Shown here: positions 1-64,000 of the stretch, piece by piece
How the letters are laid out: every line of letters begins with the position of its first letter
Position numbering within the stretch: position 1 is the stretch's first letter
DNA from: a virus
Direction: 5' to 3' (one strand)
Length of the DNA: 64,000 nt
Virus record (IMG/VR): IMGVR_UViG_3300013102_000030
Location: 96,001-160,000 of that record
The notes under the pieces: generated by a model
What the model was told of the DNA's origin: nothing
The model's database searches: none
What the model saw: the letters and a program-made list of their open reading frames with translations, nothing else
Made by a program: the position numbers and the translations under genes

Positions 1-108
1 GACCCAACACCTACGCCTATTCCAACCCCGGAAAAAGCGGTAGATGAGGAAGCCGTCATTGACGCATTCCTCGCTTTCCTCAAGAAGGAATACTTCCTAA
101 AGAAGTAA
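1..108 (+). CDS. 3' end of a gene (Pro/Thr-rich linker, ends ...KEYFLKK*), partial
   Basis: Frame 1 is open to TAA 106-108 and is followed by a terminator. Confidence 0.7.
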   Translation, partial: DPTPTPIPTPEKAVDEEAVIDAFLAFLKKEYFLKK

Positions 109-122
109 CTCGTACCACGAAG

Positions 123-153
123 AGGCAGGGACGATTTGTGTCCCTGCCTTTTC
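123..153 (+). terminator. Intrinsic terminator
   Basis: AGGCAGGGAC-loop-GTCCCTGCCT followed by TTTC. Confidence 0.75.
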
Positions 154-235
154 TGGTATAAACTGTTCATTGTCATTGCCGCTCCCCTACCAGAAAGAAA
201 AAGGCAGCCTAGAATCCCCACGACCCATTGGACTT

Positions 236-895
236 ATGAATACTCAAACAAAACTCACTGCAATTGCCTCTACTATCCTGCTCTCCGTGTGCTTGGCAGG
301 CCCCGCAAAAGCCACAACCGAGACTGACCGAACAATCCCTCCGCTTGAAGCAGTAGACGTACCAATCTCTGCGCCCACCACATCAGCACTGACCTACGAC
401 AAGCCAACTGTCACCACCAGTGCTGCTCCTGTTGTTCAGGAAGTCGCACCCGCAGCAGCGGTACAGAGCGCTCCAGCAGCCAAGACTGCTCCAGTAGCTC
501 CCGCCCCTGTTCAGACCGCTCCTGTGGCCCCTAAGGCTGCTCCAGCGCCTGCTACACCGGCACCCGCAGCACCGGCAGTTCCAGCTTCCAGCAGGGGCGC
601 TCTCCTGCTTGCATCTGCGTACTCCCAGATCGGAATCACACAGGACTGCACCGCCATGGTTGAGCACGCTCTCGCGTCCATCGGAATTATCTCCGGTGAT
701 CTCGCCCCAGCCCAGTTCTTCCGCTTTGGCCCTGTAGTCGGGTCTCCAGAACCGGGAGACATCCTCATCTCTGCTGGTCACGTAGGAATCTACGCTGGCA
801 ATGGACAGATGATCTCCGGTGGATTCAACGGAAGCCAGACGGTTCTACACCCCGTCAGTTACGTTGGTGCTTACTCTGCTGTACGAGTTGCGTAA
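236..895 (+). CDS. Secreted NlpC/P60-like peptidoglycan endopeptidase
   Basis: Signal peptide, Pro/Ala linker, C-terminal QDCTAMV...PGDIL...GHVGIYAGNG catalytic motifs; ATG 236 preferred over TTG 170. Confidence 0.8.
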   Translation: MNTQTKLTAIASTILLSVCLAGPAKATTETDRTIPPLEAVDVPISAPTTSALTYDKPTVTTSAAPVVQEVAPAAAVQSAPAAKTAPVAPAPVQTAPVAPKAAPAPATPAPAAPAVPASSRGALLLASAYSQIGITQDCTAMVEHALASIGIISGDLAPAQFFRFGPVVGSPEPGDILISAGHVGIYAGNGQMISGGFNGSQTVLHPVSYVGAYSAVRVA

Positions 896-925
896 AGTCT
901 CTCCATAGACTATAATTGAATGGAT

Positions 926-996
926 GCCTCAGGTCTCTGGCGAAGCGCGGTTCTCTCATAAGGAACTGGTAGGTGGTTCGATCCCACCCTGAGGTA
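926..996 (+). tRNA. tRNA-Met/Ile2 (CAT), degenerate D-arm
   Basis: Acceptor GCCTCAG/CTGAGGT, anticodon arm GTTCT-CTCATAA-GGAAC, T arm GGTGG-TTCGATC-CCACC; G at position 8, weak D stem. Confidence 0.75.
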
Positions 997-1022
997 CGTA
1001 ATACTCAATGACAAAGGTATAA

Positions 1023-1742
1023 ATGACAACTCCCTTCTACGAACTGCCCCTGCTCTCCCTTGACACGGAAACGACAGGTGTTGACGTGTTCACGGATCGC
1101 GTGGTAACATGTAACATCACATATGACTACCCTGACGGTCGAGATCCCTTCATTGCTGACTGGATCATCAATCCGGGAGTTCCGATCCCGCAAGGTGCAT
1201 CGGATGTGCATGGCATCACAGACGAAATCGCTCAGAGAGATGGCGGTGACCCGTTCACGGTGCTCACCAACGTAGCACAACATCTCAAGTACTGGGGCGA
1301 TCTTGGACTTCCTTACGTTATTTACAACGCTAGTTTTGACACTACTATCCTTATGGCTGAATTTGACCGTTATGGCATTCCTCAGCCTACTGGGTGGAAT
1401 TGTGTTATTGACCCTTTGGTACTGGATAAAGGGGTAGAACCATATCGAAAGGGAAGCCGAAAGCTGATTGACACAGCGCGGCACTATGGCATAGAATTGT
1501 CGGAAGAAGACGCGCACAGCGCAAACTTTGACTCCATGGCTTCTGTCAAGATCTCACGAGCCATCGGGCGAAAGTATGAGATCGACTCCCCACTGGATGA
1601 GGTCCACGCGCAGCAAGTCATCTGGAAGGCAAAGCAGGCCAAGGGTCTACAGGACTACTTCCGGAAATCCAAGAATGATGACACCATCGTCATCAACGGA
1701 GAATGGCCGTTCCAGACAAGAGAGTTGACACCAACTTTCTAA
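1023..1742 (+). CDS. DnaQ-like (DEDDh) 3'-5' exonuclease
   Basis: LDTETTG, VHGIT, YNASFD and AHSANFD motifs. Confidence 0.9.
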   Translation: MTTPFYELPLLSLDTETTGVDVFTDRVVTCNITYDYPDGRDPFIADWIINPGVPIPQGASDVHGITDEIAQRDGGDPFTVLTNVAQHLKYWGDLGLPYVIYNASFDTTILMAEFDRYGIPQPTGWNCVIDPLVLDKGVEPYRKGSRKLIDTARHYGIELSEEDAHSANFDSMASVKISRAIGRKYEIDSPLDEVHAQQVIWKAKQAKGLQDYFRKSKNDDTIVINGEWPFQTRELTPTF

Positions 1743-1761
1743 GTATGGTACAATAGAGTCT

Positions 1762-1842
1762 TATGGAGTAGAGAAGTTCGGTATCTCGCTGGTTTCATAA
1801 GCCAGAGGACGCATTCAAGTGGTTCAAATCCCGCCTCCGTCT
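1762..1842 (+). tRNA. tRNA-Met (CAT), initiator-like, T-stem disrupted by an insertion
   Basis: 1:72 mismatch, D arm GAGA/TCTC, CTGGT-TTCATAA-GCCAG; about 8 extra nt (ATTCAAGT) before the T loop. Confidence 0.7.
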
Positions 1843-1882
1843 CTAGTAGTACGTCACCGCCTTTGACGATAAAAAGGCACCG

Positions 1883-1954
1883 ACCCGTGTAGCTCAAAGG
1901 CAGAGCGGCGCACTGTTAATGCGTAGGTTATAGGTTCGAATCCTATCATGGGTG
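1883..1954 (+). tRNA. tRNA-Asn (GTT)
   Basis: ACCCGTG/CATGGGT, GCGCA-CTGTTAA-TGCGT, TTCGAAT T loop. Confidence 0.92.
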
Positions 1955-2087
1955 CAAACGCATCACTTCCCTGCTTAGGCTGGTGAGTGGTCGGGAGTAG
2001 GTCTTGTATTGCTACGGCCAACCTACTCTAATTATGGTGCAGATTCACGTCCCTCTGTCCGAGCAATCGGTTAGGCACTGCATCGAT

Positions 2088-2160
2088 GGGGACTTAGCTC
2101 AGTTGGTAGAGCGGTTGCTTTGCAAGCAGCATGTCAGGAGTTCGATTCTCCTAGTCTCCA
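2088..2160 (+). tRNA. tRNA-Ala (TGC)
   Basis: GGGGACT/AGTCTCC with G3:U70, loop TTTGCAA. Confidence 0.95.
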
Positions 2161-2274
2161 CGCAATCTAATGCCGCGAGGCCGTTAAACATCCCAACAGT
2201 GTTGTGAACCAGCCACACGTCCGCCTGACGTAAAAGGCCCCTAAGCTTTGTCCCTACAATACAATGGAGTATTC

Positions 2275-2403
2275 ATGCCAGATAACGACCCCGATTACAA
2301 AACAATCGTGGAAAAGGCGCTTCACGAACTTCAACTAATGAAGGATCGAAGCTGCATCGATTATGGCAGACTCCGATGGATTCTAGAGGGACGACCAGTT
2401 TGA
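2275..2403 (+). CDS. Small hypothetical protein (42 aa, MPDNDPDYK...)
   Basis: GGAG RBS, ATG, open to TGA; below the ORF-track cutoff. Confidence 0.55.
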   Translation: MPDNDPDYKTIVEKALHELQLMKDRSCIDYGRLRWILEGRPV

Positions 2404-2475
2404 GCGGTTAGAGGCGCGGCTGCACTCTAATCCCCTTTGTGCGAGTGCCGGAACGCACGCTCAACTTCCGGCTTT

Positions 2476-2548
2476 CCCCTCATAATATAGCGGCCTAATA
2501 TGCTCGCCTGTCTAGTGAGTTACACGGGTTCAAATCCCGTTGAGGGGA
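2476..2548 (+). tRNA. tRNA-Asp (GTC), atypical U37/A73
   Basis: CCCCTCA/TGAGGGG, CTCGC-CTGTCTA-GTGAG, ACGGG-TTCAAAT-CCCGT. Confidence 0.85.
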
Positions 2549-2585
2549 CTTTTTCATGCCCAAAACAAATCAAAGTAAAGGAAAT

Positions 2586-3557
2586 ATGGAACGCCAGCTT
2601 GTCACACTTGAAACTATCTCAGAAATCAACCCCATTCCTGATGCAGACGCTATCGAAGTCGCCAAGGTTCGCGGGTGGAATGTTGTCACTAAGAAGGGCG
2701 AGTTTCAGCCCGGAGACGAAGTCCTCTACTTTGAGATCGATTCTTTCCTTCCCATTTCCGACCCTCGGTTCGCTTTCCTTGAACCACGTGGTGTCCGAGT
2801 ACAGGATGGAGTTACGGGACACGTTCTCAAAACTGTACGCCTTAGAGGCCAGTACTCTCAAGGACTTATCAAACCAGTATCTGAATTTCCTGAGGGACTT
2901 CCGGATATCGTCAAGTTTGACCCTCCCCTTCCCGCAGGTCTTGAAGGTGCAGTAGAAGGCCAGTTCCTCTACCAGTTCGCTCCCAAGACGGATGCAGAGC
3001 GTATTCAGAACCTTGGACGAGTCCTCAATGAGATCCATGAGCACGAGTGGACTGCCACTGAGAAGATCGACGGAACATCTACCACAATCGTCAACGATGG
3101 CGGAACCATCCGGATCTGCTCCCGTAACTGGGAGATCAGCCGCCCCAGCGCACGGTTCGATCTTGCCGACAAGCTGAACCTTGCGGAGATCCTTCCTGTG
3201 GATCACGCGATTCAGGGTGAGTACTTTGGTGAGAACATCCAAGGTAACCCTCTCGGGATCAAGGGCACGGACTTCAAGGCGTTCAACCTCTACCGGAAGA
3301 CCGATAATGGCCCTGTAGCTGTTCCGTTCAATGAGTGGGGCGAAGAGCTTAGCGCTCTACAGGTCCCTGTGCTTCCTCTGACGCTCCCGCAGGCCATCCA
3401 TGAGATTGTGGATCAGGCTGATGGTTTGAAGTCTGTAATCAACCCACAGCGCCTTGCAGAAGGTATTGTGTGGCAGGGACCGAAGGGCTTCCCGTTCTTG
3501 GGTAACCGTCCCGGATTCAAGGCCATCTCCAACAAGTACCTTGCCAAGCAGAAGTAG
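2586..3557 (+). CDS. RNA ligase, DRB0094 family
   Basis: N-terminal IPDADAIE...GDEVLYFEIDS; TEKIDGTS, QGEYFG, EGIV and FKAIS ligase motifs; AAGGA RBS before ATG 2586. Confidence 0.9.
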   Translation: MERQLVTLETISEINPIPDADAIEVAKVRGWNVVTKKGEFQPGDEVLYFEIDSFLPISDPRFAFLEPRGVRVQDGVTGHVLKTVRLRGQYSQGLIKPVSEFPEGLPDIVKFDPPLPAGLEGAVEGQFLYQFAPKTDAERIQNLGRVLNEIHEHEWTATEKIDGTSTTIVNDGGTIRICSRNWEISRPSARFDLADKLNLAEILPVDHAIQGEYFGENIQGNPLGIKGTDFKAFNLYRKTDNGPVAVPFNEWGEELSALQVPVLPLTLPQAIHEIVDQADGLKSVINPQRLAEGIVWQGPKGFPFLGNRPGFKAISNKYLAKQK

Positions 3558-3576
3558 AGCATGATACAATAGTATC

Positions 3577-3650
3577 GGTGGCTGTAGCTCAGTTGGTAGA
3601 GCGCTTGCTTGTGGCGCAAGATGTCGCGGGTTCGAATCCCGTCAGTCACC
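3577..3650 (+). tRNA. tRNA-His (GTG)
   Basis: G-1:C73, GTGGCTG/CAGTCAC, loop TTGTGGC. Confidence 0.95.
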
Positions 3651-3661
3651 CTCAGATTGCG

Positions 3662-3702
3662 AAAATAGTCTAGACCTGATACAATGGTCTAGACTATTTT
3701 TG
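3662..3702 (+). terminator. 15-bp perfect inverted repeat/terminator with TGATACAAT in the loop
   Basis: AAAATAGTCTAGACC-TGATACAAT-GGTCTAGACTATTTT. Confidence 0.75.
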
Positions 3703-3722
3703 TTCCCCGACGAAAGACAATA

Positions 3723-4742
3723 ATGACAGAAAAAATCCTCCTGACCGGTGCTGGTGGAGCAATTGGCGTTCATATGCTAGCCCACCTGATGCACAACACG
3801 GACGCTACTGTAATCGCAACCGGAAGCTTCCGTAACAAGGGGTACTACGACCGCATTACCCGAGTCTGTAGGAATCATCCGGACTGGAAAGATCGTATTG
3901 AGATTCTAGTTCACGACCTTACAGTCCCGTTCTCCACCCGTCAAGTGGAATCCCTTCAGGGCGTTGACCACATCATCAACCTTGCTTCCCTCTCGGATGT
4001 CTACGATTCCATCGAGAATCCGGTACCGTTTGTCCGCAACAACGTTGATCTTGTCCTGAATATGCTGGAACTTGCGCGTCAGATCAAGCCAAAGACTTTC
4101 ATTCAGTTCTCAACCGATGAAGTCTACGGCCCCTGTGACGTAAACTCCAACGGACACAAGGAATGGGACACCATCCTGCCGTCCAACCCGTACGCAGCCT
4201 CCAAGGCAGCGCAGGAAGCCATTGCCATCTCCTACTGGAGAAGCTATGGAGTCCCTGTCATTCTCACAAACACTATGAACAATTTCGGTGAGATGCAGGG
4301 AGTTTCCAAGTTTACTGCTATGATTCAGAAGAAGCTTCAGGAAGGCGAGAAGGTAACAGTTCACGCAGCTTCTGACGGACAGATCGGCACCCGCTACTAC
4401 TTGCACTCCCGCAACGCGTCGGATGCTGTTCTGCACATCCTGAAAAACCTACCGGCAACGCTCCACCAGCCGGGAGAAATCGACCGTCCAGACCGCTACA
4501 ATGTGGTTGGAGACAAGCAGGTTTCAAACCTTGACCTCGCTCAGACCATTGCGGATCTGATGGGCAAGGAACTGGATCACGAGCTTGTAGACTTCCACTC
4601 TGAGCAGCCCGGACACGATTTGCACTACGGACTCGATGGTGCTAAGCTCAAGGCGACAGGATGGGAATCTCCCTACTCCTTTGAAGACTCCCTCAAGAAC
4701 ACCATTGAGTGGCAAGTCCGCAATCCCGAGTGGATGAAGTAA
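3723..4742 (+). CDS. NDP-sugar 4,6-dehydratase (RmlB-like extended SDR)
   Basis: TGAGGAIG, STDEVYG, YAASK, PGHDLHY motifs. Confidence 0.9.
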   Translation: MTEKILLTGAGGAIGVHMLAHLMHNTDATVIATGSFRNKGYYDRITRVCRNHPDWKDRIEILVHDLTVPFSTRQVESLQGVDHIINLASLSDVYDSIENPVPFVRNNVDLVLNMLELARQIKPKTFIQFSTDEVYGPCDVNSNGHKEWDTILPSNPYAASKAAQEAIAISYWRSYGVPVILTNTMNNFGEMQGVSKFTAMIQKKLQEGEKVTVHAASDGQIGTRYYLHSRNASDAVLHILKNLPATLHQPGEIDRPDRYNVVGDKQVSNLDLAQTIADLMGKELDHELVDFHSEQPGHDLHYGLDGAKLKATGWESPYSFEDSLKNTIEWQVRNPEWMK

Positions 4743-4751
4743 TCTGATCGA

Positions 4752-4782
4752 GCGGTCCCAGCACCCTTCTGTGCTGGGGCCG
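4752..4782 (+). terminator. GC-rich hairpin, likely terminator
   Basis: GCGGTCCCAGCAC/GTGCTGGGGCCGC. Confidence 0.55.
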
Positions 4783-4814
4783 CGCCCTCTAACAAACTAA
4801 AGGAAAAAGTACAT

Positions 4815-6986
4815 TTGAAGATCGAAGTAAAAGAAGCTACAGTTCTCTCCAACGTTCCACAGGGAAACGTCACCGCAATGTCTATCTCGGTGGACGGCAT
4901 GGAACACATCATGTCCCTTCTGACCAACCTGTACAAGGACCCTGAACTCGCTGTCATCCGTGAGTACTACACAAACGCACTGGATGCTCACGTAGCAGCC
5001 GGAGTCACCGACAAGCACGTTCTGGTCACCCTCCCGTCTTGGGACTCCCCCACATACGTTGTACAGGACTTTGGCATCGGTATGTCTGAAGAAGACATCA
5101 AGAACATCTACGCACAGTACGGTGCCTCCACCAAACGCAACACCAACGATCAGGTTGGCGCTTTCGGTCTTGGATGCAAGTCCGCCCTCACCATTGCCAC
5201 TCAGTTCACCATCGTATCCGTCAAGGATGGCTGGAAGACCACCGCCCTGATTTCCAAGACGGAAACTGGTGTCAACACCATCAACATCATCAGCCGCATT
5301 GATACGTCTGAAGGTAACGGAACCACTGTCAAGATCCCTGTTCCGGATGACTACAGCTTCAACCGGAAGGCTGAGAAGTTCTTCCCGTTCTCTGCTCCGG
5401 GACTGGTCAAGGTCAACGGCAATGAACCGAAGTACGTTCTGGAAGGTCTGACAAAGGTCACCGACCCCAACGATCCAACCCGTGAAGTCTTCCTTCAGCC
5501 TGACACCTACGGAACCTCTTACCTTATCATGGGTAACGTTGGATATGCCCTGTCCGATGATGAAATCAAGTCCTCCCTTGCACGTCTGAAGCGTGAGCAC
5601 AGCCGACTCTTTCTCAACATGCCCAAGTACTTCCCAGTACCCATCGGATCTGTTGACCTTACTCCGTCCCGTGAAGGTCTGCGGTTCACTGAGAAGACCG
5701 AAGACCTTGTTGACGAACTGATCACCTTCATGCTTGACGATCTCGCCCGTATCGCACAGGAAGAGATTGACAACTCCACTAACCTAACCGAATTCTGGAA
5801 GGCTCAGGAGAAGTGGGGAAACCTGCTTGAGAAAGACAAGATGAACGTCTGGAAGGGCGAGCACGTTCCGGCATGGATCGATCTGGACAACGAAATGCGG
5901 ATCATTGAACGATCTGACTACTACGGCTCCAGCCACCAGACCACCAAGCGGTTCAACCTCAAGCGGGATTCCGAACGTATCCTTGTCACCGGCTTCTCTG
6001 CCGACCAGTACAAGCGCGTCAACTCCTACCTGACCCCCTACATGAAGGCTGTGGATCTGGACTCCGCTGTCTTCGTGATCACCGACGACACGGAACTGTT
6101 TACCAACAAGTGGATTCCATTCCTTGAAAAGGTGACAGTCGTCTCCGGTGATGATATCATTGCCAAGGGCAAGGAACAGCGCAAGAAGGATCGAGCGTCA
6201 GCTTCGTCCTCCGCAGGTCCGGTCACTCGTGAGAAGACCAAGTACCCTGTTGTCTTCCTTGACGATGAGAAGATCCGCTGGGTTCCCTCTGATGAGATCC
6301 CTGATGATACTCCGTACTTGATGCGTACCCACGTTTGGCAGAACAGTCATCTTGACAACTTCGTGAAGAACCTGTACTATTTTGATCTGAACACCGATAA
6401 GGATCTCAGCGCGGATCGAGTCAAGGCTTTTGAAGCCCTGACGAAATCTCGCACGATTATCCTGATGGGTGGCGGTCGATCAGAAACCACGCTGCTGTCT
6501 CGCGTTCCAACGACTTATCCTCTCGCGGATGATGCCAAGGCCGCAGCAGTTGATGTAAAGGCTCTGATCACTCCGGAAGTTCTGGCCCACTACTCTGTGA
6601 CCAAGAGTTCTTGGCAGCAGTTCCTTGACCGTGCTGGTCTCCGCAACAAGATCGACCGGATCAAGGACAAGAAAATCAAGGCAGTCATCATCCCTGAAGA
6701 AGCCACTCGTAAGGCTTACGACAAGGCAAAGGCTACCATCGATACACTCTCTTGGGCCATGATCAAGGGTGTTGAAATCCCGTCCATGGAACTCAACGAC
6801 ACCAAGGATTCCACCTTGGAACTGACCAAGAAGTACCCTCTGGTCGATGCCATCACCACATGGCAACTGAACGACAAGAGCCGTAACCATCTCATCACGT
6901 ACCTCAATGCTGTACACGATGAGACGGAAGCCGCGCTCGCGTCAAAGGTTCTACCGCCCATCCCGGCTGTACCTGCATCTGTCTGA
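4815..6986 (+). CDS. rIIA: rIIA-like protein (N-terminal GHKL/Hsp90-type ATPase)
   Basis: IREYYTNALDA, DFGIGM, GAFGLG, GTTV and LTPSREGL motifs; directly upstream of the rIIB-like gene. Confidence 0.85.
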   Translation: MKIEVKEATVLSNVPQGNVTAMSISVDGMEHIMSLLTNLYKDPELAVIREYYTNALDAHVAAGVTDKHVLVTLPSWDSPTYVVQDFGIGMSEEDIKNIYAQYGASTKRNTNDQVGAFGLGCKSALTIATQFTIVSVKDGWKTTALISKTETGVNTINIISRIDTSEGNGTTVKIPVPDDYSFNRKAEKFFPFSAPGLVKVNGNEPKYVLEGLTKVTDPNDPTREVFLQPDTYGTSYLIMGNVGYALSDDEIKSSLARLKREHSRLFLNMPKYFPVPIGSVDLTPSREGLRFTEKTEDLVDELITFMLDDLARIAQEEIDNSTNLTEFWKAQEKWGNLLEKDKMNVWKGEHVPAWIDLDNEMRIIERSDYYGSSHQTTKRFNLKRDSERILVTGFSADQYKRVNSYLTPYMKAVDLDSAVFVITDDTELFTNKWIPFLEKVTVVSGDDIIAKGKEQRKKDRASASSSAGPVTREKTKYPVVFLDDEKIRWVPSDEIPDDTPYLMRTHVWQNSHLDNFVKNLYYFDLNTDKDLSADRVKAFEALTKSRTIILMGGGRSETTLLSRVPTTYPLADDAKAAAVDVKALITPEVLAHYSVTKSSWQQFLDRAGLRNKIDRIKDKKIKAVIIPEEATRKAYDKAKATIDTLSWAMIKGVEIPSMELNDTKDSTLELTKKYPLVDAITTWQLNDKSRNHLITYLNAVHDETEAALASKVLPPIPAVPASV

Positions 6987-7014
6987 ATTACAAACAACTG
7001 AAAGGCAATACTAG

Positions 7015-7971
7015 ATGACATTGTTTTCCCTCTCCGAAGACCGCAAGGGCAAGACTCTTACGATCTTCTTTGACAACGGAGACTGTGAGCCGATCCCGGA
7101 ATCTCACGTCAACTTCAAGAAGATCCTTGGAATGTGGCTTGAAGGTGGCAAGATCGATGACACCGAAGTCCGAGAACTGACAAAGATCATGGAGACGGTT
7201 GCCAAGAAGCTTGCCGTCCTGTCCGAGCGTATCACTGTGGACTCCGATGGAGTGTACTTTGATGGTGATCCGCTCAACGGTGAAGTCTCCGAACTGATCA
7301 AGAACGCGTACCTGAACGACGAAGAGCTTCAGGTTGGCTCTCTGGTCAACTTCATTGAGAAGGCTATGACCAACCCGTCCCTGAAGTCGCTGGATGATCT
7401 CTACCGCTGGATCAAGAACGGTGACTTGGTCATCGATCCTGACGGTGATATCCTTGCCTACAAGGGCACCGTCCTGAACTCCAAGGGCATCCCTGAGTCG
7501 GTCCACTCCGGTACGGCATTCGTCAACGGTGAGAAGATCACCGGCAAGATCCCGAACGTCGCTGGAACCACCATCACCATGCCGCGCTCCAATGTCAACG
7601 ACAACGAAGCCATTGCATGCTCCACAGGTCTGCACGCTGGTACGTACCGCTACGCCTCCAGCTTCGCTCAGCACTTGATTCAGGTCAAGATCAACCCTCG
7701 TGACGTTGTGTCTGTCCCGAAGGATGCCCGTGACCAGAAGATGCGTGTCTCCCGGTACATCGTACTGGACAAGATCACCGAGCGCGTCAAGACGACCTTT
7801 GCCAAGGCTCCTGTAGCCGTCAAGGAGATCTCCGAGACCAAGAGTGAGATCAAGACCGAGAAGCCTGCTGTACCCGCAGCAGAACGCATTGGAGCCGTCC
7901 GTGACTCCAAGGGCCGCTTCATCAAGGGAGCCAAGGTTCCCCGTGACGAGAAGGGACGGTTCATCCGATGA
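7015..7971 (+). CDS. rIIB: rIIB-like protein
   Basis: NPS...DG.ILAYK, MPRSNV, CSTGLHAG, INPRDVVSVP; C-terminal RD.KGRFI repeated twice. Confidence 0.88.
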   Translation: MTLFSLSEDRKGKTLTIFFDNGDCEPIPESHVNFKKILGMWLEGGKIDDTEVRELTKIMETVAKKLAVLSERITVDSDGVYFDGDPLNGEVSELIKNAYLNDEELQVGSLVNFIEKAMTNPSLKSLDDLYRWIKNGDLVIDPDGDILAYKGTVLNSKGIPESVHSGTAFVNGEKITGKIPNVAGTTITMPRSNVNDNEAIACSTGLHAGTYRYASSFAQHLIQVKINPRDVVSVPKDARDQKMRVSRYIVLDKITERVKTTFAKAPVAVKEISETKSEIKTEKPAVPAAERIGAVRDSKGRFIKGAKVPRDEKGRFIR

Positions 7972-8189
7972 GCCAGAATACAGAAACCTCTAGCAAGAGT
8001 GGCATCGGCTTTGTCGGCCTGCTGACTCTGCTCTTCATCGGCCTCAAGCTGGCCGGTATCGGTGTGGTTGCAACATGGTCTTGGTGGTGGGTTCTTTCCC
8101 CAATCTGGATCACATTCTCCCTTGTGTTTGTGATTGCACTTGTTGCATTCATCATCTTGGGCATTGCGTTCCTCATCAAAAATAAGTAG
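7968..8189 (+). CDS. Small membrane protein
   Basis: GIGFVGLL...LKL...WSWWWVLSPIWI hydrophobic motif; ATGA overlap. Confidence 0.8.
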   Translation: MSQNTETSSKSGIGFVGLLTLLFIGLKLAGIGVVATWSWWWVLSPIWITFSLVFVIALVAFIILGIAFLIKNK

Positions 8190-8227
8190 TACAATAGGTT
8201 TACCGCTCCTCGGGGCGGTATTCCTTT

Positions 8228-8301
8228 GCCCTTGTAGCTCAGCAGGATAGAGCGTCCCTCTCCTAAAGGGAAGGCCACCAGTTCGAATCTGGTCAAGGGC
8301 A
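8228..8301 (+). tRNA. tRNA-Arg (CCT)
   Basis: GCCCTTG/CAAGGGC, TCCCT-CTCCTAA-AGGGA. Confidence 0.93.
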
Positions 8302-8362
8302 CGTGACAAAACAATTTGAAGATGATATAATGGTTTCATCAACAAGTTATGTCCGTTGAAAT

Positions 8363-8434
8363 GCTTCCTTAGCTCAGTGGTAGAGCGCATTCTTGGTAAG
8401 AATGAGGTCGCGGGATCGATTCCCGCAGGAAGCT
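8363..8434 (+). tRNA. tRNA-Thr (GGT)
   Basis: GCTTCCT/AGGAAGC, CATTC-TTGGTAA-GAATG; T loop ATCGATT. Confidence 0.92.
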
Positions 8435-8436
8435 CT

Positions 8437-8558
8437 ATGTTTCTGCGTCCCCCATGATGTTTTAGGCCGAGTGGGTACGTTGATAGACCTGAGTCCCCAT
8501 TTAGCGTCAACGCGCAAGGGCGAGGGTCCGTGGGTTCGAATCCCACACGCAGAGACAT
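8437..8558 (+). ncRNA. tRNA-like ncRNA lacking a canonical anticodon arm
   Basis: 12-bp terminal stem stacked on a perfect T arm GTGGG-TTCGAAT-CCCAC; about 80-nt non-tRNA interior. Confidence 0.65.
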
Positions 8559-8564
8559 TGACCT

Positions 8565-8639
8565 GCGGGTATGGTCGAAAGGCAAGGCGGCTGACTGCAA
8601 ATCAGCAGAGTCCCGGTTCGATTCCGGGTTCCCGCTCCA
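8565..8639 (+). tRNA. tRNA-Cys (GCA), CCA encoded
   Basis: GCTGA-CTGCAAA-TCAGC, U73, CCA. Confidence 0.92.
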
Positions 8640-8663
8640 CTACGATTTTTGAAAGGACTGAAT

Positions 8664-9178
8664 ATGACAATCGCTACACTGCCAGTAAGGGTGCTCAATG
8701 CATCCTACGAAGACCTAGGACCGACTACGCTAGATCGTGCCATGGCGCTTGTCGAAGTTCAGGGCCGAGCAGAAATCATCATGGTTGACGAAACCAAGAC
8801 CATCCGAACAATGGGCGGACGAGAGTTCTTCCTGCCGAAGATGATTCGACTTCTCACATGAAAAAGGTTGATGTATATTGGGCACCGAAGACATGGTCCC
8901 GAGAAGGAGTAATCAAGCGAGACGGAGGTATCTGCGGATACTGTCTCAGCAGGAACGGTGACACTGTTGACCACATCCTAGCAAAGGATCTCGGTGGTAA
9001 GGGCGAATGGTTGAACACCATGGCCTGCTGCCTCAAATGCAACGGAGCCAAGTCCAACATGACTCTGGAAGCATGGGGAAAGCCCATCCTCCATGACATG
9101 AGCAAGGAGAGGGCTATCCCGAAGCAAATGTACTACCGGAGTGAATTCTCCAGACGCAAGCGTAAGAAGAACCACTAG
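8664..9178 (+). pseudogene. HNH endonuclease split by a -1 frameshift (8664-8861 and 8858-9178)
   Basis: VLNASYE...P..IRL N-terminal half, then RD...CGYC...TVDH...GG...N..CC..CN..K HNH half in another frame. Confidence 0.75.
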
Positions 9179-9229
9179 ATTGTCCCGGTTACCCAGTAGC
9201 CGGGACTTTCTGTTGCCCAAAAGGTGATT

Positions 9230-9451
9230 ATGATAGACTATCTAAAATGGCTGTTCAATAGGAAATGCCAACACGAGAGAATCCGCTGCATTCACGGAGA
9301 CGAAATCATTCAGGCTGGATACAAGAGGGCGACATGCCTTGACTGCCCGAAGCTCTTTGATTCCCTGCCGGAGTATTGCTCCTTCACTCTGGAGAAGCAT
9401 CCGTCCTTTGTTGTCCCTGTGACACACACAATGGACCCTCACCACAAATAA
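9230..9451 (+). CDS. Small Cys/His-rich hypothetical protein
   Basis: C.H...RCIHGDEI...C..C; AAAGG RBS. Confidence 0.7.
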   Translation: MIDYLKWLFNRKCQHERIRCIHGDEIIQAGYKRATCLDCPKLFDSLPEYCSFTLEKHPSFVVPVTHTMDPHHK

Positions 9452-9484
9452 GAAGACCCCCTCCGAAGAGGGGGTCTTTCTTTT
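9451..9484. terminator. Bidirectional terminator between convergent genes
   Basis: AAGACCCCCTC-CGAA-GAGGGGGTCTTT. Confidence 0.8.
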
Positions 9485-10904
9485 ACAATACTGTAAAGCT
9501 TTGGAGATCAAAGCCAATCTCAGAATCAATGACGAATGCCATCAATCCGGGATCGGAGTCAGATCCTGTCTTGTTGGCCCACCAGTCGGAGCCGTTGTCC
9601 AGCGTTGGAGTGGCGATCCAGTACTTCTGCTTACCAGTCTTGCGGGACCGGCCTGAAGGCTTTAGTCCTAGTGTATGGTAGTGAGCGGTGATCAGGATGT
9701 CTGATTCGGCAATCGGAGAGTTTCCGTGAACCTGCTTGGCCCACCAGTTCTCCATCTGCGCCAGCGAGGAGTCTTCACCGTGCACAAGGCCGATGCCAAG
9801 GCCCTGAACGTCGATATTGAGGCTCTTTTCCCAGTCTCCGGGGAATCGGAAGTCTACGTGCCCGTAAGCCTCTGGAGCGAGCTTGTACGCCTTCTGGATC
9901 TGCTTCAGGAGGAAGAGGCCCCAGTCGTCTGACGGACGGCCTAGAATGTCCTTGCCCTTTCGCCATGCTCCGTGATTGGAGGGAACTCCGGCTACGGTAA
10001 CCTTGTCGTGTGTACCGGCCAGCAGCGTGATAAACTCCTGCTCAAGCGTTCCCGCAAGGTCAAGCTGCTGCATGATGCTGAGGTCATTGGTGAATCCCTG
10101 CTGAGCGGTGTTTTCGAAGCTCTCAACAACGTCTCCACCATCAAGGAAGACCGCTTCAGAGCATCCTTGTTCTTCAATGTACTTGGCAAGCTTTTCCTTC
10201 TTCTCCATGACTCGCTCAATCAGAGCCTTGGAATCTCCACGGGAGCCGACCTTACCGGCCTGAAGATCCGAGAACGGAACAATTAGTGTACGGTTTGGGT
10301 TCTTGATCTTCTCAAGGGGACGGAGACCGTTGATGTTGATGGAGCGGTCACGGACTCCAATGGTGGAAGCGTAGGTTTTGACTTCTGCAAAGAGTGTAGT
10401 AAGGTCGAAGGTGTCAGGAGATTTCTTGCGGATGTTGAACTTGTAGTAGGAGAGCCAATCTCCACCGTACTGCTGCCACTGACGGACCTGTACAGTTTCA
10501 TTGAGAACTTCAAAGACTTCAGGATCGATCTTGAAGAAGCGCAGGATGTCGGAGAAGTCCTTCATATCCGGCTTGTTCTGAGCGGGGGAGACGATCTCAC
10601 CCTCATCACCAACAAGAGTGGCTTGAGGTTCCCATCCCTTAGGGGGTTTGACGACTCCCAGCAAAGGTGCTACGGTAGTTGTAGGAGTTCGGGGGATGCC
10701 AACAGGACTTGGAGCACAGTGCTTCCGGAAGTGGTTGGATACAGCGTCTGCCGAGATCTTCTCGTGGTTGTCTGTGATGTACTTGGCGAGAACGGTGTAA
10801 GGGGTTGCATCTTCTTCACGCCATGAATGAACAGCTTGAGACATGTCATGAGGCAGGTTGCACGTCACACACTGCTCTTCATATTTCGTAATGGGGTTTG
10901 TCAT
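9483..10904 (-). CDS. Metallophosphoesterase (Mre11/SbcD-like fold) with N-terminal Zn-finger-like domain
   Basis: SDLQAGK, GGDVVE, SNHG, VHG, AHYH motifs; C..C...HFRKH N-terminus; leaderless ATG 10904. Confidence 0.8.
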   Translation of the reverse strand: MTNPITKYEEQCVTCNLPHDMSQAVHSWREEDATPYTVLAKYITDNHEKISADAVSNHFRKHCAPSPVGIPRTPTTTVAPLLGVVKPPKGWEPQATLVGDEGEIVSPAQNKPDMKDFSDILRFFKIDPEVFEVLNETVQVRQWQQYGGDWLSYYKFNIRKKSPDTFDLTTLFAEVKTYASTIGVRDRSININGLRPLEKIKNPNRTLIVPFSDLQAGKVGSRGDSKALIERVMEKKEKLAKYIEEQGCSEAVFLDGGDVVESFENTAQQGFTNDLSIMQQLDLAGTLEQEFITLLAGTHDKVTVAGVPSNHGAWRKGKDILGRPSDDWGLFLLKQIQKAYKLAPEAYGHVDFRFPGDWEKSLNIDVQGLGIGLVHGEDSSLAQMENWWAKQVHGNSPIAESDILITAHYHTLGLKPSGRSRKTGKQKYWIATPTLDNGSDWWANKTGSDSDPGLMAFVIDSEIGFDLQSFTVL

Positions 10905-10967
10905 ACGGACCATTCTATCATATAGTACGGTTTTGCGTAAATCGGAGCGATATGATAAACTGTCGTC
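10905..10967. promoter_or_regulatory. Divergent leaderless promoters
   Basis: Plus strand TTGCGT-N17-TAAACT-6nt-ATG10968; minus strand TGA-TAGAAT-7nt-ATG10904. Confidence 0.65.
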
Positions 10968-11360
10968 ATGACAATCACAACCCCTAAGCCAGAACGCGTC
11001 GAAATTCTCAACGAAGCCGCAGGTCTCATCGTAGGCCAGCGACAGGAGGACTACGGTACTCCCGAAGAGAACTTCCAGCGGATGGCTGATTACGCAAACA
11101 TTCACTTCAAGAAGAACCTTGAGAACAACATCCCCATCTCAGCGCGTCAGACCGCTGAGTACATGATCCTCCTCAAGATGGCCCGTACCATCAACAGCCC
11201 GACCCGCGACTCTTACGTGGACATCGGAGGCTACGCAGGCATTGCCGGTGAACTCGCCAAGAATGAAAAGACTGCAAAGCTCATCGTGGACGGCTCAATC
11301 CAGTTCATCCCCAACTCTGTCGCCAACACCGGCATCACTTCCGTGAAGGTTCAGGGCTAA
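10968..11360 (+). CDS. DUF6378-like protein
   Basis: A..LI.G.RQ.DYG.P.ENF...LLK.AR...DS.VDI.GYA. Confidence 0.8.
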   Translation: MTITTPKPERVEILNEAAGLIVGQRQEDYGTPEENFQRMADYANIHFKKNLENNIPISARQTAEYMILLKMARTINSPTRDSYVDIGGYAGIAGELAKNEKTAKLIVDGSIQFIPNSVANTGITSVKVQG

Positions 11361-11551
11361 TGCTGGGAAACTACCAGAAGTACGAAGTAAACGTCAAGTT
11401 CATCTACGAAGGTGAAGTCTTTCCCGGAGATCCGGATGATGTTTACCAGCTTGCAGAGCAGGAAAAATCCTTCATCCGTGGAGAACTGGACGCGCTGTTT
11501 GAAACAGCAGAGGTCAAGAGTCTCACCGTAACCCCTGTTATAGGAGAGTAA
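11360..11551 (+). CDS. Hypothetical protein
   Basis: TAATG coupling at both ends. Confidence 0.7.
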   Translation: MLGNYQKYEVNVKFIYEGEVFPGDPDDVYQLAEQEKSFIRGELDALFETAEVKSLTVTPVIGE

Positions 11552-12609
11552 TGAAAGTACTTGGACTAGCCGCTGACAATGGGGGTTGCGGCTTTTATCG
11601 TCTCCGTGCTCCCGCTGAGGCAGCACTTGCCCTCGGTGTTGATATCACGATTGCAGACGGTATCGATGCAAAAGCCACCAAGTTTCCTGACGGCACGGTT
11701 CAAGTAGATGAACTCCACACGGACGCTGACCTTATCATAGTTCAGCGTCCGTTGGACAACTCAATGACCGCCATTATTGAACAGGCCAAGAAGCAAGGCA
11801 TTGCTACGATGGTGGAGCTTGATGACGACTTCTCCACCGTTCATACTCGAAACGTAGCGCATTCTTCCATCACTGGCAAGGCCACTCTTGGTAACCAGTG
11901 GGTAGAGAAAGCTGCTGCCACAGCGGATCACGTATCCATCTCCACTCCACAGCTTGCCAAGTACGCCCGTCATGGCCGATACTCAATCCTCAGGAACTGT
12001 GTCCCTGAGTCCATCTTTGATGTAGTCAACGTCAAGTCGGAAGGACAGAAGTGGCCCCGTATTGGCTGGTCAGGCACTGTCCAGACTCACCCGTTCGATC
12101 TTCAGGAGACCAAGGGACGAGTAGCTGACGTACTGGCCGAGAATGGTCTTCCATTCAACGTAATCGGTGACGGGCAACAGGTGGCAACGGCCCTCAGGCT
12201 CAAGCCTGATCATCCGGTCTATGCTACGGGATGGGTTCCAATCGAGCAGTACTACATGCATCTGTACTCTTTTGTTGACATCGGAATCGTTCCGTTGGAG
12301 ATCTCTCCCTTCAATCAGGCCAAGTCGGCTCTGAAGGGTCTTGAGTACGCTGCCCTTGGAATTCCGTTCGTAGCTTCTCCTACCCGCGAGTATGAGCGGC
12401 TGGCAGCTTACGGAATCGGTAAGATTGCACGCAATCCGGCTGAGTGGAAGAAGCACCTTCAGAGGATGATTGATCGTCCTGCTGAAACCGAAAGAATCGG
12501 CAAAGAGTCTCGTGATAGAATTAGAGCAGAACACACCTACCGTGTGAACGCTCCCCAGTGGATTGAAGCTTGGGAGAAAGCTATACACTATCGAAAGACC
12601 CAGCCATGA
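11551..12609 (+). CDS. Glycosyltransferase (GT-B)
   Basis: GCGFYRL, ELDDD, IGWSG, DIGIVPL...FN.AKS.LK.LEY. Confidence 0.88.
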   Translation: MKVLGLAADNGGCGFYRLRAPAEAALALGVDITIADGIDAKATKFPDGTVQVDELHTDADLIIVQRPLDNSMTAIIEQAKKQGIATMVELDDDFSTVHTRNVAHSSITGKATLGNQWVEKAAATADHVSISTPQLAKYARHGRYSILRNCVPESIFDVVNVKSEGQKWPRIGWSGTVQTHPFDLQETKGRVADVLAENGLPFNVIGDGQQVATALRLKPDHPVYATGWVPIEQYYMHLYSFVDIGIVPLEISPFNQAKSALKGLEYAALGIPFVASPTREYERLAAYGIGKIARNPAEWKKHLQRMIDRPAETERIGKESRDRIRAEHTYRVNAPQWIEAWEKAIHYRKTQP

Positions 12610-12854
12610 ATAAACCGCAACTAATCGCTGAGATCAACAAGCTTCCAGACAACGTTGAGTTTCTAGTCTCCAAAGATGCTGAGGGCAACGCCTTCTCACC
12701 ACTTGAAGCCTTCTCCCTTGAGTATGTGGATGAACTCGATTATGACTCCGGCATCATAGAAAACGTTTTCACGGAAGAGGATCTGCGGGAGGACTCAGAG
12801 GACGGCGAGATCCCTGACAACTTCAGGCTTGTAGCGGTCGCTTGGCGTAGGTAG
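12606..12854 (+). CDS. Acidic hypothetical protein
   Basis: ATGA overlap; D/E-rich. Confidence 0.7.
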   Translation: MNKPQLIAEINKLPDNVEFLVSKDAEGNAFSPLEAFSLEYVDELDYDSGIIENVFTEEDLREDSEDGEIPDNFRLVAVAWRR

Positions 12855-12885
12855 TACCGGGCATCCAAAAGTTTTTCTCATAGTG

Positions 12886-12915
12886 TTGACAAGGTGAATT
12901 TCCTAAGACTATAGT
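12886..12915 (+). promoter_or_regulatory. SigA-type promoter
   Basis: TTGACA...TATAGT upstream of the DUF932 gene. Confidence 0.65.
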
Positions 12916-12964
12916 AGAGGCATAAGCAAAAGAGCACACCACTACATAGCAAAGGAGATTCACC

Positions 12965-13975
12965 ATGGCACATGATCTGGATTTTGACGAACAGGGTAAC
13001 GCCCGTTTCTTCTCCGGAGAAGGAAAGACCCCTTGGCACAACGTTGGCAAGGTCATCTCGGGAGAGGCAACCGCTGAGGAAGCCCTGAAGCTCGCTGGAC
13101 TCGACTGGACGGTCAACCTCCGTCCCACGTACCACGAGATCCCGTCCAAGTACGACGACGAAGGCAACGTAGAGGAATGGAAGCTCGTCAAGATTCCAGA
13201 CCGCTTCTCCGCTGTCCGTGACATCGACAACAAGAGCCTCGGAATCGTTGGCAAGGGCTATCACGTCTACAACAACGTGGAGTCGTTCGCCTTCCTGAAC
13301 AACCTGACGGACACCGGTTCCGGAGACGCTGTCTTCTCGACCGCTGGTGCCCTGAACGGTGGCAAGTCGGTCTTCATGACCATGAGGATCGGTGACCGGT
13401 TCATGGTCGGTGATCAGGATGCTCACGATCTGTACATCATGGCAACCAACAGCCACGATGCCAAGCAGTCCTTCATCGTCTCCATCACTCAGATCCGGGC
13501 AGTCTGCCGGAACACGGTTACTCTCGGACTGGCAGCAGCCAAGACCAAGTGGAGCCTGCGGCATAAGATGTCGCTGGAAGGACGCGTACAGGATGCACGA
13601 GACATCCTGAAGATGTCCTTCAACTACGAGAAGGAGTTCCAGAAGCTCGTCTCTGAGATGATCGACATTGAGGTCAACAAGCAGAAGTTCTACGAGATCA
13701 TTGATGAATGCCTGCCTGAGTCTCCGCAGCAGCACACCAAGGACCTTGACGCGATCATGAACGTCTGGGAGAACGAAGAGACCTGCCGGATGGGCGGCGG
13801 TGACAAGGCCAACGGCTGGAGGGCCTTCAACGCAGTTACCTTCTGGACCGACAACGTCAAGGACTACCGCACCCCGGAGTCCAAGTTCAACTCCATCATC
13901 GGAGCCGGTGTCGGAACCGGTCTGGCTGAGAAGCTTCGCCCCGCAGTCCAGAAGCGGATCATGGCTCTGGCCTAA
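12965..13975 (+). CDS. DUF932 family protein
   Basis: PWH..G, AGLDW.V, TAGAL.GG, NSHD, R.VC.NT, W.AFNAVT. Confidence 0.88.
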   Translation: MAHDLDFDEQGNARFFSGEGKTPWHNVGKVISGEATAEEALKLAGLDWTVNLRPTYHEIPSKYDDEGNVEEWKLVKIPDRFSAVRDIDNKSLGIVGKGYHVYNNVESFAFLNNLTDTGSGDAVFSTAGALNGGKSVFMTMRIGDRFMVGDQDAHDLYIMATNSHDAKQSFIVSITQIRAVCRNTVTLGLAAAKTKWSLRHKMSLEGRVQDARDILKMSFNYEKEFQKLVSEMIDIEVNKQKFYEIIDECLPESPQQHTKDLDAIMNVWENEETCRMGGGDKANGWRAFNAVTFWTDNVKDYRTPESKFNSIIGAGVGTGLAEKLRPAVQKRIMALA

Positions 13976-14051
13976 GAGTTGCGGAAATAACTAAACACTG
14001 GTAGGATGGGTCTAGAAATAGATCCATCCTACTACTGTATAAGGACCCATA

Positions 14052-15173
14052 TTGCCTTGGAGCGCTGACGAGAACCGCGAGTGGATTCTCTCCCAGATTT
14101 TACCTTCTGACCACATTCTTGACGTAGGAGCCGGAGCCGGTATCTGGGCTGACCTTCTACGCGGAAAGGGAGTCAGCAAGCGCAACATCCACGCAGTGGA
14201 GATCTTTGAGCCGTACATCTCCCGGTTCGGTCTGGAAGAGAAGTACAGCAAGATCTACCTAGGCGACTTCCAGACGCTGGGAATCCGTACCGATTACTAC
14301 AACGTACTCATCATGGGTGACGTTCTGGAGCACTTCAAGATGGAAGATGCCCTGAAAGTCTGGGAGAAGGCTCGACAGATCGTCGGCCCTCAGGGCATTG
14401 TCCTGCTATCAACCCCCATCATCGACTTCCCGCAGGGTGAGGAAGAGGGGAACATCCACGAAGCACACCTGTCAGCGTTCGACATGGAAGCGCTCAAGGG
14501 CCTCTCAGGAGTCTACGGACACGCTGAGGGTACAATCATCGGCTCTATCGCTGCAAAGGGCGCAGATACGCCTGTAGCGCAGGATCTGAGTGTCCTGATC
14601 ACCACCATCCCGACCCGGTCTGAACTCATGGTGGAGGCTCATCGGAGTGTAATCCAGCAGTCCCTTCTTCCCAAAGAGATCATTGTTCAGGAGGACACCG
14701 AAAGACTAGGAGCGCCCGGCAACCGTGATGCCGGTATCGACAAGGTCAAGACGAAATACGTCGCGCTGCTGGATGACGATGACTACTTCTACCCGGACCA
14801 CTTGGAAACACTATACCAAACTGCGCTTGACACAGATGCAGACATTGTGTATTCTTGGTTCGACGTTGACGGTGGAGAAGACCCCTTCCCGGAGAACTTT
14901 GGAAAGCCTTGGAACCCCAAGAAACCTGTCCAGACGACCGTAACTGTTCTTGCCAAGACCGATGTCATCCGCAAAGCCGGTGGATACACCAACAAATTCG
15001 ATCTGAACATGGATGCTCTGGGTGAAATTGCCCAAGGGAGCACTGCTGGAGAAGATTACCGAATGGTTTTCAATGCCAATTCTCAGGGTGCCAAGATCGT
15101 CCATGTGCCCAAAAAGACATGGGCCTACAGGCATCACGATTCCAACACGTCAGGACACTCTGACCGCTGGTAA
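14052..15173 (+). CDS. SAM methyltransferase-GT2 glycosyltransferase fusion
   Basis: LDVGAGAG, GDVLEH; then ITTIP.R, LDDDD, GED. Confidence 0.85.
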   Translation: MPWSADENREWILSQILPSDHILDVGAGAGIWADLLRGKGVSKRNIHAVEIFEPYISRFGLEEKYSKIYLGDFQTLGIRTDYYNVLIMGDVLEHFKMEDALKVWEKARQIVGPQGIVLLSTPIIDFPQGEEEGNIHEAHLSAFDMEALKGLSGVYGHAEGTIIGSIAAKGADTPVAQDLSVLITTIPTRSELMVEAHRSVIQQSLLPKEIIVQEDTERLGAPGNRDAGIDKVKTKYVALLDDDDYFYPDHLETLYQTALDTDADIVYSWFDVDGGEDPFPENFGKPWNPKKPVQTTVTVLAKTDVIRKAGGYTNKFDLNMDALGEIAQGSTAGEDYRMVFNANSQGAKIVHVPKKTWAYRHHDSNTSGHSDRW

Positions 15174-15247
15174 GATAAGTATGCTGACTGGATAAATCCA
15201 CATGGTACACTGGTTGGGGAGGCTCCATCACCAACTGGAGAATAATC

Positions 15248-15541
15248 ATGACCAAACCAGACTACGCTCTAGAGTACGTCTTTCGACGTAGCCAGTTCAA
15301 CCGTACCATGTGGATTCTTGTCGCTATCTGGGTGGCACTGCGCCTTTGCCGTGCCCTCATTATCCTCACTGTGGGACTCACATGGCTTGCGTCTATCCCT
15401 GCCATGATCATCTTCTGGGGATCAGGTCTCATCTGTGGACTGATCCTTGCCACATACTATGTATACCGCCGCTCCGTGCGTATTGATTCAATCGAGCGCG
15501 AGAGGAGTAACATAGCCAAGCTAAAAGAAAAGGTAAAATGA
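15248..15541 (+). CDS. Membrane protein (2 TM)
   Basis: Hydrophobic segments; GGAG RBS. Confidence 0.75.
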   Translation: MTKPDYALEYVFRRSQFNRTMWILVAIWVALRLCRALIILTVGLTWLASIPAMIIFWGSGLICGLILATYYVYRRSVRIDSIERERSNIAKLKEKVK

Positions 15542-16722
15542 CCGAAACGTACATCTTTGACCTCATCAATGGTGCAGAGCTTTTCAAGATGCAGCAGGAA
15601 GGCCGCATCAACCGACAGGTTCACCCTAAGCTTCCGATCTCCATCTTCAACTACACAGCCGCAGCACAGTTCAAGAACATCTGGACTGACGCTGAGCGGA
15701 TCTGCCGTGGCTTGATCATTGAGGACGGAACCGGTAAGGTGATTGCCCGTGGACCGTCCAAGTTCATGAACTATGGTGACCCCAAGGCTGCTGAAGTCTC
15801 TCTGGAGGACGAGGTCTGGGTTACCCGGAAGGAAGACGGCTCCCTAGGCATCGGCTGGGAGTACAATGGTGAGTTTGGTGTTGCTACCCGTGGTTCCTTT
15901 GACTCTCCTCAGGCACGACACGCTACGGCCAAGCTGACTGAGGAAGAAAAGCAGGACATCCTGAGTGAGCGCACCAAGGGCCGAACCGCCATCTGGGAGA
16001 TTGTCTACCCTGACAACCGAATTGTCCTAGACTATGGTGATAGGGATGAACTGATCAAGATCGGTGGAGTCCGCAACGATTCCGGCCTCATCTCTTTGCG
16101 CCCTTTCAAGCTCTTCATGTCCATCCGCAAGGGTGGAAATCCCGTGATGACCTTCAAGGAAGCCCTTGAGCTTCCAATTCCGGATGACCAAGAGGGTTAT
16201 GTCATTGACATCCTGAAGGACGGATGGATTCAAGGCCACGTCAAGCTCAAGGGTGAAGCCTACAAGCTTCTTCACGGCCTGCTGACCAACACCAACGCTC
16301 GCCGGATCTGAATGCAGCTTGCGTGGAGGGCATGCAAGGATCTTCTGCCCAACGATCCCAAAGTGATTGCGTTCCGACTCGGAAACGACCCTCGGGACTT
16401 TGAGCGGATTGACACTACCAAGACCATTGAGGAGACCTTCCTTGAGAAGGTTCCCGATGAGTTCTACGGATGGGTGACCAAGCAAATTGACAGCATTGAA
16501 GACAATGTGTACAGTCTTACAGGTCAGGCAAAAGTCCTGATTGACAAGATTGCTGATGTCTCGGACAAGCGTGAGCGCTGGGAAATGGCCAAGGATCACC
16601 CGCTCTGCACTGAGATTCTGAGGGCTAAGAACTCTGAAGACCTCTCCGGATGCACCGTCTTGGCTTGGAAACTGTCCCGTCCGGGTGACGAGACTCCCTT
16701 CAAATCAAAGGAAGAAGACTAA
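15538..16722 (+). CDS. T4 Rnl1-like RNA ligase interrupted by an in-frame TGA at 16309-16311
   Basis: CRGLI, KF.N, KEDGSL, ATRGSF.S.QA, NRIVLDY, EGYV, VKLK motifs; ORF 16312-16722 continues in the same frame. Confidence 0.85.
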
Positions 16723-16723
16723 C

Positions 16724-17218
16724 TTGAAGAAACTGATCATTGCCGGTATTGCCGTCGCAGCGCTCGCGCTCACTGGATGTGGGGCCTCCGGCAGTCGCGG
16801 CTTTGAGAGTGACGATTACGACTACGGCGGATACTCCAGCAATGGAGGATGGACCGACTCTGATTGGGACATGGACCGAACAACGGTCTATAACAACAAC
16901 ACGTACTGCCAAGGCGGAACGTACATGCCTCTGGCAAACAACCAGTACTCGTGCAACCGGAACGGAGTCGTCACGGCTCCTCTGGTCCGTCCCAAGCAGA
17001 TCATACCTCCCAAGTCCCAGCAGAAGGCTCCTGCCGACGTTCTGAAGCGAGTGGAGCAGCAGAAGGCTGAACGCCTGAAGCAGCGTCAGGAAGCTGCAAA
17101 GAAAGCTGAGCAGCAGAAGCAGCAACAACAATCACAGAAGAATGCCCCAGCGCAGAAGGCACCGGCTCCCGCCAAGCCTCCTGCTCCTGCAAAGGCTCCT
17201 CCTGCCAAATCCAAGTAG
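16724..17218 (+). CDS. Lipoprotein with Gln/Lys/Pro-rich tail
   Basis: TTG start, lipobox LTGC. Confidence 0.75.
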   Translation: MKKLIIAGIAVAALALTGCGASGSRGFESDDYDYGGYSSNGGWTDSDWDMDRTTVYNNNTYCQGGTYMPLANNQYSCNRNGVVTAPLVRPKQIIPPKSQQKAPADVLKRVEQQKAERLKQRQEAAKKAEQQKQQQQSQKNAPAQKAPAPAKPPAPAKAPPAKSK

Positions 17219-17227
17219 AAAGAGAAA

Positions 17228-18178
17228 ATGCTAAACCCTAACCAAGAACTTCTGATCCTGCGCGGTTTGCAGGGTTCAGGTAAGACCACCTTCGCCCACC
17301 AGTGGGTAGCTGAAGATCCGGACTGGCGCTTCCGTGTCAACCGGGATGACCTCCGCAAGCAGGGCTACAACATGCTGTGGGGCCTGTCAAACCACATGGA
17401 GGGAACAATCTCCCTCATGGAGGAAGCCTGCGCCAAGGCAGCGCTCGCGGCTGGTTTGTCTGTCGTCATCGACGCAACGAACCTCAAGGCCCGTACCGTG
17501 AAGGAATGGTACGCAGTAGCTGAAAAGGCCGGAGTTCCCGTCCGTGTCCATGACATCGACACTCCTCTTGACATATGCATCGAGAGGGACAAGAATAGGG
17601 AGAAGAAGGTTGGCGAAGATGTCATCCGACGCTACAACGACCGGTTCTTCCAGAAGGGGAAGCTGCCACCGGTTCCCGAGAATGTCAAGAAGGAAGGAGT
17701 TTCTGTGCAAGGCCGAGCTTACGTACCGAATCCTGACCTTCCAAAGGCTATCTGGGTTGACGTTGACGGCACGCTGGCTGAGAGGGTCCATCCCGGAGCC
17801 AACCAGCCTGTCCGTGGACCGTTTGACGAAGACCGAGTGATGGAAGACGCACCGATCCCACACATCGTGGAACTGGTCCGAATCCTTCACGCTGCCGGAT
17901 TCAAGATCGTCATCATGTCCGGACGTACAGATGGATGCAAGGCTCTTACGGAACAGTGGCTCATCGAGCACGCTATCCCGTACGACGACATCTTCATGCG
18001 CCGTACCGTAGAAGATAAGAACCGCAAGGACAACATTGTCAAGCACGACCTCTTCTGGGCGAACGTTGCCCCGAAGTACAATGTGGTCTACGCACTGGAT
18101 GACCGTCAGCAGGTTGTTGACTTCACCCGTGATGTCCTGAAGATCCCTGTGTTGCAGGTAGCTCCCGGACTGTTCTGA
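17228..18178 (+). CDS. pnk: Polynucleotide kinase/3'-phosphatase (Pnkp)
   Basis: GLQGSGKTT, NRDDLR, DATNL; HAD domain DVDGTL, SGR, DDR. Confidence 0.93.
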   Translation: MLNPNQELLILRGLQGSGKTTFAHQWVAEDPDWRFRVNRDDLRKQGYNMLWGLSNHMEGTISLMEEACAKAALAAGLSVVIDATNLKARTVKEWYAVAEKAGVPVRVHDIDTPLDICIERDKNREKKVGEDVIRRYNDRFFQKGKLPPVPENVKKEGVSVQGRAYVPNPDLPKAIWVDVDGTLAERVHPGANQPVRGPFDEDRVMEDAPIPHIVELVRILHAAGFKIVIMSGRTDGCKALTEQWLIEHAIPYDDIFMRRTVEDKNRKDNIVKHDLFWANVAPKYNVVYALDDRQQVVDFTRDVLKIPVLQVAPGLF

Positions 18179-18186
18179 TTCGACAC

Positions 18187-18228
18187 AAAGCAGGTTGAGA
18201 GGTATGATTATCTCTCAACCTGCTTTTC
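18187..18228 (+). terminator. Inverted repeat/terminator with TATGAT in the loop
   Basis: AAAGCAGGTTGAGAG-GTATGATTAT-CTCTCAACCTGCTTT. Confidence 0.7.
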
Positions 18229-18246
18229 TATCATCTAAGGAGAAAT

Positions 18247-18567
18247 ATGACCACCGAAGTCATTGAGAAGGAACAAGAAGAGGCCACCGAAGTCTCCGAC
18301 GAACTCAAGGTCATCGAGCTTGAGGCCAACAGCAAGAAGTTTGAATTCGATACCCGCCATCGTTGTGACCACAGCGGTGTTGAAGGTACCAGCACGTCCT
18401 GCGGTGCACAGGCATATATCCGTGCCACGCTGAAGAACGGTGACACCCTCATCTTCTGCTCCCACCATGCCAACGAAGTAGAGGCCGCTCTGAAGCCGCT
18501 CTGCTCCGAATGGTACTCAGAGACCAGCCGCCTTGTCCATGACCGCAAGAAGGGATCAGAGAACTGA
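18247..18567 (+). CDS. Small actinobacterial Zn-binding protein
   Basis: RCD...CGAQAY...L.FC.HH motif; AAGGAG RBS. Confidence 0.8.
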   Translation: MTTEVIEKEQEEATEVSDELKVIELEANSKKFEFDTRHRCDHSGVEGTSTSCGAQAYIRATLKNGDTLIFCSHHANEVEAALKPLCSEWYSETSRLVHDRKKGSEN

Positions 18568-19391
18568 CCACGATACTATATCCCGGACCATCCGCTCCAA
18601 CGTACTTTCCTCACGTAGAGGGTCGCACCTTTGAAGAGGAACTGCTGAAAGGCTTGATTACTCCACCTGATATCAAGATCTACCTTGTAGGTGGAGCCGT
18701 ACGTGAGATCACCCGTGGATTCCCTGAGAAGGTCAAGGACTGGGATTTTGCTGTGGAGGCTCCGAGCTACGAAGGTATGAAGCAGTGGCTGGATCACAAG
18801 GGCTTTGAGATCTTCGTTGAGACTCCGCAGTACTTCACCATCCGCGCCCGAGCGCCCAAGGGACTCTTCAAGTTCGCTGGAATCGACATGTCACACAAGA
18901 CGTTCGACTTCACGCTCTGCCGCACTGAAGGTGAGTACTCAGACGGACGACGGCCTGATGAAGTCAAGCCCGGAACCCTGCTGGAAGATCTCTCGCGCCG
19001 TGACTTCACGATGAACGCAATGGCGCTGGATTCCCGTGGGACGGTCATAGATCCGTTTGGTGGTCAACAGGACATCAAGGATAAACTGATTCGTCTGGTA
19101 GGTGGTACAGACCGCCTGAAGGAGGACTCCTTGAGGATGCTCCGTGCCATCCGCTTTGCTGTCCAGCTTGACTTTGAGATGGATAATGATGTCTACGCCT
19201 TCCTCTTCAAGGAAGATAATGCAGAACTTCTGAAGAACGTTGACGAAAATCGAATCCGTGATGAACTCACCAAGTGCTTCAAGATCGACACGCTGGAAAC
19301 CCTGTGGATGCTCCAGAGCTTCCCTGCTATTGCGGACAGATGCTTCAGAGGAGACATCTGGCTCATGCCCACCGTCAAGGGAGCTAAGTGA
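18564..19391 (+). CDS. tRNA nucleotidyltransferase (CCA-adding/PAP class II); probable CTG start
   Basis: YLVGGAVR, D.D, EDL.RRDFT.NA, ED.LR.LRA.RF; frame open from CTG 18564 (CTGA overlap, GAAGGGA RBS); first canonical start is TTG 18654. Confidence 0.88.
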   Translation: MTTILYPGPSAPTYFPHVEGRTFEEELLKGLITPPDIKIYLVGGAVREITRGFPEKVKDWDFAVEAPSYEGMKQWLDHKGFEIFVETPQYFTIRARAPKGLFKFAGIDMSHKTFDFTLCRTEGEYSDGRRPDEVKPGTLLEDLSRRDFTMNAMALDSRGTVIDPFGGQQDIKDKLIRLVGGTDRLKEDSLRMLRAIRFAVQLDFEMDNDVYAFLFKEDNAELLKNVDENRIRDELTKCFKIDTLETLWMLQSFPAIADRCFRGDIWLMPTVKGAK

Positions 19392-19534
19392 CACCAGACC
19401 AAGAGCAAGAAAAACAAATCAACTACACTCAATTTCGACTTGACGAACTGAAGGTACGTCGTGATAAGATCGATGAAGAGATTGCCTACGAGCAGCGAGT
19501 GCTAGACAAGCTGCTCGGAGGAGTGGTAGAATAG
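19388..19534 (+). CDS. Small coiled-coil hypothetical protein (48 aa)
   Basis: GTGA overlap, AAGGGAG RBS. Confidence 0.65.
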   Translation: MTPDQEQEKQINYTQFRLDELKVRRDKIDEEIAYEQRVLDKLLGGVVE

Positions 19535-19580
19535 TGTAGTAAGTCCTCACCAGAGGAAACTACCACAGTAAGTGACAAAC

Positions 19581-20852
19581 ATGGCAACAACCGTAGTTCT
19601 GGACACATCCGTTCTCCTCTCCGCAGGAAGGACGGCACTGTATTCCTTTGGTGAAAACAACGTAGTCCTCCCCCTCGTAGTTGTAAGTGAGCTTGAGAAA
19701 AAGCGCAATGACCCGGATCTTGGTCTCGCGTCTCGCTCCGTTCTACGGGAGCTTGATATCCTCCGGTCACAGGGGGATTTGGCTAATGGAGTCTCCCTAG
19801 GGGAGGACTACGGCACACTTCGTGTTGAAATCAACAACACTCACAATGTACCACTCGCGGTTCAGAACCGTAAGACTAACGATGCCGAGATCATCACAGT
19901 AGCACACAACCTTGGACGATTCCAAACGGTTGTGCTGATCTCCAAGGATATTCCGATGAAGATCCTTGCCGACATCGTTGGTGTCGAGACAGCAGACTTT
20001 GTTCCGGCCAATATCTCCGGAGACTTCATCGATAAGACTGAGACCTACTGGGTAACGGCGGAAGAGATCAACCAGATTCACGAACACGGAACTGTCCGTC
20101 TGACTCTGGATGTGCCCCGCAACGTTGGTGTCATCCTTCGCTCCGAAGAGAATCCCAAGAATACAGCCCTTGCCATTGCAGGACCGGAGTTCAAGTTCAA
20201 CAAGGTTCAGTCCTTCAACGTTTCCGGACTTGAGTCCCGTTCCGCTGAGCAGGCTATCGCCATTGACTACCTGATGGATGATTCTGTCAAGATCGTCTCC
20301 CTTGGTGGCCGTGCCGGTACTGGTAAGACTACTCTAGCACTCGCTGCCGCCATTGAGCAACTACAACAGTACAAGAAGATCACGGTCTTCCGCTCCATGC
20401 ACGCTGTAGGTGGAGAAGAGCTTGGATTCCTCCCCGGATCTGAGGCTGAGAAGATGGACCCTTGGACTGCTGCAATCTACGATAGTCTAAACTCATTCCT
20501 CACACCGGCCCAGATCAATGCTCTGAAGACCAAGCAGGCCATTGAGGTTCTCCCGCTGACACACATCCGTGGACGTACGCTGAACAACTTCATCATCATT
20601 GATGAGGCCCAGAACCTTGAGCGTGCCACCATCCTCACAGCCCTCTCCCGTATGGGTAAGAACGCAAAGGCTGTCATGTCGTGGGATGTCTCCCAGCGAG
20701 ACAACTTCCGCGTAGGCCGACACGATGGTGTCTATGAGGTCACCAGCCGCCTACTGGGTGAAAAGCTGTTCGCCCATACGTCCCTCCAGAAATCAGAGCG
20801 CTCACCGGCAGCAGAGCTTGTTTCCCGCAAGCTGGATGATTTCGACATCTAA
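19581..20852 (+). CDS. phoH: PIN-PhoH (PhoH2-like) protein
   Basis: VLDTSVL PIN; GRAGTGKT, GFLPG, RGRT, DEAQN. Confidence 0.92.
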   Translation: MATTVVLDTSVLLSAGRTALYSFGENNVVLPLVVVSELEKKRNDPDLGLASRSVLRELDILRSQGDLANGVSLGEDYGTLRVEINNTHNVPLAVQNRKTNDAEIITVAHNLGRFQTVVLISKDIPMKILADIVGVETADFVPANISGDFIDKTETYWVTAEEINQIHEHGTVRLTLDVPRNVGVILRSEENPKNTALAIAGPEFKFNKVQSFNVSGLESRSAEQAIAIDYLMDDSVKIVSLGGRAGTGKTTLALAAAIEQLQQYKKITVFRSMHAVGGEELGFLPGSEAEKMDPWTAAIYDSLNSFLTPAQINALKTKQAIEVLPLTHIRGRTLNNFIIIDEAQNLERATILTALSRMGKNAKAVMSWDVSQRDNFRVGRHDGVYEVTSRLLGEKLFAHTSLQKSERSPAAELVSRKLDDFDI

Positions 20853-20861
20853 CCACTACCA

Positions 20862-20898
20862 CAGAGAAGCCATCGAGTCAAACTCGGTGGCTTTTTCT
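20862..20898 (+). terminator. Intrinsic terminator
   Basis: AGAAGCCATCGAG/CTCGGTGGCTTTTT. Confidence 0.75.
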
Positions 20899-20960
20899 GT
20901 ACCCGTATGGTAGAATAGGATGGACTAACTTTATGCTTCTTTACTCTTTAGGAATAGCCC

Positions 20961-21770
20961 GTGGCGCTACCAACAAACATTAGCTATGGCACAGTAGTAG
21001 GACAGTTCTTGGCCGCGATTCAAGACGGGCCTGACCCTGACAAGCTCCCAGAAGGTATCCCTATGAAGGGTACCGTCACTTTTGTGGCTTCTCCTGTCTA
21101 CGTTCTAGACTACACCGCCAACCCCAACCCTGTCACGATCCTCAAGACACCTATCACATGCTCTCTGGACTCAGAGGGCTATCTGTGTGCACCTTACTCA
21201 GCGTCTGACTCTCCTCTGTCTCGTGGAGTTCCGCTGATTGCTACGGACGATCCTGACATCCTGCCTATCGGCTGGACATGGAGTGTCATCTATAACCTCA
21301 CGGACCCGTACGGCAACCGAGCCAACCTGCCAACACAGAACATTGCTGTTCCATCCGGAGTCACTACTGACCTTACCACAGCAATGAACATTGCTGCTGC
21401 CAACGGCTCCATCATCACCAAGGGTGCCACCGGAGATCCCGGAGACCTTGTCGGAGTCACCAACGGAGGATCATGGGGAAGCTCCGTCACGCTTTCCGCG
21501 TACCCTCAGACCTACATCTCCACCCTGTCTGCCTCTGTCACGTCCCTGACGCTGCCTACAGAGGTCTATCCGAATGAGTCTGGAACAATCACCCTCGTAC
21601 TCACTCAGGACGCTACAGGAGGCCGTACAATCACGTGGCCTGCTTCCGTCAAGTGGCCTGAGGGAATTGCTCAGCAGCCAGCAGCGGCTGCAAATTCAAT
21701 TTCGGTGATTCATCTTCTTTGGACAGGAACAACATGGCTGGGAATGCTAGGAGGTAAGAGCTTTGCGTAG
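20961..21770 (+). CDS. Minor tail protein
   Basis: YGTVVG.F N-terminus, L.ATDD...P.GWTW, short GXX linker, LTQDATGGRTITWP. Confidence 0.75.
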   Translation: MALPTNISYGTVVGQFLAAIQDGPDPDKLPEGIPMKGTVTFVASPVYVLDYTANPNPVTILKTPITCSLDSEGYLCAPYSASDSPLSRGVPLIATDDPDILPIGWTWSVIYNLTDPYGNRANLPTQNIAVPSGVTTDLTTAMNIAAANGSIITKGATGDPGDLVGVTNGGSWGSSVTLSAYPQTYISTLSASVTSLTLPTEVYPNESGTITLVLTQDATGGRTITWPASVKWPEGIAQQPAAAANSISVIHLLWTGTTWLGMLGGKSFA

Positions 21771-24700
21771 AGACAACTTTGACAGCGGAAGTCAACCAGT
21801 CCGCAACCTTGCCTACATCCCAAGCTTTGAAGTTGCCAGCGGAACAGTCAACACCCGAACTAACCTGTACAAAGATCCTCACTGTGAGGGTGTCAGTGGG
21901 TCAGTAACTGTCCGTACAAACCTCTGCACAAACCCCGGACCACAGGCTGTAGGCGGAACCACAACAACCATCCGCACCAATCTAAGCACTAACTCACGTG
22001 GTGTCAGTGCCTTGCCCGACTACAACGGTGCTAGTTATCAGACCATCACTACAGTAACAGGGATAACAGGGCATCCGGAAGGCATCACGACTGCCAACCG
22101 AGTAAGCTACAATGCAGGGGCAACCAATCCGGGAGTAGCTCTGCTCAATCCTGCTCAAGCAAACACTAAGTACACGATTAGTGCATGGGTATACCACGAG
22201 ACCGTACCTCCAGCAGGAGGTCAAGCCTTCGCCATGGCAGGACTCACCAGCAGTACACCAACAACACCTGTAGCAGGGGTTTGGCAACGTTTGTCATGGA
22301 CCTACACTACCACAGCATCACCTAGTTACTTTGGTTTCCGTGTAGCATCTCCTACAGGATCAGGAAGCTTCCTCATCACCGGAATTCTCATTGAGAGGTC
22401 CGGATTTCTTGGTGACTTCTTTGACGGTGCAGGAGCCAGTAGAACCAATCTCGCCAATGATCCCCGCGCTCTAACCATTACTGGCACTACGGGAGTAGGA
22501 TGGCGCAATAGTCGTTGGTTCGGTGGGAACGGTACCACTGTCGGTACTCATACTAATATCACCGGTATGCAGGATGGACCTACACCGCAACTAACCACCT
22601 ATATCCGTAAGCAGTGGACTGGGGACAACCTCAGCACCAGTAACGGTGACACCGGATTTGAGTTGTCCACAGGCTTCAACACTACAGCAGGCGTAGCTTA
22701 TGCCGGAGGATGGAGTGTCCAAGCCGGTGTCACATACTCTCTTTCAGCATGGCTGCGCCCCACCAGTGATAAAGGTAATGCTGGATTTGATATGACGTGG
22801 AGAGATAGTGCAGGATACTATATCACACGAAGTACCTTCTCCACGTATACGCTTCCCGCGAACGTCTGGACCCGTGTCACTGCCACAGTAACCGCACCCT
22901 CAGGAGCGATCACAGCAGGTCTCGTATTGGACGTAGATGGCGGTTCGTTGTGGAAGTCAGGGGAATCTCTCGACGGCACTGGTCTCATCATTGAGCGCAC
23001 AGACACTCCCAGCACTATCTTTTATGAAGGAACTGGTGACTTCAGCTACTCATGGACAGGAACAGCCAACAATTCGGCCAGTATCCAGACCGCCGCAGGT
23101 ACTCCAGCTATCGGTGGAGCTAACAACGGAATAACGTACAGAAGTGGTATCTCAGGGAACTACTTTGCCCGAACTTTCTTCACCAGCGATCAGATCATGG
23201 ACAGTGGTCCGAGCCTTCAGGGTACAGCCCCCGGACTAACAGCCAGCAAGACCTATACCTTGTCTGTAGATGTATGGGTAGATCGAGACCGCACCTATAG
23301 ACTAAGCGTACAAGGGAACGGTACCACCAACACTAGCACCAGCTTTACGCAGACCGCAGGAACCACCGTCCGCAGAATCATCACATTCCAGACGAATGTG
23401 TCGGCTACAGGACCATCAAACGTTGCACTGTACGTGCTCCGTAGTGATGTGCTGCCCGGATATATTGATGTATCTAAAATCCTCATCGAAGAGGCCCCCC
23501 AAGCTCTTCCATATTTTGATGGTAGCAATCCTGTCCGTAATCTTGCGGCAGGCACTAACCCTTCTGCACTAAGTGGTATTACAATGACCTCTGGGGTCTC
23601 CTACAAAGGAGATACATGGAGGCGAGCCAGTGTTGCCGCAGGAAACAGTGGTTGGATTGTTAGACAATACGTCAATCTTTTCGACCTGATTCCGGGGCAA
23701 ACCTACACCGCAGCAGTCACCGTTGCCAATGACAGTACCGCTGATAGTGTAAGCATTGCGCTGGATTGGTGCGACACAGCAGCAACTACTGTTACACTTG
23801 CCCCCGGTGAGGTACGTCGCCTCAGGGTCACTAACAGTAAGGCATCCTACAGCAACGTATACCGGTTTGCCGACCTACAGGTAAACCAGAATACCGCAGG
23901 TAGCCGCAGTGTACTTTTCAAGGATTTCACTGTAGAGTTTGGTGCTACACCCGGCTATCAAGGCGCAGCAGATTACACTACCGCGTGGACTGGTGTAGTC
24001 AACGGCTCCACTAGTACGATGACGGCTCCGCTTCCCGGAGGGTGGTCTAAATCTGGCAACACTGTCGTCATCCCGACCACTGAGGGAATCAGCGGTAAAG
24101 GTATCAAAATCATCAAGAATGGAGGGTACGGATTCGTTGGAACCACTCTCAGCGGTCTAGCTGTAAGCACTGCCTACACATGGTCAGCGGATATTTTGAC
24201 GAGTCAGACCACTGTCAACACTGTGGACCGAAGCAGTCTCGTCGGCGGGTATAGCCCGAGTGACAGAACTGTCGTGTCCGATCTCGTGACCAGAATTCAA
24301 AGGACCTTTACCACTGGACCGAGTGAGACTACCAGAACCATCAGTATCGCTGGATGGGAGAATGCTACCGTGCCGGATGGCAGCATCCTTATCATCGACA
24401 ACATACAAGTAGAAGCTAACGGGCAGGCTACTCCCTTCTTCTCGGGAGACACACCAGCAGCTAATGAGTTCACCTACGCATGGACCGGAACTCAGCACGC
24501 CAGCACCAGCACCGAGACAGCACCGGGAGCCAGTGGATACACTGGATCATACAGCAACCGTATCGCATGGCAGTCTACCCAGTGGAGCGCCAGTGGTACC
24601 AAGAGCCTTGCAGTTGCCGGTGGTGCCCCATCACAGGACAGCTTCAGCCAGTTCGGACAGCCGTATCCATTCCCAGCGGACTTCGCCGGGAAGACTTACA

Positions 24701-25611
24701 CTATACTTGCCCGACTCCGTACTGAGGAAGCTTTCCCCGTAGGGGCAGACGGTCGAGCATGGGGCGTTCATATAGCCGTCAACACCACTGGGGCGCAGGT
24801 ATTTTTTAGCCTCCGTCCAAACAACTATAACACTCTTCCGGCAGGGGTCTATGAGGTCCGTCAAACTATCACCATGCCTGCCAATGCCACAAACATCTCT
24901 TTCATGAGATTCTATAACGGCAGTCCAAACCGGACAACCGTATGGTGGGACAACTTCATGGTGGTGGAAGGACGCTACGATGGAGGATATATCAACCCCG
25001 ACCAAAACCCCCTTGCCAAATGGGACGGTGCGGCGAACGTTAGCACAAGTGTAGGATATCCTCCTACCCTTCTTGAACTTGCCGGAAAACCTAGCCTTGA
25101 GTTGGTAGGGGAAGGCATCTCTCCTACGACTACAGTTGACGGTTTTGTTGCCAGAACGCTCTATGCTGTATACGAGGTAACAGATATCAACCAAGGTAGC
25201 TGGCAGGTTCCGATTATCTATGGAGTAGCAAGCAGTGAAGGATACACCCTTCAGTCCAACTCAGCAGGAACTATCCAGATGGTACCACGAGCAGACTTTG
25301 CTACTGGTGGCGGAAATACCAATGCCACCACTGGATTCAATACAAGGACTTCGGGCAGAGTCCATGTTATGGCTTTTGCCTTCAATGATGGCTTGACGAG
25401 CATGCTTGGAATGGGAAACGGAGCTACTGATGTACAAAGAACATTGGTACCCGGAACTGTTGGGTGGACTAAGCATAAGCTTGAAATCCGCCCCGCAGCC
25501 CAAGGTATGCGTGGTGTGTACGCGTCTGTGTATATGGGGGAGCATTCCCGAGCTACCCGATTGGCTATTAGCCGATATCTCGGAAATAAATATGGAGCAA
25601 ATGTCGCCTAG
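21763..25611 (+). CDS. Large minor tail/receptor-binding protein with about six CBM-like repeats
   Basis: Repeated RTNL..NP, Y.[LI]S.W, ...E...FDG and W.G...S.S motifs; Thr/Gly/Ser-rich. Confidence 0.8.
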   Translation: MRRDNFDSGSQPVRNLAYIPSFEVASGTVNTRTNLYKDPHCEGVSGSVTVRTNLCTNPGPQAVGGTTTTIRTNLSTNSRGVSALPDYNGASYQTITTVTGITGHPEGITTANRVSYNAGATNPGVALLNPAQANTKYTISAWVYHETVPPAGGQAFAMAGLTSSTPTTPVAGVWQRLSWTYTTTASPSYFGFRVASPTGSGSFLITGILIERSGFLGDFFDGAGASRTNLANDPRALTITGTTGVGWRNSRWFGGNGTTVGTHTNITGMQDGPTPQLTTYIRKQWTGDNLSTSNGDTGFELSTGFNTTAGVAYAGGWSVQAGVTYSLSAWLRPTSDKGNAGFDMTWRDSAGYYITRSTFSTYTLPANVWTRVTATVTAPSGAITAGLVLDVDGGSLWKSGESLDGTGLIIERTDTPSTIFYEGTGDFSYSWTGTANNSASIQTAAGTPAIGGANNGITYRSGISGNYFARTFFTSDQIMDSGPSLQGTAPGLTASKTYTLSVDVWVDRDRTYRLSVQGNGTTNTSTSFTQTAGTTVRRIITFQTNVSATGPSNVALYVLRSDVLPGYIDVSKILIEEAPQALPYFDGSNPVRNLAAGTNPSALSGITMTSGVSYKGDTWRRASVAAGNSGWIVRQYVNLFDLIPGQTYTAAVTVANDSTADSVSIALDWCDTAATTVTLAPGEVRRLRVTNSKASYSNVYRFADLQVNQNTAGSRSVLFKDFTVEFGATPGYQGAADYTTAWTGVVNGSTSTMTAPLPGGWSKSGNTVVIPTTEGISGKGIKIIKNGGYGFVGTTLSGLAVSTAYTWSADILTSQTTVNTVDRSSLVGGYSPSDRTVVSDLVTRIQRTFTTGPSETTRTISIAGWENATVPDGSILIIDNIQVEANGQATPFFSGDTPAANEFTYAWTGTQHASTSTETAPGASGYTGSYSNRIAWQSTQWSASGTKSLAVAGGAPSQDSFSQFGQPYPFPADFAGKTYTILARLRTEEAFPVGADGRAWGVHIAVNTTGAQVFFSLRPNNYNTLPAGVYEVRQTITMPANATNISFMRFYNGSPNRTTVWWDNFMVVEGRYDGGYINPDQNPLAKWDGAANVSTSVGYPPTLLELAGKPSLELVGEGISPTTTVDGFVARTLYAVYEVTDINQGSWQVPIIYGVASSEGYTLQSNSAGTIQMVPRADFATGGGNTNATTGFNTRTSGRVHVMAFAFNDGLTSMLGMGNGATDVQRTLVPGTVGWTKHKLEIRPAAQGMRGVYASVYMGEHSRATRLAISRYLGNKYGANVA

Positions 25612-25686
25612 GGGTTGACACGTTGTCTTTCTGTAGAGTATCGTAATTCTTATCAGGAACACCGATACTCTACAGAAGGGCACATC

Positions 25687-26544
25687 ATGAAAAAGATCGC
25701 AAGCACCGCAACCGCTGTACTCCTCGCCTCCTCGGGGCTTCTCTTCGTAGGGCAGGCCGCGAACGCCATGCCCTGTGACCTCCCCGGAGCAGGATGTACG
25801 GGTGACAGCAACACCGGCTATCCCGGAGGAGTCGCACCGACTCCCGATCCGGGGAAAGGACATGATCCTGTGACATTCTGCCACAACGGAATGCTGAAGA
25901 CAACTGACGACGACGGAGAACTCCATGGTCACAAGACCAAAAAGGGAGAGCACGTCAACGATGTCTTCCGCGAAGACCTTGGACGTGAGGTAACAGAAGC
26001 TGACTGTGCCGTCGTCACGGAACCGGTGAAGCCCCCTCAGCCTGCACCGGAGTTCCCGGAAGGCAACGTGGACATCACCTACCAGTGTGACGCGGTTCCC
26101 ATGACCCGAACCGATCACATCACCTACAAGCGGATCGACTACGTCTACGACGCTCCCAGCAATTCGTGGGTGAAGGGTCCGGAGCAGGTCACGGACGGGG
26201 TCTACGTCTTCCCGCTGACTGACGAGCAGGCGCAAACGTACTGCGGAGTTGCCGTCACCCCTCCCGTACAGGAGACTCCTCCGGCTGTGACTCCTGACGC
26301 TCCGGCTCCCGAACAGGCTGCACCGGAGGCTCCGGTAGCTCCTGCTGTCGTCCCTGCCGCTGAGCCTGCACCGCTGGCAAATCTCGGTGGACAGGTCCCT
26401 GCAAGCAACGTGGAGCAGGCAGCACAGACGCAGGCACCCGCCGAACTTGCCTACACGGGCTTCAACTGGGGAATGTTCGGAGCCGCGATCCTCTCGCTGC
26501 TTGGCGGATTCGGACTCATGCGGCTGAAGCGGAAGCTCGCATAA
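25687..26544 (+). CDS. Cell-wall-anchored surface protein (LAxTG sortase motif)
   Basis: Signal peptide AANA, Pro/Ala linker, LAYTG, TM helix, RLKRK tail. Confidence 0.8.
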   Translation: MKKIASTATAVLLASSGLLFVGQAANAMPCDLPGAGCTGDSNTGYPGGVAPTPDPGKGHDPVTFCHNGMLKTTDDDGELHGHKTKKGEHVNDVFREDLGREVTEADCAVVTEPVKPPQPAPEFPEGNVDITYQCDAVPMTRTDHITYKRIDYVYDAPSNSWVKGPEQVTDGVYVFPLTDEQAQTYCGVAVTPPVQETPPAVTPDAPAPEQAAPEAPVAPAVVPAAEPAPLANLGGQVPASNVEQAAQTQAPAELAYTGFNWGMFGAAILSLLGGFGLMRLKRKLA

Positions 26545-26552
26545 CTTCCACA

Positions 26553-26589
26553 AGGTAGACCCTCTCCTTCGGGAGAGGGTTTACTTTTT
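26553..26589 (+). terminator. Intrinsic terminator
   Basis: GACCCTCTCC-TTCG-GGAGAGGGTT followed by a T tract. Confidence 0.8.
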
Positions 26590-26615
26590 GCCCTGAAACT
26601 GCTAAGATGTACCGA

Positions 26616-27272
26616 ATGACCCAAAAAATCATTCTTGAAGCCGTCACTGGCTCAAAAGCCTACGGGCTGAATCACGCACAATCCGACACCGACAAGATGG
26701 GCATCTTCGTTGCCCCTACTGTACACGTAGCTGGCCTTGGATGGGCCTCAAAGCACGAGTCATGGTCCAATGCTGGACCGGAGGGTGATGACTACACCTT
26801 GCACGAGGTTGGCAAGTATCTCAAGCTTGTGCTAAAGTCGAACCCTACCCTTGTGGAACTGCTCTTCATCGACCAGTACGAGACTCTGACTGATGAAGGC
26901 AGAGCCATGATTGACCTTCGTGGGAAAGTCCTGTATACTAAGGGCATCCGCGAAGCCTACTATGGATACGCTAAGGCTCAGTACGAGCGTGTAATGAGGG
27001 AATACCCTCTCCATAAGCCCAAGATGGCACGACACTGTGTACGGATCGCCATTCAGGGGCATGAGCTTCTGACCACAGGGACCACGAACGTAAAGGTTCT
27101 TGACCCTCAATACCTGTTTGATCTGAATGACATGGGCCAAACAGATCTGTTCAACACTATGGCTAAGCATGTGCAATCCATTGATGATGCAAAATCTGTC
27201 CTTCGGGACGAACCAGACCGCAAGTCAGTTGCCGCGTTTCTGGAAGATATACGACGACAAAATCTAGGCTAA
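26616..27272 (+). CDS. RlaP-type (Pol-beta) nucleotidyltransferase
   Basis: GS.AYGL...SDTD.MGIF, NP..VE.L, K.A.H..R; leaderless ATG. Confidence 0.85.
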   Translation: MTQKIILEAVTGSKAYGLNHAQSDTDKMGIFVAPTVHVAGLGWASKHESWSNAGPEGDDYTLHEVGKYLKLVLKSNPTLVELLFIDQYETLTDEGRAMIDLRGKVLYTKGIREAYYGYAKAQYERVMREYPLHKPKMARHCVRIAIQGHELLTTGTTNVKVLDPQYLFDLNDMGQTDLFNTMAKHVQSIDDAKSVLRDEPDRKSVAAFLEDIRRQNLG

Positions 27273-27283
27273 GAAAGAAGGAA

Positions 27284-28666
27284 ATGAAGGGACTTGAACG
27301 CCTCAAGGGCACTCTGAAGGAGGATGGTGAATCCCGCAAGGAAGCCACATTCCTCTCACGGGATGTGCTTGAACTCGCTATGCTTGCAGCAACCGCAAGC
27401 AAGAACCCCAAGCTCGCCAAGGCGGTCACCATTGGCTCTGCTGCCATTACGGTAGGCACTCTCGCCAAGGATATCTGGAAGTTCTACAGGAAGTCCACAG
27501 CGGACGAAACCTACACCATCAAGATCATGGAAGATGACGGGATCTTTGAGGTTGTAGAAGACTGGTTCATGGAAGCTCTCCCTGAAGAGAAGCAGCGCTC
27601 CGTGTACGCACACTCAACTGTGCAGCGCCATGATCCTCATAGCCGTATGGCTGCTAGACTGGCGGCAGAGGAGGACCCTGAGAAGAAGGACAAGGTCAAG
27701 ATCAACTACTCCTTTGACGGGACAATCGTACAGCAGCTTGACATTGCAGGACAGAAGGTCTCCATCTGGATCTCAGTTCCCGAGCAGTCGGCCAAGAGTA
27801 CCGGCAGTGGAAAGAGCCTGCTCCAGCGCTCCATCAACATCATCTGCCCCACGGTGGAAGCCAAGAGGGCTATTCAGGAAGAACTGGACAAGCAGTCCCA
27901 GTTCCTTTCCAAGTCCCAGCCGCGCATGTTTGTCTCCAGCAAGTGGGGCAACTTCAACAAGCGCTCCCACATCCAGACGCGCTCCGTGGAATCGGTCATC
28001 CTCAAGGAAGGACAGATGGAGCGTATCCTTGGTTACCTGAACAGCTTCCTTGAAAACAAGGATGCCTATCTGAAGGCTGACCTTCCCTACCGCACGGGCA
28101 TCCTGCTCTACGGTGAACCGGGAAGTGGCAAGTCGTCAACCGCGCTGGCAATCGCCAACGAACTGCGGATGAACGTCTTCATCATCTCCCTGACCTCACT
28201 GGACAGCGACGATGCTCTGAATGAGTGCTTCTCATCCATCCCTCCGAACTCGATCATCATCCTTGAGGATATCGATATCGCTCACTCGGTCAAGGACCGT
28301 GATGAGGATGACGGTGTCACCATGACCGGCATGCTGAACGTGCTGGACGGCTTCCAGTCCCCTCCGGGAGTCATCACCATCATGACCACCAACCGCCTTG
28401 ACGTACTGGATGAGGCAATCATCCGTCCGGGCCGCGTGGATCTTCAGGAGGAACTGAACTGTCTGGATACCCACCAGCTTTCCCGAATGTGTGAGTACTT
28501 CACCGGATCGGTTCCCGAGAACCTTCCGGAGATCACCCCTGCCGATGGTATCACGTCGGCTGAGATTGTGGGTGTTGTGCGGAAGCATCTTCCCAACTTT
28601 GAGAACGCTGGTGAGGACATTGTAACTTTTGTAAGTGACAAGCTCTTGACACCAGCCGCAGCATAG
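27284..28666 (+). CDS. BCS1-like AAA+ ATPase
   Basis: YR.GILLYG.PGSGKSS, LEDID, G.LN.LDG, MTTN, RPGRVD; N-terminal hydrophobic segment. Confidence 0.85.
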   Translation: MKGLERLKGTLKEDGESRKEATFLSRDVLELAMLAATASKNPKLAKAVTIGSAAITVGTLAKDIWKFYRKSTADETYTIKIMEDDGIFEVVEDWFMEALPEEKQRSVYAHSTVQRHDPHSRMAARLAAEEDPEKKDKVKINYSFDGTIVQQLDIAGQKVSIWISVPEQSAKSTGSGKSLLQRSINIICPTVEAKRAIQEELDKQSQFLSKSQPRMFVSSKWGNFNKRSHIQTRSVESVILKEGQMERILGYLNSFLENKDAYLKADLPYRTGILLYGEPGSGKSSTALAIANELRMNVFIISLTSLDSDDALNECFSSIPPNSIIILEDIDIAHSVKDRDEDDGVTMTGMLNVLDGFQSPPGVITIMTTNRLDVLDEAIIRPGRVDLQEELNCLDTHQLSRMCEYFTGSVPENLPEITPADGITSAEIVGVVRKHLPNFENAGEDIVTFVSDKLLTPAAA

Positions 28667-28739
28667 AGTAGGCTACCGCTTTACATAAAAGCTGTCATAG
28701 TGTAGAATGGAAGACATAAGTTTCTATCGAAGGACACTA

Positions 28740-29024
28740 ATGTCTTCTACTGCTGACGCAACCCCCACATATAACTGGCTGGTCCACTACCAGTTTTCCT
28801 TCCCCAAGTCAGACCTCCGTCCAGAGGATCAGCGCTGGGGTACGGGCACCATTCCCATCCAAACGGATAAGGTTCCTGAAACTAAGGAAGAGTTCAAAGA
28901 AATTGCCAGAACCATCGGCAAAGAAGGTGGCTACGAGCGCGTAGCAATCACCAAGCTAGATGTAACCGATCACTTCGTTGAAGATAAGGCAGAGATCCTA
29001 GAAGGACTCATTGTCAATGACTAA
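28740..29024 (+). CDS. Hypothetical protein
   Basis: AAGGA RBS. Confidence 0.7.
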   Translation: MSSTADATPTYNWLVHYQFSFPKSDLRPEDQRWGTGTIPIQTDKVPETKEEFKEIARTIGKEGGYERVAITKLDVTDHFVEDKAEILEGLIVND

Positions 29025-29445
29025 CGAAAATTGGATCAAAGACGCGCCTTGTGCCCGACCTGTAAAGACGGATGACTCTGAAGAGCCTCGTATGATCGAG
29101 TTCTACAGTAGTGACCCGGAAGAGCAGAATCGGGCCAAGGCCGTCTGTGTTACATGCCCCTTCCGTCGTGAATGCCTTCAGTACGCGTACGATGGCAAAG
29201 AACGTTTCGGAGTCTGGGGAGGCGTAGGAGGGGAAGAGCTACGCAAGAATCAGGCCATCAATGCTCTTGGAGAAGCACACGTCTCCAAGCTGGGAAAGAT
29301 CCGCTGTGCTTTCTGCGGTCCTCGTACTACGGACCAGCTAGAGGTAGTGGAGCGAAAGCGTACCCGAACGCACGTCATGTGCTCAGAGTGCGGCCTTTCG
29401 TGGACCGTCCGCAAGGCGATCAATAAGAAGGAAACCAACTGGTAG
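29017..29445 (+). CDS. whiB: WhiB-family transcription factor with C-terminal zinc ribbon
   Basis: C...AKAVC..CP...EC, GVWGG; then C..CG...C..CG..W. Confidence 0.9.
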   Translation: MTNENWIKDAPCARPVKTDDSEEPRMIEFYSSDPEEQNRAKAVCVTCPFRRECLQYAYDGKERFGVWGGVGGEELRKNQAINALGEAHVSKLGKIRCAFCGPRTTDQLEVVERKRTRTHVMCSECGLSWTVRKAINKKETNW

Positions 29446-29508
29446 ATTGACACTGACGCGTCCTACCAGTACAATGTACACGCAAATTACAAGATAAAAA
29501 GGTAGGAC

Positions 29509-31605
29509 ATGGCTACTCAGTGGTCTGATATTTTCGCGCCCGTAATGGGACAAGGCCGAGAGATCCGTCAAGGGCAAGCTATGCTTGGTCAGGCGATCAT
29601 CGACGCAATAGAGAACAAGACGAGCCTTCTGGCTCAAGCATCAACAGGTACCGGTAAATCCTTCGCCACTCTCATCCCGATCATCGATGCCATTCAAAAG
29701 GCACATGCCAAGGGACAAATCTACCGTGGAATTGTATCCACTGAGACGCTGACCCTTCAGGATCAGTTGGTGAAGAAGGATCTTCCATTCCTTTCAACAC
29801 TATACAAAGACTTTAGCTTCCGCAAGCTTATGGGCCGTACCAATTACCTGTGCCTTGAGGTTGCCGACAACGCCTCTGTTGGTGACATCGTCATGAACAA
29901 GATGGTCGAAAAGCTGAAGATGCGTGCCTCCAATCTTGGGAACGGAGAGCGTGCAGACGTAGAGCGGGTTTTGGGCCGCGAGATCACCAACGACCAGTGG
30001 TCCAAGATCGCTTCCTCCTCCACCTTCTGCCCGGACAACCAGTGCAGCGGTAAGGTGTGCTTCTCCACCAAGGCACGAGCAGAAGCAATGAGTGCTGACC
30101 TTGTCGTCGTCAACCATGCCATCCTTGCTACCGACCTTGAGATGAAGGCCGGAGACCCGCTGGCAGATGGTATGCTGGGAATCTTCAACGTCCTTGCAGT
30201 CGATGAGGGGCACCAACTGGAGCCTGTCCTTGTGTCCCAGTGGACCAAGGAACTGACGGAGCGCGAGCTTGAAACCATGGCCGGTTCCGTCACTGATGGC
30301 GTTGAGACTGCCAAGTCAGCGGTATCCAACGCACAGATCTCCTACACTGCCAACACCGCCATGGACGCTGTCCGTGATACACTCGCCAACATCAAGAAGT
30401 TCTTCTTCCTGCTGGATGAAGCACAGGGTGGAGAATGGCAGGACTCCTCCACAGCACTCTCCCTGAAGTACCCTGTAGGCATGCCTTCCGGTCCTGTCGC
30501 GTTCGCCATGAATGAGTTTGAGACCGAGAACCCTGTCCGCCTTGCTCAGGCTGAGAAGCAGCTTGAAGAGGTCATCAAGTACCTTGAGCCTGCCCTTCAG
30601 ACGGCACGCGAGAACAAGATCAAGGGTGTCCGCAAGATCAGCAAGGGCCTCCGTGCCTCCAAAGACCTGCTGGACACGGTCAGGATCATGTCTAAGGCTC
30701 TGGAAACTGACGATGGGATCATTTCCCAGTACGGCACATACGGTGCGTTGGTGGATGGCTGGGTCCGTAAGAAGGACGGCACTCCGGGAATGACGATCCG
30801 TCTGGTTCCGCTGGATGTCTCCGCACGTGCCAAGGCTCTGTGGGGCAAGGAGGGTGGACAAACCAACATTCTGCTCTCTGCCACCCTGACTGACCTGACG
30901 GACGGCTCCTTCCGGTACGCCCGTGAGTGTGTCGCCTTCCCGCCATCGGCTGAGATCAACGTGGACACTCCATTCTCGCTCCAGACGCAGCAGCTTGTCT
31001 ACATCACTCCTGCCACCGGTACTCAGGTGGAAGGTGCGCGGTACGACTTCCAAGAGCTTCTTCAACTGATCAATGCTTCCCGTGGCAGTGCTCTCGTGCT
31101 CTTTACATCCCGTAAGGAACTGGACTATGCTGCTGAACAGATCCTTCGCCTGAAGGCGCTGGGACACTTCCCGTATGAGGTCTTCGTACAGGAGAAGGAT
31201 TCCAACAAGGATAAGCTGATGAAGGGCTTCAAGGCCGATACGCACTCCGTGCTGCTGGCAACCAAGTCCTTCTTCGTCGGCATTGACGTTCCGGGTGAGT
31301 CCCTGTCCCTCGTGGTCATGGTCAAGTTCCCGCTGCCGCGCTTCTCTGCGGAGTGCCGCCAGCAGATTACCCACTGGAAGTCAAGAGGCTTCCACCGCTG
31401 GTATGAGCGTGAGGCTCTGACCATCTTCCAGCAGGCATCCGGCAGGCTCATCCGCTCCTCAGGTTGTAAAGGAGTCGTTGCCCTGCTAGACTTTAGAGCC
31501 ATGGACACCACTTCCAACGTCTACAAGACAATGAAGCTGGGTGTTGACAGTCTCGGATCTCCGGTCACTCAGAACATTGGAGCCGTCCAGCAATTTGTAG
31601 CGTAA
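29509..31605 (+). CDS. DinG-family helicase
   Basis: R.GQ, A.TGTGKS, GR.NYLC, DEGH, LSATL, LFTS, GID.PG, QQ..GRLIR. Confidence 0.92.
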   Translation: MATQWSDIFAPVMGQGREIRQGQAMLGQAIIDAIENKTSLLAQASTGTGKSFATLIPIIDAIQKAHAKGQIYRGIVSTETLTLQDQLVKKDLPFLSTLYKDFSFRKLMGRTNYLCLEVADNASVGDIVMNKMVEKLKMRASNLGNGERADVERVLGREITNDQWSKIASSSTFCPDNQCSGKVCFSTKARAEAMSADLVVVNHAILATDLEMKAGDPLADGMLGIFNVLAVDEGHQLEPVLVSQWTKELTERELETMAGSVTDGVETAKSAVSNAQISYTANTAMDAVRDTLANIKKFFFLLDEAQGGEWQDSSTALSLKYPVGMPSGPVAFAMNEFETENPVRLAQAEKQLEEVIKYLEPALQTARENKIKGVRKISKGLRASKDLLDTVRIMSKALETDDGIISQYGTYGALVDGWVRKKDGTPGMTIRLVPLDVSARAKALWGKEGGQTNILLSATLTDLTDGSFRYARECVAFPPSAEINVDTPFSLQTQQLVYITPATGTQVEGARYDFQELLQLINASRGSALVLFTSRKELDYAAEQILRLKALGHFPYEVFVQEKDSNKDKLMKGFKADTHSVLLATKSFFVGIDVPGESLSLVVMVKFPLPRFSAECRQQITHWKSRGFHRWYEREALTIFQQASGRLIRSSGCKGVVALLDFRAMDTTSNVYKTMKLGVDSLGSPVTQNIGAVQQFVA

Positions 31606-31619
31606 AGGAAAAAGTCTAA

Positions 31620-32903
31620 GTGCGAGTACAACTCTCCGATGTTCACGGAGATATCAAGATCGATGCCTCACAGGCGGTGAGCTTCCTCAAGGCATGGTTC
31701 AATCCGGATGACGTGATCTCCCTCGTGGGACGGGCATCCGAAAAGAAGGGCAAGCTGGATACCCTCTCCCAGTTCGTACCCGTCAAGGATCTTTACTCCC
31801 TCACGAATGAGGATCTGGACTCACTGGTTTTCTCTGACGGTGAGAAGTGGAACCTCTATTTCGGTGCTGCTCCCGTCAAGGAAGCTGTCTCCCTGTTCCG
31901 TCGTGGAACTGAGGACAACATAGCACGGTTGGTAGGGGTTTGGGCTGATATCGATGTGAAGGAGGGCGGGTTCAATTCTCAGGATGAGATCCTGCTCTTC
32001 CTTCAGACCCTTGCGCTCCAGCCTACCATTGTGGTAGCATCAGGTTCTGGAGGCATTCACGCCTACTGGAAGCTGGATGAGAAGTCATCCGCAGCAGGCA
32101 AGACCCGTGAGACCTACAAGGAACTCACTCTTCGCTGGTGGGCCTACATCGATGACGCAGCAGGAGAATCCCGCAAGATCGACCGTCTCTATGACCTGAC
32201 CCGAATCTTCCGGCTTCCCGGAAGTGCGTACTTCCCTCGTGAAGGTTCCGGAGGAAAGGCAGGCAGTGTCCGTCTTCTCTCTGTGAACTCCAACGTCTAC
32301 TCCGCTGAGCAGATCCTGTCAATCTCACAGGCTGCTCACGTGAAGAAGGAAGAGGAACGCAAGCGCGTTGCCATGGAAGACAAGCAGCTTCGTGAGCGGA
32401 CCATCGGTGAAGCCATGCGGCAGGTCAAGCTGGGCCACGGCTATAAGTTTGAGGAGTATCAGAACTGGTCCGATGTCATGGCGTATGCTGAGATTGAGGA
32501 CTACGTCAACACCAGCTATACGTGGGACTTCCTGAGGGATTACGGCTGGACATTCCTGCGGACTCTGCGGGACGGCTCCGATGAGTGGGCGCGTCCGGGA
32601 CGAAACGAACGCTCTGCGGTGGTCAACTACCGTGAAGATGACAGGGGACCGGCATCACCGGTCATGAGCCTGCTGTCCATGTCCGATGAAACCGGACTGC
32701 TGGATCTGTTCGATGCCAACGTACCTTTGACCAAGTTCAGAGTCATGCTACGCTACAAATATCAGGACAATGGGCTTGCCATGGTCGATGACATGCGGGA
32801 TGAAGTTGTGTCCTTCATGAAGGCCAAGGAAGTAGCCCTCAAGCAGGAACAGGTCTACGCGCAGTACGCGCTCAATCTCACCAATCAATTCAGGAAGGCA
32901 TAA
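31620..32903 (+). CDS. RepB-like/AEP DNA primase
   Basis: WADID, SGSGG.H.YW, R.FRLPGS, W.RPG. Confidence 0.75.
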   Translation: MRVQLSDVHGDIKIDASQAVSFLKAWFNPDDVISLVGRASEKKGKLDTLSQFVPVKDLYSLTNEDLDSLVFSDGEKWNLYFGAAPVKEAVSLFRRGTEDNIARLVGVWADIDVKEGGFNSQDEILLFLQTLALQPTIVVASGSGGIHAYWKLDEKSSAAGKTRETYKELTLRWWAYIDDAAGESRKIDRLYDLTRIFRLPGSAYFPREGSGGKAGSVRLLSVNSNVYSAEQILSISQAAHVKKEEERKRVAMEDKQLRERTIGEAMRQVKLGHGYKFEEYQNWSDVMAYAEIEDYVNTSYTWDFLRDYGWTFLRTLRDGSDEWARPGRNERSAVVNYREDDRGPASPVMSLLSMSDETGLLDLFDANVPLTKFRVMLRYKYQDNGLAMVDDMRDEVVSFMKAKEVALKQEQVYAQYALNLTNQFRKA

Positions 32904-32905
32904 CC

Positions 32906-33043
32906 ATCTCTTACATCTACGACAAAATGCTCTACGTCTACTGCTACATTGAGGTCTTCGTGTGGCAGCAGGTTGAACGGGTCCGGGACTTCCGTGCGAA
33001 CGTCCAGTGGATCAAGAAGAACGGAGTCTACAGGGGGGAATGA
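32906..33043 (+). CDS. Small hypothetical protein, probable ATC start
   Basis: AGGAAGG RBS 7 nt before ATC; stop overlaps the next ATG (ATGA). Confidence 0.55.
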   Translation: MSYIYDKMLYVYCYIEVFVWQQVERVRDFRANVQWIKKNGVYRGE

Positions 33044-33657
33044 AGCTCTTTGACAAGCTCTCCCGCCTCAAACCGGAGAGCGATACGGTAGAGGTCTTTG
33101 AAGCAACTTATGACCAGCTTCGGCAAGACATCAGTGGCTTCCTGAACCAACGTGAGATCCGTGGATACCTGCGGGGAAGTGGAAGGGATGAGGACACAAC
33201 AGAATTCGAAGACCTGCTTATCGGTGCCGACGTTCTGTTCTGCTCCCTGAAGGCTGTCCTTGAGTCCATGAATGAGGCTCAGGAGATCATCAACAACTGG
33301 GATGAGGAAGACACAGAAGAGTCTCCTGAGTACGCTCAAGCGTTGGGAGAAGTCATGATGACCAAGCGACTCTTCCTCAAGCTTGTCCGTGATTACGAGC
33401 GGCTGGAGGATGCCCGAGCATACAGCATGCGGGACGCGCTGGAGAGGAGCCGTCCGGGTGCCTATGGGTACAACGGGGGCGCATCTAGGGTAGACAAGCA
33501 GACTGTCCGAGTATCCTTCTCCAGTGTCCAGTCCTATCGACGTGATGGAGACAGGCGGGATATCCCTCATCCGCGCCAGTTCAAGGGGTACTCGTACACT
33601 ACAAACAGGCCATCCTTCAGTACAACCACCCTTCCTAAAGACTGGAAGATCTTCTAA
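33040..33657 (+). CDS. Hypothetical protein (acidic helical N-terminus, basic tail)
   Basis: ORF; ATGA overlap. Confidence 0.7.
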   Translation: MKLFDKLSRLKPESDTVEVFEATYDQLRQDISGFLNQREIRGYLRGSGRDEDTTEFEDLLIGADVLFCSLKAVLESMNEAQEIINNWDEEDTEESPEYAQALGEVMMTKRLFLKLVRDYERLEDARAYSMRDALERSRPGAYGYNGGASRVDKQTVRVSFSSVQSYRRDGDRRDIPHPRQFKGYSYTTNRPSFSTTTLPKDWKIF

Positions 33658-33663
33658 GCGTCT

Positions 33664-33691
33664 CCCCTCTCTGCTTGCAGGGAGGGGTTTG
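33664..33691 (+). terminator. Hairpin terminator
   Basis: CCCCTCTCTGC/GCAGGGAGGGG followed by TTT. Confidence 0.6.
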
Positions 33692-33721
33692 ACGTTTCAA
33701 GGTAAATGAAAGGCTAAAGAA

Positions 33722-34006
33722 ATCACTGTAACACGCGGTACAAGCAACTCAAACGAAAGGGGATCTGCTGAAGCCAGACGCATACGCAAGCAATGGCTGC
33801 TGGATGTCTTCGGCAACGGAACCATAGCGTTCTGCTGCTTCCATGGCTGCAAGGAAGCCCTCACCTTTGAGACTATCACAGTTGATCGAATCCAACCCGG
33901 ATGTGAGGGCGGCACCTATCGTCGCGGAAACATCCGTCCCATGTGCGGATTCCACAACTCATCCACAGGCTCCAAACTGGGCCATGAGAGAAAGAAAAAG
34001 AAATGA
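33722..34006 (+). CDS. Actinophage-type HNH endonuclease; ATC start; absent from the ORF track
   Basis: RGTSNSNERGS..RR.RKQWLL..FG.G...C...C...TVDRI.PG..GG.Y...NIRP.C..HN; in-frame TGA four codons upstream; GAAAGG RBS. Confidence 0.8.
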   Translation: MTVTRGTSNSNERGSAEARRIRKQWLLDVFGNGTIAFCCFHGCKEALTFETITVDRIQPGCEGGTYRRGNIRPMCGFHNSSTGSKLGHERKKKK

Positions 34007-34395
34007 CGAAACACTACAATGAACTCAACATCACCTACAAGCATGGTGATGGACGAACGTTCCGCCTTGAACGTGGAAAGGCCACCATCGATCTCGGATA
34101 TGAATCGCATGGGATGTTCGTAATGAAGCTCAAGTATGACTGGGGAGCATACTGCTACAACTCCATCCTTCTTGATGACAAGGATGAGTTTGACATCCCC
34201 GAAGATAAGAAGTATATGGGAGACCTCATCAAGGCGGTCCTCAAGGTGTTCGGAACGGACTACCTCTCTACCATCAAGGATCTTGAGACGTACATCATCT
34301 TCAACGACAAGAGAGATCCTGTTGGTTTTGTCAACATCAAGGACAGTCAGAACTACATCATCTTTGACGACTTCTTCAAACTGTATACCAAGTAG
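34003..34395 (+). CDS. Hypothetical protein
   Basis: ORF, ATGA overlap. Confidence 0.7.
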   Translation: MTKHYNELNITYKHGDGRTFRLERGKATIDLGYESHGMFVMKLKYDWGAYCYNSILLDDKDEFDIPEDKKYMGDLIKAVLKVFGTDYLSTIKDLETYIIFNDKRDPVGFVNIKDSQNYIIFDDFFKLYTK

Positions 34396-34468
34396 ACCCA
34401 AAAAGGAAAGTATGGTATCATTGATTGTCCCCAAGGACAAGGCAATATCAAAGAAATTTTAGGAACCA

Positions 34469-34807
34469 ATGATCGACAAGACAAAAACACGAGCAGACTA
34501 CGCCCCCAATGAGAAGAAAGTATGGCGCGGTGAATCTGCACAGCAGGTCTTCCTCCCTGAAGAGATGGAGAAGGAAGTCACTGAGGACGGGAAGCAGAAG
34601 TTCCCACCCGGAATCTACTTCCTCGCCATCGAAGAACTACAAGGCGCATGGATTGACGGTGAGTGGGAAGAAGCTGGCTTTGATGCTGACGGCAACGAAA
34701 TCCCCCGTTCCCGCAGGTACGTCCTGAAGCGCTTCACCGAAACTGGCTTTGCCGAGAACGCGTTCTCTGCTGGCTATGCTGGACCTCGCAAGTACCAGAA
34801 AAACTAA
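34469..34807 (+). CDS. Hypothetical protein
   Basis: AGGA RBS. Confidence 0.7.
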   Translation: MIDKTKTRADYAPNEKKVWRGESAQQVFLPEEMEKEVTEDGKQKFPPGIYFLAIEELQGAWIDGEWEEAGFDADGNEIPRSRRYVLKRFTETGFAENAFSAGYAGPRKYQKN

Positions 34808-34855
34808 TTGACGCAGTGACAAGGAAAATATGAATCTAAACACAAAAGGCACAAC

Positions 34856-36514
34856 ATGGGAGAAACCGAAACACTTCAAAACCTCTTCGTCACGCTCAAG
34901 CTTGACAAGTGGGGAGAAGAGCTTGTAGGTCAGAAATTTGACTACAGCAACTTTGACATCACACTGGCAGAGAACACCCTTCCGCGTACCGAACTGAAGG
35001 CTGCTAAGGCTATTCGGGACAAGTTTGAGAGTGTCCTCTCCTACACAGAAGCACGTAACCAGTGGTATCTGTGGGATGGCCGTATCCACACTCCCTGTGA
35101 GGGTGATGGTATTGCCATCAAGGTAGCAAAGTACTACTATAAAGCTATGGCGGATGCCCTTGAGTTCATCAAGGGTTACTACGATGTACTGGCCCGTCAG
35201 GCAGCTTCCTCCGGTAGTGCCACGGCAGCAGACGATGCCAAGAAGATCCGCGCCCTGTACGACAAGGGAGAGATCGCCAAGCACAAGAACTTCCGTGATA
35301 GGATGGCAAGCGATTCAGGAATGAACGCGCTCATCCGTGTCATGAAGACCGAGTGTGACGTGCCTTCCGACTACTACGACAACGATCAGCGCTGGTTCGT
35401 CATGCGTGACTTCGTGTTGGATCTTGACGCTCTCCGTAACGGTGAGTGGAAGATGGTTCCGCATGATGCAGCACGGCCTGTCACCAAGTACTTTGATGCC
35501 AACTACGACGGCAAGAAGAACCTTGGCTACTGGGATGAGTTTCTGGAACGGTCCATTCCCTCAAAGGAAGCACGTGACTACCTCCAGAAGGTCACAGGAG
35601 CCGCGTTCATGGGTGAGTCGAAGCTTCGTACCATCCTGAACCTGCACGGCCCTCCGGGGTCCGGTAAATCCGTCTTCATCAACACCTTCTTCAAGCTCGG
35701 GAAGTCCGGAGCAGGATACACCTGTATGCCTGACTCCAAGTCCATCATCAAGGTCTCGGGACAGAACTTTGAGCAGGACTCCTTCAAGGGCAGGCGCTTC
35801 ATTGGTGTGTCCGAACCTCCCATGGGAGACTCAGTTGACAATGAGTTCCTGAAGAAGTTCACTGGTGATGAGTGGGTTGAAACCCGTACCCTGAACGTGA
35901 AGAGCGCTGGATGGGTTCCTCAAGGTGTACTCTTCGTGGCCTCCAACAAGCCACTGAAGATCAACACCCGTGACAAAGCCATCGTTGAGCGCGTGCAGAT
36001 GATTGAGTTTCCTATCGAGTTCGAAAAGGATCACCCTGATCCCGCCCGTCGTCGTATCAAGGGACTTGAGGATCTGATCATGGAAGACCGTGAGCGTGTG
36101 CTTGCATGGGTAATCCGTGGTATGCTGGATTTCGTCAAGGAGGGAAGGCAACTGAATCCTCCGGCTGAAGTAATCCAGCTTCAGGCGAGTGTTGTCACAG
36201 AAGCTTCCACGGCCCTTCGCTGGGTTGAAGACTTCATTGAAGACGGCCTGATTGTTGTGGATTTCGATGCACAGCCTCAGTACTTCATCCCCATCAACGA
36301 TGCTTACGCACGTTACCAACTGTGGATCACCATGAACGGTGAACACAAACCTCTTCCGAAGAGGTACTTCCAACAGGATATTGAGAACAAGTATGGCCTG
36401 AAGGTCCGTGAAGGCGGACAGGCAAGGTTCCTAGGTCTCACAGTCACAGCGGAATACAGGAGAGTGCACGGAGCACACGGGGTTGCGGCCCTTGCGAGCG
36501 CCGGAGCTTTCTAA
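34856..36514 (+). CDS. D5/P4-type SF3 helicase (primase C-terminal type)
   Basis: W..WDG, GPPGSGKS, K.FTG, ASN, R...I.F. Confidence 0.88.
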   Translation: MGETETLQNLFVTLKLDKWGEELVGQKFDYSNFDITLAENTLPRTELKAAKAIRDKFESVLSYTEARNQWYLWDGRIHTPCEGDGIAIKVAKYYYKAMADALEFIKGYYDVLARQAASSGSATAADDAKKIRALYDKGEIAKHKNFRDRMASDSGMNALIRVMKTECDVPSDYYDNDQRWFVMRDFVLDLDALRNGEWKMVPHDAARPVTKYFDANYDGKKNLGYWDEFLERSIPSKEARDYLQKVTGAAFMGESKLRTILNLHGPPGSGKSVFINTFFKLGKSGAGYTCMPDSKSIIKVSGQNFEQDSFKGRRFIGVSEPPMGDSVDNEFLKKFTGDEWVETRTLNVKSAGWVPQGVLFVASNKPLKINTRDKAIVERVQMIEFPIEFEKDHPDPARRRIKGLEDLIMEDRERVLAWVIRGMLDFVKEGRQLNPPAEVIQLQASVVTEASTALRWVEDFIEDGLIVVDFDAQPQYFIPINDAYARYQLWITMNGEHKPLPKRYFQQDIENKYGLKVREGGQARFLGLTVTAEYRRVHGAHGVAALASAGAF

Positions 36515-36583
36515 GGGAATGCCCTGCTGGTCAGGGCATTTCTTGTACTATCAATCTAAACCATGAAAGAGAGCTATACACAT

Positions 36584-36868
36584 ATGTCAGAACTGTCCGG
36601 TGAAAAGATCGAGCGACTTCTCTGGAAGGCAGGGTGCGAAGTTGAACACAACGACGGCTTGGAAGAGATCAGCCCGATCAAGGTGACTGTGGGGGACACC
36701 GTAGTTATCATCTCGGAAGCATGGTTCGAAGAGGGAGAGTGGTTCGTTGACACTGACACCCTCACGCTGGATAAGCTGGTAGAGGGTGAGAAGGTCGATG
36801 AGGACTTGGACTTCATTGACACGGAGGAAGACCTCGTGGAACACATCCTGAAGCTGGGAGGGGAATGA
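36584..36868 (+). CDS. Very acidic small protein
   Basis: D/E-rich sequence. Confidence 0.7.
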   Translation: MSELSGEKIERLLWKAGCEVEHNDGLEEISPIKVTVGDTVVIISEAWFEEGEWFVDTDTLTLDKLVEGEKVDEDLDFIDTEEDLVEHILKLGGE

Positions 36869-37032
36869 AAGGCTCAATCGTCCGTATAGCTCCCAAGTTT
36901 CCCATGCCCACCGGCTACGAGCGCAGGGGCAAGGTCATCGGAGAGAATGAGACCTCAGTCGTTGTCCAGATCGAAGACAAGCCTGTGTCCATCCTCGTCC
37001 GCAAGACCCACATTGCCGTGATGTCGGCATGA
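36865..37032 (+). CDS. Small SH3/KOW-like protein (55 aa, MKGSIVRI...)
   Basis: GGAGGGG RBS; ATGA overlaps at both ends. Confidence 0.65.
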   Translation: MKGSIVRIAPKFPMPTGYERRGKVIGENETSVVVQIEDKPVSILVRKTHIAVMSA

Positions 37033-37175
37033 CATTCAAAGAAAAGTTCCAAAACTGGGTAGACCGTACCTATTACACGTGGTACGCTTGTCGAAGAGGC
37101 AAGCACTACATGAAGTTCAGTGGCTGCGTCTACTGTGGAAGCACTGAGTACCGGGCAACAAATTACCGGGATTAG
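37029..37175 (+). CDS. Small Cys-containing protein (48 aa)
   Basis: C...H...C..CG; ATGA overlap. Confidence 0.6.
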   Translation: MTFKEKFQNWVDRTYYTWYACRRGKHYMKFSGCVYCGSTEYRATNYRD

Positions 37176-37178
37176 CGC

Positions 37179-37207
37179 TTGACAGGGTTCCAGAACTCCG
37201 ATAGTCT
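37179..37207 (+). promoter_or_regulatory. Early promoter
   Basis: TTGACA-N17-TAGTCT. Confidence 0.8.
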
Positions 37208-37252
37208 TTAGATATCAGAGCAACACCGACAACCAACTGGGAGGAAAATACA

Positions 37253-37654
37253 ATGGCAAAGACAGCAGTCAAGGCAAAGCCCACCACTATCGCGGAGGAG
37301 CTTGCAGCGGTTGAAGCGGAACGCACGCGTCCGTCGAAGCCGATCTCACCGTCCGCCTACAAACTGGTGGAAGAGATGCACGACATCAACGAATTCCTCG
37401 CTCCGTACATTGCACGGAAGGAGGAGATCAAGGCCAAGGTCGCCGCCGAGATGGACCGCAAGGGCGTTGATGTCCTGACCCGCAGGGGCGTGGAAGTCGT
37501 CTCCCGTGACGAATACGAGTCCACGTCCTCCGACATCAAGGGTCTGGAGAAGACCTTCCCGGAGATCGCTGCTCAGTTCATCAAGCACTCCAAGAAGTTC
37601 CGGTTCAACTGGAAGAAGCGGGTCACGTCGGCAGCACCCGTCATCCCCGAATAG
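37253..37654 (+). CDS. Hypothetical protein
   Basis: GGAGG RBS; biased codon use. Confidence 0.8.
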   Translation: MAKTAVKAKPTTIAEELAAVEAERTRPSKPISPSAYKLVEEMHDINEFLAPYIARKEEIKAKVAAEMDRKGVDVLTRRGVEVVSRDEYESTSSDIKGLEKTFPEIAAQFIKHSKKFRFNWKKRVTSAAPVIPE

Positions 37655-37708
37655 CTGGTACGGCGGTAGCTCTCGGGCTACCGCCCCAGCCTGACCAAGG
37701 AAAAGAAC

Positions 37709-37966
37709 ATGACAACCCAGAACTACGATGTGCTCCGTGACCAGATCAAGAGCACCATCAGCAACATCGAACACAACACCGTCACCCGTGAGGACCGCGT
37801 CTTCATCACTCATCTGCTGGAAGAGGTCCAGTCCCATCTTGACACCGTGGAGAATCCCGGATACTTCGGATTCGCCCTGATTGGTCAGGCGTTTCAAGAT
37901 GTGGTAGGCTCAACGCAGGAACTCATCAACGACGGTCTGATACAGGAAGAGAAGACCTCCGAATGA
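37709..37966 (+). CDS. Hypothetical protein
   Basis: AAGGA RBS. Confidence 0.75.
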   Translation: MTTQNYDVLRDQIKSTISNIEHNTVTREDRVFITHLLEEVQSHLDTVENPGYFGFALIGQAFQDVVGSTQELINDGLIQEEKTSE

Positions 37967-38241
37967 TGATTCAACCCATGCTCCCGGCACTTCCACCAGC
38001 CATGAGCCACATCCCGGCCCGATCTCCTGAGTGGAAGAGCCACGAGAACATCGGCCATGCCAAGAACGCTGTCTCCCAGAAGGTACCACTGACCTCTTGG
38101 GGAAGCCGGAGGGCAGGCGCACTGTGTGACATGCACATCTTCGTCTTGGAAGATGGGCAGTATGTTCCCAAGTGGGTAATCCCTCAGGGAATGCAGTTCG
38201 CTGATCTTCCATGGAAGAACGAAAAGAAGCAACGCCCTTGA
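37963..38241 (+). CDS. Hypothetical protein
   Basis: ATGA overlap. Confidence 0.7.
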   Translation: MMIQPMLPALPPAMSHIPARSPEWKSHENIGHAKNAVSQKVPLTSWGSRRAGALCDMHIFVLEDGQYVPKWVIPQGMQFADLPWKNEKKQRP

Positions 38242-38266
38242 CTTTCCAGTCGTGGTCCTGTAAAAT
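38238..38266 (+). promoter_or_regulatory. Promoter of the putative sRNA
   Basis: TTGACT-N17-TAAAAT. Confidence 0.75.
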
Positions 38267-38271
38267 GGATC

Positions 38272-38383
38272 ATGTTGGTAGCCAGTAAATCCCCTCCTAG
38301 TTTACTGGCGAACGATCCGGTTTGGTACCCGGATCGGGGAAGTCCCGCAGTTGTAGCCTTTGCTCCTGCGGGACTTCTTTTTT
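38272..38383 (+). ncRNA. Putative three-hairpin sRNA with anti-SD loop
   Basis: Stems 38281-38309, 38313-38336 and 38339-38377 followed by T6. Confidence 0.65.
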
Positions 38384-38424
38384 GACCAAAATCTCTAACA
38401 GAAACAACAAGTAAAGGATCTATC

Positions 38425-38675
38425 ATTTCCACTGCAACCATCTCCGCTCCTGCTGCCACTGCCGATCAGGAAGTGCTGCACACCACGTCTGTAAGCTGGT
38501 AGCCAACACCAGCAACTGGCGCAAAGTCGCCAAGGATCTCATCGGTGATGAGCCTGTGACGTACGCTGAGCGGTCCAAGAAGGACACCCTGAGGAAGTTC
38601 CCCATCATCAACATCTCCTCCTCCGACAAGGAAGCTCTGGATCGCGTGTTGACAAAGGCAGCAGAGGTCGAATAG
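38425..38675 (+). pseudogene. Small gene with ATT/ATC start and an apparent -1 frameshift near 38481
   Basis: AAAGGA RBS; frame A ISTATISAP...VLH stops at 38502; frame B (HVCKL...AEVE*) has no canonical start near its 5' end. Confidence 0.45.
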
Positions 38676-38678
38676 AGT

Positions 38679-38870
38679 ATGACTAAAGGAATGATCTGGA
38701 CCGCGCTAATCACAGCGTTGGTCCTTCTGACCGGAGTCCTCATCGGACATGCACACCATGCTCAGAATGAGCAGGTCAAGAACTTCAACATGGAATGTAT
38801 TCAGGCTGGCGGAACCATGGAAGTCCACAAGGACATCGAAAAAGTCTTCTGCCAGAAGAACAAGAACTAG
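38679..38870 (+). CDS. Small membrane-anchored protein
   Basis: N-terminal TM; C...GG...C. Confidence 0.7.
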   Translation: MTKGMIWTALITALVLLTGVLIGHAHHAQNEQVKNFNMECIQAGGTMEVHKDIEKVFCQKNKN

Positions 38871-38880
38871 AAAGGACAAA

Positions 38881-39315
38881 ATGGGATACAAGAAAGACGT
38901 TGCAAAGGGCATCGGTGGAGGCACCCTTGTTCTGATCGTGGTCCTCGTGATCGGCGGTCTCATCTCGGGAGGCATCTGGCTCTTCGGAGTAGCAACCTCC
39001 GGCATCAAGGGTCAGGGTGACGCTGTCAAGATCAACAACAGCGCTGAGAACTGGACGAAGAACCAAGCGTACTTCCACAAGCAGTTCGAAGCTGTCAAGG
39101 CAGCGGACCAGAAGATCGGAACCTACAAGACCGTTCTGGACACCGACCCCAAGGACAAGACCGCGCTGACCAACTACACCAGCATGGTCAACCAGTGCAA
39201 GAACTACGTCGCTGAGTACAACGCCAAGTCGGCAGATGTACTGGCCCGTTACTGGAAAGATCCGGAACTGCCGACCACCATCAACGAACTCAACCCCGCC
39301 ACCGACTGCAAGTAA
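38881..39315 (+). CDS. Membrane-anchored protein
   Basis: AAAGGA RBS, TM helix, V..YNA.S motif. Confidence 0.8.
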   Translation: MGYKKDVAKGIGGGTLVLIVVLVIGGLISGGIWLFGVATSGIKGQGDAVKINNSAENWTKNQAYFHKQFEAVKAADQKIGTYKTVLDTDPKDKTALTNYTSMVNQCKNYVAEYNAKSADVLARYWKDPELPTTINELNPATDCK

Positions 39316-39326
39316 AGGACAAACAC

Positions 39327-39806
39327 ATGAAGAGCATTACCAAGAAAATCTCTGCCGTTGCTGTAGCCGGTCTGCTGGTCTTCAGCGCCACGGCCTGTTC
39401 CCCCAAGAGTGCGGAACTGAAGGAACGTGAAGCACTCCAGAACCAGTCCGCCAAGAAGGACTCGCTGGAACTGAAGAACCTCGCCGCCAAGCGGGATCTG
39501 GAGAACAACCCGGAGACGCTTCGCTACGTCTACATCATGAACTTTGGTCAGATCGTCGGCTACTACACGGCCAAGGGCAAGATCTCCTCGTCGGCTTCCC
39601 AGATCGCCCCTGAGCAGGATCTGATCAAGATCTGTGAGAACTGCTCCGACCGCCTCATCATGGACTCTGCCAAGGATGACGGCTCCTACGGTGACGGTGA
39701 TCCCGGAATCTTCTTCTTCACCCCGGATGGTACGATGATCGAGACCAGCCTTGATTACATCGTCTCCACCAACCCCGTCGCCATCGACGTAAAGCGTCTG
39801 GGCTAA
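39327..39806 (+). CDS. Lipoprotein
   Basis: Lipobox ATAC; DDGSYG..DPGIFFFT. Confidence 0.8.
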   Translation: MKSITKKISAVAVAGLLVFSATACSPKSAELKEREALQNQSAKKDSLELKNLAAKRDLENNPETLRYVYIMNFGQIVGYYTAKGKISSSASQIAPEQDLIKICENCSDRLIMDSAKDDGSYGDGDPGIFFFTPDGTMIETSLDYIVSTNPVAIDVKRLG

Positions 39807-39810
39807 AACA

Positions 39811-39845
39811 AAAGACCCCTTCTCTTAGGAGAGGGGGTCTTTCGT
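39811..39845. terminator. Bidirectional terminator
   Basis: AAAGACCCCT...AGGGGGTCTTT between convergent genes. Confidence 0.75.
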
Positions 39846-41285
39846 TTATCGTCTGTAGAAGTTCTTTGTTCGGATCGAGCCGGAGATCCTGCTTCGTCCT
39901 GATCCCATCGTCTGGGGAAGCTTCCTGCTGGCTGCTGAAGAGGCCGCATAGCGTCCTGCCCTCAGTCCGGGAGGAGGAGTAATGACCGCTGCGGTCACGC
40001 CCCACACCATGGCATCCAGTCTGTCAGGGCTGTAGCGGCTGCTCTCCGGGTCCCAGAACAGGCACTGGTCTTCCAGTTCAGGCATGATGCCATTGAAGCG
40101 CACACGGCCCTGCTGCATGGCAATGACGACCGGTTCTGCACGAGTCTGCTTACCACGGGTAGCGACAACAGGGAACGTGATCAGTCCGTCATCAACAGCG
40201 TTGATCGCCATCTGGATCAGTGCGCCGCCTTGGTTTTTCTCATAGACTACGAACTTTGTGTTCCACTTCTTGGCTGCATTCACAACAACCTTGGACCAAA
40301 CGTCCGGTCCAGCCTTGATTGAGAAATCTTCTAGGACATATACCTTGCGTTGTGTGAGATCGCGTTCTTGGGTACAACCCATGACCATGATCCCACATTC
40401 GTCTTTTGGGTTTTCTGCCACTGAAGGGTCCACCGCCACAAACCTCAGGGGAAGGTACGGGGGCCTTCCGGATTTGTCGATGGCCTTGTCCAGCATCTCC
40501 TGTGTGAAGACGACACCCTCAGCATCCTCAAGCATCATTCCGTCAAGCTCCTGCTTAGCCAGATCGGAGTTACCGTACTGGCCCACAAGGTTGTCGATGT
40601 AGTTCTTGGAGAGGGAGGTATTGTCAAACGTGGAACCTGTGATAATCTTGATTCGACGTGAGGGATCTTTAGCGTTCTCCATCAGGTCGCGCATAACCGC
40701 AGTCCTCTTAGGAGTCGTTGCCAGCAGAAGCTGGGGGTTCTCTCCCAGACGGGTAGCAGCAACAAGGTTGGAGAACAGGGTAGCACCGGAAGCGTCAACG
40801 TTCGTCTTCCACGCCGCGAACTCGTCACCCACACCATAGTGGAACTGGGGACCACGAGCGGAGTCAGGAGACTCAGAGGACAGCAGGAGGGCCTGTGATC
40901 CGTTGGGCCAGTGCAGTGTCTGGACGTGCTGCTTGTACTCTGGACGTTCGTCTGGGTGGTGTACAGCCAGTACTCCGGACTCACCAAGGATCATTGTGTT
41001 ACGTACGTCAGCGACGGTACGTGCAGCAATGGCGATACGGCATCCGGGATTCTCCAGAGCCTTGCGCCTGATCCACTGGGAGGCTGTCAGAGTCTTGCCG
41101 AAACCACGGCCAGCGACTAGGGCTGTGATGAACCAGTCACCATCGGGAACCTGTTGCTCCGGCCTCAGCCAGAACTTTGCGTCATACTGGAGATTTTCAA
41201 AATCCTTCTCCGTATAACCCTTGAAGATCTCAGCGCGTTCTGCATCAGACAGCGCTGCAATCTCCTCAGCTAGGGATTTTGCCAT
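39846..41285 (-). CDS. terL: Terminase large subunit
   Basis: AGRGFGKT, GESG, RGPQ..DE, TTPK, VDP, E.NQGG, K..RAEP, SPDR.DA. Confidence 0.93.
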   Translation of the reverse strand: MAKSLAEEIAALSDAERAEIFKGYTEKDFENLQYDAKFWLRPEQQVPDGDWFITALVAGRGFGKTLTASQWIRRKALENPGCRIAIAARTVADVRNTMILGESGVLAVHHPDERPEYKQHVQTLHWPNGSQALLLSSESPDSARGPQFHYGVGDEFAAWKTNVDASGATLFSNLVAATRLGENPQLLLATTPKRTAVMRDLMENAKDPSRRIKIITGSTFDNTSLSKNYIDNLVGQYGNSDLAKQELDGMMLEDAEGVVFTQEMLDKAIDKSGRPPYLPLRFVAVDPSVAENPKDECGIMVMGCTQERDLTQRKVYVLEDFSIKAGPDVWSKVVVNAAKKWNTKFVVYEKNQGGALIQMAINAVDDGLITFPVVATRGKQTRAEPVVIAMQQGRVRFNGIMPELEDQCLFWDPESSRYSPDRLDAMVWGVTAAVITPPPGLRAGRYAASSAASRKLPQTMGSGRSRISGSIRTKNFYRR

Positions 41286-41553
41286 TGTGTGCTCTTTCGG
41301 GTAGTGTGGACTCTGTTGCCGCCCATGGATTGACGATTAGAACCGTTGATCCGTCACCCGCTTTCGCTCTCGTGGCCTCAATCTGATCGCGTAGATCGAC
41401 TGGGACATGATCCGGTGTTGACTCATGTACCGTGAAGTGGTACTCTGAGTCTGGAAAGTAGGTGTCGCGTACAGCTTCAGCGATCTCGATCACACGAGTG
41501 GTGTCTGTCAGTACGAAAACGGCACTATTGAAGGAAGTCATAGAGTTAGTCAT
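41266..41553 (-). CDS. Hypothetical protein upstream of terL (leaderless)
   Basis: TGG-TAAAAT-6nt-ATG. Confidence 0.65.
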   Translation of the reverse strand: MTNSMTSFNSAVFVLTDTTRVIEIAEAVRDTYFPDSEYHFTVHESTPDHVPVDLRDQIEATRAKAGDGSTVLIVNPWAATESTLPERAHNGKIPS

Positions 41554-41591
41554 TACTCTATTTTACCATATTCAACCTAAAAGGAGTTCGA

Positions 41592-42062
41592 TTGAAAAAC
41601 GTCACGCCCGTCCTGAACCGTCTTGAGTACATCGTGGAGAAGGAAAACGTGTACAGGAATCCGGGAGACGCAGCGGTTCGTGCCGTCAAGGAGATCGATG
41701 AGAAGTTCATCGTGATTGCACGCAACACCCTTCCCATCGTTGAGAAGACGAAGGACCCGTCCGTCTGGGGATGCGGACAGGACATTCATCGTGTCGGTGG
41801 TGTCACCGATCAGAACTCCGATCCCGACTTCCACCGCAAGCGTGCAAAGGAGCACCTTGCCATGGCCGTCCATCTCATCCAGAAGAAAGAAGAGAAGGCT
41901 GAGAAGCTGACTGCACAGCGAAAGAAGATCTGGCTGGAACTCTTCCCGAGCGCAGTGGCTACAGATTCCTTCTCCTATGAAGGACAGCCCACTCACGTCA
42001 AGCTCGCCATCGATAAGATCGTCTCTCTGGAGAATACGATTTCGACTTCCGCCCACTTCTAG
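41592..42062 (+). CDS. Hypothetical protein
   Basis: AAGGAG RBS, TTG start. Confidence 0.75.
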   Translation: MKNVTPVLNRLEYIVEKENVYRNPGDAAVRAVKEIDEKFIVIARNTLPIVEKTKDPSVWGCGQDIHRVGGVTDQNSDPDFHRKRAKEHLAMAVHLIQKKEEKAEKLTAQRKKIWLELFPSAVATDSFSYEGQPTHVKLAIDKIVSLENTISTSAHF

Positions 42063-42092
42063 GCTAAGCTAGATACCAACAGCAAGGACCAA

Positions 42093-42317
42093 TTGAAAAA
42101 GGAGAGCATGCAGATCATCACCAAGGGCGAAGCACTGGAAGCCCTGAATAATGTACGTCGGGATGAGCGGGAACAGTTCTCCATCAATGGTAATCCGCAC
42201 CAACTTGGTCCGGTTACCATCTATTGTGTGACGGTGTGGTCCGAAGACAACGTGGACTTCCCGGAAGTAATGTTCGTTCGTGAAAAAGGAAAGGTCAAGG
42301 TACATGGCACAGCATAA
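42093..42317 (+). CDS. Hypothetical protein
   Basis: RBS and ORF. Confidence 0.7.
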   Translation: MKKESMQIITKGEALEALNNVRRDEREQFSINGNPHQLGPVTIYCVTVWSEDNVDFPEVMFVREKGKVKVHGTA

Positions 42318-42379
42318 GGAAAGCGGTCTGGACGTTCTGGATCAGATGTTCGACGCACAGGAGTTCGGAGAGGCGGACT

Positions 42380-42697
42380 GTGGAGCGTAACTGGGACAAC
42401 ATCATCACGGACCCGGAGACGGGCCTGCCGGATCTTCCCAGCAATATGTTCTGGCGGGTGAAGGAGACTTCCGTTGGATACTTTGAGGTCCGCCTCATCG
42501 AGAAGCGAGAGGTCCGCTACTTTATCTTCTGGAAGAAGGTCAAGGAGTTACCGTCTACCCACTACGGTGTAGGCAAGGTACTGGACAAGGAGACTATACG
42601 TGCCCGTGCCGAGTTCGCTTACAGCGACTGGCGCTCGTGGGTTCGGTTGCAGCGTGCCAAGGATCTTCTGGGAGACTACCCGCCGAAGTCCCTCTAA
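42380..42697 (+). CDS. TGLP-LP...G.YPPK family paralog 1
   Basis: Terminal motifs shared with 46573 and 47142. Confidence 0.75.
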   Translation: MERNWDNIITDPETGLPDLPSNMFWRVKETSVGYFEVRLIEKREVRYFIFWKKVKELPSTHYGVGKVLDKETIRARAEFAYSDWRSWVRLQRAKDLLGDYPPKSL

Positions 42698-42750
42698 TAT
42701 ACCCCTTGCGGAATATGATACAATGGAAGCTCACCATTGATTGGAGAATC

Positions 42751-42903
42751 ATGAGTACCATTGCGTCTATTGCTGCACTTGTAATCGGAATCCTTCTCAT
42801 CCTATGGACCGTCCACATTGTCGTCACCGTTCTTGGGTGGGCACTTGTGGTCATCGGAGCGATCTATCTACTGAACAACTTGCTTGGTAAGAAAAGTCCC
42901 TGA
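42751..42903 (+). CDS. Small 2-TM membrane protein
   Basis: GGAG RBS; hydrophobic. Confidence 0.7.
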   Translation: MSTIASIAALVIGILLILWTVHIVVTVLGWALVVIGAIYLLNNLLGKKSP

Positions 42904-42924
42904 TCCATAGCATTGCGTGAGTAA

Positions 42925-42963
42925 CAGTGGCCTCATCCGAGCAATCGGGTGAGGTCACTGCTT
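42925..42963 (+). terminator. Long GNRA-capped hairpin
   Basis: CAGTGGCCTCATCCGA-GCAA-TCGGGTGAGGTCACTG. Confidence 0.65.
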
Positions 42964-43001
42964 TACCCAAAGAAAACATCAAAGACTAAAGAAAGAGTAC
43001 C

Positions 43002-43217
43002 TTGAAAATCACCCTCAGCAAATGGGTTATGAACGTGAACATCTTTACCACCATCGTTCTCGTCATCGTCCTGTTCTTCGCTGCACCCGTTGTCCTCCCT
43101 TCCGTGCCGGTGCTGGCAATCCTCATGTGGATCTTCGCGGGATGGTTCTCGATCTCCACACTTCTGCTGATCCTCAGCCAGTGGCTGATCGACTCGATCA
43201 AGGAAGACGCAAGGTAG
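43002..43217 (+). CDS. Small membrane protein
   Basis: Two hydrophobic segments. Confidence 0.7.
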   Translation: MKITLSKWVMNVNIFTTIVLVIVLFFAAPVVLPSVPVLAILMWIFAGWFSISTLLLILSQWLIDSIKEDAR

Positions 43218-43285
43218 ACACAAGAATCCCAATCGTGTAAGTTAGAAGCCTTGGTCTCAACGATACGAAAGGTCTACTGCCCTGA

Positions 43286-44002
43286 ATGATTGAATTTGTC
43301 ATCAACTTCCTGAAGAAACTGTTCGGGAAGGAAGAACCACCACCGGAGCCGGAAGCTCCACAAAAGTTCACTATCCCCCATCCTTGGCCCTTCAAGTCTG
43401 GCCCTCCCAAAGATGAAGACCCGCTCATCCGGGAGATGATCAGAGGAGTCCAAACCATCCGTGGACATGCGTTCTATGTCTACAGAGGCCAGACTCGCAG
43501 GCATCTGAGGAATGAGAAGGGCCGCGAGACACATATGGCCCGACACATCGTCTGGTGGATGGAAGGACGCAAGTTCCCAGACACCGCACGCGGCCTCACA
43601 ACGACCTGTGGGGAGCCGAAATGCATCAAGCTGGATCACCTTGCACTGGTCCCCAAAGGACCGGAACTGGGGCCTCAGAGGTCCAAGGAGATCCCCAAGG
43701 CCAACCACGTTGCAAAGCGCAAGCAGCCTCCGGCACCATCAGCACCAAAGAACAAGACACAGCAAGAGAAGCCACACCTTGAGAAAGGTGACCGCAGCAA
43801 GTGCCCCACATCCAAGGTCTACTTCAAGACGCAGGGTGAAGCACGCAGGCGAGCCACCATCCTCAACGCTCCAGAAATCAGGGGAAAGGGCCGAAGGGTC
43901 TATCCTTACGACACACCATGCCCCTACTGCTTTGGCTGGCATCTCACCAAGATCAAACCGGGAACCTACAAGCGGAACCCGATCAAGAACTCCTCCTACT
44001 GA
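43286..44002 (+). CDS. His-Me/HNH-like domain plus C-terminal Zn-finger (C..K..F...R.Y...C..C.GWHLT)
   Basis: TCG...C...HL and CPYCFGWHLT motifs. Confidence 0.65.
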   Translation: MIEFVINFLKKLFGKEEPPPEPEAPQKFTIPHPWPFKSGPPKDEDPLIREMIRGVQTIRGHAFYVYRGQTRRHLRNEKGRETHMARHIVWWMEGRKFPDTARGLTTTCGEPKCIKLDHLALVPKGPELGPQRSKEIPKANHVAKRKQPPAPSAPKNKTQQEKPHLEKGDRSKCPTSKVYFKTQGEARRRATILNAPEIRGKGRRVYPYDTPCPYCFGWHLTKIKPGTYKRNPIKNSSY

Positions 44003-44011
44003 AAGGTACAC

Positions 44012-44275
44012 ATGGCACAGCCCATTCCTGAATTTGTTATTGACCACCTTGGGAAGGAGGTTCGGCCCGGAGATTACGTCGTCTACGCGGTACGCTCGGG
44101 CAACACCGGAGCCATGGAACACGGAACCGTTGTCGGTTTTCAGTTCTCCAAGCCGAAGTACTGGGACACTCAGATCCTCAAGATCAAGATCCAAGGTCCG
44201 CACGCTGACCGTCGTCCGTCCCTCATCGAAGAGCAGCACAAACGTTTCGCAAAAGTAGAGCCTCCGAAGTTGTAA
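44012..44275 (+). CDS. SH3-like small protein
   Basis: D.LG.EV.PGD.VVY; GAAAGG RBS. Confidence 0.75.
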   Translation: MAQPIPEFVIDHLGKEVRPGDYVVYAVRSGNTGAMEHGTVVGFQFSKPKYWDTQILKIKIQGPHADRRPSLIEEQHKRFAKVEPPKL

Positions 44276-44349
44276 ATCTGGCAGGCATGCAGTACCATTG
44301 AAATAGCGCAAGACGCTCACAACGTAAAGAACAAATCGGAAGGAACAAA

Positions 44350-44667
44350 TTGTCCACTCTTGCAGAACCGAAAGCTCCTGAACATCTGACTGACGCGGAG
44401 CTTGACTTCTCGGTACTGGATGCACTCGATTACGCACCGCCGTGCGAGATCCCCACCCACGCCACCAACAGCATGTGCAGCAAGTCTGACGCTGAATGGA
44501 TCGTGGAAACCCACCACCTGTGCGCTCCGGCCACTCGCCTTGTCTGTGAAGGCTTCAAGGACTCCATGGTCCAGCACGGCAAGGATCTTGGCGGCAAATA
44601 CACTTGCCGTAAGTGCGAGGAAACCGTAGACTTTGAGGAATTCTTTGACGTGATCGGCAAGATCTGA
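44350..44667 (+). CDS. Cys-rich Zn-binding hypothetical protein
   Basis: PPCE...C...A.W...C...C...C..C; TTG start. Confidence 0.75.
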   Translation: MSTLAEPKAPEHLTDAELDFSVLDALDYAPPCEIPTHATNSMCSKSDAEWIVETHHLCAPATRLVCEGFKDSMVQHGKDLGGKYTCRKCEETVDFEEFFDVIGKI

Positions 44668-44957
44668 TGAGTGAATCAGATGTAATCGCACGTCTGGCTA
44701 GGGCCTGTGCCCGTGGAGAACGACAGCTAGCCTTTGTCAACGAACTGCTGGCTGATGAAGCCTACGTCAAGCTGGTACCGATCCCGGTATACTGGGGCGG
44801 AAGGCATCAGGCAGAAGGAACGTCCTACGGAAACTCCGGTATGGGCGGGGAAAGCTGGCGGTCCCTGAGGAAGCGCCTGATCTCCAACGGATTCATCATC
44901 AAGGGTGATCCATGGAAAGGCAAGTCACGGCAGATCCACATGAGGTTCAGTGTCTAG
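44667..44957 (+). CDS. Hypothetical protein
   Basis: TGATG coupling. Confidence 0.65.
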   Translation: MSESDVIARLARACARGERQLAFVNELLADEAYVKLVPIPVYWGGRHQAEGTSYGNSGMGGESWRSLRKRLISNGFIIKGDPWKGKSRQIHMRFSV

Positions 44958-45174
44958 GGAGCCAGTCACACGCAGTGGCTGGTGCCTGAAGTATCCTGTC
45001 ACCGAATGGAACCAAGCTGAGCATGACAAGTGTCCCATGCACTTTCCACAGAGGTCTTGCACCTGTGACTGTGGGCATAAGGGTGAACGTACTCTTGAGA
45101 GTAGGGGCATGACATATCAGCCCTTCATCCCGCCCAAGGCAGTCATAGCGAAAGAAGAAAGTGAAGAGTCGTAA
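44950..45174 (+). CDS. Small Cys/His protein
   Basis: C...H..C...C.C.C.H. Confidence 0.65.
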   Translation: MSREPVTRSGWCLKYPVTEWNQAEHDKCPMHFPQRSCTCDCGHKGERTLESRGMTYQPFIPPKAVIAKEESEES

Positions 45175-45532
45175 GACAAGGTCCCTGTCTCTGGGGATTG
45201 CTGGCCTGCTTGCCAGTGCCATGATCACCGGCTGTACCCCTAGCGGTGAAGTCATCGATGCTGACTACGCCAAAGCCTGTCAGGACAAGCGGACTGAGAT
45301 CCGAGTAGAAGACAACAACTGCTCTGAGAATGGCCGCTCCGGAGGCTACTACGGCTGGTACTTCTATCAGACCGGAGGAGGAACTGTTCCACCTGTTGGA
45401 AGCAAGATGACAGGAGGAAGCACCACTGCTCCTGCTGCTGGCAAGTCAGTTGCTCCGGCTCCTGTCAAAGGTGGAACTGTTGCCCGTGGTGGATTCGGAA
45501 CCAGTGCAAAAGGTGGCTCCATCGGGGGTTGA
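45161..45532 (+). CDS. Lipoprotein with RGGFG tail
   Basis: Lipobox ITGC; RV.D..C; RGGFG. Confidence 0.75.
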   Translation: MKSRKTRSLSLGIAGLLASAMITGCTPSGEVIDADYAKACQDKRTEIRVEDNNCSENGRSGGYYGWYFYQTGGGTVPPVGSKMTGGSTTAPAAGKSVAPAPVKGGTVARGGFGTSAKGGSIGG

Positions 45533-45557
45533 CATCCCGGCTCTCCTCAATTAGTCT
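45529..45557 (+). promoter_or_regulatory. Early promoter
   Basis: TTGACA-N17-TAGTCT. Confidence 0.8.
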
Positions 45558-45597
45558 AAGTGTATCGAAGTTACCAACGATTGAAGGAGGAGAAGTC

Positions 45598-46014
45598 ATG
45601 ACGGAATGGATGGACAGGGAACCCAAGGCCGAAGAGCCTGAGGAGATCAAGCGGGACAGGTGGGGAGGTATCGTCGGTGCCACCAATGAAGTTCCCGGCA
45701 TGGTCCGCTGGGTCTCTGGAGAGTCCCACTACTTCCTGAAGCACAACTCGCCCGGACGGCCCATCTTCGCTCTGGGGCTGGAGCACCGGATCGGAGACAT
45801 GGCCTACATCTTTGACACGTCCATTGAGTTCGATGACGACGAAGCTGTAGACCTGATCGACCGGATCGCCTCATTCCAAGACCTGCCCACGTACTCCGAA
45901 CTGATGGATGTCAGCAGCAAGCTCAACGCTCTGCTGTTGGAGACCGAACGCATGGACCGGCCCGAGGACCGCTACTTCCGGGACAAGCTCCGGGACATTC
46001 TGGGCAAGTCATGA
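45598..46014 (+). CDS. Hypothetical protein
   Basis: AAGGAGG RBS. Confidence 0.75.
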   Translation: MTEWMDREPKAEEPEEIKRDRWGGIVGATNEVPGMVRWVSGESHYFLKHNSPGRPIFALGLEHRIGDMAYIFDTSIEFDDDEAVDLIDRIASFQDLPTYSELMDVSSKLNALLLETERMDRPEDRYFRDKLRDILGKS

Positions 46015-46244
46015 AGCACGTCATTGCCATCAACGTCCTCCGGGATGAGATTGAGCAGACGCAGAAGGACATCCTGTACCTTCAGTCCTGTCTCGCCAAG
46101 TCCAAGATCAAGTCGGCCCTCATGCCCAACCGTGAGGCCACCATCCTCAGCGTCAGCTTGCGCTGGAAACGACAGATGAAAGAAAAAGTCAAGAAGGTGA
46201 AGGCCCTTGAAGAGGCAGTCGCCGCGCTGGAAAGGGATATTTGA
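46011..46244 (+). CDS. Hypothetical coiled-coil protein
   Basis: ATGA overlap. Confidence 0.7.
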   Translation: MKHVIAINVLRDEIEQTQKDILYLQSCLAKSKIKSALMPNREATILSVSLRWKRQMKEKVKKVKALEEAVAALERDI

Positions 46245-46558
46245 AAGACGCAATTCGCTTGCAGGGTCTCCGGTTCGTCGGCTTTGAAGAAGCCAGCGAG
46301 CCGGAACCTCGCATGTCCTACCCCATCAAGACACAACAGCAGTACGAGTTCCTGTTCCACAGTCTCAGCATGGGACGGAACTGGATGCAGATCTTCTTCC
46401 CTCCGCGTGAGGAACTGTTGACCCGACTCAACCGCAGACTCAAGGGGTTCAAACTGGATGAACCTCACAACTGGCGCGGCCTCCGTGAGGAAGATCTGAT
46501 TGACAAACAGCAAAAGTTCCCCTATAGTGGAACAAGTGCCCGAAACCATACCAAGTAA
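46241..46558 (+). CDS. Hypothetical protein
   Basis: TTGA overlap, GAAAGGG RBS. Confidence 0.65.
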   Translation: MKDAIRLQGLRFVGFEEASEPEPRMSYPIKTQQQYEFLFHSLSMGRNWMQIFFPPREELLTRLNRRLKGFKLDEPHNWRGLREEDLIDKQQKFPYSGTSARNHTK

Positions 46559-46572
46559 AGGATCAAACACTT

Positions 46573-47145
46573 TTGAAGATTGACGAAAAGACCGGCCTTG
46601 TCCAGCTTCCCGAAGACCTGTTCTGGAGGGTAGAGGAAGACAACCGCAAGGCCGATGTCTACGACAACCGCAGGGAACTCAAAGGACTGAAGCTAGCACT
46701 CGTCCGCAAGACCACCACGACCGTTCCGGGTGAAGAAATCACCACCACCGAACAGGTTGAACGGACGGGCTTCTGGAACCGCCTGTTCCACGGCCCGTAT
46801 GAGACCAAGACTGTCGTCACAAAGGGGGAGGACAAAGAGGAGCCGGATGAGGATGTCATCTACACCAAGTCCTCCTTTGAGACCTACTCCACTAAGGAAG
46901 ACTACAGCGATCACAAGGTCCGAGAAGGATTCTCCTACTGGCATCAGGACACATGGAGCAACCGTCTCTACTACATCAAGCAGTTGCCCACCAGCGCTGA
47001 AACCCTGACCAAGCTCTCTGAAGAGATCTTCAGCCTGTGGATCGACCGTGAGCATGGACGTGCCCTTGCCGAAGATGCAGCACGTTACCGTGACTCCTTC
47101 GTCGGTGACTACCCGCCCAAGTCTCTTGTAGGTGCCTCCGCTTGA
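46573..47145 (+). CDS. TGLP-LP...G.YPPK family paralog 2
   Basis: TGLVQLPEDLFWRV...GDYPPKSL. Confidence 0.8.
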   Translation: MKIDEKTGLVQLPEDLFWRVEEDNRKADVYDNRRELKGLKLALVRKTTTTVPGEEITTTEQVERTGFWNRLFHGPYETKTVVTKGEDKEEPDEDVIYTKSSFETYSTKEDYSDHKVREGFSYWHQDTWSNRLYYIKQLPTSAETLTKLSEEIFSLWIDREHGRALAEDAARYRDSFVGDYPPKSLVGASA

Positions 47146-47570
47146 TCGACATTACAACCGGCCTTCCTGAGCTTCCTGAAGGGTACTGGTGGGAGGTCAA
47201 GAGTGATCGGAAGATCAGCCAGTGGATTGACACGGCTGCTGTCTACGATGAGGGATACTCCGTCAACATCATGAAGATGTTCACTGAAACCATCGCTCTG
47301 AAGAGGAAACACTGGTGGAGTATCCGGAAGACTTATGAACCCGTAACCCCCTATGAGCGGGAGTTGACTGTGGAGAAGACGTTCATCCTCAAGCATGATG
47401 TCTTCAGCGCGTTTGACTCCACGGACCTCTCTGCCACCATCACACCGGAAGGTGTCCTGAAGGCAGCACAGCGCTGCAAGGATACATATGACCGACGAGT
47501 AGGCTCCTACCATCTGGTCGGTGTATACCCACCCAAGAAACTCGTAACGACGAAAGATGACAATGCTTGA
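47142..47570 (+). CDS. TGLP-LP...G.YPPK family paralog 3
   Basis: TGLPELPEGYWWEV...GVYPPKKL. Confidence 0.8.
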   Translation: MIDITTGLPELPEGYWWEVKSDRKISQWIDTAAVYDEGYSVNIMKMFTETIALKRKHWWSIRKTYEPVTPYERELTVEKTFILKHDVFSAFDSTDLSATITPEGVLKAAQRCKDTYDRRVGSYHLVGVYPPKKLVTTKDDNA

Positions 47571-47709
47571 TTTTGATGCTATGGTGGAAGCAGCAACAGA
47601 GATCCTGATGCCAGCCGCCGAAGAGACACTGAACGGTGTCACTGATCTGATTCCGGAACTGGATGACGTTTTTCCTCTGGATGAGTTCGGTACGGAGGGC
47701 CTGTGGTAA
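47563..47709 (+). CDS. Very acidic 48-aa protein
   Basis: 13 D/E and no K/R; fills the gap between neighbours. Confidence 0.6.
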   Translation: MLDFDAMVEAATEILMPAAEETLNGVTDLIPELDDVFPLDEFGTEGLW

Positions 47710-47864
47710 GCTTACGACAGGAGATCGCTGAAGCACTGTACAACCACTGGAGGAGTTCCGACAGTGAACTCAAAGTGTCGTGGGCCGATGCTCCCGACAA
47801 CCTGCGTGGTGTCTTTCTCCGACAGGCCGACGTGGTTGAGAAGGTGATCGATGGCGGGTCCTGA
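47703..47864 (+). CDS. Small hypothetical protein
   Basis: GGAGG RBS, GTG start; IAEALY...W...F...AD. Confidence 0.6.
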   Translation: MVSLRQEIAEALYNHWRSSDSELKVSWADAPDNLRGVFLRQADVVEKVIDGGS

Positions 47865-48051
47865 GGAGAAGATACGCAAAGTTCTTGAAGAGCACGAGGC
47901 ATACACCGTTATCCGGTACAAGGACAACGACGCTGACAATCGTGTAGGCTATCAGTGCAGATGCGGAGAAGAGGATGCTCCCGATGGAGAACTCTGGGGC
48001 CGATCATGGCTCATCAACCACCAGACGACAGAAATTGTCAAAGTACTATAA
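47851..48051 (+). CDS. Small protein (C.CG...HQ)
   Basis: AAGG RBS. Confidence 0.65.
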   Translation: MAGPEEKIRKVLEEHEAYTVIRYKDNDADNRVGYQCRCGEEDAPDGELWGRSWLINHQTTEIVKVL

Positions 48052-48067
48052 GAAAAGGGTAAGAGAA

Positions 48068-48901
48068 ATCGCTAATCATACTTTCGCACTAAATGACCTT
48101 GTCCACGTCACGCGTGGATTCTACAAGGGACAGGCTGGCCGGATCATCTCCAAGAGCCTGAACTCCGTCTCCATCAAGTCCTCGCAGGGAATTGTCACGG
48201 TGAACGTCGGAGATGTGGCCGCAGGGTCTTCACCGATCCCCATTCCTCCGGCAGAGAACGTCTACCCGTTCAAGCCCGGACAGACCGTCAGGGTCAACCG
48301 CAGGACCAGCCAGCACGACGGGAAGTCCGCCATTTATCTTGGCCCCGATCCGGATTACTCTGCCATTGCACGAGTACGTCTGGCAATGTCTCCCTACACC
48401 ATTGTCACGTTCTACTTCAGTGATCTGGTGGAAGTTCCTGAAGTCACGGCCAAGCCGAAGGAAGCTCCTTTCCTTTCAACCACCAGCCGCGTTGAAGGCA
48501 AGCAGATCCATTTTGATGATGTGAAGATCGGTGATACGATTACATCAACGCGCACCTACAAGAGCGGTGACGTGGAGACATCGGTTATCCATACGGGTGT
48601 CGTCTCCAAGCGTGGCTTCTCGGGTCTGTACACCAGTGACTCAAACTGCATCAACCCTCGGGGCACTGAAACCCTGACGCTGGTCAAGGCCGCTGTGGAG
48701 AAGGACGAACTGCTGGAGACGCTGAAGAGCTTCCAGTCCAATACGGTTCTGGTGTTCAGTACTTCTGTCACGTTCTCCTACACGGCTGTGAAGACCGGCC
48801 AGAGTTGGATTCTGACAGCATCTTCTGGCTCCACCCGAACCATCACCAGCGGTAAGCTCCGAGAGATCATCGGAAACCGCAAGTACACCAAAGTCAACTA
48901 A
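48068..48901 (+). CDS. Multi-KOW/SH3-like protein; probable ATC start
   Basis: Three barrel motifs (D.V.V..G.YKG..G; F.PG..V.V; I.FDDVK.GD.I). Confidence 0.75.
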   Translation: MANHTFALNDLVHVTRGFYKGQAGRIISKSLNSVSIKSSQGIVTVNVGDVAAGSSPIPIPPAENVYPFKPGQTVRVNRRTSQHDGKSAIYLGPDPDYSAIARVRLAMSPYTIVTFYFSDLVEVPEVTAKPKEAPFLSTTSRVEGKQIHFDDVKIGDTITSTRTYKSGDVETSVIHTGVVSKRGFSGLYTSDSNCINPRGTETLTLVKAAVEKDELLETLKSFQSNTVLVFSTSVTFSYTAVKTGQSWILTASSGSTRTITSGKLREIIGNRKYTKVN

Positions 48902-48922
48902 CAAACGAAAGGTCCACACTTT

Positions 48923-49789
48923 ATGACTATCAAAATTGGCGATTACATCCGCGTAGACATTGACAACGAATGGCTCCGCTCCGGCTGGCAGGGCATGGAA
49001 GGCGTTGTCACGGGCTTCTACCAGTCGTGGTCTGACAAGCAGCCGCTGGTCCAGTTCAAGGTCACCAAGGAAGCTCCCGGAGGCTCCTCATCCCGCAAGG
49101 TCGGTGACGTGGTCAACGACATGGGCCTGCGTCAGCCCAAGGTCAAGGTTCTCTCGTCCAAGTTCAAGCTCGGTGACCGTGTCAAGTACGTCGATCCCAT
49201 GTACTTCTCCTCCTACAACCCGATTGACTACGAGATCGTAGATTTCGTTCATGCATACGACGGCCTGTACCACGTTCGGTGCGCTGAGATCCGGAATGGC
49301 TCCCGTACCGGTCTGATTCACACTCACGGTCAGAAGGAACTGGCGCTCGCTCCCAAACAGCCCAAGGAGGGTGATGAAGTCTTCCTGAAGGACATCAAGG
49401 AGGGACAGACCATCCGGATCTCCGGTACCCGCCACGGTATCAAGATCGTCCGTGAGGCTGTCGTTGGATCGATCTCCGAGTACGGCATCTACTCTCACGA
49501 TGGCTCGCGGATCGACCACACCGGAGTCCAGTGGAAGTACGTTCTGGTCAAGGAAGCACCGGAGAAGGGTCCGAAGAAGGAGACGCTGAGCAAGATCGCC
49601 AATCTTCCCGGACATCACGTCGTCTACCAGAGTGGCAACGGCCACTTCGTGCAGGCCCTTACGAAGATCGGTGGTGAGTGGTCATGGCTTCACGTCAAGC
49701 CGCGCAACTCCGGTACCGAAATCGTGACCAACAAGGAAGTCGCTGAAGCCCTTGAGGCCGGTGCAGTGATCCTGAAGCCTGCCTCCTAA
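48923..49789 (+). CDS. Multi-KOW/SH3-like protein
   Basis: IKIGD.IRV, FKLGDRV, LKDIKEGQTIRI. Confidence 0.8.
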   Translation: MTIKIGDYIRVDIDNEWLRSGWQGMEGVVTGFYQSWSDKQPLVQFKVTKEAPGGSSSRKVGDVVNDMGLRQPKVKVLSSKFKLGDRVKYVDPMYFSSYNPIDYEIVDFVHAYDGLYHVRCAEIRNGSRTGLIHTHGQKELALAPKQPKEGDEVFLKDIKEGQTIRISGTRHGIKIVREAVVGSISEYGIYSHDGSRIDHTGVQWKYVLVKEAPEKGPKKETLSKIANLPGHHVVYQSGNGHFVQALTKIGGEWSWLHVKPRNSGTEIVTNKEVAEALEAGAVILKPAS

Positions 49790-49854
49790 TGGAAGGTACG
49801 CTGATCATCATCTTCCAGCTGCTCATCATTGCAGCTTCCCAGTAATAACTACAC

Positions 49855-49889
49855 GTGAAAGGGCGGGGCTTGACGGTCCCGCCTTTTCA
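49855..49889 (+). terminator. Hairpin with TTGACG (-35) in the loop
   Basis: GTGAAAGGGCGGG/CCCGCCTTTTCAC. Confidence 0.65.
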
Positions 49890-49920
49890 CTGTAAGCTAA
49901 TAACAACGCGAAAGGAACAT

Positions 49921-50151
49921 GTGAAAGTCTGGCTCACGCTGCTGACCCTTGTAGGAATCATGGCAGCAACCGTTATTACGATGGCGCTGGTGATGATTTT
50001 CAGCGCTCCGGTCTGGACCGCAGTACCTGTCACACTCGTGACCGTCGTGGGACTGGCGTGGCTGGGCACACGAGAAAATGTTGCCCCTCCGCTGGTCATG
50101 AAAGAATCCGTCTGGAATGACGAAGACAACGAACAGAAAGAAGACAAATGA
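49921..50151 (+). CDS. Membrane protein
   Basis: 2 TM; AAAGGA RBS. Confidence 0.7.
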   Translation: MKVWLTLLTLVGIMAATVITMALVMIFSAPVWTAVPVTLVTVVGLAWLGTRENVAPPLVMKESVWNDEDNEQKEDK

Positions 50152-50420
50152 CCTTCCCTTACAGCACCAACCGTGACGACTACACCGGCCCTCTGCTGCC
50201 TAAGCGCAGCATCAACACCATCCAGAAGGGTGTCTCTGTCTTTGCCGGAGCCGTTACCCTCGTGGTAACCCTGCTGGCCGCTGGCTCCTTCGCTCTCGCC
50301 ATGACCATCAGCCCGGGGTGGTTCATTGCCGTAGCAGTATTCGGCGGCTACGCGCTCATCTCAGCCATCTGGCTCTACGTCGTGCGGATGATGCTGAAGT
50401 CCGCTGGACAATGGCGGTAG
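50148..50420 (+). CDS. Membrane protein
   Basis: 2 TM; ATGA overlap. Confidence 0.75.
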   Translation: MTFPYSTNRDDYTGPLLPKRSINTIQKGVSVFAGAVTLVVTLLAAGSFALAMTISPGWFIAVAVFGGYALISAIWLYVVRMMLKSAGQWR

Positions 50421-50421
50421 T

Positions 50422-50679
50422 ATGTGCATAAACTGTGTAGACCATAACGTTCCCGGACTGCTGTTTCCGGAGCGTCCGGTCATCGGATCGGAACTGTGGC
50501 TGTCGGCTGTACGTGCTGTCTCCATTCAGGAAGACTACGTCAAGTCACTGGAGCGGAAGCTGGAAGATCCCAACAGGGATGTATTCCAGCGGCAGTTCAT
50601 CAAGTCTCTAATTGACACCGCGTCAACAAAGCTGGTAACGTTGCGTGCAGCACTGAAGGAAATCGATGAAGGGGGATGA
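50422..50679 (+). CDS. Hypothetical protein
   Basis: ORF. Confidence 0.65.
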   Translation: MCINCVDHNVPGLLFPERPVIGSELWLSAVRAVSIQEDYVKSLERKLEDPNRDVFQRQFIKSLIDTASTKLVTLRAALKEIDEGG

Positions 50680-50680
50680 C

Positions 50681-50890
50681 ATGAGCGAACAGAGCTTGAA
50701 CAAAGACCTGCTGGATGGTAGGATTGCAGCACTGGATACTGATGTATCCGACCTGACGGAGATGCTGGAAACGGATGACTCGATTCCTCCCGCAGCCATG
50801 GAAGTCTATGAGAGAAATCTTGAAGCAACCAAGAAGCGGCTGGAAGGGCTGAAGAACTTCCGGGAGATCATTGAGGATCTGGATGGCTGA
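50681..50890 (+). CDS. Acidic coiled-coil protein
   Basis: GGGGG RBS. Confidence 0.65.
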   Translation: MSEQSLNKDLLDGRIAALDTDVSDLTEMLETDDSIPPAAMEVYERNLEATKKRLEGLKNFREIIEDLDG

Positions 50891-51080
50891 CTTCAGCGCA
50901 GAGATCGTTATCAACTTCCCGACCGATAAGGGTCCGGCCAAGAAAGGTATCCTACTGGAGGCCAACTCCATTCAGGCGCTCAAGCACAAGATCTATCTGC
51001 TGAGCTTTGAAGAGGTTTGGGGAGAGAACGACGCAACACTGCGTCAGTGGAAAGCCGACAACCAGATCAGGACCAAATGA
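50883..51080 (+). CDS. Hypothetical protein
   Basis: GAGGA RBS. Confidence 0.65.
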   Translation: MADFSAEIVINFPTDKGPAKKGILLEANSIQALKHKIYLLSFEEVWGENDATLRQWKADNQIRTK

Positions 51081-51226
51081 TAGCACTCCTCCTGACCCTC
51101 GCATGCGCGGCAGTCGGCTGGTGGAACATTGTCAACGGAGTGTTCTGGATGGCATGGATCTGCTTCTTTATGTCCGCCCTCTGCCTGCTGCATTTCATTG
51201 AATGGCTTGTGCGGGACGCACGCTAA
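51077..51226 (+). CDS. Small membrane protein
   Basis: ATGA overlap; hydrophobic. Confidence 0.65.
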   Translation: MIALLLTLACAAVGWWNIVNGVFWMAWICFFMSALCLLHFIEWLVRDAR

Positions 51227-51257
51227 GAAATTTTTGTAACCGATATAGTAAGGAAAA

Positions 51258-51689
51258 ATGACAGAAACACTGAAGTACACCGAGATCTATTTCCACGACA
51301 TCAAGGTTGGGGATGAGATCAAGGCAGTCTACACCTACGACGATGGCTCCACCAGTGAGCGTACCGGTAAGGTTACCCGCAAGGATCACCTTGGAAACTT
51401 CACCAGTGAAGCCGGAAACCCCATTGCTCAGACACTTGACGTTACGTCGTGGAACAAGGTCTCACAGAGGGCCTTCTACCGCAAGGCAAAGCCTTACGTC
51501 TTCCCGAAGAATCCGGGAGCGGTCATCCTCGCGGACATTACCGGTGGCACCATCCGTGACCGCAGGTTCGTTTTCAACGGTGTTGTCTGGCACTGCGCCG
51601 GTATCAACGACCCGCGTCACCGCTCGGAGAGTTCGCTCCGAAGTGACTACACCAACTTCCGCACCATCTACGAAGGAGTCTCAGCTTGA
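51258..51689 (+). CDS. Two-domain I.F.DIK.GD family paralog
   Basis: IYFHDIKVGDEI; PYVFPKNPGAVI. Confidence 0.8.
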   Translation: MTETLKYTEIYFHDIKVGDEIKAVYTYDDGSTSERTGKVTRKDHLGNFTSEAGNPIAQTLDVTSWNKVSQRAFYRKAKPYVFPKNPGAVILADITGGTIRDRRFVFNGVVWHCAGINDPRHRSESSLRSDYTNFRTIYEGVSA

Positions 51690-52102
51690 TCAAGATCCGC
51701 AAGAAGGCTATTGCAGCCGCAGCCGTTGCACTGGTAGGTGCAGCCGCCCTGACCGCCTGTGGTCCGGGTACCTCAGACCGCGACATGGCAAACAAGAACA
51801 TGTCCACCGCAGCGGACAACTTTGAGATCACCCGCCACATCGTAGGCATCAACGGCATCACCGACAAATACCTCTTTGAGGTTGTCGGCAAGTGCTCCAT
51901 CAACGATCAGGGCAACCAGCTTGAGGTCTTGTGTAAGGAAGGGAACAACCAGTACAAGAAGTACATGATGGGTATCTCTGACAACGTGACCTACATGGTT
52001 ACTCCGCTGGACAACACCGACGTTTCGGTCACTCACACCCGCGTGATCTTCAAGCCGGAAACCCTCATCCCCGAAATCGAACTCTCTCTCGGAAAGCAGT
52101 AG
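51686..52102 (+). CDS. Lipoprotein
   Basis: Lipobox LTAC; N.S.AADNFE..R.IV.INGITD. Confidence 0.85.
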   Translation: MIKIRKKAIAAAAVALVGAAALTACGPGTSDRDMANKNMSTAADNFEITRHIVGINGITDKYLFEVVGKCSINDQGNQLEVLCKEGNNQYKKYMMGISDNVTYMVTPLDNTDVSVTHTRVIFKPETLIPEIELSLGKQ

Positions 52103-52105
52103 AAC

Positions 52106-52531
52106 TTGACAAACACATCAGCATGGGAAACCATTACCTTTGACCAGATCAAGATTGGTGACAAGATCCGCACCGTCTCCAAGGAGCCGGATGGTACCAA
52201 GCGAACCATTGTAGGTACCGCAAAGAGCAAGTCCACCATGTGGCGAGCGTACTACTCAGATGGTGGCAACACTCTGGTAGACGCTGACAACAAGTACTTG
52301 GTCTCGCTTGAACGCAAGCGCACGGATGTCTTCGTGCTTCCGAAGCGCGTTGCTGCCGTCGTTGAGGCTGTGCGTATCTCCTCAGGTGAAACGACCCGCC
52401 TTGTGCTGGCCGATCCGGAGGATGAGGACAAGTGGCATGACGTGGTCAACCAGTCGTGGATGAGTGATGACGAAGTGAAGAGCCGTTACCGCTCCCACAA
52501 GGTCATCAGCAAGGGGGTCAAGAATGCCTAA
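52106..52531 (+). CDS. Two-domain I.F.DIK.GD family paralog
   Basis: ITFDQIKIGDKIR; FVLPKRVAAVV. Confidence 0.8.
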   Translation: MTNTSAWETITFDQIKIGDKIRTVSKEPDGTKRTIVGTAKSKSTMWRAYYSDGGNTLVDADNKYLVSLERKRTDVFVLPKRVAAVVEAVRISSGETTRLVLADPEDEDKWHDVVNQSWMSDDEVKSRYRSHKVISKGVKNA

Positions 52532-52973
52532 TCCCGAGAAGTGGGAAGGGATCACCTTTGACGAGATCAAGAAGGGTGATGAAATCCGCTGCATCATCAC
52601 TGATGAAGGCGGATACCGCACTGACACCCGTGGATTTGCCAACGAATACAAGGCAGGCTATCCGGGACCGCGCTGGGTTCATGGCAGCGGCTGGGTAGCA
52701 GCCCGTAAGGAAGGCACCGGCACCAGTAAGTCAACCTTCTACCGGAAGAAACCGCCGCCGTTCGTCTTCCCGCAGAAGTCCCTTGCTGTGATCGAAGGAT
52801 ACAACAGGGGTGTGGGATCTCGGGTCAAGCTGTTCAAGCCTGTCCGCTCCCAACGAAGCAGGGAGAACGTCTGGCTCCCCGTCAATCCTGAAGGTGTCAG
52901 TTCCCGGTACACCGAGGAATACATCATCGGGTGGTCTGACCTGAAGGTACTGCACGAAGGCGTAGACCTCTGA
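52524..52973 (+). CDS. Two-domain I.F.DIK.GD family paralog
   Basis: ITFDEIKKGDEIR; FVFPQKSLAVI. Confidence 0.8.
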   Translation: MPNPEKWEGITFDEIKKGDEIRCIITDEGGYRTDTRGFANEYKAGYPGPRWVHGSGWVAARKEGTGTSKSTFYRKKPPPFVFPQKSLAVIEGYNRGVGSRVKLFKPVRSQRSRENVWLPVNPEGVSSRYTEEYIIGWSDLKVLHEGVDL

Positions 52974-53143
52974 GTGTACAGCCCGGAGAAGGCATTCATG
53001 ATCCCAGAGCCGAATGGGACACCTGCATAGCCGTCAAAGGCGAACACATTTGCTGGCGGCGACATGGACATGAGCGTGATCATGGCTGTGCCTGTGGTGA
53101 AGATTGGCCCTACGGAATAGGACACGACGAATACGACTGGTAG
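52970..53143 (+). CDS. Small Cys/His Zn-binding protein; CTG start; absent from the ORF track
   Basis: C...GEH.C...HGH...H.C.CG..W; CTGA overlap; no ATG/GTG/TTG anywhere in the frame; terminator follows immediately. Confidence 0.7.
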   Translation: MSVQPGEGIHDPRAEWDTCIAVKGEHICWRRHGHERDHGCACGEDWPYGIGHDEYDW

Positions 53144-53176
53144 AGAAAGACCCTCTGGAAACAGGGGGTCTTTCTT
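53144..53176 (+). terminator. Intrinsic terminator
   Basis: AGAAAGACCCTCTG-GAAA-CAGGGGGTCTTTCT. Confidence 0.8.
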
Positions 53177-53177
53177 G

Positions 53178-53206
53178 TTGACAGGGATCTGGTTCTCCTA
53201 TAGTCT
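53178..53206 (+). promoter_or_regulatory. Early promoter
   Basis: TTGACA-N17-TAGTCT. Confidence 0.8.
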
Positions 53207-53237
53207 TTCTATACAAGCCAAAGAGAAAGGGAATGAG

Positions 53238-53513
53238 ATGAAGGCCACCAAGACCAGCAGCGTCCAGACCGAGATCTTCCAAATTGAGGATGGTCCGATC
53301 ATGCACTCCGATCCCAACCGAATCCGTCACGTACGGTTCCGGGTCCAGATCCTGTCGATCTCAACCAACGATGGAGTTGTCCGGTCGGCATTTGTCCGTG
53401 GCCCCAACATCCTTTCGGACGGCAGTGAAGGCAAGCTGTATCACGACCGCACGCTTCTTCCGTCCTCCTTCCCGTACTGGCTCAAAGACTTCCTCGCAGA
53501 AAAGGACAAGTAA
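53238..53513 (+). CDS. Hypothetical protein
   Basis: AAAGGG RBS. Confidence 0.7.
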   Translation: MKATKTSSVQTEIFQIEDGPIMHSDPNRIRHVRFRVQILSISTNDGVVRSAFVRGPNILSDGSEGKLYHDRTLLPSSFPYWLKDFLAEKDK

Positions 53514-54211
53514 TGATTGACAAGAACCGCAAGTTCCGCGTAGGGGATACGCTGGCTCAGGACACCGACAACGCTCTTCCGAACAACGGACGGATTCTGT
53601 ACAGGGTTCTGAAGGAGGAAACCCAAGGCGGGAAGGTCTACCTTCAGATCATCGAGCAGGACCCTGCCCGGTTCACCGAGAACGCCCATCACGTCTCCTC
53701 CGACTACCTGCGTCGGGCTACGGAACTGATCTCCGAAGGTCCGGAACCGGAACCCAGCAACAGGGTTACGCACGTCCGTGGAGACCATGTCCGACTGGGA
53801 GAGACCATCCGGCACGAGAGCCACTACCCTCACCTGTCCGGAGACTTCCTCGTGGAGGGCATCGAGTACAAGGGTGACACTGTCCAGATTCTGACCCGTG
53901 ACAAGCCCGATGGAGTACTGCTGACAGTGCCCCAGCCGGTGAAGCTGCCCTTCATGAAGTACTCCATGATTCAGGTCATCGGAAAGCGTGCCAAGAAGCA
54001 TCCTCCTCTGGTACACTGGAACAAGCACACTGAGAAGGATGCTGACGTGAAGGTCACCAACCGATCAGGGATGCACTGGAGTATGCACTGTGGTGTCAAG
54101 CCTGCTGTTGGTGTTATGGCCCGGAACGCTGACTTTGTCACGTGCCCTCGCTGTCACGCAGATGCACTGGAATTTCGACGCACGAGCCTTGGAAGGGATT
54201 GGGGAGTCTAA
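53513..54211 (+). CDS. SH3-like domains plus C-terminal H..CG...VTC..C Zn motif
   Basis: FRVGD.L; VRGDHVRLGETI; VTCPRC. Confidence 0.7.
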   Translation: MIDKNRKFRVGDTLAQDTDNALPNNGRILYRVLKEETQGGKVYLQIIEQDPARFTENAHHVSSDYLRRATELISEGPEPEPSNRVTHVRGDHVRLGETIRHESHYPHLSGDFLVEGIEYKGDTVQILTRDKPDGVLLTVPQPVKLPFMKYSMIQVIGKRAKKHPPLVHWNKHTEKDADVKVTNRSGMHWSMHCGVKPAVGVMARNADFVTCPRCHADALEFRRTSLGRDWGV

Positions 54212-54429
54212 TGGAACCTGAAGTGGATATCCAGAAGATCAAGAAGGGCGACTTCTTTTGGAAGGGCACCAGCCCTACCGTTTACGAAGCGCTCAGTGAC
54301 GAAACCCAGCGCGGCTACGTCAAGTGCCGTGCACCATGGATCTCCGTGGCTCGGGACATGCGCTTCAACACCACCATCGATGACCTGACGATTCTGAAGG
54401 AGGCTGACCGTGTCCGCCTTGGGATCTAA
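54211..54429 (+). CDS. Small SH3-like protein
   Basis: IQKIKKGDFF; TAATG coupling. Confidence 0.7.
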   Translation: MEPEVDIQKIKKGDFFWKGTSPTVYEALSDETQRGYVKCRAPWISVARDMRFNTTIDDLTILKEADRVRLGI

Positions 54430-54706
54430 GATCGCACAGCGACTGGTGGATCTGGGCCGGATCGATCCTGATGTCTATGACATCGAGAAGACCGGCATCC
54501 ACCGGACTCGGGCAGGTCACTGGCAGCGCTCTCAAGGCGCATGGGTCTGGGATCTGGAACTGGTTCGCAAAGACGGAGGTATCGTGTATGATTCCTACGG
54601 GAGCCAGTACACGGCCACCGACTGCGCCAAAGCCAAGGCGTGGGATTTCTATTCAACAGGCATCGACCACGGGATCATTCCCATGAAGGAGGAACACAAT
54701 GGCTGA
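54410..54706 (+). CDS. Hypothetical protein
   Basis: AAGGAGG RBS; RT.AG..QRS.GAW.W. Confidence 0.75.
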   Translation: MSALGSKIAQRLVDLGRIDPDVYDIEKTGIHRTRAGHWQRSQGAWVWDLELVRKDGGIVYDSYGSQYTATDCAKAKAWDFYSTGIDHGIIPMKEEHNG

Positions 54707-54917
54707 GAACGACGACTACGAGTACGCGGTACAGCGCACTGAGGTAGGACACAGCATGATCGTCGGGGATCACTGGGGGAGCAGGACTTCCGCAGACCGT
54801 ACGTTTGCTCGGGAGGAACTGATTCAGGCGGCTCGGGAAGACGGCGGACGCGTCAAGTACGGGACCAGCTTCAAGGTGGTCAAGCGGCGCAAGGCAGGAC
54901 CCGTAGAGGACGCATGA
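54699..54917 (+). CDS. Hypothetical protein
   Basis: AGGAGG RBS. Confidence 0.75.
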   Translation: MAENDDYEYAVQRTEVGHSMIVGDHWGSRTSADRTFAREELIQAAREDGGRVKYGTSFKVVKRRKAGPVEDA

Positions 54918-55186
54918 CACCACCCGGCAAGACTCGGGGGAAGAAGTTCTCCCCGGAGCGAGCAGCACTGCTGGCTACGCTGATCGAAGACGAATGGCCG
55001 ATCCGGCAGATCACCAAGACTCACGGTTACAACTTTTCCACCATCAAGCGTCTCTACCCTGACTACAAGGGAATGACGCAGCAGGAGGGAGGTAGGCTCT
55101 CGTGGGCCATCAAGCAGGCTGACGAGAAGATGCGCGTCAGCTATTCCCTTGTTGACAAACACTACTGGAGGAAAACAAATGTCTGA
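54914..55186 (+). CDS. Putative HTH DNA-binding protein
   Basis: W.IRQI.K.HG...TIKR.YP. Confidence 0.65.
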   Translation: MTPPGKTRGKKFSPERAALLATLIEDEWPIRQITKTHGYNFSTIKRLYPDYKGMTQQEGGRLSWAIKQADEKMRVSYSLVDKHYWRKTNV

Positions 55187-55445
55187 ATGTCAAATCTCTG
55201 ATCCGTCCCTGCGGGAACTGCTTCCATGCAAGTTCACCGATTCCGGAGGAGTGCAATGTGAGCGCATGGACTTCCATACTGAGGCTGGGCACCGGATCTC
55301 CGGTCACACCATCCAGCACTCCATCTCTGGTAACGCGTGGGACTGCACGGCCTTCAATGAGCCGGTGGATACCGCAGCGTACCGCCTCAGGCTCAGGCGG
55401 CAGATCAAGGAACTGACAGAGGAATTGAAGTCTCTGGAGGGTTGA
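55179..55445 (+). CDS. Hypothetical protein
   Basis: GGAGG RBS. Confidence 0.7.
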   Translation: MSECQISDPSLRELLPCKFTDSGGVQCERMDFHTEAGHRISGHTIQHSISGNAWDCTAFNEPVDTAAYRLRLRRQIKELTEELKSLEG

Positions 55446-55470
55446 CACCCTGCTAGAACTCCGATAGTCT
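55442..55470 (+). promoter_or_regulatory. Early promoter
   Basis: TTGACA-N17-TAGTCT. Confidence 0.8.
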
Positions 55471-55506
55471 TTCATTACCAACAACCCGTTAGGAGAGGAG
55501 CTAGAC

Positions 55507-55959
55507 ATGAAGATCAGGCGCATGAAGGCCGGAGACCGCAGCTACTACTTGGTGGACACCGGCACCGGAGAGATCATTGCCACCGCTGCACAGACCGGCG
55601 AACGCGGACGGGATGACTACCCGTGGGAATGGTCACTCAGCAATGACATGATCTTCGGCAAGCTGAGCGCTCGGACTGGGCACAGTGTGGAGACGCTTCG
55701 GGAAGCCATTGACATTGTGGAGACCGGAGCCAACCAGTACGGACTGCTCAAGCCGGTCGGCCCTGTCGATCCGTTCGACATCAAGGAGAATCAGGTCTTC
55801 CGTGTCATGCAGGGCGGACGGTTCAACTACTACCGCTCCACGCAGAGCGCCTACGGGACCGGCTGGAACATCGAGATCCCTGCCAACCACTCCTCCGGTG
55901 AACTGACGGAAGTCCATCTCACTCGGGACCAGCACGTCACCTTGTACGAACCCATCTAA
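55507..55959 (+). CDS. Hypothetical protein with C-terminal FDIK SH3-like domain
   Basis: GAGGAG RBS; PFDIKENQVFRV. Confidence 0.75.
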   Translation: MKIRRMKAGDRSYYLVDTGTGEIIATAAQTGERGRDDYPWEWSLSNDMIFGKLSARTGHSVETLREAIDIVETGANQYGLLKPVGPVDPFDIKENQVFRVMQGGRFNYYRSTQSAYGTGWNIEIPANHSSGELTEVHLTRDQHVTLYEPI

Positions 55960-55991
55960 CCCGCTACACTCATCTTAGAAAGGAGCAGGAC

Positions 55992-56249
55992 ATGAACAAG
56001 GAACAGGTGGAGAAGATCGCTGAGATCATCCACAACACCAACCCTGAGATCTCCAGCAACGCTGAGGCTCAGAAGATCGCCCGGAATCTGGTCGAGCATG
56101 GAGTCCTGCTCGTAGTGGATACCAACGGTGATCCCATGCCGATCCGGCGCATTCAGGACCACGCGTGGATGCAGGGCTACGGCGCTTGCCGGGAAGGCCA
56201 GCAGCCGCACAGCCCGTACCGTCAGACCAAGTTCAAGGAGGAACAGTGA
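55992..56249 (+). CDS. Hypothetical protein
   Basis: AAGGAG RBS; AW..GY...PY. Confidence 0.75.
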   Translation: MNKEQVEKIAEIIHNTNPEISSNAEAQKIARNLVEHGVLLVVDTNGDPMPIRRIQDHAWMQGYGACREGQQPHSPYRQTKFKEEQ

Positions 56250-56563
56250 ACACGTTCAAGCAAGGTGACCGAGTCCGGGTCAACAAGCCTGACTTCTGGA
56301 ATAATGGCAAGCAGGCCACCGTCAGGAACCACCACCCGAACGGGATGGTGAACGTGGTCTTTGATGCCAGCCCGAGGGACCATGTCTCGGCTGTCTGGCA
56401 CGAGGATCTGGAACATATCCTGACCGATGAGCAGGAGGTCCAGAAGATCATGGATGTCCTGAAGGAGGTCATCCGGGACTGGACTGAGGACCAGTACCGG
56501 GAGACGGCACAGGGGATCTACGACAACGGTCTCCGGTACGATCAGAAGGCCACACGTGGTTAG
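56246..56563 (+). CDS. KOW/SH3-like protein
   Basis: FKQGDRVRV...GK.ATV...V.FD. Confidence 0.75.
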   Translation: MNTFKQGDRVRVNKPDFWNNGKQATVRNHHPNGMVNVVFDASPRDHVSAVWHEDLEHILTDEQEVQKIMDVLKEVIRDWTEDQYRETAQGIYDNGLRYDQKATRG

Positions 56564-56629
56564 GGACTTCATCATCGGCGCTGTCCTGTGGACGGCACTC
56601 ATCGTCTTGGTCATCATCTTCAAGGTGGG

Positions 56630-56658
56630 TTGACACCCGGCACGAAGTTCCATAGACT
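56630..56658 (+). promoter_or_regulatory. Early promoter
   Basis: TTGACA-N17-TAGACT. Confidence 0.75.
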
Positions 56659-56693
56659 ATCTATATCTTACCAACACCAATCAAGGAGAACTG

Positions 56694-56945
56694 ATGATCC
56701 AGAACAAGGGTGACAAAGTCAAGGTCATCTCGGGACAGCACACAGGCAAGCGTGGGGTCGTTGACTCCTTCTGGCTGGAGATGTTCTGCCCTGACGGCAG
56801 GACGGTGGAAGTCGAACTGGACTCGGGCCAGATCGAAGCCTTCAAGCCGGAAGAGCTTGCAGAGGATCTGACCGAGGAGCAGGAAGCTCGCAAAGCTGAG
56901 TACGATGTGACACAGACCATTCTTGGATTCCCTGAGGAGGACTAA
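56694..56945 (+). CDS. KOW-motif protein
   Basis: KGDKVKVISGQHTGKRGVV. Confidence 0.85.
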   Translation: MIQNKGDKVKVISGQHTGKRGVVDSFWLEMFCPDGRTVEVELDSGQIEAFKPEELAEDLTEEQEARKAEYDVTQTILGFPEED

Positions 56946-57173
56946 ATGAGGACCGGACGACACCTGATCACGGGCAGTAAGGTAACCCTGAACCGAGACA
57001 TCACCACTCTGGACATCACCACGAAGGCTCAGAAGGTCTTCGTCAAAGGCACTCCGGGGATCGTGGATGCCGTCTACCGCAAGGACGGGGAGCAGCGGTT
57101 CTACGTCGTGCTGGAGGGCACGGTTGTTGCCTTCTTCCACGCTCAGGATCTTGACGATGCCGACGAGCAGTGA
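56946..57173 (+). CDS. SH3-like small protein
   Basis: G.KV.L.RD...GT.G.V. Confidence 0.7.
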   Translation: MRTGRHLITGSKVTLNRDITTLDITTKAQKVFVKGTPGIVDAVYRKDGEQRFYVVLEGTVVAFFHAQDLDDADEQ

Positions 57174-57375
57174 GCGGCTGATAGCCCGATCCAATGCCTA
57201 TATGGAGGCAGCGTCTTCCATGGAGGTACTTGCAGAGCGGACCAATGATCCGCTAGAGTCAGAAGAGTACGAAAGACTTGCAGAGAAGCTGTGGGCCGAA
57301 TGCACCCGGATCAACGGTCTGGCATTCAAACGACAAGAGAAGGAGAAGCACCTTGAGCACCGACGTAAAACCTAA
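57157..57375 (+). CDS. Hypothetical protein
   Basis: ORF. Confidence 0.6.
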   Translation: MPTSSERLIARSNAYMEAASSMEVLAERTNDPLESEEYERLAEKLWAECTRINGLAFKRQEKEKHLEHRRKT

Positions 57376-57709
57376 TCTGGCGGTACGGACGCTGTCCAAC
57401 GCCTATGATTCCAAGCGGGAGTACCCGCAGGCCAAGGTGGAGATCAAGTCATGGGTGGCCGCTGACCTGCTGGACTACGTTCAGGAGCTTGAGGCCAAGG
57501 TGGCATCAGCCAAGGTTGACGCGCTCCGTGAAGCTGCTGCCGCTGTCCATGAGAAGGGCACTGGTGTGGACGGGATCGAGTCCCGGACCTACGACGGCTA
57601 CCGTGGGGAGCCTCGTGGCTTCTTGCAGCGCCACAACGTGACCTCTGTCGGGAAGTGGCTCCAGTTCCGGGCAGAGAAGATCGAGCGTGGAGAACTGGAC
57701 ACTCCCTAG
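57353..57709 (+). CDS. Hypothetical protein
   Basis: AAGGAG RBS, TTG start; ALREAA...WL..RA. Confidence 0.7.
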   Translation: MSTDVKPNLAVRTLSNAYDSKREYPQAKVEIKSWVAADLLDYVQELEAKVASAKVDALREAAAAVHEKGTGVDGIESRTYDGYRGEPRGFLQRHNVTSVGKWLQFRAEKIERGELDTP

Positions 57710-57758
57710 ACTTCTCTGATAGTCTTTAGGTATTGCAGGAACAACAAAGGAGAAAAGC

Positions 57759-58115
57759 ATGGCAACGGAACCCACACTCATGAAGCTGAGGCTTCAGCAG
57801 ATCAACAAGATCGTGTCCAAGTTCGACCGCTTTCCCTCGCTGAAGGGGGTCAGTGAGATTGTTCAGGGGAAGCGGATCGGGGAGAGCGACCTCGCTACTG
57901 AGATCCGTGATGTCCTGAACAGCATGCCCAAGGGCTACACCGTTCGGGACCGCTCGCTGAAGACTCGGGCCAAGATGCGCTTCGTGCAGTGGCGCGAGAT
58001 GCAGGCCAAGGGCGAGTGGCGTAACCTCTCTGAAGAGGAGCAGGCCCGTTGGATGGCCTACGCTGAAGCTGGTACCGACCTCGGGACGATCTACAAGAAG
58101 GAGACGTATCGATGA
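57759..58115 (+). CDS. Hypothetical protein
   Basis: Promoter TGGACA-N18-TAGTCT (57696-57725); AAGGAG RBS. Confidence 0.75.
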   Translation: MATEPTLMKLRLQQINKIVSKFDRFPSLKGVSEIVQGKRIGESDLATEIRDVLNSMPKGYTVRDRSLKTRAKMRFVQWREMQAKGEWRNLSEEEQARWMAYAEAGTDLGTIYKKETYR

Positions 58116-58318
58116 GCAAGCCGCTGAAGAACCCGGACAACGTTGACCTGTCAGACCCTCACTACCGGATCGTGGAGTCCTTGGGAGTCCACGTAGTTGT
58201 CACGGTGCAGGATTTCGACTATGCTGATTACAACGGATTCTCCACGCGGAGGATCTACAAGTACACCAACAAGGGTTTCAGGAAGGCCAGCAAGAAAGCC
58301 AGCCGCCTGAACGACTAG
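58112..58318 (+). CDS. Hypothetical protein
   Basis: ATGA overlap. Confidence 0.7.
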   Translation: MSKPLKNPDNVDLSDPHYRIVESLGVHVVVTVQDFDYADYNGFSTRRIYKYTNKGFRKASKKASRLND

Positions 58319-58332
58319 ACCTAGGAGGGGAA

Positions 58333-58764
58333 ATGATCAGGACCAAGATCAAGTTCGAAGACATCAAGGCCGGTGACATGCTGTATGTCGTCGGCAAACA
58401 CGCTGGTCTGAAGATGGAGACCACCGGCATTGCCTTTGAGAAGACAGGCAACGATACTGCCGGTCACTACTGGATGACTTCGGAGGGTGGCACACTCATC
58501 GATGACCGGTACGATGATGAGGTTATCTACCGGCTCGATCTTGTGACTGCGTTCTTCTCCGACATCAAGCAGGGAGACCGCGTTCGCGTCTCGGAGAAGG
58601 TTGGGAATGTCGTGACCAGCCGGGAAGACACGTGCGTCTTCAAGGTCAGTGCCGGAAATGAGTACTGGCTCAACGACATGGGGCAGGTTGTCGTGATGGA
58701 ACACGTTGCCCCCGACATTGACCGCAACATCGAGATCTTGGAACGGAAGGAAACGGGTGAGTAA
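58333..58764 (+). CDS. Tandem F.DIK.GD family protein
   Basis: IKFEDIKAGD and FSDIKQGDRVRV. Confidence 0.8.
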   Translation: MIRTKIKFEDIKAGDMLYVVGKHAGLKMETTGIAFEKTGNDTAGHYWMTSEGGTLIDDRYDDEVIYRLDLVTAFFSDIKQGDRVRVSEKVGNVVTSREDTCVFKVSAGNEYWLNDMGQVVVMEHVAPDIDRNIEILERKETGE

Positions 58765-59059
58765 GACCCTAGAAGAAGTCATCTATCAGGTCCGATGGGT
58801 GGACGGGATCAAGAAAGATCCTGCCATGGTGTCGGACGCTGGTCTGGCTAAGGCCATCGAAGAGGCTGGCTGGACTCAGGACCCGCTGGAGGACAAGATC
58901 CGGGAGAGGATCGAGACGCTGAAGGAGCGCAGGAAGGCCCTGTGGCAGGAGATCCTTCGCTGTACACAGTACGACTATCGTATCCGGGAGTCAATGGTCA
59001 GGGCTGAGTACGAAGAGGCCCGTGTTGAGCAACGTGTACTGGAGTCGCTTCTCCCGTGA
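58757..59059 (+). CDS. Hypothetical coiled-coil protein
   Basis: AAGGA RBS, GTG start. Confidence 0.7.
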   Translation: MSKTLEEVIYQVRWVDGIKKDPAMVSDAGLAKAIEEAGWTQDPLEDKIRERIETLKERRKALWQEILRCTQYDYRIRESMVRAEYEEARVEQRVLESLLP

Positions 59060-59817
59060 CCTACGACTTTCAAAACTTTCATAACCGTTCCCGTTTGACT
59101 GAAGAGCAGCGATATGCTATTCTGGATTTGCTGGAAGAAGACCCGCATATCTCGATGGCTGAAGTTGCCCGTCAACTGGACATCAAGTACTCGTCCGTCC
59201 GCATGGGATTCGAATATCTGAAGGGACGCGACTCACACCAGAAGAGCATTCAGTCGGCTGAAGATCTTCGGATCGCTCAGGCTGTCACGCCTCTGATGAA
59301 GCAGGGCAAGACCTTCACGGAGATCAGGAAGCTCACAGGCTTCAGCAGCAACCGTATCAGGAGTGCTGCGCGTCGTCTGGGCCGCAAGGATCTGATGAAT
59401 CCGGCAACCATTGTGCCGCACGGAACTGCTTCAGGCTATGGCTACCACGGGTGCCGCTGCCTTGAGTGCATCACCTTCAACACCAACCGGAGCAAGAGGC
59501 TGTACGAAGACCGCAAGGCACGTGCAGCCACCGATGCTCCGCACGGAACTGAGACGGCCTACCGAAACTGGGGATGCCGGTGCAGGCCCTGTATCGACGC
59601 AGGGAACAAGTCCAACAAGGAAGCTCTCACTGTCCCTAATCTGGACAAGTTCCGGGATCACATCGTGTGGACTCGGGAAGAGGATGAGCAGATATTCGAC
59701 TACTCCTTGACGGCTAAGCAGTTGGCTGTCAAGCTGGGACGTGGAGTCTCTGCCATCAATCTGCGCCGGTCTGGGATGTGGGTTGGGCGTGAGCCTGCTG
59801 CTGTGGTAGGCTCATAG
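59056..59817 (+). CDS. Multi-HTH DNA-binding protein with two HGT..Y...GCRC..C motifs
   Basis: SMAEVARQL, TEI..LTG, WT.EED...LA..LGR. Confidence 0.75.
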   Translation: MTYDFQNFHNRSRLTEEQRYAILDLLEEDPHISMAEVARQLDIKYSSVRMGFEYLKGRDSHQKSIQSAEDLRIAQAVTPLMKQGKTFTEIRKLTGFSSNRIRSAARRLGRKDLMNPATIVPHGTASGYGYHGCRCLECITFNTNRSKRLYEDRKARAATDAPHGTETAYRNWGCRCRPCIDAGNKSNKEALTVPNLDKFRDHIVWTREEDEQIFDYSLTAKQLAVKLGRGVSAINLRRSGMWVGREPAAVVGS

Positions 59818-59818
59818 C

Positions 59819-59992
59819 ATGAAGAAGATCTTGTGTGCAGGGGCCGTAGCCCTGAGCGTTTTGTTCGTGACAGGCTGTGGCGACACCGTTGAGGATGTAC
59901 GCAAGAAGGCAGAGTTCGTCAAGGTCTGCAAAGACAGCGGTGGTGACATAGCCTACGATGGGTTCAACGGCATGCACTGCTGGTTCAAGTAA
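59819..59992 (+). CDS. Small leaderless lipoprotein (57 aa)
   Basis: Lipobox VTGC; TGG-TAGGCT-6nt-ATG. Confidence 0.7.
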   Translation: MKKILCAGAVALSVLFVTGCGDTVEDVRKKAEFVKVCKDSGGDIAYDGFNGMHCWFK

Positions 59993-60019
59993 CAATCAAA
60001 CGATAGAGGAGAAATAATT

Positions 60020-60646
60020 TTGGGTTTCAACAAGGGTGACATCGTCCGTCTCAAGGCTGGACAGCAGACCCACAACAGGGACTTCTACGGCATTGACCTT
60101 GAGGTCGTGAAAGATGAACCCGGAGCGTCCAGCCGTGAGCGTCTGATCTCGGTGAAGAAGGTCGGCTCCGATGGGACTAGCTGGAAGGACGCGACGGAGT
60201 TCTTTGACTGGCGGCTGGAGAAGGTACGGGTCAAGCGCGTCGTCGGTGAGAAGATCGCTGCTGCTGACATCAAGGTCGGAGACACCATCCATGCCGAATG
60301 GGTGAACGACGATCTGAAGCTGATGCGTGAAGGTGTTGTTGCCCGTATCACTCCGCTGGGCAGTCTTCTCACCGCTGGGAACCGCCACATCGACATCAGC
60401 GTTGCGGATGACACCTACACCCTGATCAAGGCCGCGCCGGAAGTTGATCTGCTGCTGGAGAAGATCAAGGATACCCCCACGGGCGGTGTTGTCCAGTTCC
60501 ACCTTCCGACTCCCCGTTTCGCCCGTAAGGGGATCTTCGGCTGGGACATCTACGGTGCAGGCGGTGTGTTGACAAAGTCAAGCGCTGAGCTTGCTCAGAT
60601 GCTGCGTCCGCTGGATGGCACCCGCTCCCTGAAGTGGCTTTCTTGA
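60020..60646 (+). CDS. Multi-SH3/KOW family protein
   Basis: FNKGDIVRL; AADIKVGDTI...REGVV; TTG start. Confidence 0.8.
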   Translation: MGFNKGDIVRLKAGQQTHNRDFYGIDLEVVKDEPGASSRERLISVKKVGSDGTSWKDATEFFDWRLEKVRVKRVVGEKIAAADIKVGDTIHAEWVNDDLKLMREGVVARITPLGSLLTAGNRHIDISVADDTYTLIKAAPEVDLLLEKIKDTPTGGVVQFHLPTPRFARKGIFGWDIYGAGGVLTKSSAELAQMLRPLDGTRSLKWLS

Positions 60647-61239
60647 GCGAGGGCGTAGGAGTCATCGGCCCGGAGCAGTCCGCTGCTCTGGATGCGCTGG
60701 AGGAAGTGTTCGGCCCTGTCGATCCGCTGCTCCACAACGTGAAGGACTCGCATGGTTTGAAGTCTGAGTACGGCTACAAGCACTGGATCGAGCGTAGCCT
60801 GAAGGAAGCGCTGATTCACTGGGGCCAGTACAAGCACGCGCTGACGGTGGACTGGGAAGAGGTAGAGCGCAAGCGCCACGAAGCCTACATCAAGCAGCAG
60901 CTTGAGCGTGGAGACAAGGTCCGTGACAACGTCGTGGGCGGTGCGTTCAACCAGTTGATGAGCCGTGCGCGTGCGTCCAAGACGGTTGCTACCCTTCAGT
61001 ACGAAGAGGACGGCTACTGGAACCTGATCGCCTATGGCGCTGAGGATGTCAACAAGGAACTGTTCTCCATGAGCTACATGCCTGCTGACATGGAGGTCAC
61101 GGTCACGATTGGACAGGACACGGTGATCACTGATAGTGTTTCACGCATGGTGGGTAGTTGTTCACCGCGTCAGCAGTTGAAGGGTTTGGACGCTGTGTTG
61201 ACTTGGCTGGATGAAAAGGATTTCCTTGTTTCAAATTGA
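60643..61239 (+). CDS. Hypothetical protein
   Basis: TTGA overlap. Confidence 0.7.
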   Translation: MSEGVGVIGPEQSAALDALEEVFGPVDPLLHNVKDSHGLKSEYGYKHWIERSLKEALIHWGQYKHALTVDWEEVERKRHEAYIKQQLERGDKVRDNVVGGAFNQLMSRARASKTVATLQYEEDGYWNLIAYGAEDVNKELFSMSYMPADMEVTVTIGQDTVITDSVSRMVGSCSPRQQLKGLDAVLTWLDEKDFLVSN

Positions 61240-61495
61240 TGGGTTGCTGGGGCCGGTCGTCTGGCGTGATGCTGAAGACATCATTGATGAGATCGGCCTC
61301 GCGCCTCTCGATCTGATAGCTGAGATTCAGCGACTGGACAACAAGATCGCTCTGGCTTATCAGATGGCGAACCACTTCCACGGGAACGGAAATATGATAC
61401 AGTCGAATGGCAGGCCGTTCCCCAAGGACGCGACTGATCGGGCTTGGGAAGCCGCCGCACGGATGCTGAAAGGAACACTGGACAATGCACGCTGA
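61226..61495 (+). CDS. Hypothetical protein
   Basis: AAAGGA RBS, TTG start. Confidence 0.65.
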   Translation: MFQIDGLLGPVVWRDAEDIIDEIGLAPLDLIAEIQRLDNKIALAYQMANHFHGNGNMIQSNGRPFPKDATDRAWEAAARMLKGTLDNAR

Positions 61496-61838
61496 TCCGA
61501 GAAACCCGTTTGAGGTCTATGAGGCCATGTGCAGGCTGAGGGCAGCATGCAAGCAGAGCATGTACGTGACCGTCTACCACAGCCGTGACCCCCGCGTCAA
61601 GGAGGCACTGGAGCGTCACGCTACGGCCATGCGGAAGATCGGTGAATCGATACGGGCGGTGGATGGCTGCTGCTCTGCCCATGTGGATATCCTCTGGTGG
61701 GGTGAACTGACTAAGTTCAAGTGGTGGCAGTGGCGTGCAGAGCGTAAGTTCATAGACGACTCTGCCGAATGGAAAAGGAACAAGACAGAAGAACTTCGGG
61801 CTGCGGCCCGTTCGATCAAAGAATTGGAGTTGGTTTGA
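61485..61838 (+). CDS. Hypothetical protein
   Basis: AAAGGA RBS. Confidence 0.7.
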   Translation: MHADPRNPFEVYEAMCRLRAACKQSMYVTVYHSRDPRVKEALERHATAMRKIGESIRAVDGCCSAHVDILWWGELTKFKWWQWRAERKFIDDSAEWKRNKTEELRAAARSIKELELV

Positions 61839-62800
61839 CAATCAAGAGTGCGTCAATCATTCTGGGTGAACAGCGCCAGAGTGTGACGAATGTTGACACG
61901 TGCGTGAAGGCTGATGAGCTTCGCGGGAGGAAGGAAGGATCTGCCTCTATCAAGGATCTCCGGAATGTGGTGGACTACGTTCGTCATATGGAGAAGGAGC
62001 TTGAGAAGGCTCCCAAGCCTGAGAAGATGCTCGCTTCGGGTGGCTGGTCCACTCCTGCCGACAAGACGTACGATCTGACACCGGCCAAGAAGCCTACCGA
62101 CTACATGTCTCAGGGCTACACATCCAGCATCCGCAGGGTCCGCTACGGCTCCCGCTACTGGATGGACTGGACGGTCAAGTGGGGCGGTGTACAGGTCGCT
62201 GAAGGATCTGACCTGACCACTGAGGATGCTGAGCGCCACATCGTGCAGGCGATTGAACAGGAGATCAAGCGCCGCAAGGAACTGAACCGCAAGGAGACCT
62301 CCTACATTGCTGAGTCGGGCCGGAAGTACATGTTCTCCCACGAGGTCAAGCGTTTCCTGTACGGTGGAATTTCGTGGAGCGTCTGGAACGCTGAAGGCAA
62401 GATGATCGCCACTGGAATCACCCGCTCTCTTGCTGATGGCGATAAGGAAGTCATGCGCTCAATGAAGGAATGGGTCAAGGACAAGGAAGGCTCCAAGCCT
62501 GTCCACCGGAACGTTGAAACCGTTCGTGGAGACCGGACCTACAAGCACTCCTACGTGGTGATCAATCGTGGCGCTGGTGAGTTCCAGTGGACGGCTTTCG
62601 TTGAGACAGCGTTCCGGAACGGGACTACGACACTGCCTCTCGCAAATGGCAAGGCATCGTCTCTTGCACAGGCTGAAGCTAACGCCAAGTCGGAGATCAA
62701 CACGGACTGCAACCATCGGGAGATCAAGCTCTCGGTGCAGGCTGTGAAGGATCGGTACACAGTTCCGCTTCCTCCTGCTTCTCTGTTCTCTCTCCGCTAG
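61835..62800 (+). CDS. Protein with three W.V......A.G...S...A repeats (YegP/DUF1508-like)
   Basis: Internal repeats; TTGA overlap. Confidence 0.7.
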   Translation: MTIKSASIILGEQRQSVTNVDTCVKADELRGRKEGSASIKDLRNVVDYVRHMEKELEKAPKPEKMLASGGWSTPADKTYDLTPAKKPTDYMSQGYTSSIRRVRYGSRYWMDWTVKWGGVQVAEGSDLTTEDAERHIVQAIEQEIKRRKELNRKETSYIAESGRKYMFSHEVKRFLYGGISWSVWNAEGKMIATGITRSLADGDKEVMRSMKEWVKDKEGSKPVHRNVETVRGDRTYKHSYVVINRGAGEFQWTAFVETAFRNGTTTLPLANGKASSLAQAEANAKSEINTDCNHREIKLSVQAVKDRYTVPLPPASLFSLR

Positions 62801-62849
62801 GAAAGGGCGTGACCTTCGGGTTGCGCCTTTTTCTGGGTTCTGATAGTCT
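62801..62849 (+). promoter_or_regulatory. Terminator hairpin overlapping a promoter
   Basis: GAAAGGGCGTGACC-TTCG-GGTTGCGCCTTTTT; TTGCGC-N17-TAGTCT. Confidence 0.7.
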
Positions 62850-62878
62850 TTGGTTATTGGCACCGACTACAGGAGGAC

Positions 62879-63424
62879 ATGATGAATCTCAGCATTGCAG
62901 CACTGGAACGTCTTGTGGCTTACTACGTACGTCACCACCTGAAGGATGTGGAGCTTCCCATGGGGGAAGGTGTCTTCATCTCCACGGTCGCTGAGCGCAT
63001 TCAGGAGGAGATCATGTTCGGCACGGAGACTGTCCGGGAACATCTGGTTCGGGGTAACACGGACGAGTGGATCGAACTGGGGATGATCATCGATGAGACG
63101 CTGAATCCTGCGTACCTTGACGGTGTCGAGTCGGAGTACTGGATGACCGATGACTCAGAAGAGATGCGCCTGCCTCTGGGTGATGGTCTGGGGACCGCAA
63201 CGGACAAGTTCATTGCTCGCTGCGCTCATGAGAACTGCGCTATGTATCTGGAGGACAGTGAAGGTCGCGTCCTGCTCATCTGGGGCGGATCTCAGAGCGT
63301 GGAAGATGAGGGTCTTGTCGATCCCATGGCACCTGTGATGGGTGGCTGGCGGCTGGCTGAAGAGAAAGCCATGCTTCACTACTGGAACGTGGAGCGCCAC
63401 TTGGAAGGTCGGCCCGAGTTGTAA
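62879..63424 (+). CDS. Acidic hypothetical protein
   Basis: AGGAGG RBS. Confidence 0.7.
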   Translation: MMNLSIAALERLVAYYVRHHLKDVELPMGEGVFISTVAERIQEEIMFGTETVREHLVRGNTDEWIELGMIIDETLNPAYLDGVESEYWMTDDSEEMRLPLGDGLGTATDKFIARCAHENCAMYLEDSEGRVLLIWGGSQSVEDEGLVDPMAPVMGGWRLAEEKAMLHYWNVERHLEGRPEL

Positions 63425-63483
63425 TTGCTCGGGAAGTGTGTTTGAATAGTTGAAGACTTGTTGGATAAGAAAAGGAGAAGGAC

Positions 63484-64000
63484 ATGCCTGTAGGTGGAAC
63501 GATCACGCTCAAGGGAAGGATCTGGCAGGAGCGAGGATGCTCGATGATCAACTGGGAGATTCGGGACGGGTCGGATGTCAATGCGCGGATCGCCGGAGGA
63601 CAGGTGAACAACCGTCAGGCCGCACACAACAAGATCATGGGCCACGTCCAGTTGATGTCAGGCCGCTACGGCTGTAAGGTAGGGATCGACGTTGAGACCG
63701 CCTTTACCCCTGACCTCTCGGATCTGGAGAAGATCAAGGAGAACGCGCTGGAGATGGCCGGTGCGCGTGGTGCCCACATCGAAGAGGCAACGGAAACGAT
63801 TCTGGCTCTCGTGGAGGAGCTTCAGAAGACACAGCGGACGCTTCGGATGTATGAGCAGCGGACTGTCAACACCGTTGCCCGGAACCTGTTCCTTGACCGG
63901 AGCCGCCACAACACGGAGCAGGAGTGGGCGCACCTGCCCCTTCAGGCCGCGCAGGAGTGGTTCAAGGAAGCACGTCGTGTGCTGGAGATCAGAGAGCCGC
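63484..64000 (+). CDS. Hypothetical protein, partial (runs off the window)
   Basis: AAGGAGAAGG RBS; ATG frame open to the end. Confidence 0.7.
   Translation, partial: MPVGGTITLKGRIWQERGCSMINWEIRDGSDVNARIAGGQVNNRQAAHNKIMGHVQLMSGRYGCKVGIDVETAFTPDLSDLEKIKENALEMAGARGAHIEEATETILALVEELQKTQRTLRMYEQRTVNTVARNLFLDRSRHNTEQEWAHLPLQAAQEWFKEARRVLEIREP

Follow-up and report, generated by a model that had tools for sequence, protein, structure and literature searches.

A conserved tRNA-shaped RNA gene, probably non-decoding, between tRNA-Thr and tRNA-Cys of a large soil phage

The locus and the fold of the element

The stretch of DNA analysed here (64,000 nucleotides; hereafter the window) comprises bases 96001-160000 of the 174-kb IMG/VR virus record IMGVR_UViG_3300013102_000030 and comes from a large soil phage. 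According to its rIIB-like protein, the closest cultured relatives of this phage are Mimi, Racecar and Talia1610 (56% identity), which are ~190-kb phages of Arthrobacter globiformis, followed by Atuin (46%). Its 30 tRNA genes serve all 20 amino acids; three are for tRNA-Ser and three for tRNA-Leu, with tRNA-Leu(gag), (tag) and (caa) present, and the same region encodes an RNase T-like exonuclease and an RNA ligase (2556-3557). In the window, tRNA-Thr(ggt) (8363-8435) and tRNA-Cys(gca) (8565-8639), both identified with ARAGORN and Rfam, flank the 122-nt element that is the subject of this study (8437-8558); all features given below lie on the plus strand. A strong promoter-like site, GTGACA-17-TATAAT with the TG of an extended -10 box, is located upstream of tRNA-Thr at 8303-8331 (11/12 matches; three promoter-like sites were found versus 0.7 expected), and no terminator-like site was found from there to the next gene, suggesting that tRNA-Thr, the element and tRNA-Cys would be made as one transcript. 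Extended -10 boxes of the TGATATAAT type recur ahead of tRNA genes in the window and in the comparison loci L198, L201 and L282.

Several other features were noted around the cassette. A hairpin, ACCGCTCCTCGGGGCGGT, followed by a T-rich tail at 8201-8220 lies between a small membrane-protein gene and tRNA-Arg, and is conserved in relatives. The HNH endonuclease gene 3' of tRNA-Cys (8664-9178) consists of two overlapping frames, 8664-8861 and 8858-9178, joined by an ATGA overlap. An intact 171-aa homolog in L198 matches the first piece with residues 1-65 (95% identity) and the second with residues 66-170 (75%). The gene may be truly split, or a frameshift or sequencing error may have divided it, and the drop in identity within the gene suggests a recombination joint. 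A VapB-like (PF23719) antitoxin-type gene is found directly 3' of the HNH gene, next to the tRNA cassette, in L198 (3170-3496), L201 (5769-6065) and L285 (4989-5234); the small window ORF at the corresponding place (9224-9451) had no Pfam match.

With its full closing stem the element measures 122 nt; trimmed to a tRNA-like form with a 7-bp acceptor stem and discriminator it spans 8442-8554. The closing (acceptor) stem pairs ATGTTTCTGCGT (8437-8448), of which the inner seven nucleotides (8442-8448) occupy the acceptor position, with ACGCAGAGACAT (8547-8558), which starts directly after the T stem; no CCA is encoded. In the window copy this stem has 12 bp with one G.U, and its third pair is U-A. 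A D-like arm (8451-8475) follows, with the stem CCCAT/GTGGG (8451-8455 / 8471-8475) and a 15-nt loop containing AGGCCGA, the GG being placed as in a D loop. In the place of the anticodon stem lies stem S1 (8478-8512), in which CGTTGA (8478-8483) pairs with TCAACG (8507-8512) around a 23-nt loop (8484-8506) that opens with a conserved UAGACCU, and the sequence reads on into a canonical T arm, GUGGG-UUCGAAU-CCCAC (8530-8546). The original prediction, made from this sequence by itself, had described the T arm, the 12-bp closing stem, the 5-bp stem with its 15-nt loop and the 6-bp stem with its 23-nt loop, all of which were confirmed by direct reading. It had also noted that there is no 7-nt anticodon loop, which holds for the whole family, the loop closed by S1 being 19-23 nt across copies. 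A proposed loop-loop pairing (TTAGG/CCTGA) did not survive comparison, as it is not kept in homologs (sequences compared by eye), in which the CCU of the big loop pairs instead with the AGG of a conserved AGGG(U/A)CC before the T arm.

The minimum free energy (MFE) fold uses an alternative, possibly pseudoknotted, set of pairs. In every copy it leaves S1 unused and forms a long hairpin (8486-8528 in the window) made up of helix A (GACCU/GGGUC, 8486-8490 / 8524-8528), helix B (GUCC/GGGC, 8493-8496 / 8518-8521) and the less conserved helix C (8501-8506 / 8513-8517). Helix A stands in the position of a class II variable arm, beginning 2 nt after S1 and ending 1 nt (C) before the T stem. The fold of the window copy has an energy of -47.1 kcal/mol, better than 200 of 200 shuffled sequences (z = -2.96).

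Conservation, covariation and distribution

Homologs were identified in the same slot, between tRNA-Thr and tRNA-Cys, in Mimi, Racecar and Talia1610 and in the metagenome contigs L282, L284 and L200, the contigs being found with the neighbouring rIIB-like protein as an anchor. In Mimi a relative of the element fills a 113-nt unannotated gap and is identical in Racecar and Talia1610. L282 has a Mimi-like copy with a different D-like arm, L284 a full-length copy with a 13-bp closing stem, and L200 an L284-type copy that is ended by the contig edge. The family comprises four distinct full sequences in three lineages, with lengths of 107-122 nt. A single-sequence covariance model, built from the window copy and the cloverleaf-like structure, scored L284 at 69 bits, L282 at 32.5 and Mimi at 32, with ordinary tRNAs at about 20 bits or less; a model of the four sequences (R2) scored the window copy at 120 bits and Mimi at 101, with all else in 49 phage records at 28 bits or less.

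On the four-sequence alignment, 94.8% of the cells of the 28 cloverleaf pairs hold standard pairs and 16 of the 28 pairs are changed on both sides, versus 31-44% paired when partners were slid by 1-3 columns; the alignments behind this count and the second one below were each fitted to the structure tested, so the counts lean towards it, and they hold four sequences from three lineages only. The closing stem is 100% paired across homologs with 7/12 pairs changed on both sides, but its length differs, from 12 bp in the window and 13 bp in L284 down to 5-6 bp in Mimi and L282, whose stems end in mismatches. The window and L284 closing stems differ at most positions, yet stay 12 and 13 bp long beside tRNA-Cys genes that are 96% identical. 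In the D-like stem (CCCAU/GUGGG in the window, CCAC/GUGG in L284, GGCU/GGCU in Mimi and GGCU/AGCU in L282) four of the five pairs have changed on both sides, as have three of six in S1 (CGUUGA/UCAACG in the window, CUCUGA/UCAGAG in L284 and (C)ACCGA/UCGGU(A) in Mimi) and two of five in the T stem, which is 100% paired and reads ACGGG/CCCGU in L284. Every copy has the elbow nucleotides, with UUCGAAU/A as its T loop and GG within its D-like loop, the loop motifs GAUAGA(U)CCU and AGGG(U/A)CC are conserved, and the core is identical in Mimi and L282 although their tRNA-Thr neighbours differ. G.U pairs on the plus strand agree with an RNA transcribed the same way as the tRNAs. As discriminator the window copy has G, the L284 copy A and the Mimi and L282 copies U, and a tRNA-processing or charging enzyme might treat copies with such varied acceptor ends and discriminators differently. 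Judged from these comparisons, the element is a real, conserved and selected RNA gene and not a decaying tRNA: an ordinary tRNA in decay without covariation is ruled out by the changes on both sides of pairs, the retained helices and the retained elbow nucleotides. Such decay was the outcome that the original prediction had named as refuting it.

A second count was made on an alignment fitted to the long hairpin, with S1 written as a pseudoknot. The cloverleaf with the extra helices then has 41 pairs, of which 20 are changed on both sides, and is 95.8% paired versus 32-49% in slid controls. S1 is 100% paired on this alignment as well (3/5 pairs changed on both sides). Helices A and B together (9 pairs) are 97% paired with two pairs changed on both sides, through the replacement of A-U by U-A in helix A and, in helix B, of G-C by A-U and of U.G by C-G or U-A, and helix C (5 pairs) is 89% paired, also with two. 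Nearest-neighbour energies favour the hairpin by 1-6 kcal/mol, and Mimi-type copies score about 8 bits better with the model containing S1 than with the hairpin model (32 vs 24 bits). The apical loop of helix C is at the same time the 3' strand of S1, and changes in its sequence are followed by the 5' strand of S1 (CAAC/GUUG, CAGA/UCUG). S1 and the long arm cannot nest, so the RNA would be either a pseudoknot or a mixture of two conformers. A classical coaxial H-type pseudoknot of S1 with the whole long arm was set aside by reasoning, as its 2-nt and 0-1-nt linkers look too short; this leaves two alternative folds, or a pseudoknot in which S1 combines with helices A and B.

The element is patchily distributed. 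It is absent from the nearest relatives of the window, L198 and L199 (rIIB 84% identical to the window), from L201, L285 and L286, the last two belonging to Mimi's 90% protein cluster, and from more distant relatives. In many relatives that lack it the same two tRNAs lie 1-4 nt apart (4 nt in Atuin). Its loss from the closest relatives shows that the phages can do without it. The window flanks are nearest to L198 (82% identity for the 3' end of rIIB, 93% for tRNA-Arg and 84% for the first HNH gene part), but tRNA-Thr and tRNA-Cys are nearest to L284 (89% and 96% identity, versus 77% and 79% to L198), indicating that the block of tRNA-Thr, element and tRNA-Cys has a history separate from its surroundings. 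From these sequence relationships we infer that the block is exchanged as a cassette between related phages, which would explain the patchy presence better than repeated precise deletions. A spacer UCCGAU before tRNA-Cys is common to L284 and Mimi and fits a single origin of the element. HNH gene relatives were tried as a guide to further carriers and dropped, since they did not track the element.

Wider searches added no copies. IMG/VR was scanned with a pattern of T arm plus acceptor strand and with two motif patterns, giving 0 matches, and a looser pattern gave chance matches only, among the matches listed. BLAST of the 5' parts of the element against 50,697 phage records recovered Mimi, Racecar and Talia1610 only, 160 loci anchored on rIIB (80 from IMG/VR and 80 from metagenomes) held no additional copy, and a covariance-model search of 49 whole phage records returned the window and Mimi only.

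Other tRNA-like elements were seen in the course of these comparisons. An orphan T arm, TGGGG-TTCGAAT-CCCTA, is conserved in seven Streptomyces-phage-type IMG/VR records (L138, L140, L141, L151-L153 and L178; locus ~7590-8070), directly followed by CCGGCC that pairs with GGCCGG about 26 nt upstream; it forms a miniature acceptor/T-arm element without D or anticodon arm and is not called by ARAGORN. In other phage tRNA clusters, four different tRNA-shaped genes (L189:698-795, L181:542-645, L223:730-832 and L194:3547-3651) combine perfect 7-bp acceptor stems and T arms with oversized interiors, the L181 gene having a 22-nt loop on a 9-bp 'anticodon' stem beside a normal D arm; all four scored at most 15 bits with covariance model R1 and by that measure are unrelated to the element family. 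In the relative L129 (4236-4355; the same as L207) the tRNA-Thr slot is empty, and a 120-nt stretch directly 3' of tRNA-Cys has a T arm (GCGGG-TTCGAAT-CCTGT) and a 6-bp acceptor-like pairing; the family model does not detect it.

Decoding capacity, serine-type features and rival explanations

The elbow of a tRNA is retained in the element, with a closing stem set on a 5-bp T stem, a T loop of the form UUCRANY and GG in all D-like loops, but the anticodon arm is not, there being no 5-bp stem with a 7-nt loop and S1 closing 19-23 nt instead. ARAGORN called no tRNA or tmRNA in the window copy, also with introns enabled, with a lowered threshold and in tmRNA mode. The Infernal search against Rfam proposed in the original prediction found no family that covers the element: Rfam 15 gave no match to the window copy at E<=10 except antisense plastid-UTR models at the T-arm region, RF00005 matched neither the window copy nor those of Mimi and L284, whether at its gathering score or at E<=10, and the T arm is the sole part touched by Rfam models. 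The prediction of a novel tRNA-like non-coding RNA is supported: three lineages conserve the element, each of its helices shows compensatory changes, and neither Rfam nor ARAGORN has a family for it.

The nearest ordinary tRNAs are of the serine type. BLAST of the element matched its 3' part to the variable-arm and T-arm region of phage tRNA-Ser genes, and the family model placed tRNA-Ser(CGA) of the Caulobacter phage phiCbK highest (35.7 bits) among the ordinary tRNAs scored with it. The two share the acceptor, D arm, variable-arm base and T arm in the same order and spacing. In both, two nucleotides precede a stem that starts with GACC, and the 3' strand of this stem (GGUU in phiCbK) is followed by a single C and the identical T arm, GUGGG-UUCGAAU-CCCAC. 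The phiCbK D arm, UGGCUGAGAGGCCGAAGGC, is very near that of the Mimi copy, which reads Ser-like, and the D loop of the element is of the Ser type (GGCCGA in the window, UGGCUGAG in Mimi). Helices A and B covary in the position of the variable arm and follow the phiCbK layout, but no anticodon stem stands before them and they compete, or form a knot, with S1. The element differs further in having no anticodon stem-loop, a variable-arm-like hairpin of ~43 nt instead of ~14 nt and a closing stem of 12-13 or 5-6 bp instead of 7, and in going unrecognized by RF00005 and ARAGORN. A Ser anticodon loop is absent from the element, and G73 is found in the window copy only (A in L284, U in Mimi and L282). 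On sequence grounds, the element can be read as a class II tRNA of the serine type in which the variable arm expanded to about 43 nt and the anticodon stem-loop disappeared. No parent stood out among the phage's own class II tRNAs on comparison.

Taken together, the element is probably a genuine gene under selection whose product is a tRNA-shaped RNA that does not decode, descends from a class II (serine-type) tRNA and acts as a tRNA mimic. A class II tRNA pseudogene decaying without activity would be consistent with the loss of the element from the closest relatives of both carrier lineages, with an acceptor stem of only 5-6 bp in Mimi-type copies and with its rejection by every tRNA finder. 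It is nevertheless very improbable given the changes on both sides of pairs in every helix (16/28 and 20/41 pairs), pairing of ~95% versus 31-49% in slid controls, closing stems of the window and L284 that have diverged and still form 12-13 bp, and conserved loop motifs in a core that Mimi and L282 share despite differing tRNA-Thr genes. It is also improbable that the element is a decoding tRNA with an insert, either an intron or a very large anticodon loop, that functions after processing or through unusual codon reading. The last seven nucleotides of the big loop (UUUAGCG, UGUAGUG and UUGAGUC in the three lineages) can be read by eye as NAG (Leu) anticodons, but this puts a pyrimidine at position 37 and loses U33 in L284, and Leu(gag), (tag) and (caa), like every other amino acid, are already covered by phage tRNAs. 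The RNA ligase of the phage and a weak ARAGORN call of tRNA-Gly(ccc) with a 21-nt intron in the Mimi copy would suit splicing by phage ligases, as the original prediction had also entertained. This version fared poorly, however: ARAGORN with introns was empty on the window copy, a tRNA was called in none of the variants made by single deletions of 5-55 nt (0/2580 for the window, 0/2019 for L284), and deletion variants of the Mimi and L282 copies gave scattered, unrelated and hence inconsistent anticodons. No bulge-helix-bulge motif is present, the insert falls far below the size of a group I intron, and neither discriminator nor acceptor is conserved.

Two further explanations accept a conserved RNA and assign it another task. 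As a spacer acting in cis, the element would aid processing or stability of the tRNA-Thr/tRNA-Cys transcript, as an entry site for RNase P or RNase Z or as an insulator, and have no job once released. In favour of this, the element invariably occupies the slot between these two tRNAs, with which it travels as a cassette, and it keeps precisely what RNase P recognizes, namely the T arm, the coaxial stem and the elbow. A processing handle, however, needs no conserved and covarying interior (S1, helices A-C and the loop motifs), and many relatives manage without the element with the same tRNAs 1-4 nt apart, so we give this explanation little chance. The remaining candidate is a Y-type RNA, a YrlA-like tRNA mimic working with the phage's own Ro60/Rsr. 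The phage does encode a TROVE/Ro60 (Rsr) protein within its tRNA region (G000:C1:85224-85733, a 549-aa open frame, 58.7 bits), tRNA-like domains are found in bacterial and phage Y RNAs (PMC4201824), and the window and L284 copies have a long end-to-end stem. The Ro60 gene, however, lies 10.3-10.8 kb before the window start, about 19 kb upstream of the element, and the two do not co-occur, as Mimi has the element without a TROVE match and Atuin has TROVE without the element. In addition, the arms are in the normal, unpermuted tRNA order, and the terminal stem is free of bulges and only 5-6 bp long in the Mimi type, making this reading extremely unlikely. At its gathering scores, Rfam reported nothing but tRNAs in G000:80000-96000, the stretch that includes the Ro60 gene.

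Proposed role and comparison with known tRNA-like RNAs

A tRNA mimic remains the most likely role for the element, since there is no 7-nt anticodon loop and neither acceptor length nor discriminator is conserved. A single transcript starting from the promoter-like site at 8303-8331 would carry the element together with tRNA-Thr and tRNA-Cys, and processing of these flanking tRNAs would free its RNA. It retains what tRNA-handling proteins read, namely the coaxial helix of closing stem and T arm and the elbow in which the T loop (UUCGAAU) meets the GG of the D-like loop. The anticodon arm is missing, and its place is taken by the short strand CGUUGA and the expanded variable-arm-like hairpin (helices A, B and C), which together may form a pseudoknot or two alternative folds. 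Such an RNA would bind a protein that recognizes tRNA shape, and hence occupy, titrate or recruit it.

As candidate functions the original prediction had offered a decoy for tRNA-targeting toxins or EF-Tu, or a ribosome ligand. Our best guess is that the RNA takes part in a conflict between phage and host over tRNAs, for instance by acting as a decoy for a nuclease directed against tRNA. A gene that the phages can lose, that changes rapidly with compensation and that passes between relatives in an accessory cassette speaks for such a role. In the account given in PMC10264068, phage tRNAs evade tRNA-targeting defences. A more specific version, which we regard as rather unlikely, is that the element is a pseudoknotted or two-state mimic of tRNA-Ser without a cleavable anticodon loop, which acts as a decoy or inhibitor of a host factor targeting class II tRNAs and is swapped in the Thr-mimic-Cys cassette. 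The long variable arm, elbow and acceptor/T helix that are kept would be what anticodon-blind readers of tRNA-Ser need, and possible targets would include seryl-tRNA synthetase or a defence nuclease directed against tRNA, of the VapC type or another. If the element is truly a decoy in a conflict over tRNAs, it would represent an RNA-based counter-defence beside the known protein-based and tRNA-replacement strategies. Its presence in the cultured phages Mimi, Racecar and Talia1610 of A. globiformis, which have natural element-free sister phages, provides a testable system. Phage tRNA clusters are usually annotated as tRNAs plus 'spacers', and one such 'spacer' would here be a selected RNA gene with an architecture of its own, apparently a serine-type tRNA whose anticodon arm was lost and whose middle was rebuilt.

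Among known tRNA-like RNAs, tmRNAs are marked by a G3:U70 pair, a tag reading frame with a resume codon, pseudoknots and a length of >230 nt. The element resembles their tRNA-like domain in its acceptor/T-arm minihelix, non-canonical body and possible pseudoknotting, but has neither G3:U70 nor a tag reading frame and is about one third the size. ARAGORN in tmRNA mode (-m) was empty and the tmRNA models of Rfam matched at the T arm only (7-12 bits vs a gathering score of 47), in agreement with the original view that this is not a tmRNA. YrlA-type Y RNAs are bacterial and phage tRNA mimics that partner Ro60/Rsr and have tRNA-like domains (Chen et al., 2014, PMC4201824). Like the element, YrlA is a non-decoding RNA with a T arm, a D arm and an acceptor-like stem, and is encoded by phages too (PMC4201824), but it is circularly permuted and has its two ends in a Ro-binding stem at the anticodon position (PMC4201824), whereas the element is unpermuted. 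The original prediction had likewise kept the element apart from the permuted YrlA arrangement, a distinction borne out by its normal arm order and by Mimi, which carries it without a TROVE/Ro60 match.

Non-decoding look-alikes of phage tRNAs have been known since the species 1 (rnaC) and species 2 (rnaD) RNAs of T4. These are 119-139-nt non-coding RNA genes among phage tRNA genes, as is the element, and in the 139-nt rnaC a T arm (CCGGG-UUCGAAU-CCCGG) is closed by paired ends while long hairpins replace the D and anticodon arms. The function of T4 species 1 RNA is still unknown (PMC9697503). The predicted fold of rnaC differs in having no GG-bearing D-like arm and neither the S1 nor the variable-arm layout, both T4 RNAs belong to another phage group with hosts of another phylum, and similarity to rnaC, in sequence or by the family model R2, goes no further than its T arm (12.5 bits), while the model had no match in rnaD. 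The nearest counterparts of the element are T4 species 1 RNA and YrlA, with T4 rnaC the closest in setting and general build.

Follow-up and report, generated by a model that had tools for sequence, protein, structure and literature searches.

The genomic stretch analysed here (64,000 nt, hereafter the window) raises the question of whether phage genes can begin at codons other than ATG, GTG and TTG, the only starts accepted under actinobacteriophage annotation rules. The window comes from a 174-kb phage akin to the Arthrobacter phages Mimi and Atuin. A first-pass annotation had reported six sites where genes appeared to start at ATC, ATT or CTG, and had proposed that the phage tunes or times expression through start-codon identity, possibly by relaxing initiation fidelity during infection. 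All six near-cognate codons are present in the sequence (Table 1). They lie exactly at the start positions of homologues, in genes under purifying selection, and are common to relatives that include cultured, annotated phages. As judged from these comparisons, several real, conserved genes of this phage and its relatives start at weak ATC, ATT, ATA or CTG codons.

Table 1. Features discussed in the text. Positions refer to the window, or to G000 where indicated (genes outside the window).
Feature	Position	Strand	Length	Start codon	Context
CCA-adding/poly(A)-polymerase-family gene	18564..19391	+		possibly CTG 18564	GAAGGGA 8 nt upstream
Small ORF behind primase gene	32906..33043	+	45 aa	most likely ATC 32906	SD AGGAAGG 32892-32898
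HNH-type endonuclease gene	33722..34006	+	94 aa	most likely ATC 33722	SD GAAAGG 33708-33713
36865 family (comparison)	36865..37032	+		ATG; in relatives GTG, TTG, CTG (Mimi) or ATT (G003) at same column	ATGA overlap
Gene f (small, conserved)	38422..38675	+		possibly ATT 38425 or ATC 38422	behind AAAGGA
Protein of unknown family	48068..48901	+	277 aa	probably ATC 48068	AAAAGGG 8 nt upstream
Cys/His-rich ORF	52970..53143	+	57 aa	CTG	CTGA overlap; GAAGG 9 nt upstream
Terminator-like hairpin with T tail	53152..53178 (hairpin 53152-53168)	+			directly 3' of Cys/His-rich ORF
DUF3307 gene	G000 22489			ATC	
NAMPT (nicotinamide phosphoribosyltransferase) gene	G000 24524-26032			ATT	

Results

Reliability of the sequence at the start sites

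A record derived from a metagenome could contain false non-canonical starts through sequencing or assembly errors, and errors do occur here: compared with other assemblies, the record lacks one C at 8856/8857 and another behind 38492, and carries several substitutions. However, none of these differences touches a start site. Two other assemblies, made from the source run, are identical to the window at 6/6 sites. Logan contigs at 167-179x confirm the codons at 33722, 18564, 32906 and 38422/38425, and Logan contig L061 confirms CTG 52970 and ATC 48068. The same codons are also carried by isolates, the cultured phages Atuin and Mimi, and we consider the chance that the starts are artefacts to be close to nil.

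Near-cognate codons behind Shine-Dalgarno sequences

The HNH-type gene had been described as starting at an ATC four codons behind an in-frame TGA, with GAAAGG and an 8-nt spacer before it and no canonical codon ahead of the HNH core. The sequence bears this out, with the TGA at 33707-33709 and the first in-frame canonical codon, ATG 33941, lying past the core. The aligned start column reads ATC in our phage and Atuin, ATA in L007, ATT in L008 and G003, and ATG in Mimi. In the five of six lineages with ATC, ATA or ATT, no canonical start precedes the core, and an in-frame stop lies 3-15 codons upstream of the column (3-6 except in L007). Values of dN/dS are 0.05-0.16, also when lineages devoid of a canonical start are compared with each other. 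The ORF is unannotated in the Atuin record. Its name is taken from annotated homologues (456 actinophage tblastn matches to the 94-aa protein, many of them annotated 'HNH endonuclease'), since a search with Pfam profiles found no family at E<=0.01. Directly upstream of the gene, neither a sigma-70-like promoter nor a canonical terminator was found.

At the small ORF behind the primase gene, the reported ATC does lie 7 nt behind AGGAAGG, and ATG 32927 follows seven codons further on. The start column is ATC or ATT in 8/8 lineages (Atuin, Mimi, G003, L005/6/9, L007, L008). ATG 32927 has no SD sequence. Mimi, L008 and G003 have CTC or CTG in its place, and in Mimi no canonical codon occurs until a mid-ORF GTG. 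Conservation extends to the residues upstream of ATG 32927, and every pair shows a lower pN than pS.

Two genes outside the window complete this group. NAMPT has ATT in 4/4 genomes and evolves with a pN of 0.15 against a pS of 0.43 over 496 codons. The protein contains PF18127 (NAMPT_N) and PF04095 (NAPRTase) and, when read from the ATT, its residues 6-44 are collinear with residues 7-45 of solved NAMPTs (PDB chains). The first ATG lies downstream of the DSYK motif, and Atuin NAMPT is annotated from ATG, which cuts off the conserved N-terminal motif. The DUF3307 gene has ATC in both our phage and G003 (2/2), and its Pfam model starts upstream of the first ATG. In either gene of our phage, the frame from the upstream stop to the conserved N-terminus is free of ATG, GTG and TTG.

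A Shine-Dalgarno sequence at working distance, defined as a 5-6-nt exact match at an aligned spacing of 4-7, precedes each of the ATY sites at 33722, 48068, gene f, NAMPT and DUF3307. Among random positions 4.6% fit this definition, and among annotated starts 38% do; of the sites compared, 33722, 48068 and gene f had partly been picked for their RBS. None of the downstream canonical candidates has such a match.

Near-cognate codons in stop-start overlaps

Starts overlapping the stop of an upstream gene on the same strand were found at CTGA 52970-52973, at CTGA 18564-18567 and in the 36865 family, where the overlap takes the forms ATGA, GTGA, TTGA, CTGA and ATTAA. The Cys/His-rich ORF had been claimed to begin in such an overlap, to have no canonical start anywhere in its frame and to be followed at once by a terminator. 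All of this agrees with the sequence: the overlapping stop is that of ORF 52524-52973, the frame 52940-53143 contains no ATG, GTG or TTG, and the terminator-like hairpin is in place. The overlap aligns with that of Atuin gp264, whose annotated start is the GTG of a GTGA overlap, and pN is 0.32 versus a pS of 0.78. A large protein database search with the 57-aa ORF found no homologues, and no copy was found in Mimi or G003.

For the CCA gene, the proposed CTG 18564 is indeed part of an overlap and lies 30 codons before TTG 18654, but the latter remains a credible canonical start; CTG 18645 is a further candidate. Every relative has the junction codon in frame with the core; Atuin carries CTG there, G003/L019 carry ATG, and Mimi, L020 and L017/18 carry ATT. 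The N-terminus is MTTII in G003/L019 as against LTTIL in our phage, and in L017/18 the YLVGG core is not preceded by any canonical start. In the long form, the Pfam head domain (PF01743) starts only at residue 39. On this evidence a start at CTG 18564 is plausible.

Gene 48068 and gene f

ATC 48068 is present as reported, but the 'KOW' motif said to follow it was not confirmed by Pfam. The frame also holds ATG 47975, ATG 47984 and TTG 48035, all of which would entail an overlap of 17-77 nt with the upstream gene (47851-48051), itself real and conserved to its end. TTG 48035, the start chosen by the gene caller (P0001), has no SD sequence. A large protein search returned three homologues, whereas an IMG/VR search found no relatives. 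In homologues P0002-P0004 the first Met lies 0-2 residues from the column of ATC 48068, and in the closest, P0002, exactly on it.

In gene f, ATC 38422 and ATT 38425 do lie behind AAAGGA, but the frame as written ends at TAG 38500. Contigs from three runs, one of them the source run (167x), carry the C absent behind 38492, and adding it rejoins the gene into one frame. A programmed -1 frameshift was rejected because the break is due to this missing C. After correction GTG 38473, whose SD is poor, is in frame as a canonical option. The start column is TTG in Mimi, Atuin, L007, L008 and G003, and ATC-ATC-ATT in L006/L009, and a start at ATT 38425 or ATC 38422 is plausible. Elsewhere, the pair at G000 48334-49052 resembles a tail-chaperone frameshift pair, as seen from overlap and conservation only.

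Extent of near-cognate starts

At least 5 to 8 genes are affected in this one actinophage clade when overlap cases are included, and near-cognate starts make up about 2-5% of genes; in E. coli the share is roughly 0.1-0.2%. Most genes have canonical starts aligned with canonical starts of relatives. Scoring the gaps by codon usage brought up no additional start-less gene within the window; for the Cys/His ORF, which is short, the score carried no information. A crude scan for alignments reaching further upstream than the first canonical start picked out many genes, almost all of them artefacts on inspection, caused by stops in the subject or by canonical starts aligned with one another. The ten TTG starts that had been listed alongside the near-cognate ones do all read TTG; their ORFs are long, and SD-like motifs accompany them. 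TTG accounts for 24/168 annotated starts in the Mimi half-genome and 10/67 in the Atuin segment, around 15%, and is thus ordinary for the clade. A literature search found no report of near-cognate starts in these phages. Since annotation rules admit canonical codons only, real genes of the clade are missing or shortened in deposited genomes; the Mimi record lacks both the post-primase ORF and the 36865-family ORF.

Discussion

Alternative explanations

The true starts might be ordinary ATG, GTG or TTG codons nearby, with the near-cognate codons being internal or untranslated triplets. Such options exist for the CCA gene (TTG 18654, aligned with ATG in Atuin), for gene f (GTG 38473) and for gene 48068 (TTG 48035), but the canonical candidates lack SD sequences. 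Furthermore, a canonical start is impossible in the Cys/His ORF and, ahead of the core, in the HNH gene. It would delete conserved family residues from NAMPT and DUF3307, and in the small ORF the ATG 32927 of our phage has no canonical counterpart in Mimi, L008 or G003. We consider this explanation quite improbable. It is still harder to see the near-cognate codons as decayed starts of dead or dying genes, a very unlikely scenario to which the ATG of the Mimi HNH gene and the free start-codon turnover in the 36865 family might nevertheless point. The ORFs are intact in all lineages and under purifying selection, as seen in the dN/dS of the HNH gene among start-less lineages and in a pN below pS in NAMPT and the Cys/His ORF, and in the start column A and T are invariant while the third base varies.

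The codons sit at homologue starts, are shared by relatives and occur in genes under purifying selection, so that an expression level set by start-codon identity, the milder part of the first-pass proposal, is a reasonable reading. Its stronger part held that the phage possibly relaxes start-codon fidelity during infection. This could work, for example, through changed IF3 activity or an initiator tRNA of its own, and AUH/CUG genes would then turn on at a set time. The excess of near-cognate starts over E. coli would fit, but a profile search of the genome found neither IF3_C nor IF1, and S21 only as a non-significant match (11.9 bits, below cut-off). The single tRNA-Met(CAT) lacks the bacterial initiator signature (C1xA72, G29-31:C39-41) and is not clearly an initiator, the tRNA-Ile(GAT) of the phage is an ordinary elongator, and canonical starts still prevail. 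Since neither an IF3 or IF1 of the phage nor a clear initiator-type tRNA turned up, the idea is unsupported and appears unlikely. A doubtful conjecture would have the AUH/CUG genes (HNH, NAMPT, CCA enzyme, small membrane proteins) form an IF3-sensing set switched on jointly, either because infection shifts the host IF3-to-ribosome ratio or because the clade's unusual tRNA-Met(CAT) serves as a phage-supplied initiator. If true, start-codon identity would be a timing device in a phage.

Proposed mechanism

The best reading is that weak starts are used gene by gene, in the manner of infC and pcnB, part of them at coupled stop-start overlaps. We assign a probability of about 0.75 to the view that a subset of clade genes initiates in this way at near-cognate codons, either SD-led or in such overlaps. 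In the SD-led setting, AUC, AUU or AUA would be selected some 4-8 nt behind GAAAGG, AAAGGA or AAGGA, as in the HNH gene, the small post-primase ORF and 48068, and outside the window in NAMPT and DUF3307. In the other, ribosomes ending the upstream gene could re-initiate at a CUG or AUU within the overlap (CTGA, ATTAA), as in the Cys/His ORF, possibly the CCA gene, and the 36865 family of relatives. If E. coli infC and pcnB are a guide, the initiator tRNA would pair with two of the three bases. IF3 would reject most near-cognate complexes, leaving translation low and IF3-dependent, an expectation drawn from E. coli and not from Arthrobacter. From what is directly observed (the codons, their conservation, the missing canonical alternatives, purifying selection and SD placement) we infer actual initiation at these codons, insertion of fMet and low output. 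Among the datasets listed as containing this DNA, none is an RNA run. That the weak codon has been kept and not swapped for ATG suggests selection for, or at least tolerance of, a low output of nucleases, nucleotide-handling enzymes and small membrane proteins.

A clade that keeps weak starts in this share of its genes is a convenient natural system, with Atuin, Mimi and their host in culture. It could show how strictly the actinobacterial ribosome and IF3 police starts, and whether a phage exploits this for output or timing.

Comparison with known systems

Coupling overlaps commonly take the form ATGA, GTGA or TTGA. The Cys/His ORF, the CCA junction and the 36865 family lie in overlaps of this termination-re-initiation type, but with CTG or ATT as the start. 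In E. coli, initiator tRNA is still used when ribosomes re-initiate, and the process is IF3-sensitive (PMC2268962), so that a near-cognate codon in an overlap should also be weak. Translation from near-cognate codons is held down by IF3 (PMC2268962, citing Sacerdot 1996), and the AUU of E. coli infC, which encodes IF3, is likewise a near-cognate AUH behind an SD sequence, kept in evolution instead of AUG. However, infC forms an autoregulatory loop for IF3, whereas the phage genes encode enzymes and small proteins with no evident feedback. E. coli pcnB (poly(A) polymerase I) also starts at AUU, and its translational control is the subject of PMC2939334: there a weak start limits a nucleotidyltransferase that is harmful in excess. 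The phage CCA gene shares the Pfam head-domain family of pcnB, PF01743. Some relatives have ATT at the junction, while our phage has CTG with a TTG 30 codons downstream, so that a weak start is possible but not certain in its CCA gene.

Genomes compared and reliability of the record

Direct sequence checks recovered, at their positions, all codons named by the first-pass annotation, which had read several genes of this phage as starting at ATC, ATT or CTG. The window covers bases 96001-160000 of an IMG/VR virus record of 174,136 bp, and the phage genome carries 30 tRNA genes. Its closest named relatives at the DNA level are the Arthrobacter globiformis phages Mimi, Racecar and Talia1610 (~75% identity); the relationship to Atuin was found at the protein level. 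The comparison set also included a complete metagenomic relative with terminal repeats (G003, 168.6 kb) and the fragments L005-L009 and L017-L020.

Over window positions 18540-38539, three differences separate the record from Logan contigs (167-179x) of what is probably the source run: two lie at 31087 and 36634, and the third is an extra C that the contigs have behind 38492. None of the assembly differences falls on a claimed start site: those of the HNH, CCA enzyme, post-primase and f genes match the source-run contigs, and those of the Cys/His ORF and the 48068 gene match L061, a Logan contig of that run. A second HNH gene, which is split in the window (Table), is intact (171 aa, Pfam HNH) in an ENA assembly of this phage, where an additional C at 8856/8857 rejoins it; the split is therefore an error or variant of the window record. 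Scattered substitutions were also seen between the IMG/VR record and the Logan/ENA assemblies (49817, 50316, 53667, 58246, 4675, 6965, 8102, 9003), about one difference per 2-3 kb overall. Single-base features of the IMG/VR record need confirmation from a second assembly.

Near-cognate starts conserved among lineages

As had been described, the short HNH gene has TGA at 33707, then four codons and ATC 33722, with GAAAGG 8 nt upstream. The first in-frame canonical codon, ATG 33941, lies behind the conserved core. In the column of ATC 33722, the annotated gp197 of Mimi has its start ATG, Atuin reads ATC ACT GT... like the window phage in an intact ORF, and the codon is ATA in L007 and ATT in L008 and G003; in every lineage with such a weak codon, an in-frame stop stands upstream by 3-6 codons (15 in L007) and no canonical start precedes the core. 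In pairwise comparisons, those between two members without a canonical start among them, dN/dS lies at 0.05-0.16 and synonymous sites are close to saturation, which argues that the HNH protein is probably made in these lineages too. This short protein matched no family in a Pfam search, and it is named after its actinophage matches, which number in the hundreds and in many cases are annotated as HNH endonuclease.

The small ORF after the primase gene has its ATC 32906 behind AGGAAGG, as reported, and ATC or ATT stands behind a Shine-Dalgarno (SD) motif directly after the preceding gene in 8/8 lineages. Conservation extends over the residues from the weak codon to ATG 32927 (I-x-K-x-Y-D/N...); in place of this ATG, Mimi, L008 and G003 have CTC or CTG, and a search for exact anti-SD matches before the ATG found none. 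In the NAMPT gene, the first ATG comes after the LNPLLDTDSYKLSH motif, whose Tyr corresponds to the active-site Tyr18. Started at ATT, the protein aligns over its residues 6-44 with residues 7-45 of solved NAMPTs, and the NAMPT_N model already begins upstream of the first ATG. The family of ORF 36865-37032 shows five codons at one stop-start overlap column (Table). In the great majority of genes, a canonical start is aligned with a canonical start in the relatives.

Start codons and coordinates of the features compared (G000, whole phage record)
Feature	Position	Particulars
CCA enzyme gene, junction codon	window 18564	Atuin CTG (CTGA overlap); G003 and L019 ATG (MTTII... vs LTTIL... in the window); Mimi, L020 and L017/L018 ATT (ATTAA overlap)
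Post-primase small ORF	window 32906	Window phage ATC; Atuin ATC ATC; Mimi ATT; G003 ATC; L005/L006/L009 ATC ATT; L007 ATC; L008 ATC
36865 family	window 36865-37032	Window phage ATG; Atuin, L006/L009 GTG; L007 TTG; Mimi CTG (unannotated); G003 ATT
NAMPT gene	G000 24512-26032	ATT (window phage: G000 24524) behind SD in 4/4 genomes; GAAAGG in window phage, Atuin and Mimi; AAAGG in G003
DUF3307 gene	G000 22480-22911	ATC in window phage (G000 22489) and G003; Pfam model begins before first ATG
tRNA-Met(CAT), the only one of the genome	window 1762-1843	82 nt; U1xC72 mismatch, long variable arm, weak T stem
Split HNH endonuclease gene (Mimi gp169 / Atuin gp160-like)	window 8649-9178	ORFs 8649-8861 and 8858-9178

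Several of these genes are missing from deposited annotations or displaced in them. The HNH ORF is unannotated in Atuin (L011:40560), as are the post-primase ORF (L003:38540) and the 36865-family ORF (L003:42097) in Mimi. For its 36865-family gene, the Atuin record takes an internal GTG as the start. NAMPT is annotated from a downstream ATG in Atuin (record 27200), with loss of the conserved N-terminal motif, and from an upstream TTG in Mimi. Outside the window, at G000 48334-49052, Atuin, Mimi and G003 show conservation of two overlapping frames, beginning at the first open codon; these frames look like a tail-assembly-chaperone -1 frameshift pair rather than a start-codon matter.

Ribosome-binding sites and TTG starts

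SD motifs were scored as exact matches to the anti-SD complement AGAAAGGAGG, 5 nt or longer and at an aligned spacing of 3-9, and were found at 38% of 130 annotated Mimi and Atuin starts vs 4.6% of random positions. The ATC/ATT sites of the HNH, NAMPT, f, DUF3307 and 48068 genes all have matches of 5-6 nt at spacing 4-7, among which only NAMPT and DUF3307, found by conservation, are independent tests, since the HNH, 48068 and f sites were partly picked for their ribosome-binding sites. No match was found at the competing canonical codons (NAMPT ATG, DUF3307 ATG, 32927, 48035).

The ten TTG sites listed by the first-pass annotation are all TTG, and all have SD-like motifs. TTG makes up 24/168 annotated starts in a Mimi half-genome and 10/67 in an Atuin segment, equal to or above GTG (24/168 and 5/67, respectively). 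It is frequent in this clade, yet canonical and already annotated.

The Cys/His ORF and sites with competing starts

The Cys/His frame 52940-53143 is indeed without any ATG, GTG or TTG, its CTG 52970 shares bases with the TGA that ends ORF 52524-52973, and a terminator-like hairpin stands behind the frame, at 53152-53168. Atuin gp264 is annotated from a GTG, in a GTGA overlap, whose column aligns with CTG 52970; pN is 0.32 and pS 0.78, and the Cys and His positions are kept. Atuin gp264 (record 164677-165000; L015:4678-5001) is a tandem duplication of the domain present as a single copy in the window phage (52970-53143).

At 48068, the proposed ATC is present, but the same frame also has ATG 47975, ATG 47984 and TTG 48035 upstream. 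Comparison with Atuin shows gene 47851-48051 to be conserved right to its end, so that either ATG would overlap it by 68-77 nt; TTG 48035 would overlap by 17 nt, with no SD. Three homologues (41-45% identity) have their Met 0-2 residues from the ATC column, that of P0002 exactly on it. We lean towards ATC 48068 as the start.

Gene f does have the proposed ATC 38422 and ATT 38425, but in the window record its frame runs into TAG 38500. This break is an artefact, because the extra C behind 38492 restores ...TSVKLVAN... as in all relatives. At the column of ATT 38425, Mimi, Atuin, L007, L008 and G003 have TTG, and L006/L009 read ATC ATC ATT, without a canonical codon before the core. The corrected frame also contains GTG 38473, near the start of the short form of L008 and with a poor SD. 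A start at ATT/ATC is about an even bet. Directly upstream lies a structured stretch (38260-38385) of three hairpins, with a T run after the last, within which contigs of related runs have small indels (38292, 38310, 38315).

In the CCA enzyme gene, CTG 18564 does lie in a stop-start overlap, with ORF 18247-18567, and TTG 18654 follows 30 codons downstream. The junction codon is in frame with the enzyme core in every relative examined, and in L017/L018 the YLVGG core is not preceded by any canonical start. The CTGA and ATTAA types place the gene in different frames relative to the upstream gene, and the frame is open in both, which favours the junction as the start of translation. On the other side, the codon is constrained by the ...EN* ending of the upstream gene, the N-terminal extension is poorly conserved, and the Pfam head domain begins only at residue 39 of the long form. 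Moreover, TTG 18654 aligns with ATG in Atuin and Mimi, and CTG 18645, 4 nt behind a GAGGA motif, with the ATG of L019 and L020. We hold CTG 18564 to be a possible but somewhat doubtful start.

Weak initiation or relaxed fidelity

The simplest account is gene-specific weak initiation of the kind seen in the Escherichia coli AUU-start genes infC and pcnB. The SD would position the 30S subunit at the weak codon, where the initiator tRNA would pair imperfectly and most complexes would be rejected by IF3; at the CTGA and ATTAA overlaps, ribosomes that have just terminated probably contribute by re-initiating. Excess IF3 inhibits both non-canonical starts and SD-less re-initiation (PMC2268962). In the HNH, small-ORF, NAMPT and DUF3307 families together, ATG occurs in only 1 of ~20 lineage observations, although a single mutation would produce it. 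This speaks against strong starts being favoured, as an argument and not as a test, since the lineages are phylogenetically non-independent.

The suggestion that the phage itself relaxes initiation fidelity during infection found no support. No phage IF3 or IF1 was found in the genome, the S21 match was not significant, and tRNA-Ile(GAT) is an ordinary elongator. The tRNA-Met(CAT) of the clade is of an unusual type: the syntenic genes of Atuin, Mimi and G003 are of 77-78 nt, with U1:A72 and the anticodon stem CUGGC/GCCAG, and the bacterial initiator signature is absent from the tRNA-Met(CAT) of the clade, which may be elongator, Ile2-type or initiator-like. No sign of a global change of the initiation code was seen, and we keep relaxed fidelity as a low-probability reading.

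Near-cognate starts as such are of a known kind. A literature search found no paper on them in this phage clade; the new points are how many genes of a single actinophage clade are affected, that they are conserved, and what follows for deposited annotations.

Follow-up and report, generated by a model that had tools for sequence, protein, structure and literature searches.

The reading frame at 21763-25611 (+ strand) of the 64,000-nt stretch of viral DNA analysed here, 1282 codons long with TTG as its start codon, begins with four stacked copies of a short repeat, and three of its later domain bodies lack this repeat. How such a chain could be folded into complete domains is the question raised by this locus. 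The initial annotation parsed it like brackets, with each domain inserted after the first strand of the previous one. It is considered likely that the protein is a single chain nested at four levels, composed of six CBM4/16/22-like beta-sandwich domains and a C-terminal lectin-like domain, which would form a glycan-binding appendage of the minor tail type.

Openers (V/T-R-(T)-N-L) were located at aa 13, 32, 51 and 71, and two further ones at aa 227 and 591, which start 4-8 residues past an FDG motif (FFDG at 219, YFDG at 584). FDG-like motifs were found at aa 219, 420 (FYEG), 584, 892 (FFSG) and ~1072 (RYDG), and closers (W.G....S.S) at aa 431, 742, 907 and 1087. The bodies behind closers 1-3 (aa 446-587, 757-895 and 922-1075) each lack an RTNL opener, as had been claimed at first, and all opener, FDG and closer positions given earlier agreed with those re-read in the 1282-aa protein. 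The opener repeat has 19 residues (consensus VRTNLATNPSfEtasGtvt) and the closer has 18 (fTYaWtGTANASTSvq); both recur in more than 100 homologs, so the pattern is not due to chance. The orphan openers share their motif with the first strand of the contiguous domains. The features are listed in Table 1.

Table 1. Features of the nested protein gene and its upstream partner, numbered from the first nucleotide of the analysed stretch
Feature	aa	Position	Strand	Remarks
Upstream partner gene, tail-fibre-like	269 in total	20961..21770	+	phrog_9017, E 9e-22; overlaps the start by 8 nt
Ribosome-binding site GGAGG		21750..21754	+	8 nt 5' of the TTG start at 21763
Conserved N-terminal leader (M/L-RR-x-Q/N-x-D-x-x-SQ)	1-12	21763..21798	+	kept in 46 homologs; helix 3-9 in AF2 model, low confidence
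Orphan opener 1	13-31	21799..21855	+	predicted beta-strand 1 of last CBM-like body F; VIA ranges 10-18..1069-1076
Orphan opener 2	32-50	21856..21912	+	presumed beta-strand 1 of body E, by elimination; strand E25-34 paired in AF2 model
Orphan opener 3	51-70	21913..21972	+	predicted beta-strand 1 of body C; VIA ranges 46-54..577-590
Opener 4 + body A	71-222	21973..22428	+	ends FFDG; innermost, contiguous; VIA 65-76..211-215; pLDDT 86-93 (AF2 model)
Opener 5 + body B	227-423	22441..23031	+	ends FYEG; self-contained extra domain, innermost level; VIA 225-228..413, CBM4-2 Z 14
Closer 1, FSYSWTGTANNSASIQT	427-445	23041..23097	+	return linker into body C; strands E427-432, E439-445; motif from nt 23053
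Body C	446-587	23098..23523	+	ends YFDG; opener-less, predicted to be completed by opener 3; Pfam CBM_4_9 match aa 480-558
Opener 6 + body D	591-735	23533..23967	+	self-contained extra domain, level 3; VIA 591-593..727-738
Closer 2	738-756	23974..24030	+	closer motif from nt 23986
Body E	757-895	24031..24447	+	ends FFSG; opener-less; poorly modelled, pLDDT <50 at 816-840
Closer 3	903-921	24469..24525	+	closer motif from nt 24481
Body F	922-1075	24526..24987	+	ends RYDG; opener-less, CBM16-like, predicted to be completed by opener 1
Closer 4	1083-1100	25009..25062	+	closer motif from nt 25021
Conserved C-terminal domain + stop codon	1101-1282	25063..25611	+	ends ...SRYLGNKYGANVA; conserved columns

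Of 36 full-length homologs parsed automatically, 28 had as many orphan openers as opener-less bodies, in classes 1 to 6. Shuffling gave a mean of 7.6 matches and a maximum of 18, and never reached 28 in 100,000 shuffles, a control which overstates independence because the homologs are mutually related. The eight that missed the balance mostly had, by eye, degenerate motifs skipped by the detector, and some homologs carry tandem double closers, which are outside the simple grammar. Closers sit only at the entry to an opener-less body, to the C-terminal domain or, rarely, to another stack, and none was found between two contiguous domains in the parsed homologs. Close homologs differ in nesting depth, from 2 to 7 levels, and the motif counts imply seven levels in the homologs P0012 and P0048. 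This Russian-doll architecture is rare, with four levels predicted here and apparently up to seven in relatives.

No solved structural relative was found by sequence, and the pairing of openers with bodies was deduced from where structural alignments to predicted models begin and end. The AF2 model of aa 1-1110 has a mean pLDDT of 73, with the opener strands paired at pLDDT about 57-80; the AF2 alignments were shallow (30 and 13 sequences). Single CBM structures of ~145 residues align discontinuously over the range 13..1070 of this model (opener 1 and body F), with CBM16 2zey_B matching 141 of 144 residues (rmsd 2.0, Z 15.4), and CBM22, CBM4 and CBM61 chains align over 46-54..577-590 (opener 3 and body C, Z 12-14). 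The three domains with their own opener served as an internal control and gave contiguous ranges (69..214, 227..413 and 591..728). Thus the range 13..1070 encloses about 50..580, which in turn encloses 69..214. Domains B and D are self-contained and contiguous in the model, which is consistent with the two extra domains first proposed after FDG motifs. Body E had no CBM match in the structural alignment and is poorly modelled, so its pairing with opener 2, which would be the second of the four levels, was assigned by elimination only.

A homolog of 775 aa with three openers (P0070) was modelled separately by AF2 (pLDDT 79.9, opener region 75-90). There a CBM range of 13..565 (Z 15.5) joins opener 1 to the last body, and a range of 33..383 (CBM4-2, 160 of 167 residues, Z 15.0) joins opener 2 to the middle body, with three nesting levels directly visible. 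In silico, the predicted models thus pair opener 1 with body F and opener 3 with body C in the protein studied; in the homolog, opener 1 goes to the last body and opener 2 to the middle one. In both models one fold is made from a split sequence (A1-B-A2), and an inserted domain itself hosts another, giving at least two levels. The early expectation that opener 1 would pair with the last body is borne out in both, and the discontinuous VIA ranges, the P0070 ranges and the homolog balance all support the bracket-like topology. The reverse order also holds for opener 3 and body C in the model of the protein studied, and opener 2 probably pairs with body E. The outcome that would have spoken for simple tandem domains, with openers folding together or disordered, is absent from the AF2 models.

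According to the nested arrangement, the chain would start with four openers of 19-20 residues, each carrying strand 1 (RTNL..NP) of a beta-sandwich domain. Opener 4 alone would run straight into its body (A), and the extra complete domain B would come next. Then the chain would return, and past each closer (F/Y-x-W-x-G-x4-S-x-S) the remaining ~140 residues of a domain would be built around an earlier opener, working back from opener 3 to opener 1. Opener 3 would receive body C, followed by the extra domain D, opener 2 would receive body E and opener 1 body F, after which the chain would finish in the C-terminal domain. With such a return path, the two termini would lie at one end of a rod whose opposite end is formed by domains A and B, the innermost ones. 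The segment before each opener and the F-T-Y-x-W strand of the closer may form a two-stranded neck between levels, and folding might proceed inside-out. The conserved termini would be the virion-proximal end and the variable interior the distal end, with glycans as the putative ligands.

Most tail fibres are oligomers, and the openers could instead complete the opener-less bodies of a neighbouring subunit in a domain-swapped dimer or trimer. This strand complementation in trans would satisfy the balance rule equally well, and monomer prediction cannot separate it from intramolecular complementation. When the N-terminal stack (aa 1-66) was given to ESMFold2 as a separate chain with aa 424-1110, a score of 0.58 was obtained, against 0.00 for the best of three controls; three runs shared at least 85% of contacts, and partner pLDDT was 71-73 compared with 22 when chain 1 was swapped for an unrelated protein. 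In the calibration, 58 of 80 solved complexes passed the mark, as did 2 of 110 mismatched pairs, but among those passing, only 7 of the 80 complexes and both mismatches scored 0.60 or below, so the score was rated as weak support for docking of the stack onto the later bodies in trans; these counts hold only roughly for this test since the author's own alignment was used. Moreover, two pieces of a single protein can pass such a test through resemblance to solved structures if their fold is well known. Against exchange between subunits, in both monomer AF2 models each domain is completed by the same chain with good confidence (opener 2 and body E by elimination), the fixed opener spacing of 19-20 residues fits a strap from level to level within one molecule, and no oligomerisation motif (coiled coil, collagen repeat) showed up when the sequence was read by eye. 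We regard exchange between subunits as unlikely.

Somewhat less likely still is a tandem 'beads on a string' protein, in which the 19-residue repeats would make up a fibrous shaft of their own or an attachment region, and the next domain would start with the strand past each closer (S.S.Q.A). Trimeric fibre shafts typically carry short repeats of 15-20 residues, and MAFFT alignment of the protein cut at its closers puts WTGTANNSASIQTA opposite RTNLSTNSRGVSAL. The predictors were given one chain only, and the monomer AF2 models put the N-terminal repeats into later domains, not together, with a trimer shaft outside their scope. On the other hand, the openers stand where CBM strand 1 belongs, both in bodies F and C and in two of the homolog's bodies, and the orphan openers have the motif of the first strand of contiguous domains. 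Nor would a shaft call for exactly as many repeats as there are opener-less bodies throughout classes 1-6. The confidence of the N-terminal peptide also rises only with the later bodies present (pLDDT 71-73 against 22).

The nested reading depends on the N-terminus being translated. The genome's own gene call (P0002, 1199 aa) begins at residue 84, by which all four N-terminal openers are lost. The long reading frame is taken as a real gene owing to the GGAGG site and to the N-terminus MRRxQxDxxSQxVRNL common to 46 homologs, and on this sequence evidence its true start is the TTG at 21763. That the first 83 codons are untranslated, with the opener stack a chance feature of the upstream open frame, is highly improbable, since that call is opposed by the GGAGG 8 nt before the TTG, by the leader and opener repeats, whose protein sequence is conserved in dozens of homologs (30-45% identity), by gp188 of Arthrobacter phage Mimi, annotated in the long form with the same 8-nt overlap, and by the loss of strand 1 of domain A that a start at residue 84 would also cause.

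For the fold family, the match to Pfam CBM_4_9 (PF02018) scored 31.8 bits (E 2.1e-7; cut-off 25.9), with the best stretch at aa 480-558 in body C; the other bodies were below detection by sequence. CBM16, CBM22 and CBM4 structures match the model at Z 13-15 (1h6x and 2y6j at Z 14), and bodies A, B, C, D and F of the predicted model, as well as P0070, were superposed on solved CBMs. The carbohydrate-binding appendage first proposed is thus upheld at the level of fold. In the P0070 model the equivalent of the C-terminal domain (residues 596-771) is a lectin-like beta-sandwich, matching botulinum-toxin HCN, NTNH and PilC lectin modules (Z 13.7). PHROG matches were phrog_14138 (minor tail protein, E 1.1e-11) and phrog_27130, and homologs in Arthrobacter, Microbacterium and Brevibacterium phages are minor tail proteins by annotation, the basis on which homology to tail components was recognized. 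The protein is probably a minor tail protein of a large Arthrobacter-type phage, and may be a glycan-binding appendage for the host surface.

The gene lies outside the tail module, amid nucleotide-metabolism and replication genes, with a PhoH/RecA-like ATPase on one side and a nucleotidyltransferase, helicase and primase on the other, and the arrangement is the same in Mimi. Its only tail-fibre-like neighbour is the overlapping upstream gene (phrog_9017), a pairing which recurs in Mimi as gp187/gp188. The AT-rich third codon positions noticed at first were recovered, with GC3 of 0.49 against 0.52-0.69 in 15 flanking genes, and GC at four-fold degenerate sites was 0.40 against 0.55 flanking. 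The recent acquisition proposed with them is not supported, because Mimi gp188, at only 31% identity, has the same syntenic slot, the same 8-bp overlap with the upstream partner and the same deficit (GC3 0.467 against 0.58-0.70 in 12 of 13 neighbours). Growth by recursive self-insertion is unproven. The bodies within the protein are mutually remote (identity of 27-32% across parts of their length, with no E below 1e-5), no DNA-level repeats were found, and any duplications are ancient; the homologs look like mosaics of many module types.

Deep nesting was not found described in the literature for any phage tail protein or for CBMs. The CBM families 16, 22 and 4 (PDB 2zey, 1h6x and 2y6j) have the same beta-sandwich (Z 13-15.5, rmsd 2.0-3.0 over 140-160 residues), but identity is only 10-19%, a likeness at fold level, and their modules are contiguous, with plainly tandem repeats (CBM22-1-CBM22-2, 4xup).

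Mimi gp188 (minor tail protein, 1773 aa) shares the N-terminal leader, opener stack, closers, C-terminal domain and low GC3. However, it has six openers and six closers where four are present here, and other interior modules, with Pfam matches to PF00754 (F5/8 type C) and PF22633. Its record is labelled 'minor tail protein' only, and no description of its topology was found in the literature or records. Relatives of gp188 also occur in Racecar and Talia1610.

The 'Evolved Dit' and related phage adhesion proteins likewise belong to the tails of phages that infect Gram-positive bacteria and bear carbohydrate-binding modules as insertions, and in phage p2 Dit the insertion is directly past the first beta-strand of the galectin domain (PMC7291167). 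They differ in having a single insertion level, with one or two CBMs in galectin loops and a host domain of another fold, and in lacking recursion, opener stack and closer motif; Pfam/PHROG profile and structure-relative searches found no sequence relationship to them.

A precedent for deep nesting is the SI3 insertion of the cyanobacterial RNA polymerase beta' subunit (rpoC2), with eight domains in a six-level recursive insertion, found in a survey of 2.7 million domains (PMC13114784). There, domains of one small beta fold are repeatedly placed inside each other and form an elongated multi-domain arm, as is predicted for the phage protein. SI3 has experimental structures, whereas the nesting of the phage protein is known from predicted models, and the fold (sandwich-barrel hybrid motif there, CBM jelly roll here), protein class and function also differ. 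The depth of the phage family, 2 to 7 among close homologs, is a further difference from SI3. In addition, the phage protein appears to be always split directly past strand 1, with a dedicated closer motif marking each return, so that the N-terminal halves would shrink to a regular 19-residue tandem repeat.

All of the motifs named in the initial annotation were found at their places in the 1282-residue tail protein (see table). The openers are repeats of 19-20 residues (RTNL..NP) predicted to supply strand 1 of a carbohydrate-binding module (CBM), the closers are return motifs (W.G....S.S), and the remaining ~140 residues of each module form bodies, designated A to F in chain order. Bodies A, B and D have their own opener, while C, E and F have none, and openers 1, 2 and 3 are orphans. 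CBM_4_9 was the sole Pfam match, above cut-off in body C, PHROGs gave minor tail and tail protein families, and a PDB sequence search with the protein returned no match. The CBM folds and tail annotations point to host cell-wall glycans as putative ligand. In addition, a closer-like regex match (RKQWTGDNLSTS) was observed within domain B, in a low-confidence loop with a low closer-HMM score; it was rejected as a true closer, since it forms part of an RKxW motif conserved in domains of this type.

Table. Coordinates of the nested tail protein gene, its motifs and neighbouring features.
Feature	Residues (aa)	Window position	Remarks
Nested tail protein ORF (+)		21763-25611	1282 open codons from TTG
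Leader and four stacked openers	1-83	21763-22011	
Openers	13, 32, 51, 71, 227, 591		
FDG-like motifs	219, 420, 584, 892, about 1072		
Closers W.G....S.S	431, 742, 907, 1087		
Opener-less bodies	446-587, 757-895, 922-1075		each after a closer
Closer-like match in domain B	285	22615	rejected
C-terminal domain		25063-25608	equivalent to aa 596-771 of homolog P0070
Overlapping gene pair		20961-25611	L001 4426-10522 in phage Mimi
Mimi gp188, syntenic homolog			L001 5201-10522
Downstream gene		25615-26544	probable start ATG near 25687
RNA ligase region		15538-16722	two adjoining ORFs, 15538-16311 and 16312-16722

Nesting of the domains was supported in silico by independent lines. An AlphaFold2 model was built for aa 1-1110 from an alignment of 30 sequences (mean pLDDT 73), and its topology was taken from the model residues at which VIA-align structural alignments begin and end. 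CBM structures with a single domain (about 145-167 residues) aligned near-completely across very wide model ranges: CBM16 (2zey_B) lay on 13..1070 with 141 of 144 residues (rmsd 2.0, Z 15.4), and CBM22, CBM4 and CBM61 chains lay on 49-54..577-583 with 136-146 residues aligned. Ranges this wide require that opener 1 is placed as strand 1 of body F and opener 3 as strand 1 of body C. For A, B and D, which carry their own openers, the ranges were contiguous (69..214, 227..413 and 591..728), which serves as an internal control that the aligner adds no distant residues gratuitously to the modelled domains. Body E was modelled poorly (pLDDT below 50 at 816-840), and a wide VIA search meant to catch it with opener 2 returned no row for it, so the two were paired by elimination. 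With the whole model as query, Foldseek matches were long multi-domain proteins only (reelin, Cry and Vip toxins, GH101); their rmsd was very high, and they carried no information on topology.

A second, independent model was made for P0070, a 775-aa homolog that carries three openers and as many closers and lacks extra domains (pLDDT 79.9, 75-90 in the opener region). CBM16 aligned on 13..565 (Z 15.5) and CBM4-2 on 33..383 (160 of 167 residues, Z 15.0), which would pair opener 1 to the last body and opener 2 to the middle one, exactly the reversed order predicted by the initial annotation. The outcome named as refuting it, tandem domains with the openers folded together or disordered, was not seen in the models; the opener region of the window protein was modelled as paired strands (E13-15, E25-34, E43-53 and E67-73).

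A test independent of any structure predictor came from the homologs, which number 762 in all: if every orphan opener is needed by a single opener-less body, the two counts should be equal. Small HMMs for opener and closer were used to parse 36 full-length homologs, each carrying the N-terminal and C-terminal signatures. Opener-run counts by regex in proteins above 2000 aa were set aside as too noisy. The counts were equal in 28 of the 36, with classes of 1, 2, 3, 4, 5 and 6 orphan openers, in proteins of 555 to 2371 aa with very different module contents. Shuffling gave a mean of 7.6 matches and a maximum of 18 in 100,000 trials, a control which overstates independence because of the kinship among the homologs. 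By eye, the misses were mostly due to degenerate repeats (THTNL, YRINL, VRTNQ) or a weak closer. Closers never separated two contiguous domains in this set; they stood at the entry to an opener-less body, to the C-terminal domain or, rarely, to a further opener stack.

An earlier form of the rule, in which stacked openers should equal closers, held in 16 of 33 homologs by automated count and failed at tandem double closers, and the orphan-opener rule was adopted instead. Such closer pairs, spaced by about 20 residues and lacking an intervening body, were observed in P0072 (aa 431/451), P0011 (368/388), P0009 (419/439), P0033 (49/69) and P0050 (372/392), and are not explained by a simple bracket grammar. 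Two-part opener stacks, with a few N-terminal openers, then a domain and closer, then a second stack, were present in P0019 (aa 13-52 and 235-273), P0022, P0046, P0047 and P0051. Read from the motif order, this layout implies that several nested children may sit within one level; P0019 was balanced all the same, with 4 orphan openers and 4 opener-less bodies.

It is very probable that the openers complete later bodies, whether within one chain or in trans, and completion within one chain is the probable form on the models. Openers could instead complete the bodies of a neighbouring subunit in a domain-swapped oligomer, which would fit the balance rule equally well but is considered unlikely. 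Association of the separated parts was predicted when aa 1-66 and aa 424-1110 were given to ESMFold2 as separate chains: the docking score was 0.58 (runs 0.57, 0.64 and 0.58), the best of three controls scored 0.00, and the tool graded the result 'weak support'. In calibration, 58 of 80 solved complexes and 2 of 110 mismatched pairs attained the tool's mark, counts which hold only roughly here since the alignment was self-made; those attaining it with 0.60 or below were only 7 of the 80 complexes, plus both passing mismatches. The runs shared at least 85% of contacts, and partner pLDDT was 71-73, against 22 with an unrelated protein in place of the large chain, though pieces of one protein of well-known fold may pass through likeness to solved structures. 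It is quite improbable that the protein is a plain tandem array whose N-terminal repeats form a shaft of their own, a reading disfavoured by the window-protein model, the P0070 model, the balance rule and the trans docking.

The long form (TTG start, 1282 aa) is the real protein, because its leader (MRRxQxDxxSQxVRNL) and run of 19-residue repeats (consensus VRTNLATNPSfEtasGtvt) are kept in homologs at 30-45% identity, and because gp188 of Arthrobacter phage Mimi is annotated as the long form and likewise shares 8 nt with the preceding gene, as the window ORF does with its tail-fibre-like neighbour. A start at residue 84, as called for this genome in the collection itself (P0002, 1199 aa), would lose the conserved leader and the four stacked openers and is very unlikely against this evidence and the GGAGG found 8 nt 5' of the TTG. 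Several homologs begin inside or past the opener stack, and database copies of the family may be shortened in the same way. Since the genome's own gene call drops the stack, structure predictions or expression constructs made from it would hold four incomplete domains.

With completion within one chain, the chain would first lead outward through its 19-20-residue repeats, which act like a strap and leave strand 1 of each future domain in place, and arrive at the innermost contiguous domain A and then the extra domain B. It would then return, wrap ~140 residues round each of the waiting strands, last one first, to build C (with D attached), E and F in turn, and end in a lectin-like C-terminal domain. 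The opener strands were 10-11 residues long in both models, and CBM alignments started only at the second half; the first half (G-T-V-x-V) would therefore be paired with the closer strand F-T-Y-x-W, giving a two-stranded neck between levels. The N- and C-termini would lie at one shared end, and every junction would be crossed by two chain segments, which should make the rod stiffer. Folding would necessarily proceed inside-out, with N-terminal strands waiting for bodies made much later. The segment from opener to closer would be a balanced cassette, exchangeable without breaking the fold, and this fits the mosaic interiors of the homologs and their conserved outer shell (leader, last body and C-terminal domain).

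The C-terminal domain was modelled in P0070 as a lectin-like sandwich, resembling the clostridial neurotoxin HCN subdomain, NTNH and the PilC pilin lectin module (Z 13.7, rmsd 2.9, 163 aligned, with 8% identity, a likeness at fold level only). The 7oa7 row in the P0070 alignment covered 10..771, giving a hint that the extreme N-terminus may lie against this domain in the model. In the product of the downstream gene, a signal peptide is followed by a head containing Cys and a stalk rich in Pro and Ala, after which come ELAYTG, a hydrophobic helix and RLKRK; by its sequence it looks like a phage-borne class E sortase substrate. This gene has a GC of 0.60, above the value for the tail gene, and Mimi gp189 is a similar-sized gene in the same place. 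The two genes adjoining the tail gene had no Pfam match, nor did the C-terminal domain.

The source is a large Arthrobacter-type phage, kin of Mimi, Racecar and Talia1610; one homolog was carried on a 192-kb genome, and at nucleotide level no close relative turned up in the phage collection. Genes around the tail gene encode RNA ligase, polynucleotide kinase, a PhoH/RecA-like ATPase, nucleotidyltransferase, helicase and primase. The tail-fibre-like gene and the nested tail gene, overlapping by 8 nt, stand amid these nucleotide-metabolism and replication genes, remote from any obvious tail module, and the layout is conserved in Mimi. The RNA ligase region is read as two adjoining ORFs, while Mimi has one RNA ligase gene and then a separate hypothetical gene. 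The view of the initial annotation that the gene was recently acquired was not supported, as it occupies the same slot as gp188, which shares its GC3 deficit. GC3 was 0.49 in the window gene (0.52-0.69 in neighbours) and 0.467 in gp188 (0.58-0.70 in 12 of 13 neighbours), about 0.15 below the neighbours in both despite 31% protein identity, so low GC3 is an old property of the gene family. Codon selection and repeated exchange with a lower-GC gene pool are candidate causes; the eight tRNAs in the window offered no obvious explanation. Recent self-duplication was also not borne out, the bodies being only remotely alike and DNA repeats absent, and ancient recursive insertion is plausible. About 25 module types formed the mosaic among homologs at a strict clustering cut (single linkage at E below 1e-8 merged nearly all), and the order of insertion events was not resolved by it.

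Taken jointly, the actinophage tail family would follow a strict bracket grammar in which 19-residue repeats are detached CBM first strands, with rods of 2 to 7 levels, both termini at the virion end, interiors exchanged as balanced opener-to-closer cassettes, inside-out folding, and an architecture that database records fail to show wherever the stack of openers was lost in gene calling; this whole reading has about an even chance of being right. It suggests a design rule for receptor-binding proteins, with conserved termini together at the attachment end and an exchangeable interior between opener and closer motifs, which could guide binding-module swaps in laboratory phage-host work.

Domain insertion is common and deep nesting is rare. 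Single-level CBM insertions occur in the 'evolved Dits' of phage adhesion devices, and in the Dit of phage p2 the insertion follows directly after strand 1 of the galectin domain (PMC7291167). In the literature searched, which was covered in part, no description of nested CBMs or an opener/closer grammar in phage tail proteins was found. The extreme case in a 2026 survey of 2.7 million domains is a six-level recursive architecture in SI3, an insertion in the cyanobacterial RNA polymerase beta' subunit (PMC13114784). If the prediction holds, the tail family would add a second case from nature in which domains are nested deeply and recursively, and its depth, 2-7 levels among otherwise similar proteins, unlike SI3, would be a natural series for the folding and evolution of discontinuous domains. 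The window tail protein would share recursive nesting with SI3 but differs in its fold, its protein class and its regular sequence grammar. Its predicted depth is 4, and homologs would reach up to 7 by motif count; rods of 7 levels, if true, would exceed the six reported for SI3.
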